Numbered from the stretch's first letter, positions 1-64,000 are shown. The stretch is DNA of 64,000 nt from Haliotis asinina (GCF_037392515.1 NC_090294.1:7393870-7457869), one strand, 5' to 3'. Notes: generated from the sequence alone by a model not told the origin. Numbers and translations are program-made.

Positions 1-64
1 TCGTCAGAGTTGCCTTGAAAGCTCATTTTCCAGACTGGTAGGCATTCAAGATCTAGGAACCAAC

Positions 65-682
65 ATGAGTTTGTTATACAGCAACAACTTCTCCCTATCT
101 CACATGTCAGTCTATGACTCGTCGTATGGCAGAGTAGGACTGGACTCGTCCTGGGACACTTCCATGACGCAAGAAATCCAACACGCGGATCCAAAACACA
201 AAAGACAAGCTAAGCACACACAGCAACGTAAGAGGCTTGGAGAGGGAAGTCTGGTGTGGGCTGTGACACAGTTTGGGGACACTATCAACGGATTCGATCA
301 AATCTCAAGCCAGGTCCAACAAATCGCTAACGTGTCCCAAATGCTGAACACCACGGTACAAGTGACATCAAGGGTGATGGTCGCCTTGGATCCAAATACA
401 CACGCTGACCTCCTTCTCTTCGCCATAAGACGGGTGAATAAATCAGAGCCCCATTCTTCTTTCAATGCCACGAATTACCTAGTTGCCTTGGATACATCCT
501 TTGGTGACGGCGAGGAAAACATTATGTGGACATTTCCCGTCCCCTATGATTATGAAGTTCAAGGTCAGATTGTCGTGCTGGAAGTTCCATGGGTGAACAG
601 TACCTCACCGCTTTTAGTCGCAACAGCTCAGGGCCCAGTCAGTCAGATAGCATTCGCTTTCAACTTCACTCAGATACTGTGA
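65..682 (+). CDS. Unknown 205-aa ORF with six N-x-S/T sequons. It may be a single or terminal exon; the frame stays open to the window start, and a possible acceptor AG lies at 32-33.
   Basis: 618-nt stop-free frame in AT-rich DNA. ATG at 65, TGA at 680-682, and AATAAA begins at 683. No recognised homology. Confidence 0.3.
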   Translation: MSLLYSNNFSLSHMSVYDSSYGRVGLDSSWDTSMTQEIQHADPKHKRQAKHTQQRKRLGEGSLVWAVTQFGDTINGFDQISSQVQQIANVSQMLNTTVQVTSRVMVALDPNTHADLLLFAIRRVNKSEPHSSFNATNYLVALDTSFGDGEENIMWTFPVPYDYEVQGQIVVLEVPWVNSTSPLLVATAQGPVSQIAFAFNFTQIL

Positions 683-688
683 ATAAAC
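683..688 (+). terminator. AATAAA polyadenylation signal immediately after the stop codon of ORF 65-682
   Basis: Exact AATAAA hexamer directly abutting the TGA. Confidence 0.3.
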
Positions 689-2004
689 CATTGCAGTGTG
701 ATATAACACTAAAGGCCCTACTTTATTGTTGGCCATTTCACCATTTGATGCTTTCGTCTAATTTATGATGAATGTTTCCCACTTGCTTCTGGACTGAAAC
801 ATCCGGCGACACCTCACAGCATACGGAACATATAAGAGGCATTTTCAGGACATATGTCCCATGTTATCTTGATCCTTTGGTTAGTTTGTTCAGTATAGGG
901 ACAAAATCAGTTTAACTTAACGATGTTGTGTAGTAAATGTTGTGATGATTAAAAAGGATATTGCCATTTGCTCAAGGTGCCGGATGTATCGTTAAAAAAA
1001 TATTTGTGACTTCCACCAACTTTCGTACATGTGTAATCATTGATACAAAGAATTTCTTTCACTAATAAAGTACCCGTGTTGTCCCAAATGACCGACCGTA
1101 GTCAAGTCAAATAGGTAAATTGGGATTGGCATCTGACTTCTGATTTCAGGTGTTGTCTGAAATGATAGTGAAACTCTCGACTGAAACAAATGACTGCATT
1201 AGTGTTAGTGATACCATAGTTATAAGATATTTGTGCGTTTCATGAACATGTACGTATGCTACGTAAATATACATACCTAGATAAATGTTAAATTCATAAT
1301 GCACTCTGCTCATATAATTTGATGTTGATTTTTTTTATCTGACAGTCACTTTACGAATTGTTTTAATGTCGTTGTTCAGTTATTTTTTGGATTATCTTAC
1401 CCAAATACTTATGCTAATATGCTGATATTCAATTTGATGCCATCCTACCACAAGTGGCACAAATATGCAGGCAAACCGTAAATCGACATATGATATTTAC
1501 ATTGCTTCAGTGGCATTTTCTACCAGAGACTTTACACTAAATATGTCATTGTTTTAGCCCTATGTAATTTCATACGTAACTATTTAGTATAAAGATCTGT
1601 ATCAGAATGACAGAGTGATAATATTCTTTTACTTGCCCTGTCTCCCAAACCCTACACTTTGCTCTGTCTATAAGGTCATCGAATGGAGTGGCGGACAATT
1701 ATAGCCGATTCACCCTTGAATTGGTAGTATTCCAGCTGGATCAAATATGTCAGCAAAATGTCGATCAAAACGGATCCCACTTTGCATCAGCGTCACTATG
1801 TGCACACGATGACGCCACAGAGACGGAGCCATAAAGGAAACTTTTGCATAAAGGCTACGGTTAAACATTACAGTTCTGTCGATCTGGCTATGTTAAACAA
1901 TCACAGTGACAAAGTGTTGGGACAAATACTCACGATAAATACTCAGGTAGACTAACGCTTAAACTCTAAATAGATATGATTTTGATAGTAACAAATAATC
2001 GCCA

Positions 2005-2130
2005 AAAGAGAGACGGCAAAGAGAACCTAGGGGCAATCTAAACTTGCGTCTTGTAGGGATTTGGCATTGCAGAGAGTAGGCAGTAGGAAACATAATGTGG
2101 TTCCGGGACTGTGAGAAAGACTAGTGCTTC
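2005..2130 (+). repeat. Interspersed repeat family C; related copies at 9335-9480 (+) and 11860-11950 (-)
   Basis: Shared blocks such as gggactgtgag and tctaRacttgc...ttgcagRgag among the three loci. Confidence 0.4.
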
Positions 2131-2467
2131 CAGTATGCTTGCTGCTGCTACTGCTTGTTAATTGATAATCGTTTCAGATTCTATATAGTTTCTAAATACA
2201 TATCATTGTGTTGAAAACAGTTAACCCCATTTCATTTTAAAATGGAATCACAGTTGCTGATAAATATCTAGATTTGCTTCTTTTGTAGATTATGAAAATG
2301 TATATTTTGTTATGGTAATTTGGGTTACATTTATGTTTGTTTCAGCAATGTAACTTCATACTTTCCACTTGTTGTAACTTATATATAGTGTTCAGAAGAC
2401 GATTGTTCTGCCTTTGGGGAGCAAATTCTGGTTTATGGGAGAGTGAATATGGTTTTAGGCCGCCCTA

Positions 2468-2588
2468 AGCATTATTCCAGCACACTAGACACTAGAAAAT
2501 GTGCCTCACACATTGTCCCATGTGGGGAATCGAACTCGGCCTTCGGCATGACGAGCGGACGCTTTATCCACTAAGCTACCCCAGCACA
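2468..2588 (-). mobile_element. tRNA-derived SINE, head type, minus orientation
   Basis: Reverse complement gives a tRNA-like head, ggggtagcttagtggataaagcg...ggttcgattcccc, followed by the gtgtgaRg body shared with other copies. Confidence 0.6.
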
Positions 2589-3195
2589 TATGTCCATGAC
2601 AAGTAGTTTTCGGGATTCAAGGTCGAGGACTTGAGTATCAGAATGTAAACAAAAGAAAGGAAACAGATTAAACACAAGAGATACTGGCATACCCTACAAA
2701 ATATAAACCGAGAATATCCTGAAAGATGTTTTAAACATTTGAACAGACGAAGCTCGCCCAAAACAGGTAATGTAGTAACGCTATTTTGTAAACTCATTTC
2801 CGGTTTTAGATGCATAAAGATGTATGCAAACGTAATAATAATAACGTGACATAATGGCCATTCTACCAGTTAGGCCTTCTAAACGTACGCGTGTTTATAA
2901 GCACGTTGTGGCTATGGTAAATTCGGCACCACACAACCTGTCTCGCGTTTAAGCCCCGCCCACTTCTCGACAATAACCACGAGCATACTGTGCAGAGCTG
3001 TCTGTGTTTTGTCTGTCACGCGACGCTCAAAGTGGCGGCACGGGTTTTAGTGACAGAAACGGCTTGATCGGGCGGGAATGTGCAGTGTTGGAAGATAACA
3101 TCAGTATAAATATTCGTGCATTCTGAGATTTTCTCCATAAAATCGTGTGTATGCGAATTGGGGTGCAAAAAATAAATGGACAAATGCCACCTTGT

Positions 3196-3350
3196 GGAAT
3201 CTCTGACCAGGTTGACATCTGATATCGTATCCCAACGGCGTAGATTCATGTTCATACAGTTGTTCACTTGATTGTCTGGGCCTGATTATTTACAGATCGC
3301 CGCCATACAGCTGGAATACTGTTGAGTGCGGCGCTAAACAACAACCAAAC
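3196..3350 (+). mobile_element. SINE, body/tail type
   Basis: Contains ttgattgtctgg...attatttacagatcgccgccatacagctggaatactgttgagtgcggcg, matching the tail consensus. Confidence 0.6.
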
Positions 3351-3811
3351 TAAAGCTACATTTAGCAATGCACCCCGTTCCAACGACAGGAATGGCTATT
3401 TGGTTTGACATCGTTTACATTCTTCATGTTCAGCTCATATTTTCAGAGTACAGAGTTGTTGTATTACATTGTACCAGACGAGTCGAAAGAATGATCAAAG
3501 TCTTAGCGTGTATCTTCCCTACATAGTCTATAGCTTTATAATGTCAGACTATTGAAATACCATGTCTAACATCAGTGAGTTAGATATTACGCCGCTTTTA
3601 CTAATTCCTTTTATTCTTGTTCAACCAGCTTCGGAGGTACAAAACAATACGTATATTTTGTGCATACATAAACAATGTGAAGATTAATTTGGGTTACATT
3701 CGATTACGTTTCATGAGTGTTGAGTTGATAATAGATATAAATCTGGAAAGCTTTTAGGCGTAAATAAAGATTTAAAAGTATGCACATCTGGAAACATATT
3801 GAATTTAAAGG

Positions 3812-3918
3812 GATATTCCAACATCAGAAATAGACTTCACACATTGCATCCATGTGGGGAATCGAACCCAGGTCTTCTGCGTCACGATCGAACGCTTTAA
3901 CCACTAAACTACCCTAAT
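3812..3918 (-). mobile_element. tRNA-derived SINE, head type, minus
   Basis: Reverse complement reads agggtagtttagtggttaaagcgttcgatcg...ggttcgattccccacatgg. Confidence 0.6.
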
Positions 3919-4977
3919 AACACCTTTACCCAGCTCAAACATTAGGTCAACAAATCGCGCTCTGCATTTTTCCTGCGAAATTACGTATATCTGTAAATAA
4001 TATTCAGATTCGTTGGCAAGTATCCGTACTACACCCAAGCCCGACAGCCTGATCCCGTTAGTCGCCGGTCACTAAGAGCATGGGTTGTAAGGTAATGTTA
4101 ATGTAATGGCACTTACGACTTCCTTAGCAGTAAGAGAGCTTAAAAAATCTAGGCGCTGGATCTTCACGGGTAGGTAATGTATATTGTATGATAAGCAAAT
4201 AGCGGAATGCAACAGATAGTATGTAATACTTGCACTTATATCATGCGATGTTGATACAGTCATGCATATATTGTGTTTACATATTTTGTTTATAATGTGA
4301 GGACATATATTACGGTATATATTTAAACTGTTTCTAACAACTCGTCTCCAAATGAAAATGCATGCTTGTAAATAAATTATAAAAATGTGTCAAGGCTTGT
4401 ATACGATGGTGAATACCCATCTAATCTGGAAACCCGCCTTCCACACATATCTACTGGACACGCCCATGTATGAATTGTCAAACGTTGGACTATTTCATTA
4501 CTTGTTGCGGGTTTTTTTAATACTGAAATTGGGGACGCAACAGTCAGAATAACGGTGTTATGATGTAATAAACTGCCCAACTGCTTCTTATTTATATCAA
4601 GCATGTCCTTCCGGCAGAGCTGGATGTGGGCGAATGAATGATATCAAGCGCCGCAGTAAGCAGTGTACCAGCTCTTTTATGGCGGAGTGTAAACAAGGGA
4701 GTCTGGATAAATCGATTCATTGATGATGGGAAATCAGTACGATCGTTCCTGCCTTTCACTGGGTTAGGGTTGCCCGAGTTAATCCACATCCAAACTGATT
4801 TTGTTACAAAGTTTTGTTTGTTTTTTTTAATTCAATGACATTTTGGGTTTTTTTAATTCAAGTAGAACGATCGGAATACTACCCTACCATATCCATTTTC
4901 AGACAAGACGATTCCCTTAGTACCTGTCAATCGACAGCTGTCTTGTACAGACTACAGCGGGTGAGCATAGTTTTACT

Positions 4978-5112
4978 ACGCTTTTAGCAATATTCCAGGA
5001 ATATCGCGGCAAGGGCCACCAGAAACAGACCTCACATAATATATCCATGAATGGAATCGAACCCACGCCTTCGTCAAAACGAGCAAACGCAATACTAACT
5101 AGACTATCCCCC
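4978..5112 (-). mobile_element. tRNA-derived SINE, head type, minus, divergent
   Basis: Reverse complement reads gggggatagtctagttagtattgcg...gggttcgattccattcatgg plus the attccagga tail. Confidence 0.5.
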
Positions 5113-5884
5113 TTCAGTGGATTCAGTTATCGCCCACTGTCACAATGTAGTCTCTTCCGACAAGCAACATGACCATTACTGTCAAGGTAAAGTCAGCTGA
5201 CGAAGTAAAACATAACACTGGTACGAATTCCATCTATATTCTAGGATACTAAAACTACTTTTCAATACAGAAGTGTTTTTTTACAAAGTCCACCTATTTA
5301 CAGGAGTCATATTCCATCAATATCTTATACTGACGGTCATAAAATAACATCAATAAAACTGTCGGAAACTTCTAAAATTTCAAATTTACAATGATGTATA
5401 ATCCTACATGCTAAAGCATCATAAATAAAAGCATTTAAACGCACGATAAGACCTACTAGATACTCAACAAAAAACGCTTAACCTTAAAATGATGTAAAAT
5501 TTCAGGCTAATTCTCAGAACGTACTATTTTTAACTAAAATGTCAGTCCATTTGACAGTCCATTGCACCAAACACGTTGCTAAAATGTCCCCGCACTTTAA
5601 CATATAAGCACTGCATGCTTTCTGTCAAAACGGTAAATTCGTTTTGAGCACAGCACTCTTCTTAACACATTCACGTGTTCCTAGACTAAACAATAAACAA
5701 AACTAGATAGTATATATCATACACAACACTGTGAGTTCATCATTTCCTCAATGAGTCAAGATTAAAATCAGTTGCGAATAAAAACAGCTCCTCATCTGGA
5801 AAACTGGATTCATGACGAGTCCCCGTCGATGCAACATACACTTGAAATGTGGAATGTAACAGTATTCACAACTCAGGACATTCT

Positions 5885-6787
5885 CTATGTACGCCGCTTT
5901 TTACCTGTGGCCATGCGCGTTGTGCGGAGAGGGGATGGGCTGGTTCGAAACTCTGAGTCGTTGTTGAAGGGGCAGTATTTGATAGTGTGGGCGTGGTCCC
6001 CGATGGCTTGGCAAATTGGACACGGGTATTTCCTTAACACTGGACACGCCGTATAGCCACGAGAATCCTTCAAAACATGCCCAGTGTACACATGTGGAGG
6101 TTCCTTGTTGTTCTTGCAAAATACACAGATCAACTTAGATTTCTTTTTCCCCTGCACCTGTAGCTGTGTAACATCCCCACGGGCGGTCTTGCATTGTTTC
6201 AGCCACAGATATTCCTTGATCCGATCATTTGGAACGACCGGGATCTCCCGGGTGGGGGGTTCGTGTCCGCGCACCTTCTGCTGTATGATGTCATACTCGT
6301 CCAATTCGTATGTAGTTCCGTTCCTTTCGAATTCCGCAGTTGTCAAAGCACGAAGTCTTTCCTGGTCTAGCTTGATGAAATTCGAATTCACGAGCGGTGG
6401 ATTTGAAGCTTGGAAAGATAAATACTTGAAACTGTCGCTACTTTCGTCCGATGACAGGGAAATATCGGAACTGGGGCTCAGCTCGGCCCGGCCCCCGGCG
6501 AACTCCTGACACAATCCAAAGTAGTCCTGGTAGGGGTCGTAGATGTGGTCGTTGCCCAGACATAACACGTCGCTAAGCGCGGAGTCATTCCTACCTGTGA
6601 ACTCTTCTTTGGTGGGCAAGATTTTCTTCTTGGCGAGCTGTGGCGTGAATTTGGGGATCTGGGGGAGAAGTAGGCTTTGGCTATATGGAACTCCATCCCC
6701 AGCAAGTAGTTCGAAGTCGTCAGTCGTACGACAATCCCCGGAGTCAGGTTCCAGCACAGGGTGTAGCAGCATTGTTGTATCAGCCAC
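5885..6787 (-). CDS. nanos: Nanos homologue. Intronless, 300 aa, with a C-terminal nanos-type zinc finger (2x CCHC).
   Basis: ORF translation ends with [53 protein letters not shown]. This fits the diagnostic nanos pattern C-x2-C-x12-H-x10-C-x7-C-x2-C-x7-H-x4-C. The zinc finger lies at about 5993-6157. Confidence 0.85.
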
Positions 6788-6910
6788 AGGTCGCCTCCGA
6801 GTTGAAGATGGTAGCCTCGGTCAGTGATGCGCCGCCTAAGGTGATACTATTTGGCAGCGCTGACGACTCTTGCACCTGGCGCGTGTGACAGTGCACGCAG
6901 TCCACGTGCG

Positions 6911-6917
6911 TTTTATA
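6911..6917 (-). promoter_or_regulatory. TATAAAA on the minus strand, about 125 nt upstream of the nanos ATG; candidate TATA box
   Basis: Forward-strand ttttata at 6911-6917 reads TATAAAA on the minus strand. Confidence 0.25.
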
Positions 6918-7671
6918 ACTTGCCATACGTCCAGGCCGCCAACGACGTTCATTGGCTTAGGTGTCCCCCGTCAATTAAGCACTGGGCGGAGCTTACATTA
7001 TTTGTAAACATAAATCACGTGACACGATAGAACTTCGGAAAACGATGCAACTTTATACCAGAAATGTAGATTAAGTACATGTATTGCATTCCAACCATGG
7101 AAACTGATTTAGATGCCATATTCTTAAAAAATACTTTGATGATGTGTTTAGTACGTGTATGCACAAAAGGAATTGTTATAAGGGCGACGTGAAAAAAATT
7201 ACTCGAAAAAGATACGGGAAACAACACTGATGTATAATACCTAAGCTGTTATTGTATTAAAACTTGTACAGTTAATATGGTTAATATTACACTGCATCAA
7301 CTTGACCGACCACGCAAGGAATGTGGGACCAGCCTGGGAGGACGGACAACAGTGACACAATGTAACACTACGTTAATGTGTGGTATAGCTACAGTATTGC
7401 CACGGGCTGTTCAAACACGGCGGGTACGTTTGAAGTGTATCACAGTGAGGGACAGTTCCTGGAAATCACTCTCACTGCAATATCTTGCTGTAGAGTAACC
7501 CGTGAAAAAGGGTCCATGAAATTGTTTTGTTTAAAGCCGCACTAAACAATATTCAATGGCAGAAGACAGTTATGCGTTAATGTAGATTATTATAAGAAGT
7601 AAGTCAATATTGTTGTGATTTATCAAAATGTTTATCTAAAGCGAGGGTCATAAGAACACCAGTGTGACAGT

Positions 7672-7800
7672 AAAGCTGGACCAGACAATCCAGTGGTCAG
7701 CATCATCGATCTGCGCAAGTGGGAACCACCCGATCACGTTAATCGCCTCTTACGACAAGCATAATCGCCTTTTTGTGGCAAGCATGGGGTGCTGAAGGTC
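7672..7800 (-). mobile_element. SINE body type, partial, minus
   Basis: Reads ctggaccagacaatccagtggtcagcatcatcgatctg...cttacgacaagcataatcgcc, the reverse complement of the body consensus. Confidence 0.55.
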
Positions 7801-7949
7801 TATCCACGGGGCAATTTGAACCAAAATATTTTCAGCATGTTATAACTATGGTAGCGTAATAATATATTTCAAGACTGGTACTTTAAGACATACATTAAAT
7901 AAACTACAGTCCACTGCTTTTCTTCTGGATTCCAGCTATACGGCGGTGG

Positions 7950-8110
7950 TCAGTAAATAATCGAGTCTGGAACAGACAATCCAGACATCAACGGCCATGA
8001 GTATCGATCTACCCACGTGGGATACCTGGGCATGCATCAATTGAATCAGAGTACCTGACCACCCGACCGAGTTAGACGCCTCTTACAAGAAGCAACCCGT
8101 GAAAGTCCCG
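7950..8110 (-). mobile_element. SINE body type, minus. This is the left arm of a head-to-head pair.
   Basis: Reverse complement of the unit at 8125-8350, at about 80 percent identity. Confidence 0.6.
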
Positions 8111-8124
8111 GGGTAGAATAGACC

Positions 8125-8350
8125 TTCAGCAACCCATGCTTGCCATAAAAGGCGACTATGCTTGTCGTAAGAGGCTTCTAACGGGATCGGGTGGTCAGGC
8201 TCGCTGACTTGGTTGACACATGCCATCGGTTCCCAATTGGGCAGATCGATGCTCATGTTGTTGATCACTGGATTGTCTGTTTCCAGACTCGATTATTTAC
8301 AGACCGCCGCCATATGGCTGGAATATTGCTGAGTGCGGTGTAAAACTAAA
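8125..8350 (+). mobile_element. SINE body/tail type, plus. This is the right arm of the head-to-head pair.
   Basis: Ends ...tggattgtctgtttccagactcgattatttacagaccgccgccatatggctggaatattgctgagtgcggtgtaaaactaaactcaatcactc. Confidence 0.65.
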
Positions 8351-9334
8351 CTCAATCACTCTTACAACAAGCACTGGCTAGTGAGGATCAGATCCTACAC
8401 GGATCTTAACGGGTGGCATTTACCGGAAAGGCAAGTGGTTCTGTTGCCTGATGTGGATGAGGTTAGTGAGCGAATGTTGCACAACGCCGCAGTTTGGACT
8501 GTCACAGAATTTTGCATCACGGCCACCACCCTGTAACATATCTGTATCATTCGAGTCTACGTTAATGTATGGGAGTTAACATCGCTGGCAGGTCGTAGTG
8601 GAGGGTGCAGAAACACACAACATGATAGATAATACCTCATACCTACTCAGAACCCACCCATTCAAGAGAAGTGCGACATTCAGAGCATACCAAGTGTTTG
8701 AGTTAAGAGAATATGGGTCAAGGTTCGATGTCCCTACGCATGCGCCGCCTGCGCCGCACTCTGCTTTGATGTGCTCGAGTCTTGATACTCTGTTCAACAT
8801 GATGTCAGTATTGACATTCGAAGAGGGTTCGTGTTGCCATGAATATTTTGGTTCCTCTTTCCGATCTACATGAAATGTATTAGTTAGTTTATGCGTAAAT
8901 GATTGGTTACGATTCTGTCATTGAAGTGCGAGATGACTTGTTTCCATGTCAGTGTTCACGGTACCGTGTTTTAACAGTAGATGAAGCGGGGATACACGCA
9001 CATCTCACCCTCGAGACGAATGTTTAGATAGTAACGAAAACTTACACATTTGTTGTGGAAATAAATCATAAAAAGTTTCCGATTGAAATCTGTACAAAAT
9101 TCTAGTCACAAATGATACTGTTCGGTCATGACCTTTTACGCCGCACGCAGAAAATGCGCTGTATATTATCTGACAGACTGGGACATAGAAGCCAGGATTT
9201 GACAAACCAAGGGTCGCTGTTACCACGGCGTACGAACAACCAGTTGCTCTGTCCCATTTCAGTTCTAGACTATTGCTTAGTCCTTGAATATATTAATTGT
9301 TATTGTTACAAATAAATAAGTAAATTGGAAAAGA

Positions 9335-9480
9335 TCCCCACGGAGACTGGGTAAATCTAGACTTGCTTCATTTAGAACTTGGGCATAAGTGTTGCAGGGA
9401 GGGCTAGATTGTAGGGAAAAGGATACTGTTCAGGGACTGTGAGCAAGATCAGATCAGTTCCAACCTCACGACGAGTACTG
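9335..9480 (+). repeat. Repeat family C copy
   Basis: Similar to 2005-2130. Confidence 0.4.
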
Positions 9481-9675
9481 GAGATCTATTATGTCTTTTC
9501 TTTACAAACGTTGGTAACACCGTGCGAAAAACAATTCTGTTTCTAACGCGTGCCATAATTGTTTACAAATATAGACGTAAACCCGCCATAGTTGAAAGAG
9601 TTAATACAGACGGACCTTTTGGCAATACCGTCCAGGTAAACAAGTTATTCATTCAAGTTTTGTACTGCTCAGCAA

Positions 9676-9812
9676 ATTGGGGTGGAGGGGTAAGCTAGTG
9701 GCTAAACCGTTCGCTCGTCAGGCCGAAGACTGCAGTTCGACTCTCCACATGGATATAATGTGTGAAGCCCATTTCTGGTGTCGCCTACCATGACATTGCT
9801 GGAATATAGGTA
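9676..9812 (+). mobile_element. tRNA-derived SINE, head type, plus
   Basis: Reads ggggtaagctagtggctaaaccgttcgctcgtcaggccgaagactgcagttcgactctccacatgg...gtgtgaagcccatttctggtgtc...gctggaatat. Confidence 0.6.
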
Positions 9813-11439
9813 CATGTATATTCCTGCGTAAAAATAAACGCACTCACTCACTGAAGCAAGACTAGATTCTGAGACTCAAATCGGACTTGAGTTTGTTTGA
9901 AATTTATACATTACACCTTGTTTCAGGCAATATATGTATTTTCAGAAACGAAGGTTGCCAGCCACAAACCGTAGAAGTGGGAAGGATGAACGGAGGTTAA
10001 GTAAGTCATGGAGGGGGTCTAGTCAGGGAGGGGGTGTTAAATAACGGGGTCTGTAAACTGTTTGGATCTTCATCGGTAATTGGAGATGAAAGATACCCGT
10101 CGTTTATTGTCGCTCAGCCTCTGTACCTCATTAGCTATCTGTTGATTCGTGTCACCACATACCGCACCCCCCTCATGCCTCAACCCCCCTCACGCCGTGC
10201 CTCATAGAACCTGGGCATCACACGTGTCAGGAAGTGCAGGGCTAGTAGCCGAGATTACATCAGTGTCTCAATAATGAGTAAAGGATTATCCAAATTACAG
10301 TGGTGCCGGCTCGGACGAATGGAATGTAAATAAACAAATAAACAATGGGTGAAGGTCGATTACCCTCAGATACATTGGAACTCATTCCTTCATATACATG
10401 CATAATTACGTGATATTTATGAATCTGCATAAATCCACGGGATTTAACCGTAGAACTTTCACTCTGTCCCTGTCCCCCTGAGCTATATGTAATGTTAAAT
10501 AATATTTGTTTCTGTTTTCATTAAGCTTGTAGTTTGTCCAGGGAGATTCACTTACAGATTGTTGTAGATGGCCTCTGGGTTGTGTCAGACCAATATTACA
10601 AGCAAAAAGTTTTGCTTACTTCGTTAATATTTTAAGGATCTTTGACCCTCCCAAATTTACCAAAATGGTTTACCAAATTGGTTTCAGATTGGAGACCTGG
10701 CTCACTCCTCGTGGTGTAAAGCATGACATGTATCTGAGCCGACATTAGTTGGTACAAAAACTGATAATTTGTATTGACGGTTTGTAAACAGCTTGGTGTC
10801 ACTCTGTCTCTCCCACTCCCAGCAGTTATGGTCCGGGGAAAGCGAAATCTGGATCAAACCTCTCAATTCTGCCGTCGCTTTCGCGGAAACGTCCATCCTG
10901 CGGCGAACGATGAACTTACTGTTCGCCGGTTTAGATGTGAATGTAGTTTTATACCTCTTTATTCTCTTATTCGCAGGTGACGCAGTACTTACGAGTCAAA
11001 GTCTAAATGGACTCCACAGATTATTAAAACCGTTCCATATGTATTGTATGCAGTGGAAACACGATATCAGTATATTCAAACCTGAACTTGTTTTATTTGT
11101 ACGCTGATCTTAATTATTTGATCTTTGTTTTACATGTAAAAAGGTCTGACGTATTCATTTATTGCGCGCGTGCACGCACGCACTCACGCACACATACACA
11201 TTTGTACAACGTGCCATAACCAGAGCCTTTCACTTGAGATGAAGTTTACTAATACCTAACTAAGCCTAAGTTGAGTTGAGGCCTACTCAGGTATTAGGAA
11301 ACTTCATCTCAGTCGAGAGACTCAGAGATCGAGTATTGGGGTCGCGAGCTAATCTGAAGTACAGCCATCCGATGTTTTCAAAGCAATTCGATTGCGCTTG
11401 ACTTCTAGCACAACGTTGGTTTTCGGGAAAAGGGAATAT

Positions 11440-11800
11440 CAAAATTTCGCCCACCCCCTCAGATGGGAGAGTCGAGCCGTAGATTCGCTCAAGTGAGGTG
11501 AAATGGCATTTAACCTCGTTCTTAAGAATATTTCGCTCATATGACGATGTGCATGCCTGTGAAAGCGCATGTGACTGCTTGCACTAACTAGCCTGGTTTT
11601 ATAGCGTTAGCACACCGACATACCATGTCGCAGTTAAGCATGAATTACCCCATCCAGACATATATACGGCCTCAGTCTTTGTTGTACCCATTAATGTTTA
11701 TAGTGCCAGGCACTTTTTAATGCCCTTTGGTATGACGTGACCGAGGATCGAACCCGCGACATTCCACTCTCCGGGCTAACGCTCTAACCACTACACCACG
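11440..11800 (-). mobile_element. Second SINE-like family B with a tRNA-like terminus. A related copy lies at 51480-51900.
   Basis: Shares aagaatatttcgctcat, tgtacccattaatg and a tRNA-like end (ggttcgatcctcgg in the reverse complement) with 51480-51900. Confidence 0.45.
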
Positions 11801-11859
11801 CACAATAGGATGAAATTACTACATGTGCATTCATGGGCTAAGCACTCAGTACAACGTTA

Positions 11860-11950
11860 GAACAAGGCTATGCGTTGAACTTACACAGGCGTGGCAATAG
11901 CCTGTCTCACAGTCCCTGAAGCACTAAGTGATCCACCTAAAAGAAGACCA
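11860..11950 (-). repeat. Repeat family C copy, minus
   Basis: Contains cacagtccctgaa, the reverse complement of the family C core ttcagggactgtg. Confidence 0.35.
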
Positions 11951-12169
11951 CCTCTCGGATCAGAAACACGATATGTTAGCCACTAGTAGTTTTACCTTAG
12001 CAACCAGTCAACATGGCGTCATGGCAGGTGCTATATATTTAGTATAAAAACGAACCATTCCACATTCGAAACCAGTATTCCATTCCATACTACACACACT
12101 GTGGAACAAATATCGTCTTTATGCATGAAAAATGCAGGCCTCCGGCCGATGTTCATTGTTCATACATTA

Positions 12170-12186
12170 GGAGAGAGAGAGAGAGA

Positions 12187-12218
<32 letters not shown>
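12170..12218. repeat. (GA)n microsatellite followed by a poly-G run at 12225-12235
   Basis: Reads gagagagagagagagggagagagagagagagagagagagag, then gggggggggg. Confidence 0.9.
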
Positions 12219-12221
<3 letters not shown>

Positions 12222-13553
12222 GTTGGGGGGGGGGTGTCAGTCATTTTATTGTGGTGGGTAATCATCAAGTTTGTACACATGCTCATTTTGTTCGGGGGTG
12301 GGGTAATGTGACAGGAGGAGGGATCTAATATTCTTATTCTGTCGTACAGACACTGAAGCAAATATATCCAAGAAAGCCCATGCAAGTCTAGAAAATGTGG
12401 CTGGATTTTCTTTGCTTCTGAAAATGAAGAAAGTCTCAGGGCTCCGTTTCATTATATTATTTTGTTTTTCTATCAACTATTTTCAGTAAAATTTCAGAGA
12501 CTAGTTGTTAATCTAAGGGAGACTACATATGTTGTACATCATCCTGATCTACGCCCCCTTCGAGCACTTCGATCCTTGCTATGTCGCCCATATACGTTGA
12601 CGAGCGTAAACAAAGGGAAGTAACTCTAATGAACTCTGTACGTATTGCAAAACATTTCAGCAGTCGCGGTTAATCGCGAGTATTTACATGTTTTGCTGCG
12701 TCAGGATATTTCACTGGATTGCACGAACACAGCAGAACAGTTTTTAGATCAGGGTAAGCAATAAGTGCATGGTGTCAGACAAAATATCTCCGAAACAAGG
12801 TTTGATAAAACAGTCCTTGTATGATAATCACCAGTGTAGGAACTGCCAAACCCAAAGGGACGACATTGGCGTCGGTTTCCAGACAACGGGTTGAATAACA
12901 AATCCCGTTATTTGATCGTTAGAGGCGTTTAGCGCAGAAACTGGCAATGGATAATATGTGTAAGTTTCTGTCAAATACCATTGATGTATGATTTGGAGTT
13001 GTGATCATCTCAGCGATGAGGTCTGTGCAAAACGATTGTTTCATTTCCTTGTTCTTTTGTCATCTTATCGCTGTGTGCTTGCTCTGCTATCAGGTTGTTT
13101 TCAGGTTTAGAGATACAAGCCATTATAGATATTATTTGGATGGTGTTGATGTGCACATACTTAGATATGTGATTGTTTATTATGTGCAGTGTGTTTGCGA
13201 TTTTGTCCAGCAAAATTAAAATTAAATTGATTATTTTGTAATGATAAATTTATTTTAATATGTATTTACATACATATGAATGGATGTTGATTGTGTCATC
13301 TACCTCAGTGGCGTGACATGTTTCTCAAAACATCACTCATGGGATCGTCTGGTCCAGACACACCTGATTTTGTTTGCTGTCCATTTTTGTAGAGTTACAT
13401 GTATAAGAAAGAAACATACCATGTGATTCAACATTATATACTCTTGATGTGGATATGTGATGCCAACATGGCAGACCTGCTGAAGGTACTCAATCACCAA
13501 AAAAATGTTTTATGTTATTTAAACCTTTTTTAGTTTCAGTGGAAGTCGACACA

Positions 13554-13626
13554 ATGTCGCGAGAACCTGACAAACTGTCTACCCAGAATCCTCTTCTAAC
13601 CAAATGGAAGCTGGAGCTCTCTACAG
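13554..13626 (+). CDS. TEP1: Tentative first coding exon of TEP1, encoding MSREPDKLSTQNPLLTKWKLELST. It ends in phase 1.
   Basis: ATG with A at -3. The GT at 13627 is a weak donor (GTTCGA). Phase 1 matches the candidate acceptor at 14184-14185. With this exon included, the total CDS is 7953 nt and divisible by 3. There is no homology support. Confidence 0.2.
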
Positions 13627-14185
13627 GTTCGAAATCATTCTGTGTGCTTGTAACACCAGCAATGTTTGCTGCAAAATATATTCTCACATGTAATGGAAGG
13701 GTGTTAAAGGTCCTGGTCATTTAGGATACATCAGGCATGAAAAATGCTGACAACTTAAGAACAGTAGAATATAACTAAACACAGGGTTCACTATCTTGAA
13801 GGGATGGTGTAAATCAGTTGAAACCTAAAGTGGTCTTTCTGTAAGTTTGACATCTCAGTTATCATATAACATAACAAAGCATGGTATAATGTGGCTTTTT
13901 GGCCTTGCAGGATCTGCATAATTAGAAACATTAGCAAATCTTTAATAAGTTGTCTTAAAAGTTATGAGGTATTATTATATGACAGTGTAAAATATGCATA
14001 GAATTTTGTTGAAATGGGTTATGTAGTGTCTGTTAGATACAGTAGAAAATCATAATATTGTGTAATGTTATGAGTTGTCCGAATTATGTTCCTAGCTTGT
14101 GTAGGTGGTGGTCTCCTCACCTGCATCTGTTGCCCATGACATTCCCATCACAGCAAGTGTTGTAATCATAGCCTGTTTGTTGAAG

Positions 14186-14817
14186 GTTTAAAAGGAGGAC
14201 TTGGCGGGTCAAGTCTACTCTCGACAACCAAGACTGCAGATGCAGGCCGTAAGCGGAAAGGAAATGATTCCTCCAATGTTGATAAAAAGAAGACAAAAGA
14301 CACATCGTTCTCTAACCAGAGTTCTCTGCTCAGCACAGAGCTGACCCAGAAATTGACGTTATCGTCCAGCTTGACTGGCAGCAGTTTACTGTCCGGCAGT
14401 AGCCTATTGTCTGGCGGACTGTTATCAAGTTCTTTACCAAACACACTGTTAGTGAAATCTTCAAAAACAAAAGATGACCATGATGAAAAATCGAGCAAAA
14501 GCTCGCAGGAAAAAGTCCAAAAGAAAGTGAAATCTACACGTGGTGATGAGCCTTCAAAGAAAAGGTCGATGGAGGTCAAGGACAAAGTTGGGAAGGCGTC
14601 CAAGTTGTCCAAGGTGGCCAAACTTCCCAAAGAGAAAAAGTCCAAGGAACCAGGATTCAACTACAAGGCATATGAGACCAGCTACCCAGATTACAACTTT
14701 GCTGGGATGTATGCTGGGGAGAGTTTTGAAGTGCCGAGTTTCATGCCACCAGACAAGGATGTTAGAGTCAGCAAACACCTTGTGGCAGCGCCACTCTGTG
14801 ATGTGAATGGCTTGAAG
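14186..14817 (+). CDS. TEP1: TEP1 N-terminal coding exon, a Ser/Leu/Lys-rich low-complexity region. The 5' boundary is uncertain; the frame is open from 14140 with no in-frame ATG before 14567.
   Basis: Long open frame ending at donor GTGAGT (GT at 14818). It encodes ...KEKKSKEPGFNYKAYETSYPDYNFAGMYAGESFEVPSFMPPDKDVRVSKHLVAAPLCDVNGLK. It joins in phase 0 to the TROVE exons. Confidence 0.55.
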
Positions 14818-15377
14818 GTGAGTGATTGGTCAGCGTCATTAGATCGGACCATTGATGCAGAGCATATGACAAATAGTTCTTATAACATTGATAAAAGCTC
14901 ATGAAAATTTATCAGGCATACTGGTTTTAGTAGTCTAGCTAGGTTATATTTGAACAATTGCTTTTAACTGTTTGTTTTTTTTCCATCCATCAACACATCG
15001 ACTTGTCATGAATGACATAATAATATTGAGATGTGATGCACCAAAAATTTCACTGTGTGTACTAAAGCTACTGTTCCAAAGCCTATGTCTTTTAAAATTT
15101 CTTTCATTTAAAAACAGTAAAACTGAGCTTATAATCCATTCTCATTCAAGTTGTTTAAACATTATAATCAGCCTGCTTGTGATAACTGACTTGTACAACA
15201 CCTGAGTGTTTTGAATATTTTGTTAGTTCACATTCAAAAAGGCATGCAAAGGAATGAGACAAGTGAGATTTTCATCTTGCAGAAGCTGTTTATGTTTCCT
15301 GCTCTCTTCCATTTCTGTCAATATGTTTGCTGATAATTATTATGATAATAGTTACCTTTCCTATATATTCTTTCCAG

Positions 15378-15512
15378 CATGCATTCATCAATGCTGTGAG
15401 TTCATCCCTTATCTGCGCCCCCAACTTCAAGGATTCCAAGGCTAAAGCCAGAATTGACCTCATTGCCATGTCAGAAAAGGTCACGACCTATGACCCAGAG
15501 TTTCTTCTGAAG
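15378..15512 (+). CDS. TEP1: TEP1 exon (start of TROVE domain)
   Basis: Acceptor tttccag, donor GTAAGC, phase 0/0. It encodes HAFINAVSS...IAMSEKVTTYDPEFLLK, which aligns with human LAAIFEICRELALLEPEFILK. Confidence 0.75.
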
Positions 15513-15665
15513 GTAAGCATAAGGTGGCAAAACATTAACTTGAACAAATTGAATATCCTGTTAACTGAAAACAACTATGATCGTAATGATGCACCCACAA
15601 TGTTGACCTTCACTGTATTATTAGTGACTTTAACTTATTAATGTTTTGGGTTATTTTTTGGTCAG

Positions 15666-15827
15666 GTTGCCTTACACACAAGAAAAGGCTTGAACATCCG
15701 AACTACAGCCAACTTTTTGCTGGCTCTGGCTGCAAATGTAAAGCTGTGTCGACCATACATGAGAAAATATTTCTCAGCTGCCATCAACCTGCCCTCTGAC
15801 TGGATTGAAGTAGCAGAAATATACCAG
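15666..15827 (+). CDS. TEP1: TEP1 exon, TROVE
   Basis: Encodes VALHTRKGLNIRTTANFLLALAANVKLCRPYMRKYFSAAINLPSDWIEVAEIYQ. This matches human ASLYARQQLNVRNVANNILAIAAFLPACRPHLRRYFCAIVQLPSDWIQVAELYQ. Donor GTGAGA. Confidence 0.9.
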
Positions 15828-15974
15828 GTGAGAATGATTTTGTGTTCAGGTGAAAGGTGCAAGATGGCAGGTTCAAGAGTTTCTTCCTTTAGTCTGTGGT
15901 TAACTTGATGTAAGAAAACTGATATCAGTGTATGACAGTTTGATAAAGAGGACTATTAAATATTTCAGAATTTA

Positions 15975-16135
15975 TGAGTGAGTTTAGTTTTACAGCACAC
16001 TTAGCAGTATTCCAGCTATATGGCCGTGGTCTGTAAATAATAGGGTCTAGATTACACAATCCAGTGATCAACAGCATGAGCACCAATCTGTGCAAATGGG
16101 AACCAATGACATGTCAACCGACGTCCCGTCAGTCC
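15975..16135 (-). mobile_element. SINE body/tail type, minus, in TEP1 intron 3
   Basis: Reads gagtttagttttacagcacac...cagtattccagctatatggccgtggtctgtaaataatagggtctag...caatccagtgatcaacagcatgagcac. Confidence 0.6.
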
Positions 16136-16323
16136 CGAATTTATAAGTAGAGACAATAGTGTATACATCACACCAACATACAAAATATACAAGGACCTCA
16201 GAACAATTATTACAGGCAGCAGTGTGGTTGTTTTTTTTAAAAAAAAAGTTATTTGTCATGTTTGATGATTTTTGACTGAAGAGGTTATTATTTTATATCT
16301 TGCTATGCTGTTATTAATTTCAG

Positions 16324-16420
16324 GCATTCCATGATGATAGCCTGACATTTGGGGCACTCCCAGCTGCCTTGAGACGAGTTATGGTGGCAAAGTTTCCCGA
16401 TTTTGACAAATACCAACTTG
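16324..16420 (+). CDS. TEP1: TEP1 exon, TROVE
   Basis: Encodes AFHDDSLTFGALPAALRRVMVAKFPDFDKYQL, matching human LPACLRTAMTDKFAQFDEYQL. Donor GTAGGT. Ends in phase 1. Confidence 0.85.
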
Positions 16421-16679
16421 GTAGGTTTTATCATCAGTCATCCATTCTTGCATTCATATATGAATTACCAACTGGTTTGACACAGGTCATTTTGTCTGTG
16501 CAACATTTCAGTGCAGATTCTTGTTCTTATGTCTAGCACGAACGATACAAGAATCTGTACTGAAACATTATCAGTAAATGATATCTGTAAATGTGTACTA
16601 TAATTTAAGAATTCATTAAATGCTGAGTTAGAATTGAGTTTTCTCAGTTTCCTCAAAATAACACACGAGTCATTTGCAG

Positions 16680-16882
16680 CAAAATATAACAAAGATTCGT
16701 CCAAGAAGAAGAAGAAAAAGAAGGGAGGAGGAGATCAAGGTGGACGGGGTCGAGGGAGGGGAAGAGGCAGAGGAAGGGGTGGAGTGATGCAAGTGGGAAT
16801 GAAGGGTCGGAAGCGCACCTTGTTTGATAGTGACAGCGAGGAATCTGACAGTGATGATGAAAGCAAGAAGCCACGGAGACAA
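16680..16882 (+). CDS. TEP1: TEP1 exon with a poly-K, RG-repeat and acidic Ser/Asp insert
   Basis: Encodes AKYNKDSSKKKKKKKGGGDQGGRGRGRGRGRGRGG...DSDSEESDSDDESKKPRRQ. AKYN matches human AKYNPRK. Donor GTGAGT. Confidence 0.8.
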
Positions 16883-17537
16883 GTGAGTTGATTAGATGAA
16901 CACATGATGTTAATGTTACCATGGTAACTCATAATATTGGAAATTTTAACTATATATTGTACGTTTATGTACTTATCACACGATTTTTACTTCTCTCTCT
17001 TGCTTTGAAGCCAAGTGGAACAAATGAGAACTTCCCCTCTAGACCTCTCTTGTCCATACGCCCGTGTTCTCAAGGCTGCTCTACTTATAGGACAGTCCCT
17101 AGTCCCATGATGACTGTGCAGCATGCTCCCCTATCTACCCACGTGACTACCTCAGAGTGATAATTTTCTTCTCGGAGCCACTACCACAATCTTAGTAGCA
17201 ATTAGGCTGGGTTGGCATACATTGCATGAGATGGGATAAGTATATAAATATACATTTCGGGGGACCCATGAAGATCTTGGTTATGATTGGTCAATCCATG
17301 TTTGTTGTAAGAGGCAGCTATGGGGAAATATTTATGTAGTTTCAATTTTCAGTTGAGGTATATTTTGTACTTGACGATCAGGGCCTAGATTTTCAAAGCT
17401 CACTTGGCCCTAAGATTGTGTAAGTGCATACATTAACATTAGCTTACACTATCTTATCGCTAAGAGACCTTAAAAAATCTAGTCCCAAGTTAGTTGAACA
17501 AGAGAGAAACAAACCAGTTGCTGATGTTTTGTTTCAG

Positions 17538-17674
17538 CTGAGTGATGTCAATTACGATGAGGACAGCGACACTGAGGAAGTTTTGGAACAGAAGACATTT
17601 TCCTTGAAACAGCTCATCAGAAAGTTGCACATCAAGGAGCCTGTAGAGCATGTCATGTGTCTCATCGGCAAAAA
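17538..17674 (+). CDS. TEP1: TEP1 exon
   Basis: Encodes LSDVNYDEDSDTEEVLEQKTFSLKQLIRKLHIKEPVEHVMCLIGK, matching human RFTLKKLVQRLHIHKPAQHVQALLG. Donor GTGAGT. Ends in phase 2. Confidence 0.85.
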
Positions 17675-17689
17675 GTGAGTGTTTATAGC

Positions 17690-18420
17690 AGGGAAATACA
17701 GATGCTGACTTGTGAGGTATTGATAGTAGGGTATTTAGCAGTAATAATAGGGTATTTAAGCATTAATGGGGTATGCTGGATGAGCTGTGCCAGGTTAGTG
17801 GCCCAGTGAGCTTGAGATACCAGAATCAAGCCCACCGGTGACACCTTGGAGTCAGCTGTGTGTGCAGACTTGTCAGTGATGTCACCAGCCCTAGTGTACA
17901 GTACACCACCCCTAGTGTACAGTACACAACCCTGTGCTGTTAATAGACTCCATGAATCCATTTTTGAATGACTAGATGGTGGTGAGTACCTGAAGCCACG
18001 TAGCTGCGGGCACAGCAATGAGCAGTAAAACGTGGAAAACGTCATGCTCCACCCAGCTGGGAAGGGGTACCTCAGTTGTAGGATCTTCAGGGAGTTAAGG
18101 TTGATGATACCATGAGCCATTTTAGATTGACACCCAATGATTGAGGGAAAAACGAAATGACCTTAAGCAGTTGGGGAGGATACTCTGGGTATTTTAGCAT
18201 TCATATTGGGGGTATGTATAGCATTGATAGCAGGGTATTTTTTAGCATTGATTGTAGGGTATTTAAGTATATTTTTATCATTGCTGATGGAATATTGTTA
18301 GTGAGGTATTGTATGTGAAATTTGCTGTGGTTTGTAAGATTTAGTGTTGTAAGTGTTAATGAAAGGTGTTGTGCATGTTGAGAGCAGGTTATTGTAAATG
18401 TTGATAACAGGACAATCATG
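17690..18420. repeat. Degenerate minisatellite of about 20 bp units (gtattgatagYagggtatttaRca) in TEP1 intron 6, in two blocks: 17690-17770 and 18190-18420
   Basis: Repeated units gggtatttagca, gggtatttaagca and gcattgatagcagggtatt. Confidence 0.6.
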
Positions 18421-18593
18421 TTGTTTGCCTGAGGATGCTAGTCAGTATTGGGGACTTGGTCGAGTGTTTGTCACTGTCACCCAAAGGAAAGTAAGATTCG
18501 TAAAGGAAGAAATGGTGTAGCGTTTTTCTCAATGGTCCCAGTTATTTTACAGTATGTAACCATTTAGGCTGAGAACATACCGTCTGTGTGTAG

Positions 18594-18751
18594 GTACCCA
18601 TCCACACTAGAAGAATTTTATGCAAGTCGTCTTCCTGGGACTTGGGAGGAAGAAAAATGTGGCAAGAGGATGAAGCTCCCTGTACCCGAGACCTGGGAAA
18701 CACAGGTGTCTATGAAGGGCAACAAGGCGGCTGTCTGGGAGGAGTTAATTG
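18594..18751 (+). CDS. TEP1: TEP1 exon
   Basis: Encodes KYPSTLEEFYASRLPGTWEEEKCGKRMKLPVPETWETQVSMKGNKAAVWEELI. This matches human YPSNLQLFSRSRLPGPWDSSRAGKRMKLSRPETWERELSLRGNKASVWEELI. The donor GTTGGT is weak. Confidence 0.75.
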
Positions 18752-19082
18752 GTTGGTTTATACTTGACTGACAGAAAAGTGGTGTATAAACAAGGACTGT
18801 TTAAGAGTGTCACTTAATTGAATATCAGTTCATCTACTGATAAATACTTTGTTACATTTTATAACCTGCTATAACTGTATTAAATGTAACTTTTTAATGC
18901 AATTTATATCTAATTTGTGTACATGTGAAGGTACATGCGAGTGTTTGTAATTTCCTTATAGCTAACAAATACATGTAAACGATGTTTGTTCAGGTTAAAA
19001 TTCCTTAGAGATTTTCATTTTGATATGGGTTTTATGATGGTTTGAGAAATAATTTATTTAATATGTTTTATATTTTCCCTAG

Positions 19083-19192
19083 ATCACAGGAAGCTGCCAT
19101 TCATGGCGATGTTACGGAACTTGAGAAACCTGATCAAAGCGGGGATCTCTCCAAAACACCACAACAGCATCCTGTCTAGGCTGACCAATGAG
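19083..19192 (+). CDS. TEP1: TEP1 exon
   Basis: Encodes DHRKLPFMAMLRNLRNLIKAGISPKHHNSILSRLTNE, matching human GKLPFMAMLRNLCNLLRVGISSRHHELILQRLQ. Donor GTGTGT. Confidence 0.85.
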
Positions 19193-19249
19193 GTGTGTGA
19201 TACACAGATACACAGACACATTACATTCTAAGTGTTTTGTGTGGGTTCT

Positions 19250-19510
19250 ATTGATATCCAGACCCATGAAGATCCGCTTAGAATTGATCTTCCTAAACCT
19301 GTGCTTGTTGTAAGAAGCAACTAACGAGATCGGGTGGTCAGACTTGCTGAGTTAGTTGACACATGTCATCATATTCAATTTGCATAGATTGATACTAATG
19401 CTGTTGATCACTGGATTGTCTGATCCAGCATGTTGTTTACAGACTACTGCCATATAGCTGGAATATAGCAAGGTGTAGGCATTAAACTAAACTCCCTCCC
19501 TCACACAGTT
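19250..19510 (+). mobile_element. SINE body/tail type, plus, in TEP1 intron 8
   Basis: Reads ...gatcgggtggtcagacttgctgagttagttgacacatgtcatc...gttgatcactggattgtctgatccag...tttacagactactgccatatagctggaatatagc. Confidence 0.6.
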
Positions 19511-19805
19511 AGAGTTCACTACATAACATGAAGACTTCATGCTACTTTTTTTCAAATTCATGCAAGGGTGTGTTTTTTTATGAATTCTTTTATTGATTAT
19601 AGTTAATAATGATTCTGTCGAAGCATATGTATATATAAATTATTTATTTACTCCCCAACTTTAAGTAGCTCCAACAGTTTGCATTTTCACCTTGACAAGA
19701 AAACATTTTGTCTGCCCATTATAACTTTAACATTTCTTTAGTTGTCATATGTAATTGACCAGCTAAGACTGTGTACAATGGATTGTCAAAATTCCTATTT
19801 TACAG

Positions 19806-19896
19806 CGTCAAGTCATCAACAGCAAACAGTTCCCGTTCCGATTCTTCTCAGCGTATGAAGTGCTCACACAGTTGGAGAAGGATTATGAGCAAAACC
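19806..19896 (+). CDS. TEP1: TEP1 exon
   Basis: Encodes RQVINSKQFPFRFFSAYEVLTQLEKDYEQN, matching human IHSRQFPFRFLNAHDAIDALEAQL. Donor GTAAGT. Ends in phase 1. Confidence 0.85.
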
Positions 19897-20274
19897 GTAA
19901 GTCTATCCACATCCCTCCACTGTCTGTAACACATGCTGATCTTGTGATATTACAATCAGTATGTCCTTCATGTGTATTTTTACAATCAGACACTGAACCA
20001 CAACAGACCAGTCATTGTCATTGCAAATACTGCTATGCACAATTCATGGAATAGATTCTGAAGTGGGAAATATTTATCTAGACTTCCTCGGAGACTAACA
20101 TTTGTCCATAAGACTGGAGAATTATATTTGCAATTTGAATTAAATATGTTCAGGTTTGTCTGAATTTATGAAAGTGTGTACATTGAAATGGTCTAATTTT
20201 GAACAGTATCATGTGTTTCCAGTACTGAATAAGAAATAAATCACTGACCAGTCTTCTTGTATGACAGAAGCCTA

Positions 20275-20430
20275 TGATTGTGGGGTTGAAGCCTTGTAAG
20301 TTCCACAGGGTGGGCGATCACTGGATTTGGATAGTGGTTAAAGCATTCTCGCTCATCACTCCGACAACATGTGTTTGATTGCCCTCATCGGTACAATGCG
20401 TCAGACCCATTTCTGGTGTTCCCTTCCGTA
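20275..20430 (+). mobile_element. tRNA-derived SINE, head type, divergent, in TEP1 intron 9
   Basis: Reads gatagtggttaaagcattctcgctcatcact...gacccatttctggtgttccc. Confidence 0.5.
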
Positions 20431-20516
20431 AATGTATAAACATAAACTCATGCAGTCATTCTTAAGTTCTCAGCGCCAGAGCTGTGGTCAAATTATTTTA
20501 ATTCTATTTTTTTCAG

Positions 20517-20676
20517 AAAAAGACATCATTCACGAAGCTGAGAACAATGCTATGGCATCAGGAGTAACTCGTGGAGGTATCCGAGGTCGAGGTCGTGGAA
20601 GCAGAGGTCGGGGGGCTGCAGCAAAGGACAAATGGTGGTTGATCAGGAAAGAGAAAAAAAAGCAGCAAGGCACAAG
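20517..20676 (+). CDS. TEP1: TEP1 exon with a second RGG/RG cluster
   Basis: Encodes QKDIIHEAENNAMASGVTRGGIRGRGRGSRGRGAAAKDKWWLIRKEKKKQQGT. Acceptor tttttcag, donor GTCAGT. Ends in phase 2. Confidence 0.7.
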
Positions 20677-20756
20677 GTCAGTGGCAGGAAAACTGACATT
20701 GTTTAGACTTTATTTGTTTAGTGTAAGGGTGGGAGTGTCTCACTGAATCGGGAGGT

Positions 20757-20817
20757 TAACCCTACCCTACCCCATCCTACCCTACCTCACCCTACCCTAC
20801 CCTAACCTACCTCACTC
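20757..20817. repeat. Degenerate (CCCTAC)n/(CCTAC)n telomere-like microsatellite in TEP1 intron 10
   Basis: Reads ccctaccctaccccatcctaccctacctcaccctaccctaccctaacctacc. Confidence 0.8.
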
Positions 20818-20889
20818 AACACTTTTCCCACAGGTTGTATAAATATGTGTATAATATTGTTGTGGCATGGCATGGATATATAATTCACA

Positions 20890-21050
20890 CAAAAAAATGG
20901 TAATTGACAGAAAATAAGTAAATATATGCTAAGTGACAGAAAATGGGTAAATATATGGTAAGTGACCTAAAATAGGTAAATATGTGGTAAAATGATATAA
21001 AATAAGTAAATATATGGTAAATGGAAACTAAGTAAATATATTGCAAAATG
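20890..21050. repeat. Tandem repeat of about 22-25 bp units (aatRggtaaatatatggtaagtgac) in TEP1 intron 10
   Basis: Six or more units of gtaaatatatgg with variable flanks. Confidence 0.7.
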
Positions 21051-21097
21051 AAGCTAATAGCTGCAAACTCCTGTAATGCCTGCCATTGTGCCTGCAG

Positions 21098-21278
21098 TGA
21101 GGTTGCATATGACAAGAACCTGATAGTGCGGTACCGCAAGGCCCTGGACACAGCAGTCAAAATTGCCACGGTCTACAATGTTCAACCAATCAGAGGGCGG
21201 ACAATCATTTTCTGCGACATTGGCAGTGAGATGAAAATACCATGCACTGCAGCGAAAGGACTTGGCAAGCCGAGAATG
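21098..21278 (+). CDS. TEP1: TEP1 exon (vWA-like region)
   Basis: Encodes SEVAYDKNLIVRYRKALDTAVKIATVYNVQPIRGRTIIFCDIGSEMK...GKPRM. This matches human KYDGEMLNRYRQALETAVNLSVKHSLPLLPGRTVLVYLTD. Acceptor cctgcag, chosen by phase. Donor GTAAAT. Confidence 0.75.
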
Positions 21279-21429
21279 GTAAATACAATTAACATAACGG
21301 CAGCAACTCTTTCGTGAGTTACTAGCATTTCTTTTAGGTTCAAAGTTGTATTTTATCATTGTCCAACTTTTGTGTATGGTATATATGATATCTGTGTCAT
21401 GGTGAATCTAACTCTGTGATGGGTTGCAG

Positions 21430-21588
21430 ATGGACGAGGTAGCTGTTCTGCTTGGTCTAATGTGTAAGCACTCATGTGAGGAGTGCATGTTGGTGGCCTA
21501 CAACGACACCCACTATGCAACCATCGACATCGCTAAGGGCACCATCCTGGACAACATGGCCACTGTACTTAATTCCCCCATATCTGAG
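21430..21588 (+). CDS. TEP1: TEP1 exon
   Basis: Encodes MDEVAVLLGLMCKHSCEECMLVAYNDTHYATIDIAKGTILDNMATVLNSPISE, matching human NYALLLIGMMITRAEQVDVVLCGGDTLKTAVLKAEEGILKTAIKLQ. Donor GTAGGT. Confidence 0.8.
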
Positions 21589-22518
21589 GTAGGTCCTGCT
21601 TTCTGTTCTGACAGTAAGACTGGTATCAACATGACCAAGCTTGTGTGATGTAGATGAACATCGGTCTGGACACTTTTCTCAAATACTGTCACGATAAATC
21701 AATATTTTTGTATTTGAATATTTTGTCATTTACGCTCCCTTCCTAAATACTACCCAGGCATGAAAATATTGAATAAAAAACAATCTCCTGTTACGAAATG
21801 CATAAGATTATTTGGGTTTAACACTCAGTGTAACCTAGCATACCACCAACAAATGCCTTACTTTTGACATGTTGACTGCTACCACGAGTATACTCGTATC
21901 AATGTCTGCTCGAATTTACCACTATGATTTATCTCGTAGCTGCATCAGTGGTTTTCTAAAGTATGTATAGTGTGTTGGCAGAATAGGCACAAGAAGCAAT
22001 CGTTTCCAGGTGGTAGCAAAGAAAGCCCAGACATGTGTGTTTCTTGTGCCTATTGTGCCAACACGTTTTGTGGAGGGTGTTAAAATACACTCCATCCGTG
22101 CGTCTGTGTGTTCGTGCACATTTGTCTTTTTTAGGGAAACCGTTCCCTATTTCTTCACCAAACTTGGCACACAGATAGATCTGGTGGTGAACTGATGCCT
22201 CGTGGTAGGTTTGGAATTCTGACTAAACTATTTTCAACACTCTCCTTCTGCTTTGCCAAAACGTTTGACACCGTCATAATGAGTAGACATATTCATGAAG
22301 AGTATTTTGCCATTGCAGGGAATATTGATGAGTTTGTCTTCTTGCTAAAATACCACTGATGTAGCTATGAGATAACTCTTGGTGGCAAATTCGACTAGAA
22401 TTGATACTTCGAGTATACTGGTAGTGGCAGTCAGTGTGGTACGTTCCCTTAGGTTCAACACAGTACCCTGTGTTAATCTGTGTGTACTGTCCATGTGAGA
22501 GTGTTGTGTATTCATCAG

Positions 22519-22593
22519 ATGAGCGGGCGACAACTGCTGACAAAGGGACTGCCATTCCAAGTGCTTGTGGAAGTGCTCCGAGACAGAATTCAG
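22519..22593 (+). CDS. TEP1: TEP1 exon
   Basis: Encodes MSGRQLLTKGLPFQVLVEVLRDRIQ, matching human FGKYLLSLAGQRVP. Acceptor ttcatcag, donor GTAAGT. Confidence 0.65.
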
Positions 22594-22625
22594 GTAAGTG
22601 CTGGAATGTTGCAGAGTGTCGATCG

Positions 22626-22647
22626 ATCAATCAATCAATCAATCAAG
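22626..22647. repeat. (CAAT)n microsatellite
   Basis: Reads atcaatcaatcaatcaatcaa. Confidence 0.9.
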
Positions 22648-22729
22648 CAATGTGAGTGCAAATCATTTTGTAGCCATATAGAATTACTCTTATCATGCAC
22701 CTAAATATCATGTGGTAAATCTCTTCTAG

Positions 22730-22875
22730 GTGGACAATCTCATTATTCTGAGTGGTGGAATTGACCCCACTTCGGACAAAGGTAAAGTAATGTCTGATTT
22801 CCTGAAGATGTATCGCCAGGTGGTCAATGGGAACCTGCTGTACTGCAGTGTATCATTTGCTGGGAGAAACACTGG
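22730..22875 (+). CDS. TEP1: TEP1 exon
   Basis: Encodes VDNLIILSGGIDPTSDKGKVMSDFLKMYRQVVNGNLLYCSVSFAGRNT, matching human VDRVILLGQSMDDGMINVAKQLYWQRVNSKCLFVGILL. Donor GTGAGA. Ends in phase 2. An alternative donor lies at 22850. Confidence 0.7.
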
Positions 22876-23311
22876 GTGAGAATGGTTAACTTACAACTGC
22901 CTCATGGTAGATCGCAGATGTAGTCCGTCAGATTCAATATATGCTGAACAGCAAAGAAACACAAGTTTCGAAAAAAAAAATCTCATACAAGTAAGTGTTC
23001 ATGTTTATGCCTTTTATTAAAAAACTTATCAAAGAATTTGCATTTGTTTTGCTGTTCAGTATATATTGTGTTTTATGGAAGTGTTGCAGACTTGCGGCAA
23101 TATGGTGTAAGTTTAACATAATGTTGCAAGTTAGGGAAAGCTTTCTGTATCATACCTTTCAGCTCCAACAAAGTGAAAAATTATACATTTGTTTATTGTC
23201 AGATGATGCATTGGAGCATTTTCACACTATTGTCTCTGTTTACACACCTGTCGTTAGGGAACAAAACAACAGTTGGTTCCTCAGGTATTCAACGTTCAAA
23301 TTTGATTCCAG

Positions 23312-23383
23312 TTTTGCGGAGAACATCAAACCCGAACATGACAATGACATCTACATCACTGGGTACAGTGACCAGATTCTCAG
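23312..23383 (+). CDS. TEP1: TEP1 exon of 72 nt, lying inside a misleading 130-codon open frame
   Basis: Encodes GFAENIKPEHDNDIYITGYSDQIL, and with the next exon RFIAERG. Together these match human NPNDVTLSGCTDAILKFIAEHG. Acceptor gattccag at 23310-23311, donor GTAACC. Phase 2/2. Confidence 0.65.
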
Positions 23384-23541
23384 GTAACCATAGCAATGAA
23401 AACTAGAATTACTATCATTTGAAAAGTTAAAAATTTGAGAGTACTTATTTTGGCGTTCTCGTGCTAACCATGTAATTATTTAACTATTGATTTTTCTCGT
23501 TTTTTTAAATGAAATTATCTTCCCAAATCTTCTTATCACAG

Positions 23542-23706
23542 ATTTATTGCTGAACGTGGAGATGGAGGTCAGTTACTCCATGTTGAAAACATTGATGAGG
23601 CATTCAACTTGAAATCTGTGGTAGTGACTGCCCTTGAGAAGGTCGACAAGGCTCAGGTCAAGGTCAATCCAGAGAGGGTGTTGCCAATTTCAGCACAGAT
23701 GCCCAG
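23542..23706 (+). CDS. TEP1: TEP1 exon
   Basis: Encodes RFIAERGDGGQLLHVENIDEAFNLKSVVVTALEKVDKAQVKVNPERVLPISAQMP. Human has FIAEHGASHLLEHVGQMDKIF. Donor GTAGGT. Confidence 0.8.
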
Positions 23707-24105
23707 GTAGGTTTTTAGTAGTGGACTTTGAACTCTGCACTGGCATGCATGTTTCCTTGCGTGCATGCATGCTTGCATGTCTGTTGTGTCTGTTGTGTGT
23801 GCATGTGCCTTTGTGGGTGTGCTAGCCATTCCTTTCCAACTCATATCCTGCAGTTTAACATAGTTCCTCTCAGAGTAACAGTATAGCAATTCCACTCTGA
23901 CCAGTCAATGTTTATTCCACTTCGTTTGAAAGCCACAACAACAGCAAAATACTGGACGGATTCTTGCCCATAATTCCACAGAAACTTCCTACACTTATAA
24001 GGGAAATGTAGAGGTGTAGAAATCTGTTCTTTACTTAACAAACAAACAAAATTACAGCAAAACGATGAAATCATTCATTTGTATTGAATTGATGTTATGT
24101 TTCAG

Positions 24106-24282
24106 ATGGCGAACAGCGAGGGTGTTTATCTCGTCAACATTCAGGGACATGCATGGAGAACGTGACCTTTTGACGCGATTTGTGTTCCCCGAGCTGCGGG
24201 AGAGGGGCCGAAAACACTTCATCAACGTGTATGAGGTAGACCTCAGATGGGGAGTCACAGAGGAACTGACCAAACTCAACAG
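24106..24282 (+). CDS. TEP1: TEP1 exon (DUF4062-like region)
   Basis: Encodes [59 protein letters not shown]. This matches human [32 protein letters not shown]...[11 protein letters not shown]. Donor GTAGGT. Confidence 0.95.
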
Positions 24283-24699
24283 GTAGGTCAATCATGGCAC
24301 CTTTCTCTGCTCAACATTGCCTGTTGCAATTGATGATTGCCTAAGTATATTCCATATGATTTGCTTTACATTAAAGGTGTTTTTGATAAAACTACAGGCT
24401 TCAATTATGATAATATTCCACCCTGGAGAAATATCTTGGTTGAAATTTCATGGAGTATGTAACCATATACTTGCAGTCACTGTTTCTTTGTTGTGTGCTC
24501 TGACTAAACAATGCTCAGATCTGATCTCTGTTCATGTAATTGTTTTTTGTACGTTTGTATTTAGGCCTTTGCAGATTGAAAACTTGCATCGATAACCTTG
24601 CTACAGGACACTGCTGAGAGGTGGTAACCATGGAAACAACCTGAGCTTAACCACTCCATTCTGTTTTAATTAAAAGATGATTGTAATGTATATTTTCAG

Positions 24700-24942
24700 G
24701 ACCTTGGACCTTTGTCTTCAGGAGCTGTCCAAATGTCAGTTCTTCATCGGTATCCTTGGCAACCGATATGGCTGGGTTCCTGAAAAGTATGCAGTACCTG
24801 ATACTGCTGAGTTTGACTGGGTCCGTGACTATCCACCTGGAGCATCAGTAACAGAACTGGAGATGCATTCGGCAGCGCTGTCCAAGCCCAATGAGGTCCG
24901 AGAGAGATGCTTCTTCTACATCCGAGACAGCACGTTTGAAAA
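24700..24942 (+). CDS. TEP1: TEP1 exon
   Basis: Encodes RTLDLCLQELSKCQFFIGILGNRYGWVPEKY...SVTELEMHSAAL...CFFYIRDSTFE. This matches human [29 protein letters not shown]...SVTEMEVMQFL...LIYFRDSSF. Donor GTGGGT. Confidence 0.9.
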
Positions 24943-25233
24943 GTGGGTGTTGGTAGACTTTGAAATTTAGGTGTTTCAAATGCTGGTCCATAGTCTATGT
25001 GGAAACTTTATGCAAGATACTGAGTTCATAAATAGGATCCTGCATCCTATCAGTAAATTATAACATATGTAGACTTCTATCTACTGAGACTATTCGTTCA
25101 GTTGTTGTATTAAGGGTCTTGTTTTTCATTTCATGCATATTTGTATACAAGCACCACAAGTTCATTTTGTCATGGTGCATATATTACACAAATAAGCAGC
25201 TATTTAGAATCCACAATAACTTTATGCTTACAG

Positions 25234-25347
25234 AGATGTCCCAAAAGAATTTATAACTGACTTCACCACCGAGAATGAGGTCAGCAGAGAGAAATTGGCA
25301 CGTCTCAAGAGTCGTGTCAGATCAAGTGGTCTTGAGGTTTATGATGG
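25234..25347 (+). CDS. TEP1: TEP1 exon
   Basis: Encodes KDVPKEFITDFTTENEVSREKLARLKSRVRSSGLEVYD, matching human [33 protein letters not shown]. Donor GTGAGT. Confidence 0.8.
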
Positions 25348-25769
25348 GTGAGTCAGCATGTCTGTAATAAGATCTGATAACTCTCAAGGAACTCATCAGT
25401 TGAGATGGCTTAAGAAAACTTGCTACTTGTATACCTATCCTACAAAAAAATCTGTATTCAAATTTTTACCTTTTCTTTAGATTTTGTAATTTATCACACA
25501 AGAAGTTCACTCAGTAAGGGAAGAATGGTTTACGGTGTTATTTTCTTCATGCACAATGCCTGTAAACATTATATGGTATCTCATGATCTTTTCTTATGTG
25601 GAAAATATGAAAAGAAAAATTCATAAAAATGAATTTAAAATTCCATCAGTAAAACATTTCATATCAAACATCCTGTGGGAATTTTGAAGACCATTTGGTC
25701 ATTTTTTTCCATCAATTCATTGTGACTGATACACCAGCTTGAGGATTGAATGTAAATGTGTTTTCACAG

Positions 25770-25890
25770 CTATCCCTGCACCTGGGGTGGCACTGTGGAT
25801 AAGAAGCCCATCACCAGCGGACTCAACAACTTTGGGATCAGAGTTCTCAACAACTTGTGGACAGCCATTCAAAATCAGTTCCCAGATGAG
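25770..25890 (+). CDS. TEP1: TEP1 exon
   Basis: Encodes GYPCTWGGTVDKKPITSGLNNFGIRVLNNLWTAIQNQFPDE, matching human [38 protein letters not shown]. Donor GTAAGC. Confidence 0.9.
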
Positions 25891-26333
25891 GTAAGCACGA
25901 TGTGGCTGCTCAGAAGTTTGGGAATCATTTTTTGTGGGTCATTGTTGGAAATTGTGTTATTTTGATCATGTTTGAGACTTGATTTATGATCCAAATAACC
26001 CAAACTGTTCAATCTGTAATCAAATACAATCAATGTATTGAGTGTGAAATGTACAGTTACCCTGCTTGAGGCTCAGAGAGATAAGTGATGTCATTTGATC
26101 ATGACATAATTGTAACCAATTGCATAACATTGTCCTTCACTGCATCTTCATGCAATTTCATTACAGCGATATCTCCCTGTTTGGGATGATTTAGTGTATC
26201 TCAGAATGATAGAAATTGCATCTAATTCTTTTTTGGGTTATGGGTATGAATATTACATTTCTTTCTCATCTTTATAAATTTTGTTTGATACGAAACTGAG
26301 GAGAGTAAAACAGTTTCTGGTTGTTTCTCCCAG

Positions 26334-26516
26334 GAGGCCATGCTGGATGAAGACACACACATTGCCAAGCTACACCGAGCATTTGTGGACAGCCGCCAGT
26401 CCCAGTTCATTGGTCGGAAGACGCTGATCAAGGAATGCATCAACAAGATCGTGGAGATACAGTCGGGTGTCATCACGCTGGCGGGAAAACCTGGATCAGG
26501 GAAAACATCACTTGTG
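26334..26516 (+). CDS. TEP1: TEP1 exon with the NACHT P-loop
   Basis: Encodes EAMLDEDTHIAKLHRAFVDSRQSQFIGRKTLIKECINKIVEIQSGVITLAGKPGSGKTSLV. The Walker A motif GKPGSGKT matches human GQSGQGKT. Donor GTAGGT. Confidence 0.9.
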
Positions 26517-27068
26517 GTAGGTTACTGTACTTCTCAGAAGAAATACATGCTTTTTGTAAATTTCAAACTCAGTAATTTAACTGAAGAATGAGGTCTATTT
26601 TTATGGATTTGTAACTTCTTTGTTCTGTATAGGCGACATTTCGACATAGATCCATTATGTTGTCAAGCAAGTGATGTGTGTTTTGACATAGATTGTAACT
26701 AGCTGACATTAGAATTTATGTCGAAACATCACCTATACAGAATAAAGAAGTTGCATATCCATAAAAATAGTCCTCATTCTTCATCTATTCAACTTCTCGA
26801 ATGCCTGTCCAAGAAGTTGAAATTTAACTTGCAGTATTTTAACCCATTAGAGAGGCAAAGGGATAGCCTAGAGGTTCCACTCATCACACTCAAGACCCGG
26901 GCTCTATACCCTGCATGGGTACAGTGTGAAACACATTGCTGGTGTTCCTTCTGGGATATTATTAAAGGTGTTGTAAACCTAGCCTCACTGTACTCAAATG
27001 AGGAAAAATTAACATTTGCTTTTGTTTTTGTGTCGAGAGTGATTAATGTAAATTCATTCTTGTTTCAG

Positions 27069-27244
27069 GCCAGCCTACTTCACTCATACCTTGAGTCCAA
27101 GTTCTGTGACAGCGCTGCGACTGTTCTTGTGCACATAGTTGGAGCTGCTCCTGGGTCACAGAACATCATGGCTACGGTCAAGAGGCTGTGTCATGAGATC
27201 AATCGACTGTTCGGTCTGCAGTCAGAGATACCGGAAGACTTCAA
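27069..27244 (+). CDS. TEP1: TEP1 exon, NACHT
   Basis: Encodes ASLLHSYLESKFCDSAATVLVHIVGAAPGSQNIMATVKRLCHEINRLFGLQSEIPEDF, matching human FFHFSGARPDQGLALTLLRRLCTYLRGQL. Donor GTGAGT. Confidence 0.85.
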
Positions 27245-28009
27245 GTGAGTATAATTTACTGCAGATGTAATACACACTGGAGCTGTATCCATCTTTCTGA
27301 ATATTCTGTTTGTATAAAGTGCACATTCAAGAGCAGTTGTACATTATCCATTTGAAGTATATTTTGTCTGGCTTCAGAGGTTATCAGTCTTTTGTTTCAA
27401 ACACAGTAGGTCTTGTGCAGTGGTTGTGAAGTTATTGTTATACAATGTAGTTCATCTAAATACTTTTGGTTAAGACAAACTTAGTGGTGAAATAATTAAT
27501 GAAGTCTGTCAGAAAATAGTTAATTCCAGGAATTTGTTGAGAGAGCTGTTTGTTCCAGTTAACATGATTGTGAAGTTTTTATTGATGTTCATTAGAGTTT
27601 TGTTGGTTCCTGAAGTTTTTGGACGTGAGAGAACTGTTTGTTACGAGGAACCTGGCCCCAATTTCTCTTAATTGTAAAGTTTTTACCCTGATTTCAAACT
27701 GAGTTGGATGATTTGAAACAGCTATATCAACTGCAGTTTTTAGTATAAAAAAGATCAATCTATCCAGCAAACTCTAACTGTCTGCTATGTTTGATTTTAA
27801 TGTCTATTTCATTTCATTGTGGGAAATGCCTTTTCCTTCATTGTGTGAAATTAGAGTCAAACTCTACCTTTTGTCCAACCCTGGACTTAAATTTGTTTGG
27901 AGAAATCAGGGCCTGGTGGTGCTGGTAGTGAAGTTTTTGTTGATGTTCATCAGAGTATTTACAAGTTTATGGTTATTGTTGAAGTCTGTAAGCCTGTTGA
28001 TGGTTCCAG

Positions 28010-28157
28010 GAATCTGGTGGTGAAGTTCGGTGAGCTGTTGAAGGAAGCAGGGAAGGTGTGTGGCTCTACAATGGTGGTAGTGATGGATGGACTGGACCTG
28101 ATGGACAATGTCCACCAACCATACAATATGGAGTGGCTCCCCAACCCAGTGCCTGAT
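28010..28157 (+). CDS. TEP1: TEP1 exon, NACHT
   Basis: Encodes KNLVVKFGELLKEAGKVCGSTMVVVMDGLDLMDNVHQPYNMEWLPNPVPD, matching human SLVWELQQRLL...TQVLIIDGADRLVDQNGQLISDWIPKKLP. Donor GTAAGT. Confidence 0.85.
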
Positions 28158-28359
28158 GTAAGTACACTGTGACTGTTGACTTTTGTAAGGAATGTTGCAC
28201 CTGTATATATTGTTTTTAATTAATGATGGCAGATGTTCAGACAACAAAAAAGACTTATGGTTTCATTAAACCTCAGTGATAAAGCTGGAAGTTTGCTGAC
28301 TCAGGTGTTTATCAACATGGACCCTGTCTTGTGTCATGTTCGTGAAGGCACTTACTTCT

Positions 28360-28540
28360 TTGTCTGATGCAGGGCCTGAGATATCCTGGTGGTGAAAGCA
28401 TTCACTCATCTCGCCATAGAACCGGGGTCAATTCCCCCATGAATACAATGAGTGAAGTCCATTTGTTGTTACCACTGCTGTGATATTGCCCGAATGTTGC
28501 AGAAACCAGCGTAAAACTAAATTCACTCACTGCACTGCAC
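28360..28540 (+). mobile_element. tRNA-derived SINE, head type, plus, in TEP1 intron 23
   Basis: Reads gggcctgagatatcctggtggtgaaagcattcactcatctcgcc...ggggtcaattccccc...gtgaagtccatttgttgt...gtaaaactaaattcactcactg. Confidence 0.6.
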
Positions 28541-28623
28541 TCTGTCATCATGTCACTGTGTTATCATCTCAAAAAACAAAAATAGAAGCATTGTCTTCAA
28601 AACCATACTTGATTGTGTTTCAG

Positions 28624-28800
28624 AACGTGGTGTTTGTGTTGTCTGTGGTGGAAAATGAAAAGTGCCACAAGTCTCTGCAACGTCTCAACACGCAAGAGAT
28701 TGTCGTTGGTGGTCTTGATGTGTTTGATAAGGCTGAGGTTGTCCGATCCACTCTGCGAGAACATCGTAAGACGCTGAGCGAGACACCATTCAACAACCAG
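28624..28800 (+). CDS. TEP1: TEP1 exon
   Basis: Encodes NVVFVLSVVENEKCHKSLQRLNTQEIVVGGLDVFDKAEVVRSTLREHRKTLSETPFNNQ, matching human CVHLVLSVSSDAGL...LEESPFNNQ. Donor GTGAAC. Confidence 0.85.
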
Positions 28801-28995
28801 GTGAACATACCTATCTTCTCTTAGTATTTATCATAAGTCATGAAAATTGATTCCCATGAAGATCTTGGTTAGAATCCGGCTTCAACAACACATACTCGTC
28901 GTCAAAGGCAACTAGGGGAATACATTAGTATGATAGATTATACTGAGATATGATTTGTTAGTTTAGTTATCTGGAAACATGTTGACTTGCGCCCT

Positions 28996-29062
28996 GGTTG
29001 GTTGGTTGGTTGGTTGGTTGGTTGGTAGGGTGGGTGGGTTTGAGTGAGTGAGTGAGTGAGCA
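28996..29062. repeat. Compound microsatellite (TTGG)n-(GGGT)n-(GTGA)n
   Basis: Reads ttggttggttggttggttggttggtagggtgggtgggtttgagtgagtgagtgagtgag. Confidence 0.9.
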
Positions 29063-29064
29063 AA

Positions 29065-29190
29065 ATTCAAGCTAAATTGCGACAGTCTGTAAATGATCAA
29101 ATGTTAGCACAATAATAATAAGATAATCAAGACTGGTCCAGACAAGCCAGTGATCGGTAGCATGAGCATTGATCTATGCAATTATTGACA
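29065..29190 (-). mobile_element. SINE body/tail type, partial, minus
   Basis: Reads tcaagactggtccagacaagccagtgatcggtagcatgagcattgatctatgcaatt, preceded by the reverse-complemented tail gtctgtaaatgatc. Confidence 0.45.
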
Positions 29191-29226
29191 AAGTTGTGGT
29201 AATAATGTAATATGATGGTCTTACAG

Positions 29227-29319
29227 CTGAAACTCATCACATCAAAGAAGGAAGCCACCAATCCCCTCTACCTTAAATTGGCCTGTGAGGAACTCCGAGT
29301 CTTTGGAGTCTTTGAGCAG
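29227..29319 (+). CDS. TEP1: TEP1 exon
   Basis: Encodes LKLITSKKEATNPLYLKLACEELRVFGVFEQ, matching human MRLLLVKRESGRPLYLRLVTDHLRLFTLYEQ. Donor GTAACG. Confidence 0.9.
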
Positions 29320-29537
29320 GTAACGCAGATTTCACTTTTCACAATTTGACATCCAACATCATTGTATATTTATACAGAATATCAAATGGAATCATGGATG
29401 TTTTGGTGTGGAGAATGATCATGAAGATAAGTATGTCCTAAATACTCATGATCCCTTATCTGTTTCTTCAGTATATGTTACATTGCTTAGTTGTGTCAAA
29501 GTAAAACAAACTAGACTGGGAATGGTTGTACACTGAT

Positions 29538-29672
29538 TTTAGCAATATTCCAGCAACATCACATCATTGAACACCAGAAATGGGCTTCACACATTGTACA
29601 CATGTGGGGAATCAAACCTGGGTTTTGGAGTACCGAGCCAACGCTTAAACCATTAGGCTACCCCACCGCAGC
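29538..29672 (-). mobile_element. tRNA-derived SINE, head type, minus, in TEP1 intron 25
   Basis: Reverse complement reads gctgcggtggggtagcctaatggtttaagcgttggctcggtactccaaaacccaggtttgattccccacatgtgtacaatgtgtgaagcccatttctggtg. Confidence 0.65.
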
Positions 29673-30213
29673 AAACAAGATAGAAATATGTCACATAGAA
29701 AATAGTTCCTCAAAGGAATATTTCCCCACATAAAGAAGTCTGACAAGGGTCACATTTGTAATAATTTCTGAAGCAATGCATGACAAGATGACATCAGGAA
29801 CATTAAACATAGGCAGTATGATTCTATGCAGTATTTGAAAACAACAATAAGGCCAGACCAATTTTAATTTTATATCTTAGTTTATGGATTTTTGTCCTCA
29901 GAAAACCTAAATGCAGGAGGAAAAAAAAATGAAATAAAATCACCAGTCAAAGAAATATTTCTTCTAAATAGTAAACATATATGTGTATATGGTGCAAAAA
30001 AACCAATCAAAAAAAAATTTCTTGTAAGTTTACATTTGTGGCCAATTAAATCATAAGGACTTTTTTGAGCGGGAAAAATTTATGCGTTAATATTCTTTGA
30101 AAAAATATGACAGGCGAATCTGTGAAATAAGAGATAAAATTGGTCTGGCAAAATGATGTCAACATTATGACATTGCTCGTTTTATGGTATCATTTAGTTG
30201 CTTCTTTTTCCAG

Positions 30214-30346
30214 ATAGCCTCGAAGTTAAAGTCGCTGCCCCACACAACACCCCAGCTGCTGCAGGAGGTGCTTGCCAGATTGGAGACGGACCATGGCCAG
30301 ACTGTAGTATCTACTGCCCTCTCTCTACTGGTCTGTGCCAGAGACG
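30214..30346 (+). CDS. TEP1: TEP1 exon
   Basis: Encodes IASKLKSLPHTTPQLLQEVLARLETDHGQTVVSTALSLLVCARD, matching human VSERLRTLPATVPLLLQHILSTLEKEHGPDVLPQALTALEVTRS. Donor GTATGA. Ends in phase 1. Confidence 0.85.
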
Positions 30347-30444
30347 GTATGACTTCAAACTGCATATTACTGCATATTTCTGATATAGAGCTGTCAATAG
30401 AATTAACATGATTATAACTCTTCATTTTAGCATGTACCCATAAA

Positions 30445-30620
30445 CATGTTGATTAGAATTGGTCTTCAGTAACCCTTGCTTGTCATTAGAGGCGACTTAT
30501 CGAATCGGAAGGTCTAGCTTGTGTAGATTAATGCTCATGCTGTTGATCACTGGATTGTCTGGTCTAGACTTAGTTATTTAAAGACTGTGGCCACATAACT
30601 GGAATACTGCTGAGGGTTGC
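30445..30620 (+). mobile_element. SINE body/tail type, plus, in TEP1 intron 26
   Basis: Reads ...gttgatcactggattgtctggtctagacttagttatttaaagactgtggccacataactggaatactgctgagggttgcattaaaca. Confidence 0.6.
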
Positions 30621-30802
30621 ATTAAACAATAAACCAACTGACCACCAAAATCATCTTGGCATTGGGTGTCTTTTCATCACCCCTCCTTGAGGGAGACTCT
30701 TGTCTCCCTGTCAACTGTCGAATATTAATTGACAGCCTGATTACAGCTGGACCTAAATGTTCTATATGGGATAATTTTTTATGTTATTACATCAATGTTT
30801 AG

Positions 30803-30980
30803 GGCTACCAGCAGAGGATCTTCGACAACTGCTCACATGGTGGAATATCCTGGGAAGTAGGAAGTTTGATGTCAACGACTTTATGAACATCGACATTGAT
30901 TTGGAGGACCTCATGCCCCCGGCTTCTTTCTCTTACCTCTGCCGCTCAATTCAGAGTTTCCTCAACCCAAGTGGAGCATG
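30803..30980 (+). CDS. TEP1: TEP1 exon
   Basis: Encodes GLPAEDLRQLLTWWNILGSRKFDVNDFMNIDIDLEDLMPPASFSYLCRSIQSFLNPSGA, matching human GLTVDQLHGVLSVWRTLPKG...FACLVQSLRSLL. Donor GTGAGA. Ends in phase 2. Confidence 0.8.
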
Positions 30981-31087
30981 GTGAGACACTCATGACATTC
31001 TTCATTCAGTTTTTTAATTTACTTCTTTTTGTTTCAGCTAAAAGTTTGTTGAATATTTTATGACAATTAATTCAGTATGGTAAGAGG

Positions 31088-31160
31088 TTTGGGGTAGCCT
31101 AGTTGTTAAAGTGTCAGCTCGTCTCACCAAAGGCCCAGATTTCAATCCCTCATGTGGCCT
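31088..31160 (+). mobile_element. tRNA-derived SINE head fragment
   Basis: Reads ggggtagcctagttgttaaagtgtcagctcgtctcaccaaaggcccagatttcaatccctcatgtgg. Confidence 0.5.
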
Positions 31161-31213
31161 GTTTCTATGTTTTGTCTTCTGGTATCCATGACAGCCAGTT
31201 GTTTTCTTTTCAG

Positions 31214-31323
31214 GAGCACCTGCCTGTCACTAGCCCATGCAGAGATAATGAATGCTGTCCGTCATCGATATCTACGTGGTGCTGCTGGAGATAAGGAACT
31301 AACCCTGCACAAACTCCTTGCAG
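31214..31323 (+). CDS. TEP1: TEP1 exon
   Basis: Encodes WSTCLSLAHAEIMNAVRHRYLRGAAGDKELTLHKLLA, matching human RLCLPDGPLRTAAKRCYGKRPGLEDTAHILIAAQL. Donor GTAATC. Ends in phase 1. Confidence 0.8.
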
Positions 31324-31513
31324 GTAATCTATTGCCCACCATGGATGCTCATATCTGCTGTAGATTTATTAACTTCTAGATACAAATATTAGCTTTGTCA
31401 TTTGACCTTCCATGAATTACAGGGGTGATTGGGGAAGACTATCTTAATCGTTACAGTAAGAATGATGTCATGTTGTTTCCAAGCGTTGTATGTCTGTTTC
31501 TGTTCTGTTTCAG

Positions 31514-31599
31514 GCTACTACCTCCGCCAGGCCGACCCTGAGAAAACAGGAACCTGGACAGGACACACCCGCGCCTTCAGTGAGCTGCCCTACCATCTG
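31514..31599 (+). CDS. TEP1: TEP1 exon
   Basis: Encodes GYYLRQADPEKTGTWTGHTRAFSELPYHL, matching human ASGTFRSCPPEALGDLPYHL. Donor GTCAGT. Confidence 0.8.
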
Positions 31600-32102
31600 G
31601 TCAGTCTTTCTCTTACAGTTGAAGGCTTTAACTCACCTGGAAACAGCTACATGATCTCATCAGACCTACTAGTTATCTCCAAAGGACTAGTGAAGAGCAT
31701 ATTTGTTTTACCAAACGTCTCAATGTTAATTTTGAATTGTTTGATCCATGGGTATAAAACTTTTTCTTGCCATTGCTAGATTTTTCAGACGACTAGTAAA
31801 AACTGTCTAGAGTTATCTCCCTTCCATTGATTTGCATTCAAGCATATGCGATTCAGTGTTATTTCAGATAAAGAATTACCACAAAGTACCAAATGAATTT
31901 GACATTGCCAGTGGGGTACGCAGAAAATGTTATTCACTTTGAAAACATTGAAAATGATAGAAGAAACAACATTTGTGTATGAGGCAAGAAAAACTAGTAT
32001 GAATTTGATGTGCTTGATAATACAAGTTAGTGTTTATGTTTTTTCCAAGATTTGACAAATGTATTTGACAATATTGTACAAGAATATTCTTCAAAAATTC
32101 AG

Positions 32103-32217
32103 GCTGCAAGTGGGTGCTTCTCAGATCTGAAACTGATACTGTGTGACCTTCACTTCATCCACGCTAAGTGTAAGCTTGGTCTCGCTGTCCAGCTGATGGA
32201 TGACTTTGTTGCAAAAG
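32103..32217 (+). CDS. TEP1: TEP1 exon
   Basis: Encodes AASGCFSDLKLILCDLHFIHAKCKLGLAVQLMDDFVAK, matching human LQSGNRGLLSKFLTNLHVVAAHLELGLVSRLLEAHALY. Acceptor aaattcag, donor GTAATG. Ends in phase 1. Confidence 0.8.
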
Positions 32218-32924
32218 GTAATGAGATCTGTTCATACAGGTTAAATTGAAATTAATTTATCATTCAAAAACTGACTTCCACCTGAGGTATCCCTTCAGTG
32301 ATCATTGTCACTTTCATGAACTCAATAAAATGACAACATTTACTTCTATTGCTGTGGATCTGAGTAGCTGTTAAAGGCACTTGATATTGTTTGCAAGCTG
32401 AAAGACTTTGCACTATGGTAAATCACCCTCTCATGTCTGTTGATCAAATCTATCAAACTTTTCAGTGACAGCTACAAGCATTTGTTGGCACATTCTGGCC
32501 CTGATTTCTCGAAACAGACTTAAGTTTTTACTCGAATTTCAAACTCAGTTTGACAATTTGAAACACTTGAATCTTTAACTCAACTGAATTGTTTCATTTT
32601 TTAAATAGAAAGCCCAATCCATACAAGTAATCTATCCACCAAACTCAAATTGTTATGTGTCCTGGATATTGTTCCATAAATTGGTCTCAGGGCAAACACT
32701 GAGTCCATGTTAAAACATGGGTGTTCTGATCGTGTTAATGCTGAAGACTCATGATGGAATAGTTCCCAGGAGATAATTCAGAGGTGCCTTCAGTCTCATC
32801 TATATGTCAGTGACACCTTTGTAACATTAAGAACTGGCATTTCATGGCATCTGTGCTTGGAGTGGTATGTTGTGTCCAGATAATTGAAGAACTATAACAC
32901 TGAGATGTGTGTGTGTGTTGACAG

Positions 32925-33033
32925 TGGCCACTACGAACAAGACCTTGGAGAAGGAGCAGGTCCGTTTCCAGGCGGTGCCAAGAGTTCAGCAGTATGCCTC
33001 ATTTGTGTCACGGAATCTGCACGTTCTGGCCAG
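32925..33033 (+). CDS. TEP1: TEP1 exon
   Basis: Encodes VATTNKTLEKEQVRFQAVPRVQQYASFVSRNLHVLA, matching human ADVAVFRTFLRQQASILSQYPRLL. Donor GTAAAT. Ends in phase 2. Confidence 0.75.
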
Positions 33034-33404
33034 GTAAATGTCTCCACTGTCAGTCCTTTCATACTGGTATCAGTGACGTGAGGTCACATGGGGTGTAACT
33101 TCAATAAACCATAAAATTAGGGCCATTTAATCTGTAGCCATTAGATTTTCAGGATAGTCAGTGATGAAAGACATGAAAAGCAACCAGCTGTCAAGTGGAA
33201 TCTAAAATGTCATATCAGCATTCTGCTAGTATCAAAACATAGGGATTGCTGATTCTACCCTCATTTCGTTACTCTTTTAGTTTTGTTGATTATTGAATTA
33301 TGATTTTTGTCCAATTTAACAGATTTTAGATTTTCTATTTAATTGTGTTACATTAATATAACCCCCAGGAAACAAGATGTTTTCAGGTTCACTGAAAAGA
33401 TTGA

Positions 33405-33545
33405 TGCATGTTATGGCATCCCCATTATTTAGATTGATGCTCACGATGTCAATCACTGGATTGTCTGATACAGACTTGATATTTACAGGCTGGTATTACA
33501 TAGCTGGAATATAGAGAGCATCATTAAACAACAATCATAATGTTA
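33405..33545 (+). mobile_element. SINE body/tail type, plus, in TEP1 intron 31
   Basis: Reads gattgatgctcacgatgtcaatcactggattgtctgatacagacttgatatttacaggctggtattacatagctggaatatagagagc. Confidence 0.55.
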
Positions 33546-33750
33546 TATCTGGTAGATTAAATAATGAGCATCATGACAATACCTTGATGATTTTAATAGC
33601 AGCAAAATGATGTTCATGACATTTGGTACCCTTTGACAACCTTGCAAAAAATGTGTTATGCTGCCAGTAACTAAAAGGGGTTTCCTGCCATATTAGCATT
33701 GCATTTATGTGGAACATATGATATAATATGATGTACTTTTCTTCATGCAG

Positions 33751-33910
33751 TCATCCAGCCTTGACCTGGCAGCAGGCAGTAAATGAACCAGATACATCGG
33801 AGGTGTGTGTTGACGCCAAGGCCCTGAGTGAGGACAACAGTTACATGGAGTGGAGCAACAAGCCGACACAGACAGACCCCTGCTACCTCAACATCAGCAA
33901 CCTCCCACAG
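33751..33910 (+). CDS. TEP1: TEP1 exon
   Basis: Encodes SHPALTWQQAVNEPDTSEVCVDAKALSEDNSYMEWSNKPTQTDPCYLNISNLPQ. Human has WHLQHTLRWLNKP. Donor GTACGC. Confidence 0.75.
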
Positions 33911-34259
33911 GTACGCACATCTCACACATACGATTAATGATAGAACTTGAATTTCCAGTATTTAAATGTTATGGATAATTTACCATTATGGTACTGGTTT
34001 AGCTTTCCTTTGAATCCTTCCTTATTCATCTTTTTTATATTTCAGTCCTAATATTATTCAACTCTTTGTTTTAAGTCACTTTTAGAAAGTCATTCATATG
34101 AAATACGAAAAATACAAGATCATATAATGTAATGAATAACTGTAATGTAGCCATGCTCCTGCCCTTTTACAAGTATATTTGAAAGTACTTTCCAGTGAAA
34201 CAACAATATATTTTCAATTTCTCAGAAATAATTTTTTATCTTGTGAATTTTTCATTCAG

Positions 34260-34355
34260 CCCTCAACTTGTGTGACTGTGTCGAGTGACAGCCAGTACTT
34301 CGCTACGGGTGGGATGGACTGCCTTGTCCGGCTTTACAACATGGACACTGGAAAG
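34260..34355 (+). CDS. TEP1: TEP1 exon (first WD40 repeats)
   Basis: Encodes PSTCVTVSSDSQYFATGGMDCLVRLYNMDTGK, matching human SPTAVAFSTNGQRAAVGTANGTVYLLDLRTWQ. Donor GTAGTT. Confidence 0.85.
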
Positions 34356-34969
34356 GTAGTTCTTAATACCTCAGGATTTTGAATACTGGACATTTCTTTG
34401 CTGAGTGGTCTATTTATTGATATAGTGTGCTGTTTGTGTAATCTGCTAGACAATAGATGTCTCTTAAATTTGGCTCCCTGTGAAATATGGTCCCTCATAA
34501 CTGTGATTCCCATAAGATGTGACAAATGCAAATAAAAGATAATTATCAGTTTATTCGCTTCTTCAATACTGAACAAATAACATGTTCTGACAAACATGTA
34601 CTTGGGTAACATATTCTCTGCCAACATTCAAAATAGACGTGTTCTCTCAGATGATGCATTAACTCTACCCCAGGTCCCATTTCAAAAGCAGTCATTTCAT
34701 GACTGAGAAGTCAGTGTGTAGTATATGACTCATGACAGTCACAGAGCTCACACACCTTGTCAATATGATTCTTAAGACCCCATGCAGTACACCATTGCCC
34801 AGCATAGCTAAGAGACAAGCACAGTTGAACAAGATGCATGCATAAACCTGACTGAAAGAATCTTTATTTGTTTGCAGCAATGTACATTGCAAATCTTTGT
34901 AGATGTTTGCATTGCATGATTATTGGAATAATATATCAGTGGATTGATGATTTGTTCACTGATCAACAG

Positions 34970-35094
34970 GAGATCCGCTATTTCCGAGGACATGCCGACG
35001 CCATTGCTGATGTGTGTTTCGTAGGGAAAGGCGTGCTGTGCAGTGCATCACTTGACAACACCTTGTGTCTTTGGCATGTGGATGATGGACACAG
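34970..35094 (+). CDS. TEP1: TEP1 exon, WD40
   Basis: Encodes EIRYFRGHADAIADVCFVGKGVLCSASLDNTLCLWHVDDGH, matching human SVVSGCDGISACLFLSDDTLFLTAFDGLLELWDLQHG. Donor GTAAGC. Confidence 0.8.
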
Positions 35095-35664
35095 GTAAGC
35101 TACAGAAAGAGATGAAGGAGTTGTTTTCAAGGAGACAAATATGTCTGTTCATTAAGCAGTTTTTATATGATAATTACTCTAAACTTGCGCTTTGGTTTAC
35201 AAAATCATGTTGAATTAGTTTATAACAAGCTTGCTAGCATTTGACAGAAGAGCCAGAGGTGTTCATTATTCAGGGTGATTGTATGATGGCCACATTCCAT
35301 ACTTCTAGTGGAAGCTGTCAAAACCGGCATTTGTCCTATCTGGCAAGTTGTCAACACCGGCATAAAATCTCAGTCCCGTCGGTAGCTTGTACATGTATTA
35401 TCAGCTCTGCAATTTGGCACATTGTCTAAACTGGGTTATTTCTTCAGTCACAATGAGTGCTGGTTTAGACAGCTTCCACTGTATTCTGATCAAGTTCTCA
35501 ATGCTTCTGTCTTGATAATATATTGGAAGTGAATTAAACAGAAAAAAAACAAGACACATAGCAAACATTATATATCTTGTCACACCGGAATATTGGCAAA
35601 TTCTGATGTCTAAATATGGGTGACACAAGGTTTATCTCAGAACCTTAATGCGTATGTATTTCAG

Positions 35665-35814
35665 AATCGCCGTACTGAAGGATCACCAGCGTCGGGTGAA
35701 CTCGTGCACTGCAGACCAGTCTGGTAAACTGCTAGCATCTGGAGGATGGGACTGTCAGATCAAGGTGTGGAACACCAGCACCACAGAGATTGTCTGCCAC
35801 CTGAATGCAGAGAG
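35665..35814 (+). CDS. TEP1: TEP1 exon, WD40
   Basis: Encodes RIAVLKDHQRRVNSCTADQSGKLLASGGWDCQIKVWNTSTTEIVCHLNAE, matching human RVLQTKAHQYQITGCCLSPDCRLLATVCLGGCLKLWDT. Donor GTGAGA. Confidence 0.85.
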
Positions 35815-35844
35815 GTGAGAGAATGTATCACAAACTGATGTAGT

Positions 35845-35970
35845 GAGTTGGTTAGAGGTCAGATTAATGCTAGTAATTTTGTGCCAACCACTGGATTGTC
35901 TGGTCCATACTTGAGTATTTGCAGATTGATGCCATATATGTGGAACATTGCTGAGTATGGTGTAAAACAG
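35845..35970 (+). mobile_element. SINE body/tail type, plus, in TEP1 intron 35
   Basis: Reads gccaaccactggattgtctggtccatacttgagtatttgcagattgatgccatatatgtggaacattgctgagtatggtgtaaaacagcaaac. Confidence 0.55.
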
Positions 35971-36070
35971 CAAACAAAACACTACCTCACTTAAATAGTG
36001 CCAAAAACATGACAATCCTTTAATAATCTATGGTGGCTTACTATGCAACAATGTCATGTGTTTTTTGCAG

Positions 36071-36176
36071 CCCGGTCAACTGCGTGGACTTCCACCCCGA
36101 GGGTCAGCTGATTGTGGCTGGAGGCTGGGATTCCACGCTGAAGATCTATGACGTCTTCCATAAACAGAGGAAGGCT
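36071..36176 (+). CDS. TEP1: TEP1 exon, WD40
   Basis: Encodes SPVNCVDFHPEGQLIVAGGWDSTLKIYDVFHKQRKA, matching human SLNCVAFHPEGQVIATGSWAGSISFFQV. Donor GTAAGT. Confidence 0.9.
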
Positions 36177-36409
36177 GTAAGTATTCTAGATATTCATCTT
36201 GACCAGCTTAAGGCCAAAATTCAGCCAAACATCTGCAACAAACAATTAAATGTTTCCCACTTGAACCTGTCATGGAGAATTTATGGCTTTTCAGAGATGA
36301 CTTCTGATAGCAGGAATAAGGAAGAGGATGATCTTAACATTATGTCATTGAATGCAGAGTTAAAATTCATTCCTAAATACCTCAGAATTTCACAAAATGA
36401 GAACTTAAA

Positions 36410-36570
36410 CCTATACCATATATGTGGAACATTGCTGAGTATGGTGTTAAACAGCAAACAAAACACTGCCTCACTTAAATGGTGCCAAAAACATGACTAT
36501 CCTTTAATAATCGATGGTGGCTTACTGTGCAACTATGTCATATGTTTTTGTGCAGCCCGGTCAATTGCGT
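36410..36570 (+). repeat. Micro-duplication of about 165 bp in intron 36. It copies 35930-36090, i.e. the SINE tail, the intron 35 3' end, the exon-36 acceptor and the first 20 nt of exon 36.
   Basis: About 93 percent identity. The duplicated end reads gtttttgtgcagcccggtcaattgcgtggac, against the original gttttttgcagcccggtcaactgcgtggac. Confidence 0.8.
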
Positions 36571-36786
36571 GGACAAAAAACAAGAACAAAAAAATTGAAT
36601 ATTTTACTAGGATTCTCCTTAAGCAAATATTTATCGAATATCAATCAAAGTCTTCTAGAATAGAAAATTCACTGTTGAAATTCATGGTTAAATTTATTTT
36701 AACAATCCTCAGTCCCTTGTTTAAGTATATCATGTGTGTTAAGATCAAGTGGATTTTCTGTTGTATATGTATGTGGAATGTTACAG

Positions 36787-36906
36787 GTCCTTCGAGGTCA
36801 TAGTTCATCTGTGCGGGACGTGGCCTTCTCCCCGTCGGGAAGACATATTGCCTCAGCAGCGCTGGATGGTGATGTAAAGATCTGGTCTGCTACAAATGGT
36901 TCTCAA
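36787..36906 (+). CDS. TEP1: TEP1 exon, WD40
   Basis: Encodes VLRGHSSSVRDVAFSPSGRHIASAALDGDVKIWSATNGSQ. Acceptor gttacag, donor GTATGT. Confidence 0.85.
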
Positions 36907-37119
36907 GTATGTAGAATAATTGGACAGGCTCACACATTGTTATAACATGAAGTTGTATAAATGAATATATACTATTACCCTGTGAACAGTAAGTGCAGAT
37001 CCAGTGACAGGAGGGACAAGATCTATGATGTAATTGCACTGAAGCAGATATTGTTTGAAAACTCACTTGTACAAGTTTTTTTGAAAATGGAAATATAACA
37101 AACCATATATTTAGACCAT

Positions 37120-37172
37120 GATGAATGAACGAATGAATGAATGAATGAGATGGATGGATGGACGGACGGACA
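37120..37172. repeat. (ATGA)n/(GGAT)n/(GGAC)n compound microsatellite
   Basis: Reads atgaatgaacgaatgaatgaatgaatgagatggatggatggacggacggac. Confidence 0.9.
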
Positions 37173-37417
37173 GAGAGATAAATAGATAAATATCATGTGG
37201 TGAAACTAAATTCTTGAGTGTAATGGCCAGTATACATTTACACTGTATTCTTAAGTGCGAAAGAAAAGTGATATTTTCAGTGCACCGTAAAGGTATTCCA
37301 GTATTTTGTGCTTACTTCTGCCTCTTTGTGTCAGTTTAACCCTACTGTGTGTGTGGCATTATCAAAGAAGTTGATATTATTTTGACATTGATGCTGATTA
37401 TGTTTGCTTGATTTCAG

Positions 37418-37516
37418 GTTGGAAACATCTGTGGTCATTCCCTGCCTATCAACAAACTGACCTTCACCCCTACAGGGAAAGAACTGGTCACTGTCAGTGA
37501 TGACCATAAGATTAAG
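37418..37516 (+). CDS. TEP1: TEP1 exon, WD40
   Basis: Encodes VGNICGHSLPINKLTFTPTGKELVTVSDDHKIK. Acceptor atttcag, donor GTCAGT. Confidence 0.8.
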
Positions 37517-38022
37517 GTCAGTTAAACGATGTTTTCACCTGTATTTAAATCCTTAGTAGACTGATTTTAAAGTCAGTTCAGATTTTGATTGTTCAGTATG
37601 TATATTTCCTTGTGGAGTTCATGTTAGAATAGGTACTGTACCTTGACATTGTGGTATGGTGGTCCTTGGAACTTCAGAGTTAAAATTCAGGTCAGCTTTA
37701 TTTCAGCCTTATGTGGACAAGACCAAGCTCACACTTATGCGCAAGCTTCAAGTAATAGGACAGACTAGATTATATACAAGCTACAGTTTTTGTATACAGT
37801 AGCTAGCACTAACACTACCTGCAGTTCAGGTGCCTACTGCATCATAGTAAAACTGGTTAGGCCAACAGAAACTGTCACTACATGTAGTCCATTCCTTTTA
37901 ATTGTCTTGTGCAAGTGGAAGTAAGTTTTTTAATGCTAATTTTGTTTGCAGTAGGCACTTCTCTGTGTGTATGTATTGCTGTTACATATTACGTGACTTT
38001 CTTGACCTTCACTGACCTCCAG

Positions 38023-38170
38023 GTGTGGTCAGGACACCTAGGAGTTCCCCTACACTGCCTCGGGTCAGAGAAGAATGGACCGGTCACTTCAGTAGCACTC
38101 TCTCCCCAAGGAGATCTGGTTGCCGCGGGATACCATGAGGGCCATGTCCGAGTCTTTGATGTCAACACAG
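38023..38170 (+). CDS. TEP1: TEP1 exon, WD40
   Basis: Encodes VWSGHLGVPLHCLGSEKNGPVTSVALSPQGDLVAAGYHEGHVRVFDVNT, matching human VQVWSGSLGRPRGHLGSLSLSPALSVALSPDGDRVAVGYRADGIRIY. Donor GTAGGA. Confidence 0.9.
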
Positions 38171-38656
38171 GTAGGAATTCAGCAATCAAACAGATACACA
38201 AGGGGCATGACTGATGTACAGATTGGAATGGATGACATGGATTGTTATGTAAATATAATGCATGGATGTTGTTGAATCGTAGACGATGTTACCAAATATG
38301 AAGTGAAATGGATGGTGGTGCTTTTTGATGTTATCACAGATGAAAGTGAATGAGATGTTGCTGTAATTCTGTTGCGTCTTTTTGCTTTGCGTACAGTTGT
38401 GATGTAATGGGTTTCCATGACATTACTTATCTCTGAAGCTTTTTAAATGTACTTTTTGCACTTAAGACACTGCTTATAACGGTTTACAGACTACATTTCA
38501 GAGAATGATTTTTCATGTTTATTAGCACCCTATCGATTGTGTTAATGCTAGGCTTCAGAGCTAGAAACATGGGAACTTTTGTTGATATGTTTGATGTGAA
38601 AAGACAGTGGTGTGAGAGATTCATAGATTGAAAACTTGACCCACATTACACTGTAG

Positions 38657-38763
38657 GCATGCAGCTAGCTGAAGTGAAGCATCACACTGCAGCTGTGAGA
38701 GCTCTAGCCTACAGTCGGGACGGACGCTACATCTTCACAGGTGCTGACGACAACATGGTGCTG
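38657..38763 (+). CDS. TEP1: TEP1 exon, WD40
   Basis: Encodes GMQLAEVKHHTAAVRALAYSRDGRYIFTGADDNMVL, matching human ALDVAVSALAWLSPKVLVSGAEDGSL. Donor GTGAGT. Confidence 0.85.
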
Positions 38764-39194
38764 GTGAGTAGCAGTTGTGGTTGAGTCATGCCGTCTTTTG
38801 TAATGCAAGATATGAGCAACCAATACCTATGCCGATTTCGGAAGAAAGTCTGAATCATACCCTTGGAGTTTTGTGTGTATTTGTCACCCAGTCACTCTCA
38901 ATTGGTTTCCAATACTGTAATAATAACCTATAACATACATCAGACATATAAGTCAGTATCTTAAGAGTTGATTGTCTTGTATTTAGTAGTAATATTGTCA
39001 GCAGATGCTGGATAGGACAATGAGTAGTATAGGGAATGAGGGTTCCAATACAGGGTCCCCTGATGGTGTCATTGTGTCTATTTAAGCACCCTAAATATAG
39101 GGTACATCCAGTGATGGTTCAGAGCAAAAGAGACAGTTTTTAAACCCCCACTTAACTGGACACAATTCCACCATCAGGGCATCCTATATTTGAA

Positions 39195-39425
39195 CTCCCA
39201 TGTCCTATACTACTCGATGGATGAAAGGCGACTATGCTTGTCGTAAGAGGTGACTAATGGGATCGGGTGGTCAGGCTCGCTGACTTGGTTGATGCATGTC
39301 ATCGGTTCCCAATTCCGTAGATCAATGCCTATATTGTTGATCCCTGGATTGTCTGGTCCAGACTTTTTTAACAGACTGCCGCCATATAGCTGGAATATTG
39401 CTGAGTGCGGCGTAAAACTGGTATA
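39195..39425 (+). mobile_element. SINE body/tail type, plus, in TEP1 intron 40
   Basis: Reads gaaaggcgactatgcttgtcgtaagaggtgactaatgggatcgggtggtcaggctcgctgacttggttgatgcatgtcatcggttcccaatt...ctggattgtctggtccagac...gccgccatatagctggaatattgctgagtgcggcgtaaaact. Confidence 0.65.
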
Positions 39426-39481
39426 TAGTGTTAATGTCAATGTGCAAATGTTTGACGAAACTTGTATATATCTATGTTCAG

Positions 39482-39639
39482 ATGTTAGATGGAACCACTG
39501 CCACTAAAGCTGCTTCTCTAGAGGGACACACCATGCCAGTCCTGTGTGTAACGGTCACTGCCAAGTACGTGGCAACCTGCGGAGAGGACTTCACCTGCCT
39601 CATCTTTCCATCTCCCAAGGAGTGTAAGAAAATTCTCAG
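39482..39639 (+). CDS. TEP1: TEP1 exon, WD40
   Basis: Encodes MLDGTTATKAASLEGHTMPVLCVTVTAKYVATCGEDFTCLIFPSPKECKKIL, matching human LGLATSQELLASASEDFTVQLWP. Donor GTAAAC. Confidence 0.85.
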
Positions 39640-40156
39640 GTAAACTGGTTCATTTTCTGTATACATGCCTTGACCAAGTTAATTCAGAACATAATTGGAT
39701 GAAATTTATTAAAGGTGATTGTGGAAACATGTGAAAGCTTGTGAATGTCTTGTCTCAGATTTAGTGCCTGATATTTGGAGTGGGGATTCATCTAAGGGTT
39801 GCCAGCAGTGGAGGTCCTGTAAAAGAAGACAGCAGTTCTGCAGAAAGTTTGGCGATGACTTGTTTTGTTTTTCAAAGATCATGTTTTAGATTTTAGCTGT
39901 GGAGAGAGTGACTAAATAGTCTTGTCTTGTCTTGCTCTTTGTGAGGACATTAAAAATGGTTTAACACTAATTGGAGAACTGCACTCAGTATTTCCTTGAA
40001 GAAGGTGAATGGTTTTATTACCACACCCTAGCATGCCTTCTGTTTTAACAAGTCATCATCCAAAAATCAAATCCAGCTTGTCAGGAATGAACCACTCAAA
40101 GAAATGTATGTACTGTAACTAGATTAGGTAATGGTGTATTGACGATGTATTTTCAG

Positions 40157-40256
40157 ACCATCCCCAATGGCTACTCTGAAGGGTCACACTGCCCCAGTGA
40201 CCAGCTGCTCCTTCAACTCAAACCAGACTAAACTGGCTACTGCCAGTCGAGATGCA
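40157..40256 (+). CDS. TEP1: TEP1 exon, WD40
   Basis: Encodes RPSPMATLKGHTAPVTSCSFNSNQTKLATASRDA, matching human ELRGHEGPVSCCSFSTDGGSLATGGRDRS. Donor GTAAGT. Confidence 0.9.
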
Positions 40257-40974
40257 GTAAGTAGTAACGCATCAGTACTCAAGGGGACCTTATTTATTTT
40301 ATCCTCCAAAACTGGAGATACCAGGTGGCTGAGATAAGTATTTTACCTCCCAGAAAGCATTTCTTCACTGAAATAGAATCCTTTGAATTAATTCAAATTC
40401 TGTCAGAGGTATTTTGGCCTTTGTAAATATTTGCCCTTACCACTGGACAACCAAGCAGAACGAGGGGAACAGATGCATTCCAGAACTAAGCAAACTGGCA
40501 GTTACTAAACAAAGGGCTAAGAGAGTTAGCTAAGGGCCATAGCCAAACTTGGATCACATAACTTTGGATGAAAGTTTGTGAACAAATTTGATATGAACTA
40601 AATATTCTTTCTGAAGAATGCAATATGCGTTCATCCTGCTTACGTTTTTTCACTAACAGAATGATGATGGAGTCTCTGAACAGCACTTAGAACCTGATGA
40701 AGGAGTAAGGACTTGCTCCAAAATGTTGTGTCCATCACAATAGTGGACATCCATAAAAGTCTTGCCTTTCAAATCATAGTAGTCAATAAACGTGTTAGTG
40801 TCCATGCACAATGACGAGAAATGCACTTAAGAAAGTTTGTTATTGTAGGCTTGACGCAAGAGATGATCCTTGAGGAGAGCCTTGAACTTAAGACAGAAAG
40901 GAAATGTTTTGAGCTCAAATGTAAGATCTTTGCCCATGCCATACTGACCTGACAATATGATTTTCTTTCTTCAG

Positions 40975-41100
40975 TCTGTGATGATATGGGACATGTTCCA
41001 AGCTTTGGTGGACACTGATGCCACGGCAGAGCGGACTCTTCATGCTTGCCACAATGACTGGATCAACTCCTGCAGGTGGTCCAACATCGGTGACTTCCTG
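40975..41100 (+). CDS. TEP1: TEP1 exon, WD40
   Basis: Encodes SVMIWDMFQALVDTDATAERTLHACHNDWINSCRWSNIGDFL, matching human LLCWDVRTPKTPVLIHSFPACHRDWVTGCAWTKDNLL. Donor GTATGA. Confidence 0.9.
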
Positions 41101-41405
41101 GTATGACAGTCTCAACTTACAAAACTAGACTTAAGCATTTAGAACTTGCACTGGAGCAACCTGAAACTGCCAGTTGCAACCTCTTATTTATACCAACTTA
41201 CACATATTGCATGTCAGTATTTTCAGAATGTCAAATCTGTTAATTTATCCAGAAATAATCATGTTGATTATTTATGCTTTTAAGAAAAACATTACAAAAC
41301 TGATAAGATATTTATGTAAAGAGAAAGTTAGTGTTGTATTAATTCTTAGCAATTATTTAACACTTTCATCATATCCAACTTTGTGATGACTTCCTTGTTC
41401 CCTAG

Positions 41406-41513
41406 GTAACAGGCTCCAATGATTTCAACCTGAAGGTGTGGGATATAAAGACCGGAACAGAGAAGAAGAAAATGACTGGGCACATGTCTGCAGTCAATTC
41501 GGTGGCATACCAG
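41406..41513 (+). CDS. TEP1: TEP1 exon, WD40
   Basis: Encodes VTGSNDFNLKVWDIKTGTEKKKMTGHMSAVNSVAYQ, matching human ISCSSDGSVGLWDPESGQRLGQFLGHQSAVSAVAAV. Donor GTAAAA. Confidence 0.9.
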
Positions 41514-41634
41514 GTAAAAGACTCATCTTCTTAGAAAAAATATTAAGCATTTGTATATGAATCATTTAAGTACAGGTGTATCATGTCCAGTGGGGATATG
41601 TCATGTGTTTAAGAGTGGATGTTTCATGTTTCAG

Positions 41635-41785
41635 TATGGATGTATTGTGTCAGCGTCCAGTGATGGCCATGTAAAGGTGTGGTCACAGAAGGGAACAGAG
41701 ATCACCACCCTGCTTGGACACACACAGAGGGTCAACAGCTGTGACATCGTGGTCAAGGTCAAACAAGGGTCATCTTTGGAAGATG
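41635..41785 (+). CDS. TEP1: TEP1 exon, WD40
   Basis: Encodes YGCIVSASSDGHVKVWSQKGTEITTLLGHTQRVNSCDIVVKVKQGSSLED, matching human VVSVSRDGTLKVWDHQGVELTSIPAHSGPISHCA. Donor GTAAGT. Ends in phase 1. Confidence 0.9.
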
Positions 41786-42156
41786 GTAAGTATTTTACAC
41801 CAACTGTGTGCTTATGTTCAAGCCACTGACTGCCTCACAACTCAGTATGCAACCTAATGCTGTAATGTCATTAAAATATTCCCAAAGTGCAATAAAAAAC
41901 AAAATGATAATTTTTGTCATCTGGTTAAAAGTAATGTTAAGGCTCAAGAAAAAAACCCTTGCCATTCTCCTTGTCAGACTAAATAAACACACTATATCAT
42001 GGTTGCTTATATGATATGTACATACAGTTAAGGTGAATCAATTCTTTTGTGACAACATATAAACATGACCACTCTAAATGGCTACAGTGTCACATTATCA
42101 TACTTTACACGACCCTTATTGGTGATATGTTTGTGACTTCTCCTTGCATCTTTCAG

Positions 42157-42302
42157 CCAATGTGGACGAGACAATGGACTGGTCAGCTCCAGAGATTGAT
42201 TCCCCAGACAAGAAGTCTGGAAGATTGGACATCAAGATGCAGGATGTCATCGTGGCCACATGTTCTGATGATGGTCTTCTGAGACTGTGGAAACCACTCC
42301 AG
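42157..42302 (+). CDS. TEP1: TEP1 exon, WD40
   Basis: Encodes ANVDETMDWSAPEIDSPDKKSGRLDIKMQDVIVATCSDDGLLRLWKPLQ, matching human LLVVTVGLDGATRLWHPLL. Donor GTAGGC. Confidence 0.85.
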
Positions 42303-43022
42303 GTAGGCACAGCAGTGTTGTAGACTTCCATTTAAAGAAGCCACAGTTTACCTCAAATTCCTCAATATGTGAATTGGCCCATCAGTATTGTCAAATTATG
42401 GCTAGTCAGGTTATTATGGAAAGAGAAATTATTAAAGACTTGGCCTCATATTGTTTCTTTGAAGGACATTCAGAACAGGAATGCACAAGAATAGCCTTCT
42501 TGAAAGAAAGAAAGATTTCTGGATGTCAGCTTGAAAGTGAACACAATGTTTTGTAGTCTATGCCTGCTCATTCATCACCTGATGAAGGAGCAAGCATACA
42601 CTCCGAAACATTGTGTTATTATGTCGTACTCCTTCAAAATTCTGCGTACACCTCCTATTGCAATATGAGGTGTAAGTACACCCATACCCCAGAAAGTTAT
42701 CTGATTTAAGGTATTTTGTATCCATGTCATTTCTAAAAAATTTGGATATGTTTGATCTTTGATGTGGATATGTTTGATATTTGATCTGGATATATTTGAA
42801 AATCAGACATGGAATCTTACTCTCCTATTTATATTTCCCAGTGTATTTTTTCAGTTCAATAGAACACATGTTGCACAAATAAGATAGGGGTGCTCTCTCC
42901 ATTGTGTTTACATACTGAAGTGAATAATTAGAAATCATGAACATAGGAGGGGGGACATCAGGGTTTTTTTAAGTAAAAACTAAGTTTCATTAAAAATATA
43001 TCCCTAAAATTGCTCCTTCCAG

Positions 43023-43234
43023 GCAAATGAGTTGGCATCTCTGACAGGGCACTCTGACCGTGTGTTGTCAGTAGCAACAGACCAGTATGGCAATGTCTGC
43101 AGCTGCTCATTAGACAAATCAGTGAGACTTTGGACCCCACAGCTCAGTGAAGAACGTGTCATTGGTCGCCATAATGCTGACATCACCTTCTGTGTCGCCT
43201 CTCCAGATAGTGCTGCTGTTCTCACAGGAAGCCG
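43023..43234 (+). CDS. TEP1: TEP1 exon, WD40
   Basis: Encodes ANELASLTGHSDRVLSVATDQYGNVCSCSLDKSVRLWTPQL...ADITFCVASPDSAAVLTGS, matching human LLGHSGPVRAAAVSETSGLMLTASEDGSVRLWQVP...AVTAVAWAPDGSMAVSGN. Donor GTATGT. Confidence 0.9.
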
Positions 43235-43921
43235 GTATGTGATGAAAGATTGTAAATGCCATAACGATTTTATTTCTTGTTTTACAGATGTTTGTCCTCA
43301 GAAAACCTGAAGGCATGGGAATGTTTTTATGAAATATCTGCAGTCAAAGTAATATTCCTTTTTAATACTAAAAGTACTTTACTTTGGGCAATTTATGAAG
43401 TATGGTTGGGGCACAAATCAATGAAAAAATATTTTTTGGGTAATTTTACATATTTAGCCAGTAAAAACATAAGTAAATTATTTTCTTATCAGGGAAAAAT
43501 AACTTTTATCATTTCTTTCTTTTTCTTGAAAAAACACTATCATCACGATCCATAAAATAAGAAATAAAATTGGCCTGTCTAGCCTGATGTTGAAAAACGA
43601 AACAGAAAATAGTATTCCCACATGACAAGGTTTGTCATCTTAATGCATCATTTGATGTTTACAAGTACATTGGAAGGCAGCTTGAGCAGCATTGCAAGGG
43701 AATACATGTATATACTTTTATGTTTAAATTGTTTTAAAGTCTGTCTAATCAAAACAAATGTGGGATACGCTAGTGGTATGTATGTGAATTCATAGGTCTT
43801 TATTCACTGTAAACATGTTGTCCTACAAATTATTTCTGAGATCTGAAGGACAGTTGTATTTATTGAAGATTTCATACAGATGCTGTGATATGTGTTTGTG
43901 TAACCTTATTTTCTAACCTAG

Positions 43922-43991
43922 GGATGGTATCGTGAAGATATGGACCATGGACCCGGTCACCAACGAGAGAGCATGTACCTATAGCTTCCAG
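43922..43991 (+). CDS. TEP1: TEP1 exon, WD40
   Basis: Encodes RDGIVKIWTMDPVTNERACTYSFQ, matching human AGELILWQEAKAVATAQ. Acceptor ttctaacctag, donor GTAACA. Confidence 0.8.
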
Positions 43992-44194
43992 GTAACACGT
44001 CCTGATGAGTTATCTCCCCTTAGTATATTCCTGGGACCTGATTGTATACACTTAATTTTGGATATAAATTTGTTTGGTTTTATGTTTTAGTGAACTTAAA
44101 TTAGTAAGCCTTACATAAACTAAAAAAAAATTGTTTTTCATGATCTCCTGCAGCTTTGAGAAACATGATATCACCCAGGAATGACATGATGTAT

Positions 44195-44345
44195 TGAAGG
44201 GCCTCGTATCCCAATTGCATAGATCAATGCTCATGCTGTTGTTCACTGGATTGTCTGGTCCAGACTCAAGTTTTAGCAGACCGCTGCCACATAGCTGGAA
44301 TATTGCTGAGTGCAATGTAAAACTAAACTCACTCTCTCAATCCTG
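44195..44345 (+). mobile_element. SINE body/tail type, plus, in TEP1 intron 48
   Basis: Reads gatcaatgctcatgctgttgttcactggattgtctggtccagactcaagttttagcagaccgctgccacatagctggaatattgctgagtgcaatgtaaaactaaactcactc. Confidence 0.65.
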
Positions 44346-44635
44346 ATATCTCAAAAGTATGGATCTTATATCTGTACCTATATGTCAAGCATAAAGATTA
44401 GATTGATTAAAATCAGATATGTTATTTTGCACAGGGAATGAACAAGGAAACTTCATGATTTCAAAACTTGTTTATTCACGTTATTTATCCAATCAGATAA
44501 TTCATTAATTCATTAATTCTCCAGTATCACATAATGTTGTCATCTGTCATACAATTTTCCATTTCTTTCTTATAGGTTTTGAAAGAATAGGCACAAATGT
44601 TTTGTCAGATGTGTAGTATATTATCTTTTTTTCAG

Positions 44636-44763
44636 GCCCATGAAAAATCAGTGAATGCTGCCTGTTTCGTGAACCGACAGGGTGGCAAGTTTGCCACAGG
44701 TTCTGATGACACCACTATCATCGTATGGGACATCATTAAAAGAAGAGATACCTTCCTAGTCAA
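44636..44763 (+). CDS. TEP1: TEP1 exon, WD40
   Basis: Encodes AHEKSVNAACFVNRQGGKFATGSDDTTIIVWDIIKRRDTFLV. Human has GHIGALIWSSAHTFFVLSADEKISEWQVKL. Donor GTAAGC. Confidence 0.8.
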
Positions 44764-45408
44764 GTAAGCCATGTTTATAATGATCAGACTAAACAGAAGG
44801 ATATGCGAGAATGGAAACGAATGACTTCAACTTCAACTCACATAGGAGTCAAAAATTAATGTCTGTTTTAGTTAAAATCAAATCAGTTTTCATCCTACTT
44901 CACTGACTATGTGTTTACTCAGACAAGTTTAGTTTGTAAATAGGCAAATAATACATTTTTTGTTTTGTTTTGGGTGGTGGTTGAAATGAAAGAGTTTTAC
45001 ATAAGCAAATTTCAAATTTATGTGATGACAATATATGGATGAACAACTTCTTTATTTCTATGAGAGGTTTCGGTGTAGGTTCTAACACCATTATCAAGCA
45101 AGTGTTGAACCCACCATTCCAATTACTGCATGTTTTCTCCAACTCATGAGTCAAAACTAACTCTTAACGAACGATGACAATATATGGATGAACAACTTCT
45201 TTATTTCTATGAGAGCGACATTTCGGTGTAGGTTCTAACGCCATTATCAAGCAAGTGTTAAATCCTACACCGAAACGTTGTTCTTGTAGCAGTAAAGAAG
45301 TCCTTCATCCATATATTGTCATCATTCCTTACTCCTCCAACTTCTAAATGTCTCTCAAAGAAGTCAAAACTTTTCGTTTAATATGAGAGTTCCATCTGTC
45401 ACTTTCAG

Positions 45409-45564
45409 GAAAGGAAAAGTGTTCAGCGTCATGACTCCTGTGACATCCCTGGCATGGAATGACAAGTACCCATCCAAGTCTGGGCTTACATTTTTCTCTG
45501 CAGAATGGAATGGCACCATCAACGTGTGGAACACAGACTATGGCACACCTGTTAATACAATTAG
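45409..45564 (+). CDS. TEP1: TEP1 exon
   Basis: Encodes KKGKVFSVMTPVTSLAWNDKYPSKSGLTFFSAEWNGTINVWNTDYGTPVNTI. Human has RKGSAPGNLSL...LTSLDWAPDG. The donor GTGCAG is weak. Confidence 0.65.
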
Positions 45565-45828
45565 GTGCAGTAACATTTTCTTGTCGAGAATTTTCTGGTT
45601 GTAAATGGAACAAACATATATCCCAAAATCTAGTAATGAAATTCTCTCTTCACAGAGAAAAATCCATCACTATTATTTGTAAAAGAATTGTTATTCACTG
45701 TTGATTAGATGCAACACCAGATCCATGCTGTTGTTAGGTTTTGCTCCAAGACAATGCTTAGTCTCCCATGCTGCAGACTCCTTGACAAAGTGACAAGATC
45801 TTACAATTTCTTTACAATTTACTTCCAG

Positions 45829-45952
45829 GAACCCAGCCACAGGTGGCTTCTACAACAGTTGGTCAACCAGACTGACCTTCTCCGACCAGGAGCTTCTCAC
45901 AGCCGGCACAGACAGCAAGGTCGTTATCATGGATGTTGGACCAGTACTGCAA
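45829..45952 (+). CDS. TEP1: TEP1 exon
   Basis: Encodes RNPATGGFYNSWSTRLTFSDQELLTAGTDSKVVIMDVGPVLQ, a WD-like block. Acceptor acttccag, donor GTGAGT. Frame chosen by phase. Confidence 0.7.
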
Positions 45953-46744
45953 GTGAGTTCTCAGCTTCAGAATACTTTAGAGGATATTTGTTCCAGAACT
46001 TTGTGAACTCCATGTAAAAGAAAAGGCATTACAAGTCATTTTGGTCACTTTGTGGACTTGGAACAAGGTAGGAGGTTTGAATGGACAACCAATGAAGTAT
46101 TGTCATGTGTTGTTACAACTCTTGCTTCTGTTTGCTTCTCATTCATTCTAAGACACTGATCTGTAATCTCATTTGCATACTCAAAAATATACTTTCAGTA
46201 ATTTTCTCTCGTTCAGTGATTGTGTATAATTACTGAAAATTACAGAGTGAAATGGGCATTAGGCATGATCGCTGAAAATTTCAGTGATTATATAATCCCA
46301 GAGTATACTTGTTTCCCGTATCATGTACAAATGGGCCTCCCTATATTATCAGGTCAGTATTTCTCTTTCATTATGTGTTTCTCGGAACTTTCTCCACATT
46401 TTCCTGGCCAGTACTGCCACCATTGTATAGTGGATAGAGGGCGTTCCCAGGGAACAGAAGGTAACTGGTTCTGTGGTATTTATTGTTGCCCTGACTCATT
46501 TTGGGCGTTGAGAGACTAGGACAAGACTGTTTGATTGGCCATTCATGCTAAACTGCAGCAAGGTATTTTGTTGGGCTTGCAATGTAGTCCAACATTAATT
46601 TGGACAATGTAAGCATAAGCACACATAAATGCTCACAGACATACGGGTAAATTAACTTTGTTCCTATGGCAGGTTTTGTGTTGAGTGTTTTAACCTCTCT
46701 TTAAGTAAAAGATGTAGCCATATTTGACCTGTATCTTGGGGTAG

Positions 46745-46905
46745 AGGGTAGTGTAGTGGTTAAAGCATTCACTCGTCATGCAGAAGACCTGGGCTCAATT
46801 CCCCACATGGGTACAATGTGTGAAGCGCATTTCTGGTGTCCCCCGCCGTGATATTGCTGGAATATTGCTAAAAGTAGTCTATAACTAAACTCAATCCTCT
46901 CTACA
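46745..46905 (+). mobile_element. tRNA-derived SINE, head type, near full length, plus, in TEP1 intron 51
   Basis: Reads gggtagtgtagtggttaaagcattcactcgtcatgcagaagacctgggctcaattccccacatgggtacaatgtgtgaagcgcatttctggtgtcccccgccgtgatattgctggaatattgctaaaagtagtctataactaaactcaatcc. Confidence 0.7.
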
Positions 46906-47011
46906 ATTCTGAATTAAAGCAAAATATGAATGCATCACTAACAGAAGATGCTCTTTTGTTTGGTAGGTTTTTTCATCACCATGGAAACTGATATCTTTTC
47001 TTTGTTCACAG

Positions 47012-47218
47012 GTCAAGTACAGTAGTCCAGCAGTGACCAAAATGATGATGTTTGTGGACAGCTCCGAGCTGGACAAACATATCCCTCCTCACAAACGTAC
47101 CAAGACATGGGTGTTAGATGTCATGCAATGGGGGACAATTGTGTACTGCGTTGACTCCAAGGGTCAGATAACTGTGGCTAACAGAAACCAAGCACCCGAC
47201 ACCTGGAAAACAGTGAAG
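47012..47218 (+). CDS. TEP1: TEP1 exon
   Basis: Encodes VKYSSPAVTKMMMFVDSSELDKHIPPHKRTKTWVLDVMQWGTIVYCVDSKGQITVANRNQAPDTWKTVK. Acceptor tttgttcacag, donor GTATTG. Phase 0/0. Confidence 0.7.
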
Positions 47219-47710
47219 GTATTGAAAAATAAAATCATTGCTTTCTTTTCAAATGTAAAATGTTTTGGGGGATATCTGTCCGAGGATAACTGATAAAAGA
47301 CTAATGTGGGGCGAGATAGGAGAGAGTTTGATGGTCCACAGTCAAGTAAGTCCTCTCTCAGTGGCGAGGGAATATTGAAATACAAGATCTTCTCTACGTA
47401 TAATCTAACTGTTTGGGATTTTACAGGGGGCTTGGTTATTTATTTTCAGTCGGTTCTAGATTGTACTGGACAAATAATCATTTGGGTTCAGGTTAAGTCT
47501 AATTTTAGTACAATGTACAGGACATATTGGAAGTCCAGAAAAAAAAATTCATTGAAAGGTTTTTGAGTATTTTATAAATTCAAGGATGTAAGTTGAGCAG
47601 CATTGGTGTGTCAGGCCCATGTCAGTGACTGTTGCTATGGTTGTTGCTGTCTAAATGTGTGAAACCCATTGACATGGAAATAATAATTTGTTATGGGATG
47701 TTTGTTCTAG

Positions 47711-47812
47711 ATTCATGCAGAGGCCATCACCAGCATCATGGCTGTGGCAGGATGTATTTTCACAGCGTCCGCCGACCACACAGTCAAAGTGTGGAGGGAA
47801 GATCTGACTCAG
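47711..47812 (+). CDS. TEP1: TEP1 exon, C-terminal WD40
   Basis: Encodes IHAEAITSIMAVAGCIFTASADHTVKVWREDLTQ, matching human IHSGSVTALHVLPELLVTASKDRDVKLWERPSMQ. Donor GTAAGG. Confidence 0.9.
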
Positions 47813-48685
47813 GTAAGGACGTAACCAATCTGTTTATGGCTGTTGTTAATACATCCCAGTTTTAAGGGGGATTCTCATAAGAGATGCAAACCTTTATGAT
47901 TTTATCGTAGACACTACAAGTTTTAGCCTCAAACTACGCCAATACAACTGCACCAGAAATTCTACAAAATAAGAAAATTTTGACATATAGACAAAAACGT
48001 ATATTTTTGTTGATTAAATGTGAGTTCACTTACTTGCCATTCATCAAGTTTGACATGTGTGAACTGGAATCATTGCAAGTTACAAATGTAATTTTAGCAA
48101 AATTGTCTATCAGAAATCTGAAGCTGATTTCATCCATTTGATCCATTTACTGAGTATCGGCCAAATATTACTGAGTTAACCACCTGACTGTTCCTTCCAT
48201 TCAATTATACAAAATCAGTATGTGAAATTAAAACTTTGCACTTGACTAGTGCCATACTATCTTTCTCAGAATCCATCATGATTTTAAGTAATTTGTCAAC
48301 TAATTTATGGTCAAACTACTAATTTTCTTCCTTGAAACTACTGTTTTCAACACTTTGAGGTTGGCACCTCTGGTCATTCCAATAACCTGAGGATGTTAAT
48401 TTTGTATAGAATGACAGTTTAAGGTATTCTTAGTCAACAAATCTGCAGTCCCAGAAGGGTGATCAGCTGAGGACCCGGGTTCTCCAGGGTTTATTTTTTA
48501 TTTTTTTTTTGGCAAATACAAGAGGCAATGGGTTGCTACGTAAAATTTCTACATCATTCATATTGATATAGTTTTTTTCTAAACATATGTCAGATATGAT
48601 AGGAATAATGTAACATGACAAGTGAACAATGTTACTTCTCACAAGAATATCTTGTGAAGCAAAGCATTATGTTTTCTGTCCTCAG

Positions 48686-48820
48686 ATTGGTCAGTTCTTC
48701 TGTCCAGCACCAGTGACCAGCATGACACTTGCTGGAACAGTCAGCAGGAGCCCTGTGTGTGTCCCTCTGATGTGTGGTGACCAACTGGGCAACGTCCACC
48801 TCCTTACATGGCGGCAGTGA
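48686..48820 (+). CDS. TEP1: TEP1 terminal coding exon, stop TGA at 48818-48820
   Basis: Encodes IGQFFCPAPVTSMTLAGTVSRSPVCVPLMCGDQLGNVHLLTWRQ*, matching the human C-terminus LLGLFRCEGSVSCLEPWLGANSTLQLAVGDVQGNVYFLNWE*. Confidence 0.9.
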   Translation: MGQFFCPAPVTSMTLAGTVSRSPVCVPLMCGDQLGNVHLLTWRQ

Positions 48821-49090
48821 AATGACCATACTACACCAGCTGAACTGTCTTCTACTTAAAATTTCCTTTCATTATAGTCTTCATTGCTGTACCATGTCTT
48901 CAGTTCAATTCCAGTAGAATTGTTTTCTTTACATTTTATCCTTAAATTGTTATTGCTTTCTCAATGCTGCTGTGATGAACCTGAATGTTATGTAAAATGT
49001 TGTTGTGTAAATAATTGACATCATGGTTGGTATTTCATGCAGTTTAAATACTGTGGTGAAAACAATACTCAACCTTCCCATGTGTTTATC

Positions 49091-49096
49091 AATAAA
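49091..49096 (+). terminator. TEP1: AATAAA, candidate TEP1 polyadenylation signal about 270 nt after the stop
   Basis: Reads caataaattg. It is the first canonical hexamer downstream of the stop codon. Confidence 0.3.
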
Positions 49097-51479
49097 TTGT
49101 ATAATTGGTACTCATAATTAAGCAATGTAAATACAATGTAAATATGTCTCCTCATGTATACACATTACAACAAGGTGTTGTATTTTTCTTGTATTTATGT
49201 AATATATCTGTTGTGTGTTTGACATGCTTTGATACACTCATATCTTAACCTTTAGCAGGCAACAAATTATTTTTGGCTGTGAATGTGTATTAGTAAATGT
49301 ATCACTGCACACACTGAAAGTAATCATTGTATATACCACCATACCAAAACATCTGTAACATACCCATGGCAACCATTAATTAGTTTATTACAGCTTTCCT
49401 ACATTTGTAAACAAGGTACGAGTCAAGTTATGCAGCACTTTCACAAGCTTGTAGCGATTAGGATTGCTGGTACGAAACACAGGATGACAGTGTTGTATGT
49501 TGTTTTTCATGTGTAGCTCAAATTCAGTTTTACTAGCTGCAAATCCCAAGGATGAAAAAATGAAATGAGATAATCAAAATACATTTTCTAATCTTGATCA
49601 GAATTATGTAATGTATTTATTAATTCAGTAGTTTAAGTGATGGCTTATCCACATCAGAATTTTAGTTTGTGTACAAACACTTAGATTTGTTTATGTTTTC
49701 ACCATGATTGAAGTGTGGTATCTTGTGTTGTATATATGATGTATCTATATTCTATAATGACTGCAGTATCTGATAGCTGAGACACATGTACTTGTATATA
49801 CGATATTTAGCCCAAACTATACTTTCACTGCCTGCGCAGGGTTTTGTCCGTTTTAGACATAAGTATATTTCATGTGATGAAAATGCCTGTTAAACCACCA
49901 AAATACGCATAAAGTCTAATGACTGTAGGATTCACTGAATATGGGGAAGATTAGTTTTGAAATCATACCAACACATCTGTTAAATATTCATGGCAACCAT
50001 ATGTTAGTTAGTTCACATTAGCATTCCTACATTTTTAAACTTGGTATGAGACAGTTGTGTATATATATTGCAGCATGGCGGAACTTTGCACTTTGTATAT
50101 AATGTACCAGTATTCTAGGGCTGGGATGGGTGGAAAATTTGGACCAGTCCCAGCTCTGCTGTATTCATGTGTGCAGTGTGGAGTCAAACTGACCCTGCAA
50201 GTAAGGTATAGAGGGATTTGGTCCTTGTTACAGTTAATATGACGAAAACCACCAGATAAATTGTCGTAACTATAAAACTGGGGATGTTTCAATATAAGTA
50301 GTTTGCATTTAGTAAACATCTGAAAAGAACGATTTACCACATTTGTGGTTTTCAGAATTGACATTTCAGGTCTGTGAAATGTAGACATATTCACAGGTTG
50401 AGTTTCTTCCTTTCCTTTTTCTATTTTCCTTTATTTTATCATGGTTGTTTTGTTTTTTTTAAAATGGTGGGTCAAAATTGACACATTTGTTTACAATCTT
50501 TTTTCAGTCATCTGTTCAACTCTATTAGATTTATGCTGTATTAACAGGTCAAAACTAGTAAATACTAGAGTTCTTTCATTTTCAATCTGCAGCATGCTTA
50601 ATTAACTATATATTGATGGCCACCGTTTGATATGTGAGCTCAAGTTATTGCAGTACAAACTGCCTGCAGTGTTTTGGCATGTTTCCTCTGCTGATTTTAC
50701 GTCAAGATGTTACGATTATTACTATAGATGCCTGGGGTAGTAATTTGTTGGTATGTTCATACTAAGTTGTTTATTGGTTCAAATGAAGGTAAATTCAGAA
50801 ATAATTCAAACTGAATTTCAGTATGTTGTCCAAAATTAATAGTTAAACACACTTTTAACCTTCAGTAAATAGGAGATATAGGTGGTATAATTTATGGATT
50901 TCTTAAACGATAAAGGTATACTAATCCAATGAAAAAGCAATTGCATTTAAATCTCCATGAAATGGAGTTATTTTAAGACATATTTCCAGAATGGAAGTAA
51001 CATACTTACTGGTCGGATGATTGCTTTCATATGAAGAGTATATACATCAGAGTTGTGTTTTTTTTGTCAGTTAACTTTTCTGAGTCCATGGCAAGGTAGA
51101 GGTTTTGTTTGGGTAAATACAATAATCTGTCCCATCTTCCGTCAATACCAAAATGTATTTTACAAGAAAAGGGGCGGGAGAGTGATTAAACGGTGATCAG
51201 TCTGATGTAACACCTTCACATAAAGTTCTTCCGTAACAATTGTTCAGGTGCACCACCTATGTTGTGATGCATATCTTTCTCGGCTGGCTGTCTCGTGTAG
51301 AACATGAGCCCAAGGCTGTGACTGAATCTGTGAACTGTGCAATAGTAAGAACTTCATATACAATAAACTCAAAATATAAAGTAAACTTTTAGTGTTTGTC
51401 ATTACTTCAGAACCTCTGTTTATAATGTCATCAATATTATTATGACACGACTGAATACAACATACTGAATGTCTCAAGC

Positions 51480-51900
51480 GTAGCATAATGGAACAAGGTT
51501 CAACATTGCTAAGCTGCTACAGTGACAAGTGTGAGCGTGATTTAGGTGAGGTGAGGTAAAATGGTCTTTAGCATCACACCTAAGAATATTTCGCTCATGA
51601 CCATGTGTACGTACGTGTGGGTGCTCATATTGCCTGGACTTAAGATGGTTTTATGGCGCTGGCTAACTGAGATACCATGCAACAGTTAATACATGAATAC
51701 CCTGCTTGGACATATTCTACTGACTCTGAGCCAACCAGTCCTTGCTGTACCCATTAATGCTGAGCACCAGGCAAGGACCAACAAAGTACCATACTTTACT
51801 GTCTTTTCGGTATTACACTGATGGATGTCAAACCCCAAACCTAGATTCCTCCCTTTAGGTAGACAATGCAACCACCACACCACACAGGTGGTCCATGACT
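51480..51900 (-). mobile_element. Family B SINE-like element, related to 11440-11800
   Basis: Shared blocks aagaatatttcgctcatg, gtacccattaatgctgagcaccagg and a terminal caaccaccacaccaca. Confidence 0.4.
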
Positions 51901-52534
51901 TGTGTGGTTTGATCTTACAACGCTTGATTAATACTGGTGTATTACAGTGTGCAACCATACTGAATTATACAGTCTGTTTGCAGTGAAAACATACTGATGA
52001 ATTTCACTTCAAACCAAAAATTATATCAAATAAAATGAAACTAAGATTGCAAATCTCATAATTTTGATATGCCACTTTAAGGTATCAATCTCAGAATTTT
52101 ATTCAGGGGGGTATGCAGCACTGAAACCAAGTGGGATTGGTCTAAGTTAACATACATCACATACAGCTCATGAATTTGTTTCACTTTTCCAACTACTGCG
52201 CTTAATACAAACCAACAATAACGATTTGAACTGTTTGATAAACAACTTTAACTCTGGGATGAATAAAATTCTGAGACTTAAATTTTCAGTTGGGAAGGTA
52301 AAATTATGAGGATTCACAATCTTAATTTTTCTATATTTGGTTTACTTTCCTATGTAAGTGAAATTCATCAGTACATTTTCACTACAGACTATACAAGCTG
52401 CACTTAACCCACATATAACATACATACCCCACTTTAACACATGCAGACTTCCAGTTACCAGACCTTGCTCCATCCCTTTGAGCCAGTTGAGTTTTATACC
52501 ACTTACAGCAATATTCCCGCAATATCATGATGGG

Positions 52535-52635
52535 GGGAGAAACCAGAAATGGGCTTCGCACATTATACCTGTGTGAGGAATCGAACCAGGATCTTCAGCA
52601 TGAACTCTTTAACCACTAGGCTACACCCTTTCCTC
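52535..52635 (-). mobile_element. tRNA-derived SINE, head type, minus
   Basis: Reverse complement reads gggtgtagcctagtggttaaagagttcatgctgaagatcctggttcgattcctcacacaggtataatgtgcgaagcccatttctggtttc. Confidence 0.6.
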
Positions 52636-53124
52636 ATCCCTTTATGATGAGGCAGCAGAGTAACAGAAAGTGCCATGTACAAATTCTCTTCTAGTACAAA
52701 GTGACAGGTGATCAACTCACAGTCCTTATGCCCTCCAGATATTGTGAAGTCCACATGATATGGTCGAAATTCCATTCATACTGTGTTCCCCTCTCCATTG
52801 AGGAAACCTAATTGCCGACTAGTTGGATAGGTGAATGATTTTAAGACCACACTCTAAACTATCACTAAATGGCAACAATCTGTAAATACTTTAATCTGGA
52901 CCAGTAAATCCAATGATCAAACTTGTGAGCAATGATCAACGCCAACAAGAAAACATGCCAGGCACAAAACAAGTCACAGTCCTGACCACCCGACCCCTTA
53001 AGCAATGTCATTTGACCAGCCTTGATGTATCAAGGGATCAGTTCCACCCCAGAAATCCCCAAAGGGGATGATGGGTGAGTGAGCAACATGGGCTTTACAC
53101 TGCTTGTATTCACACAATATACTG

Positions 53125-53265
53125 GCAGGGGATCCCAGAAATGGGATTCACACATTGTACACACGTGGCAAATCTAACTAGGTCTTTGACAAACACCACC
53201 ACCATATAACTGGAATTTTGCTGTGTGTGGTGTAAAACTAAACTCACCCTTTGGCAAGCACTTGA
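53125..53265. mobile_element. Chimeric SINE fragment: a minus-oriented head joined to a plus-oriented tail
   Basis: Reads gatcccagaaatgggattcacacattgtacacacgtgg, then ...ccatataactggaattttgctgtgtgtggtgtaaaactaaactcaccc. Confidence 0.4.
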
Positions 53266-54548
53266 ACCACAAGGCATGTGCACACAAGATTCCAAAAGCT
53301 AGGAGTTTTACGAACACAAAGCATTTTTCCCTGCCATCCTACCACCAACACTGTTATGTTACAAGTGAGCAGTTCAAGGGTCTGCTCTTTCCTGGAGTCA
53401 GCAAGTTGTACATGCAACACAACTCTTACAACACAATATATCAAACTACATGCATCTCAACACAAAGCAACACATTTTGTTCATAGTAGTAGCCCCAACT
53501 GTCAATAATAACAAGACTAACTGTTACACAAGACATTTTAATGACGAACAAAATACTACGTAGTCATACTTAATATCAACATTACATTCATCAAATAAGT
53601 TCACATTTGTTATAATGCTTTATAATTAATGAAATTAAAGTAAAGTGTCCTCACAAGGCTTTACTCAAGGATAAATTCAACCAATACTTCAACTCGGAGG
53701 CCCTGTGACTGAATGTCTGACCGTCAGGAGGCATAACGTTCAGCAGCATAATGTGATGATATAATTGTGGAACGTAGCACCACAAACATAAACTTGGTGA
53801 TTGAATATATTGGTGCACATAATAAGGCAAACAAGGAAATTTCTAGGGGCTTTTGTTTCAAGACTAGTGTATTCCACATTTCACCAGTCAATTATGCTTC
53901 AAGCTTATTTGTAAAGGAGAAAAATATTCACAACTCTTTGAGCCCTGTTCGGTTCCAATTTGTGTATGACTGACAGATCAAAATTGGTTCAGAATTATAG
54001 CCCTGAATCGCTACCAACCCACGACAACCACCATCATTGGCCGTGCTCCAAATCATTAGCAGCCTTCCCTTAGGAATGTGAAGGCAAACGTTACTTCCTC
54101 AGATCATGGATTTACTTGGCTGCTTTTATCCATTCTAATATTACTAATAATATTTCTCCAGGAGAAAAATCAGGGTGCACTATTACTCAGGTCACAGTAA
54201 CCTTATCATTTTGCAACATCAGCATTATTCTGTGCTGCAAGTGATAAAAGAATGTTTGACCGATGTGATAAAAAATGGCTCAACATGACAAGCTGATTTA
54301 CAAGTCCAGTTTTCAGATACAAAAAGCTATGACCAACATTTGAATCTATAGCCCCTGTATGAGTCGAATCCTGATCTCTACATGGCAGATTCTTCATTCA
54401 TCAATCCCCATTCATGCATAACCAAACAACTACCACAGCATTTGCCCATAGAACCAAGCAATAACTGCATTCAATGTGTCACATCTCTGCTCTTTCTTGG
54501 AACACAATTCCTCCCAGACAGGAATGTCAAGACATTTCATCCGCTGTT

Positions 54549-54674
54549 TCACATGGGAGCAGGGAGGTCCTTCACACTTCCGAAGCACTCGTCGTACGTG
54601 TCTTGGTAATCATCGTGAGGTTTGATCAACACCATGCAGAGCTGGCGGTGAGAGTTGAGGGCGGAACCCAGATC
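54549..54674 (-). CDS. NHP2: NHP2 exon 4 (last), with stop codon
   Basis: Minus-strand acceptor ttcatgtacacag. Encodes DLGSALNSHRQLCMVLIKPHDDYQDTYDECFGSVKDLPAPM*, matching human DLGAAAGSKRPTCVIMVKPHEEYQEAYDECLEEVQSLPLPL*. Confidence 0.85.
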   Translation of the reverse strand, partial: DLGSALNSHRQLCMVLIKPHDDYQDTYDECFGSVKDLPAPM

Positions 54675-55179
54675 CTGTGTACATGAAAACACATATAACA
54701 ACTGGACCAAGTGGAAAAGGTTCATTACATGATATAAAGACACTCTCGGCAACATTCAACTGACAGCAGTCAGACAATGATCAGGTAATCCAGAAACCAG
54801 TGATTGATGTCATGATCTATCTCGGGACCTGGGATAAACTAACATAATATTAAGAATGAGGACTATTTTTATGGGCATAGGGTTTCTTTATTCTGTATTG
54901 GCAATCTTATGACAGCCATCAGCTTATGAAGACCACACTTCTTTCATGTGACTAAAACCAAGGAGACAGGCAACATTACCAAATACATGTTTCTCGACAA
55001 TTTATGATAAATTTAACAATCACCGTTACAATCAGGAACAGTCAAAGAATAAATGTTGTCAGTATTTCAACTATAACACAGGACCCTGTGCTGACATGAC
55101 CCAGGCTGTATGGACATGTACAGCTTAGCGGAGGGCAACTTCCATGACAATATGATATAGACAGGAGACATGTACCCAC

Positions 55180-55285
55180 CTCTTTTGAAGGGACGTAGCA
55201 GTATGGAATATTGGCCTCCTCGCACATGATGGGCACATGGCAGATGACCTCCACTGGGCTCACATTGCCAGCTATTACCACCAGA
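55180..55285 (-). CDS. NHP2: NHP2 exon 3 (L7Ae fold core)
   Basis: Minus-strand acceptor ctgtttccag, donor GTGGGT. Encodes GLVVIAGNVSPVEVICHVPIMCEEANIPYCYVPSKE, matching human GIMVLAGDTLPIEVYCHLPVMCEDRNLPYVYIPSKT. Confidence 0.85.
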
Positions 55286-58200
55286 CTGGAAACAGAAGCA
55301 TGTAAAAACTGCTCTAGTTCACTCTCAACTAAACATTCCCTTCCTCAGGTATCAACCCACATGGCCCAATGCATTCTCTTCCCTCAAAGGTTACTCTTGC
55401 CACATCTTCCTATGTGACCGCTCTTCTAAAATGGCCCTTTCAATGTGTGAGTGTTCTGGATTCATGATGGTTTGTAACATGTTTACTGGATGCTTGGATG
55501 ATTATGGCATTAAAATAGGACCCAGAGAGTACAAATATGTTGAACACATAAAGAAAACTATCAGTTACAAAAGTTAATGGAGACACATTGACTGCATACT
55601 CAGTGGCTCAATGATCATCTGGAGCCATGTATGAAACGTAACTGTGAAGTGTGTCACTGATATCAGTTATAACAATGATCTGAGTCAGTGTCTTCCTCAT
55701 ATCTGAGCCTAAATAATGTATAAATGTTGCTCCATGACACAGCTAAAGCTGCAGTGTATCATTAAAACACATATCCAGACAATACTGTGATGTCCTCACT
55801 TGCTGGCTCAAAGTTTTATTGGCTGCTCAATCTTATCCAAAGAAACTGATATCTCTTCTCAGTGTATGAAATAGCATCTACTCGGCGGTCCATTACTTGC
55901 TAGTTACATGGTGGACTTACAGCTTTATTCTATAGCCATCCCTGTGTGCTGATACAACTTCCCAGGGTACACATTTGACCATGTCACTGACTACAGGAAA
56001 TTTTTGAAAAATGATTTACATTCGTGGTAACTAGATGATGTCTGTATAGTTCATGATCAGTCAAACCATAACTTCCACAGATCAACCTACCCATTTATCT
56101 TCTAGAGAAAATTTCAGTCAGTGAATAATGTTGTTGTTTTCTGATGGCTGTGATACTAAATGAATTAACAGTGACTACCACGTCATGGTTGTATTACATT
56201 TGCTTTTGTACATGTTTAAGTTTACCTCACTACAAGCAATTCATTAAGTCCATTCTTTTAACACAATTTCCAATATTTAATACAGGGCTGGTTACATGTT
56301 AACAGGGACGGCAACATTTTTAGTTATCAGCGCTGTTAGCTTCCTGTCTGTTTGTACGAGTTTCATACACCCATCGCAATCAGATTTAGTTGAGCAATCA
56401 GCGATATAGTTTCAAAAGGGATCATTCACAAGGCCCCGGTAATTTCCATATGCTTCGGGAAAACTAGAACCACTTCCCCAGCATGATGCGTGAACGTTAT
56501 GTCTAGACATTATCACATAATCCACTCCGGTCATGTAATTGCAGATCAATGGTGTCTCCACTCGTCTTTTTGACAAAGGACAAACTATCCATTAAATGTC
56601 CTAAGTGTCATATCAACAAATGCATCTTGTCAATTAATTCCTGCACATTATATTGCGCTAGTTTCTGATTTTCAGTTAAACATGATGTAATGAATCTTTC
56701 CTAAGCATGTTGATCAACTTCATGTCATGGTGGCTGTCATATTGAATTTAAGTCGATGTAATAGGAGATCGGAGAGGATAGAAAGATTTCACAAGAAATG
56801 GCAAATATGGCTGTATTAGAACAGAGGTTACGAAGGAAGATGTCACAGGAGTCACCTCTGTGGGAGGGGAATGGGATCATTGTCTCTGGTTCACGTATCA
56901 ACCCACTTCCACCAATACAGAGTAAAACAAAACAAAATTGTGTCCAGGCACATGGATGGTCCCTGTTGCTGTTGACAGTGTTCCTTCCATTGAGTGGGCT
57001 CTGGTGATTAATCTCTACAAAACAGTTCAATAATAAACATCTATGCAACTATGAGATGCAAACCTTTCAAGTCCCAATGAAACACATGAAAAAGCTTAAT
57101 CAATTGTGTTGGGCAGTTCTTGTGGAGAAGTGGATAGACTAAATCCCCTACTTCACTATCATAAGCATGTGATAAGAGAGAAATTCAATACAATATTTCT
57201 AAGTTCAAGTGTCTCTTAACATACAAAAAACTACAAAATACAAAAACATATTTTGAGAGTTTCTATAAATGACATATGTAAGCTAACTGAGTTTCGTGCA
57301 GTGTTTTTTGAGGTGAAGTGGATACAGTACACCCCCTGTTGTATGGGACAAACAGGATGAATGGAACCAAATTCAGCTAAGTACAAACATCTGTAGAAGT
57401 ACTTCAAACATCTGGAGAAGTAGAACACTTCATCCCCCGTAACACTACATTCAGAGCGAAATTTTACAAAATAAGTTAAAATGTCATTAAAATTGGAAAA
57501 ATAAATATATAAAATACAAAATCAAAATATGAGTTGTGCACATTTAGAGTCCACACAAACCTCATGTACAATCTAAATGAATTCCCTATTGTAGTTTTGA
57601 GAAGAAGCCGCTAACATACATCTCCCCTTTAAGACTATATTCAGAGAGAAATTCAACAAGATTTATGTAAGTTAAAATGTCATTAAAACTGAAAAAACAT
57701 ACAAAATTCTATATCAAAATGTGAGATGCCCACCTTTAGAGTCCATATAAGGCACATGTGTAATTTCAATAATTTCCATACAGTGGTTTTTGAGAAGAAT
57801 GTGATAATGTACACCCCCCTTTGTCCCCTATTACACTATTCTCAAAGAGAAAATCAACAAAACGTACCTAATATCAAATGTCTCCAAACTTATGAAAAAA
57901 AAAAAAATACAAAATCAAATATGAGATGCACGCAAGAGAATCAATGTACAAGTTCTTTGAAATCCATAAAGTATTTTTTTAGGAGAAGTGGATAACGTAC
58001 ACCACTCTTTGTCCACTATTACACTTTCATTACAGAGAAATTCAGAAAAATGTACCCAGGTTCAAATGTCTCTCAGCTTACAAAATATTCAACAAAATAA
58101 AAGAACAAAACATGAATTCAACACCATTAGAGTCCCAAGTGAGCCCATGTATAAGTTCCCTGAACTCCACAGCGCGTTTCTTTGTGGAGAAGTGGGTAAA

Positions 58201-58330
58201 GTTTCCCTGTTTCGCACTAACATAAAGATGCTTGGACGAACACGGTGGGTAACACTATATGCCGCCTATCATGCATATGGTAGGCGCATAAAATGAACAA
58301 CACAGATATCTGAATTATGAGTACACATAC

Positions 58331-58403
58331 CCTTTCTCCCCTTTGCGGATAGCCTTCTGTACTTCGCGAACTCCCTGTACAAGATGTTTGGGCTGCTTAT
58401 ATG
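58331..58403 (-). CDS. NHP2: NHP2 exon 2
   Basis: Minus-strand acceptor ctttcag, donor GTATGT. Encodes AYKQPKHLVQGVREVQKAIRKGEKG, matching human AVKQKQIRRGVKEVQKFVNKGEKG. Phase 1 in, phase 2 out. Confidence 0.8.

Positions 58404-64000: not shown

Follow-up and report, generated by a model that had tools for sequence, protein, structure and literature searches.

A probable complete orthologue of telomerase protein component 1 (TEP1) in the abalone Haliotis asinina

Introduction

Telomerase protein component 1 (TEP1) is a large, RNA-binding, NAD-cleaving protein of the vault particle. The human gene has about 55 exons, and 21 WD40 repeats are counted in its product, in which TROVE, vWA-like, DUF4062/TeTIR, NACHT, APAF1-like helical and WD40 parts follow one another. 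The succession TROVE-vWA-TeTIR-NACHT-WD40 is regarded as the defining architecture of TEP1 in two recent preprints, in which DUF4062 of TEP1 was identified as a TIR-like NADase and E1008 as the catalytic glutamate of the human protein, nine human residues were tested by mutagenesis and R954 was seen in the crystal structure (bioRxiv 10.64898/2026.05.01.722283; bioRxiv 10.64898/2026.09.21.753143). The TEP1 TIR-like domains for which NADase activity was shown in these 2026 preprints come from human, mouse, zebrafish, a sponge and Dictyostelium, with no mollusc among them.

Parts of this architecture occur in other proteins. NWD1, NWD2, NPHP3 and TTC41 share with TEP1 a DUF4062/TeTIR domain directly upstream of NACHT, after which come a helical domain and C-terminal repeats, but they lack TROVE and vWA, both of which are present in the abalone protein described here, together with TEP1-specific propellers. 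Conversely, Ro60 and Tetrahymena p80 have the TROVE and vWA RNA-binding module in common with abalone TEP1, yet they measure only ~540-700 aa and are devoid of the TIR-like, NACHT and WD40 parts.

Here, we describe a locus at positions 13554-48820 of a 64,000-nucleotide stretch of Haliotis asinina DNA (GCF_037392515.1 NC_090294.1:7393870-7457869; hereafter the window), which an initial annotation, made from the sequence alone, had proposed to be a complete TEP1 orthologue. Spliced alignment, Pfam profiles and the best named database matches all agree with this proposal, and we put the probability at roughly 0.93 that the plus strand carries a single intact TEP1 orthologue of 55 coding exons and 2650 aa, composed of an N-terminal low-complexity region, TROVE and vWA-like domains, DUF4062/TeTIR, NACHT, winged-helix and APAF1-like helical domains and 21 WD40 repeats, the domain order and the repeat count being the same as given above for human and the exon number similar.

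Gene model

The gene model was rebuilt without recourse to the earlier exon list, using a spliced protein-to-genome aligner of our own together with eight TEP1 references, including those of Solemya (P0001), Saccostrea (P0009), Lingula (P0013), Batillaria (P0103) and Elysia (P0122) as well as P0003 and the transcript-derived P0121, the last being the translation of an uninterrupted 5.6-kb Logan contig. The rebuilt model runs on the plus strand from an ATG at 13554 to a TGA at 48818-48820 (Table 1). All 54 introns are GT-AG, the phases chain, and the single stop is the terminal one, with neither frameshift nor internal stop. The coding sequence measures 7953 nt (2650 aa plus TGA) with the acceptor at 35665; use of the acceptor further upstream, at 35641, would lengthen it to 7977 nt. 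The initial annotation had arrived at 54-55 coding exons over ~35 kb, with consistently chaining phases and an intact reading frame of 7953 nt; the independent rebuild settles on 55 exons and reproduces that length exactly. The spliced alignment, which had been suggested as a check, also recovered TROVE, DUF4062, NACHT and WD40 in the predicted order and in one uninterrupted frame.

The individual references cover the gene in overlapping portions, and wherever they overlap, the exon boundaries of mollusc and other lophotrochozoan TEP1 proteins (Solemya velum, Saccostrea, Elysia marginata, Batillaria and Lingula) coincide with those of the abalone. Solemya reproduces exons 1-21 and Saccostrea exons 2-15 (exon 16 nearly), the first aligned exon of the latter being trimmed by 2 nt. 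From P0003, exons 5-26 are recovered with the exception of exon 11, while Lingula gives exons 14-28 exactly, with exons 13 and 29 clipped at the alignment ends. P0121 agrees base for base with exons 17-54, and with exon 55 until its local alignment ends, and Elysia matches exons 29-52 and 54 exactly, with exons 28, 53 and 55 deviating only at alignment ends or by 6 nt.

A first ab initio exon-chaining pass had yielded 61 exons and 9288 nt and was discarded, because the homologue alignment showed six spurious and seven over-extended exons. Two further candidates around exon 37 were rejected. An apparent duplicate of this exon within intron 37 proved to be no more than 162 bp that repeat the acceptor region and the initial 19 nt of the exon, and offers no alternative exon. 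An open frame of 258 codons at 36027-36800 corresponds to exon 37 with read-through into intron 37; because it does not continue in the frame of exon 38, it was considered non-coding. The introns hold interspersed repeats, and G exceeds C on the plus strand along the entire gene.

Table 1. Features of the Haliotis asinina TEP1 locus (positions within the window)
Feature	Position	Strand	Evidence
Exons 1-7	13554-13626, 14186-14817, 15378-15512, 15666-15827, 16324-16420, 16680-16882, 17538-17674	+	spliced alignments, phase check
Exons 8-14	18594-18751, 19083-19192, 19806-19896, 20517-20676, 21098-21278, 21430-21588, 22519-22593	+	spliced alignments, phase check
Exons 15-21	22730-22875, 23312-23383, 23542-23706, 24106-24282, 24700-24942, 25234-25347, 25770-25890	+	spliced alignments, phase check
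Exons 22-28	26334-26516, 27069-27244, 28010-28157, 28624-28800, 29227-29319, 30214-30346, 30803-30980	+	spliced alignments, phase check
Exons 29-35	31214-31323, 31514-31599, 32103-32217, 32925-33033, 33751-33910, 34260-34355, 34970-35094	+	spliced alignments, phase check
Exons 36-42	35665-35814, 36071-36176, 36787-36906, 37418-37516, 38023-38170, 38657-38763, 39482-39639	+	spliced alignments, phase check
Exons 43-49	40157-40256, 40975-41100, 41406-41513, 41635-41785, 42157-42302, 43023-43234, 43922-43991	+	spliced alignments, phase check
Exons 50-55	44636-44763, 45409-45564, 45829-45952, 47012-47218, 47711-47812, 48686-48820	+	spliced alignments, phase check
N-terminal Ser/Leu/Lys-rich low-complexity region, aa 1-235, exons 1-2	13554..14817	+	start MSREPDKLSTQNPLLTKWKL
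TROVE domain, aa 235-686, exons 3-12	15378..21197	+	PF05731
vWA-like DUF5920, aa ~714-887, exons 13-17	21430..23611	+	PF19334
DUF4062/TeTIR TIR-like NADase domain, aa 920-1133, exons 18-21	24107..25878	+	PF13271
E1032 codon, equivalent to human TEP1 catalytic E1008	24860..24862	+	residue mapping
NACHT P-loop NTPase domain, aa 1183-1351, exons 22-25	26469..28758	+	PF05729
Walker A GKPGSGKT, aa 1188	26484-26507	+	
Walker-B-like VVVMDGLD, aa 1279	28074-28097	+	
Winged helix (HTH_NWD1, aa ~1410-1521) and APAF1-like helical domain (aa ~1531-1666), exons 27-33	30253..33829	+	PF25469, PF17908
WD40 region, aa 1694-2650, exons 34-55	34260..48817	+	PF00400, PF25047, PF25048
Weak donor GTTGGT of exon 8	18752..18757	+	leave-one-out score 1.59
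Weakest donor, GTGCAG of exon 51	45565..45570	+	leave-one-out score 0.49

Splice-site strength and uncertain junctions

Donors were scored with a leave-one-out matrix over the 54 donors of the gene, for which the mean is 7.75. The donors of exons 1, 8 and 51 had been flagged as weak at the outset (13627, 18752 and 45565), in agreement with the matrix far beyond chance: of the 54, 45565 scores lowest and 18752 second lowest, and 13627 is the seventh weakest. Alignment without gaps to at least five homologues fixes the junction of exon 8 (...WEELI|DHRKLPF). The donor at 45565 was chosen by both P0121 and Elysia, within a poorly conserved stretch.

The exact exon junctions are a prediction from genomic sequence, and the evidence is weak at three places, namely junctions 10/11 and 51/52, which both sit in poorly conserved sequence, and the start codon. 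The strongest of the competing explanations is that the locus would still be TEP1, but the major mRNA would differ at one or a few junctions, by use of acceptor 35641 (adding 8 aa) for 35665, of acceptor 20562 for 20517, of another donor for 45565, or of an extra 5' coding exon spliced into acceptor 13540. We consider such a deviation unlikely overall, albeit with an appreciable chance. The ab initio pass did pick 35641 as well as an upstream ATG spliced into 13540, but P0121 and Elysia both select 35665, which restores normal WD40 spacing (WHVDDGHRIAVLKDH), and the Solemya protein begins at the equivalent Met. Acceptor 20562 is preferred by P0003, whereas Solemya and Saccostrea pick 20517. 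For the donor at 45565, 36% of background GT sites score equal or higher, and conservation around junction 51/52 is poor; however, none of the variants would change the domain content.

Domain architecture

The Pfam scan, likewise suggested initially as a check, recovered TROVE, DUF4062, NACHT and WD40 in the order that had been stated. At the N-terminus, the abalone protein aligns from Met1 with Solemya MSFKQERLSLESSLLSKWSL, and the region is of low complexity in other mollusc TEP1 proteins too. Vertebrate TEP1 has an N-terminal repeat (TEP1_N, PF05386) that was not detected in the abalone by the Pfam scan, in which aa 1-235 had no match; the PF05386 repeats are taken as a vertebrate elaboration and not as a family-defining feature. 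The TROVE domain matches PF05731 with E = 1.2e-105 and 354.7 bits over profile positions 20-442 of 442, and the TROVE peptide read initially (AANVKLCRPYMRKYFSAAINLPSDWIEVAEIYQ) is present on the plus strand at 15729-15827. By alignment, the TROVE loops carry two RG/RGG-rich insertions, in exons 6 and 11, which are common to the two bivalves Solemya and Saccostrea, whereas mammals and shark lack them. The vWA-like domain follows directly (PF19334, 36.4 bits vs a cutoff of 27).

The NACHT profile match is marginal (PF05729, 27.9 bits, 1.2 bits above the cutoff of 26.7), with AAA_22, AAA_16 and nSTAND1 matching the domain too, and the Walker A peptide read initially (GKPGSGKT) is present on the plus strand at 26484-26507. 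Further downstream, the winged helix (PF25469) scores 26.7 bits, which is 0.3 below its 27-bit cutoff, and the APAF1-like helical domain (PF17908) 43.9 bits against a cutoff of 22.8. In the WD40 region, PF00400 reaches 358.8 bits in 10 stretches, while a by-eye count on the per-exon peptides gives 21 WD40-like repeats, roughly one per exon, close to the ~20 WD40 exons first estimated; the terminal peptide LGNVHLLTWRQ is found at 48785-48817, followed by TGA. The abalone protein also matches the two TEP1-specific propeller families, Beta-prop_TEP1_2nd (PF25047, 266 bits vs a cutoff of 89) and, at the extreme C-terminus (aa 2574-2648), Beta-prop_TEP1_C (PF25048, 130 bits vs a cutoff of 32).

Conservation of the NADase active site

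Immediately upstream of NACHT, the DUF4062/TeTIR domain matches PF13271 with 56.4 bits, and both peptides noted earlier are located on the plus strand, the 14-residue block at 24125-24166 and DLRWGVTEE at 24239-24265. Against the human TEP1 crystal chain 11gz_A, the alignment (E = 1.8e-60) is ungapped over all functional residues. The nine residues tested by mutagenesis and R954 are conserved throughout (10/10): abalone F926, S929, R932, R938, R966, W967, R978, C983, R1000 and E1032 correspond to human F902, S905, R908, R914, R942, W943, R954, C959, R976 and E1008, and R966-W967-G forms the equivalent of the human RWG loop. The recently discovered NADase active site is thus conserved residue for residue in a gastropod, and because of this conservation abalone TEP1 is a sensible choice for asking whether NAD+ hydrolysis linked to the vault is an ancestral trait of bilaterians.

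Orthology, gene unity and integrity

In both homology searches, the best named database matches were all 'telomerase protein component 1', with E = 1e-266 for the TROVE-to-NACHT concatenate and E = 0 for the C-terminal half against TEP1 proteins; TROVE-only proteins gave clearly weaker matches. From Met1 through to the final WD repeat, the order of the spliced alignments is colinear. All 873 tblastn HSPs are colinear as well, every one on the plus strand. Identity is ~35-37% to mammalian TEP1 fragments, as the initial figure of ~35 percent had suggested, 45-59% to mollusc and other lophotrochozoan TEP1 over long alignments, and 78% to Saccostrea over a short stretch (18% of the query).

The initial annotation also suggested that TEP1 is seldom annotated correctly in invertebrates. 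The entries retrieved for molluscs, brachiopod and amphioxus are indeed fragments of 735-1310 aa, some of them without internal exons, in contrast to the full-length abalone model, but no match in either search exceeded 1938 aa, therefore full-length TEP1 models may simply be absent from the searched collection. In this same collection, whose homology matches are all <=1938 aa, an exact look-up of the 2650-aa protein gave no match, a result that carries no information. The gene is probably already annotated in the Haliotis asinina RefSeq genome. It is an ordinary orthologue of an already known gene and opens no new question. Its main value lies in validation, as a correct 55-exon, 2650-aa model was reconstructed from raw sequence by a reader without tools; in biological terms, it supplies TEP1 of a mollusc in full length, for which the collection searched gave only fragments.

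It is very improbable that two adjacent genes, a Ro60-like or p80-like TROVE/vWA gene and an NWD-like DUF4062-NACHT-WD40 gene, were wrongly joined. Many database entries do end or begin near the boundary (e.g., Saccostrea at 940 aa and TROVE-only entries at 600-700 aa), and NWD1 and NWD2 have the equivalent architecture without TROVE. However, single proteins from Solemya, Lingula and Batillaria, as well as P0003, P0004 and P0121, span TROVE/vWA, DUF4062 and NACHT and align unbroken over exons 16-19, exons 17 and 18 are separated by an intron of just 399 nt with matching splice phases, and TROVE-vWA together with TeTIR-NACHT-WD40 is what both preprints use to define TEP1. Just as improbable is that the copy merely still looks intact and is an unprocessed pseudogene or a redundant paralogue, silent or inactivated in the recent past: several weak splice sites, the intronic repeats and the decoy copy of the exon-37 acceptor would fit this, but without selection a 7953-nt open frame would not be maintained over 55 exons and 54 canonical introns, the ten NADase residues and Walker A are conserved, and tblastn found no second TEP1-like HSP elsewhere in the 64-kb window. 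The single orthologue is taken to be complete and apparently functional.

Predicted role and genomic neighbourhood

The function of abalone TEP1 (vault association, RNA binding and NADase activity) is assigned entirely by homology. By analogy with mammalian work, the TROVE/vWA module would bind small non-coding RNA (vault RNA) and would also place the protein inside vault particles. The Rfam scan at gathering thresholds found neither vault RNA nor any other Rfam family in the whole window, a result that says nothing on vault-RNA binding. A more speculative and rather doubtful proposal is that abalone TEP1 is not merely a passive vault passenger but an RNA-sensing STAND immune or cell-death switch, with TROVE/vWA (and, in molluscs, the two RGG-box insertions) as sensor and NAD+ depletion, for which the fully conserved TIR-like domain would be responsible, as output; if true, it would play in animals the part that TNL receptors play in plants and DUF4062 defence proteins in bacteria.

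Downstream of TEP1 and tail-to-tail with it lies an L7Ae-family gene, NHP2, which encodes an RNP protein linked to telomerase; SNU13 was considered as its identity, and NHP2 fits better. That the tail-to-tail arrangement of TEP1 and NHP2 might reflect co-regulation is a weaker addition to the above proposal. A flanking nanos open reading frame, which identifies the window as abalone and rejects the bivalve origin at first suggested by the best matches (Solemya and Saccostrea), agrees exactly with Haliotis asinina XP_067656543.1.

Gene Model and Splicing

The window has a G + C content of ~39% and holds many short open stretches between stop-rich sequence, the pattern expected for a many-intron metazoan gene. 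The five peptides on which the initial annotation had based a telomerase protein component 1 (TEP1) orthologue were all located on the + strand, at 15729-15827, 24125-24166, 24239-24265, 26484-26507, and 48785-48817. A first ab initio exon-chaining pass yielded 61 exons (9288 nt) and was dropped as over-predicted, as homologue alignment exposed spurious and too-long exons. The gene was rebuilt with a GeneWise-style spliced protein-to-genome aligner written for this analysis (BLOSUM62, affine gaps, GT-AG introns, three phases, explicit split codons). Exons 1-21 were defined by Solemya velum TEP1, whose Met1 aligned to the ATG at 13554; Saccostrea agreed across exons 2-15 and very nearly for exon 16, the TEP1-like database protein P0003 agreed across exons 5-26 except exon 11, Lingula carried the model on to exon 29, and the fragmentary Batillaria model matched exons wherever present, apart from small displacements of some exon ends. 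Exons 17-54 were given to the base by a second TEP1-like database protein, P0121, and exon 55 as far as local alignment reaches, and Elysia marginata TEP1 returned exons 29-52 and 54 exactly, with exons 28, 53, and 55 off only at alignment ends or by 6 nt. P0121 stems from a Logan contig of 5671 nt (run SRR30826392) that carries a single uninterrupted ORF, and is therefore transcript-derived.

Spliced alignment, as suggested from the sequence alone, thus recovered one uninterrupted frame of 55 exons (70-632 nt, median 135) at 13554-48820 (+), the sole stop codon being terminal, with 54 introns that are all GT-AG (121-1059 nt, median 500). The earlier coding length of 7953 nt is matched exactly with the acceptor at 35665, which was picked by both C-terminal references (P0121 and Elysia) and brings the WD40 repeats back to their normal spacing; use of the acceptor at 35641 instead would add 8 aa. 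In leave-one-out scoring of all 54 donors against a matrix derived from this gene alone (mean 7.75 bits), two of the three previously flagged as weak, 45565 (GTGCAG, 0.49) and 18752 (GTTGGT, 1.59), were the two weakest of all, and the third, 13627 (GTTCGA, 3.90), ranked seventh weakest. The junction 18751/19083 is fixed by the ungapped alignment of ...WEELI/DHRKLPFMAMLRNL... with several homologues. Junction 45564/45829, within sequence of poor conservation, is the least certain of the model, and 19896/20517 is second in this respect, because P0003 prefers 20562. It is hence a realistic alternative that the real mRNA differs from the model at one or a few junctions, or at the 5' end.

Homology Searches

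For the first search, the most distinct open stretches, TROVE through NACHT, were concatenated and run against a collection of 5.8 billion proteins. TEP1 ("telomerase protein component 1") proteins headed the matches, among them those of Solemya velum (E = 1e-266, 59% identity to the query) and Saccostrea (78% identity, within the covered part only), with Lingula, Branchiostoma, and many vertebrates next; mammalian TEP1 fragments stood at 35-37%, in line with the ~35% identity anticipated. In a tblastn of TEP1 proteins against the window, all 873 HSPs fell on the + strand, colinear over 14656-47815. A second search with the C-terminal 1113 aa gave two references with 100% query coverage, P0121 (1872 aa, 47% identity) and Elysia marginata TEP1 (45%). 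The 2650-aa sequence was absent from the collection by exact look-up, and no Haliotis TEP1 fragments were among the matches in either search. Neither list held a match >1938 aa and full-length vertebrate TEP1 was also missing, from which we infer that long proteins are unsearchable in this collection. The H. asinina genome is RefSeq-annotated, and a RefSeq model of its TEP1 is likely to exist already.

Domain Architecture

The Pfam scan of the 2650-aa product (see table) placed TROVE, DUF4062, NACHT, and WD40 in the order that had been read from the exons. The Walker A motif GKPGSGKT lies at aa 1188 and a Walker-B-like VVVMDGLD at aa 1279, and 21 WD40-like repeats, about one per exon, were read from the per-exon peptides of exons 34-55. 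The vertebrate N-terminal TEP1 repeat was not found in the product by Pfam. Taken together, the Pfam, motif, and repeat results show all TEP1-defining structural features that could be tested to be present; rebuilt model and domain scan bear out both the initial observation and its interpretation. From its sequence, abalone TEP1 is apparently a functional, ordinary orthologue of a known gene, and what is topical is limited to the newly described NADase site, which is fully conserved in this mollusc.

RG/RGG-rich low-complexity insertions occur in TROVE loops, in exons 6 and 11 (GGRGRGRGRGRGRGG and RGGIRGRGRGSRGRG), adjoined by an acidic Ser/Asp stretch. Both are common to Solemya and Saccostrea and the second is also found in amphioxus, whereas TEP1 of mammal, shark, scorpion, and acoel is without them.

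Features of the TEP1 locus and its product (window positions unless marked aa)
Feature	Position	Strand	Score
TROVE	aa 235-686		E = 1e-105
DUF5920 (vWA-like)	aa ~714-887		36.4 bits
DUF4062	aa ~924-1022		56.4 bits
NACHT	aa 1183-1351		27.9 bits (cutoff 26.7)
HTH_NWD1 (winged helix)	aa ~1410-1521		26.7 bits (cutoff 27)
APAF1_C (helical)	aa ~1531-1666		43.9 bits
WD40	from aa ~1690		359 bits
Beta-prop_TEP1_2nd (5 stretches)	aa 2020-2218 (best stretch)		266 bits
Beta-prop_TEP1_C	aa 2574-2648		130 bits
Exon 6 (holds RG/RGG-rich insertion)	16680-16882	+	
Exon 11 (holds RG/RGG-rich insertion)	20517-20676	+	
Open frame	2-679	+	
Nanos-like gene	5888-6820	-	zf-nanos, E = 1e-22
NHP2 (H/ACA RNP subunit 2) orthologue, exons	58331-58404, 55180-55285, 54552-54674	-	
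SINE-like repeat	8145-8361, 15962-16119, 19299-19503, 30519-30639, 33383-33514, 35889-35968, 39221-39419, 44204-44349, 53195-53247, 3200-3351, 7929-8094		
Second repeat family	2488-2583, 3820-3915, 9677-9818, 29525-29667, 46736-46896, 52485-52627, 28389-28528, 20332-20429		
Local duplication	35929-36089, 36413-36574		93% identity
(GA)n/(GAGAGA) microsatellite	12150-12260		

Conservation of the NADase Site

Two 2026 preprints (bioRxiv 10.64898/2026.05.01.722283; 10.64898/2026.09.21.753143) establish that the DUF4062 domain in TEP1 works as a TIR-like NADase. Human TEP1, both full-length and as the isolated domain, converts NAD+/NADP+ to ADP-ribose(-phosphate) and nicotinamide in an E1008-dependent manner, is active within reconstituted vaults, and gains activity with protein concentration (Osinski et al., bioRxiv 10.64898/2026.05.01.722283). 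The name TeTIR was coined for this domain by Hornebeck et al., who describe active forms from human, mouse, zebrafish, sponge, and Dictyostelium and define F902, S905, R908, R914, R942, W943, C959, R976, and E1008 by mutagenesis (bioRxiv 10.64898/2026.09.21.753143). The abalone domain aligns with 11gz_A, a crystal-structure chain of the human domain, at E = 1.8e-60, ungapped across the mutagenesis-defined positions, and all nine residues as well as R954 are identical (abalone F926, S929, R932, R938, R966, W967, R978, C983, R1000, and E1032).

A pseudogene is unlikely, given the open frame of 7953 nt, the canonical introns, and the intact active-site residues. Several individual proteins, the transcript-derived P0121 among them, span vWA to DUF4062 and NACHT over exons 16-19 and so contradict a mis-joining of two adjacent genes.

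Abalone TEP1 most likely acts as a small-RNA-binding, vault-anchored NADase activated by oligomerisation: the TROVE/vWA module would bind small RNA and provide the anchor within vaults, a STAND switch would be formed by the NACHT, helical, and WD40 parts, and oligomerisation would switch on NAD+ hydrolysis. The abalone contributes residue conservation only to this scheme, the remainder being inferred from mammalian work.

Neighbouring Genes and Repeats

Upstream of TEP1 lies a single-exon nanos-like gene, whose 295-aa product (from MLLHPVLEP) is identical to Haliotis asinina XP_067656543.1; this match identifies the window as DNA of the tropical abalone. Also upstream, an open frame of 226 codons runs off the window's left end; it has no match in Pfam and probably represents the final large exon of a gene lying upstream. 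On the downstream side, an NHP2 orthologue faces TEP1 tail to tail and shares 53% identity with human NHP2 over 101 aa; three of its exons are listed, the N-terminal exon(s) being outside this set. SNU13 was considered for this L7Ae gene and rejected, as NHP2 fit clearly better; the best PDB matches of the L7Ae exon are also NHP2. That TEP1 and NHP2, both telomerase-linked RNP proteins, adjoin is probably a coincidence. GC skew is positive over nearly all of TEP1 (12000-50000) and negative in the NHP2 region (52000-60000), which fits transcription-associated strand asymmetry.

Short interspersed repeats, belonging to two or more families, are scattered through the TEP1 introns and flanks. The SINE-like repeat (~130-200 bp, >12 copies, 72-87% identity) occurs in both orientations, mostly in TEP1 introns, and recurs in translation as the pseudo-peptide "...SGPD...WNIAECGVKL"; the second family (~95-150 bp, 70-85% identity) is likewise found in both orientations. 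No Rfam family reached threshold anywhere in the window. The 162-bp local duplication has copied the end of intron 36, its acceptor, and 19 nt from the start of exon 37 into intron 37, where they form a decoy acceptor, and the open frame of exon 37 (36027-36800) spans all 610 nt of intron 37. The microsatellite, which precedes the TEP1 start codon by ~1.3 kb, translates as ERERERER.
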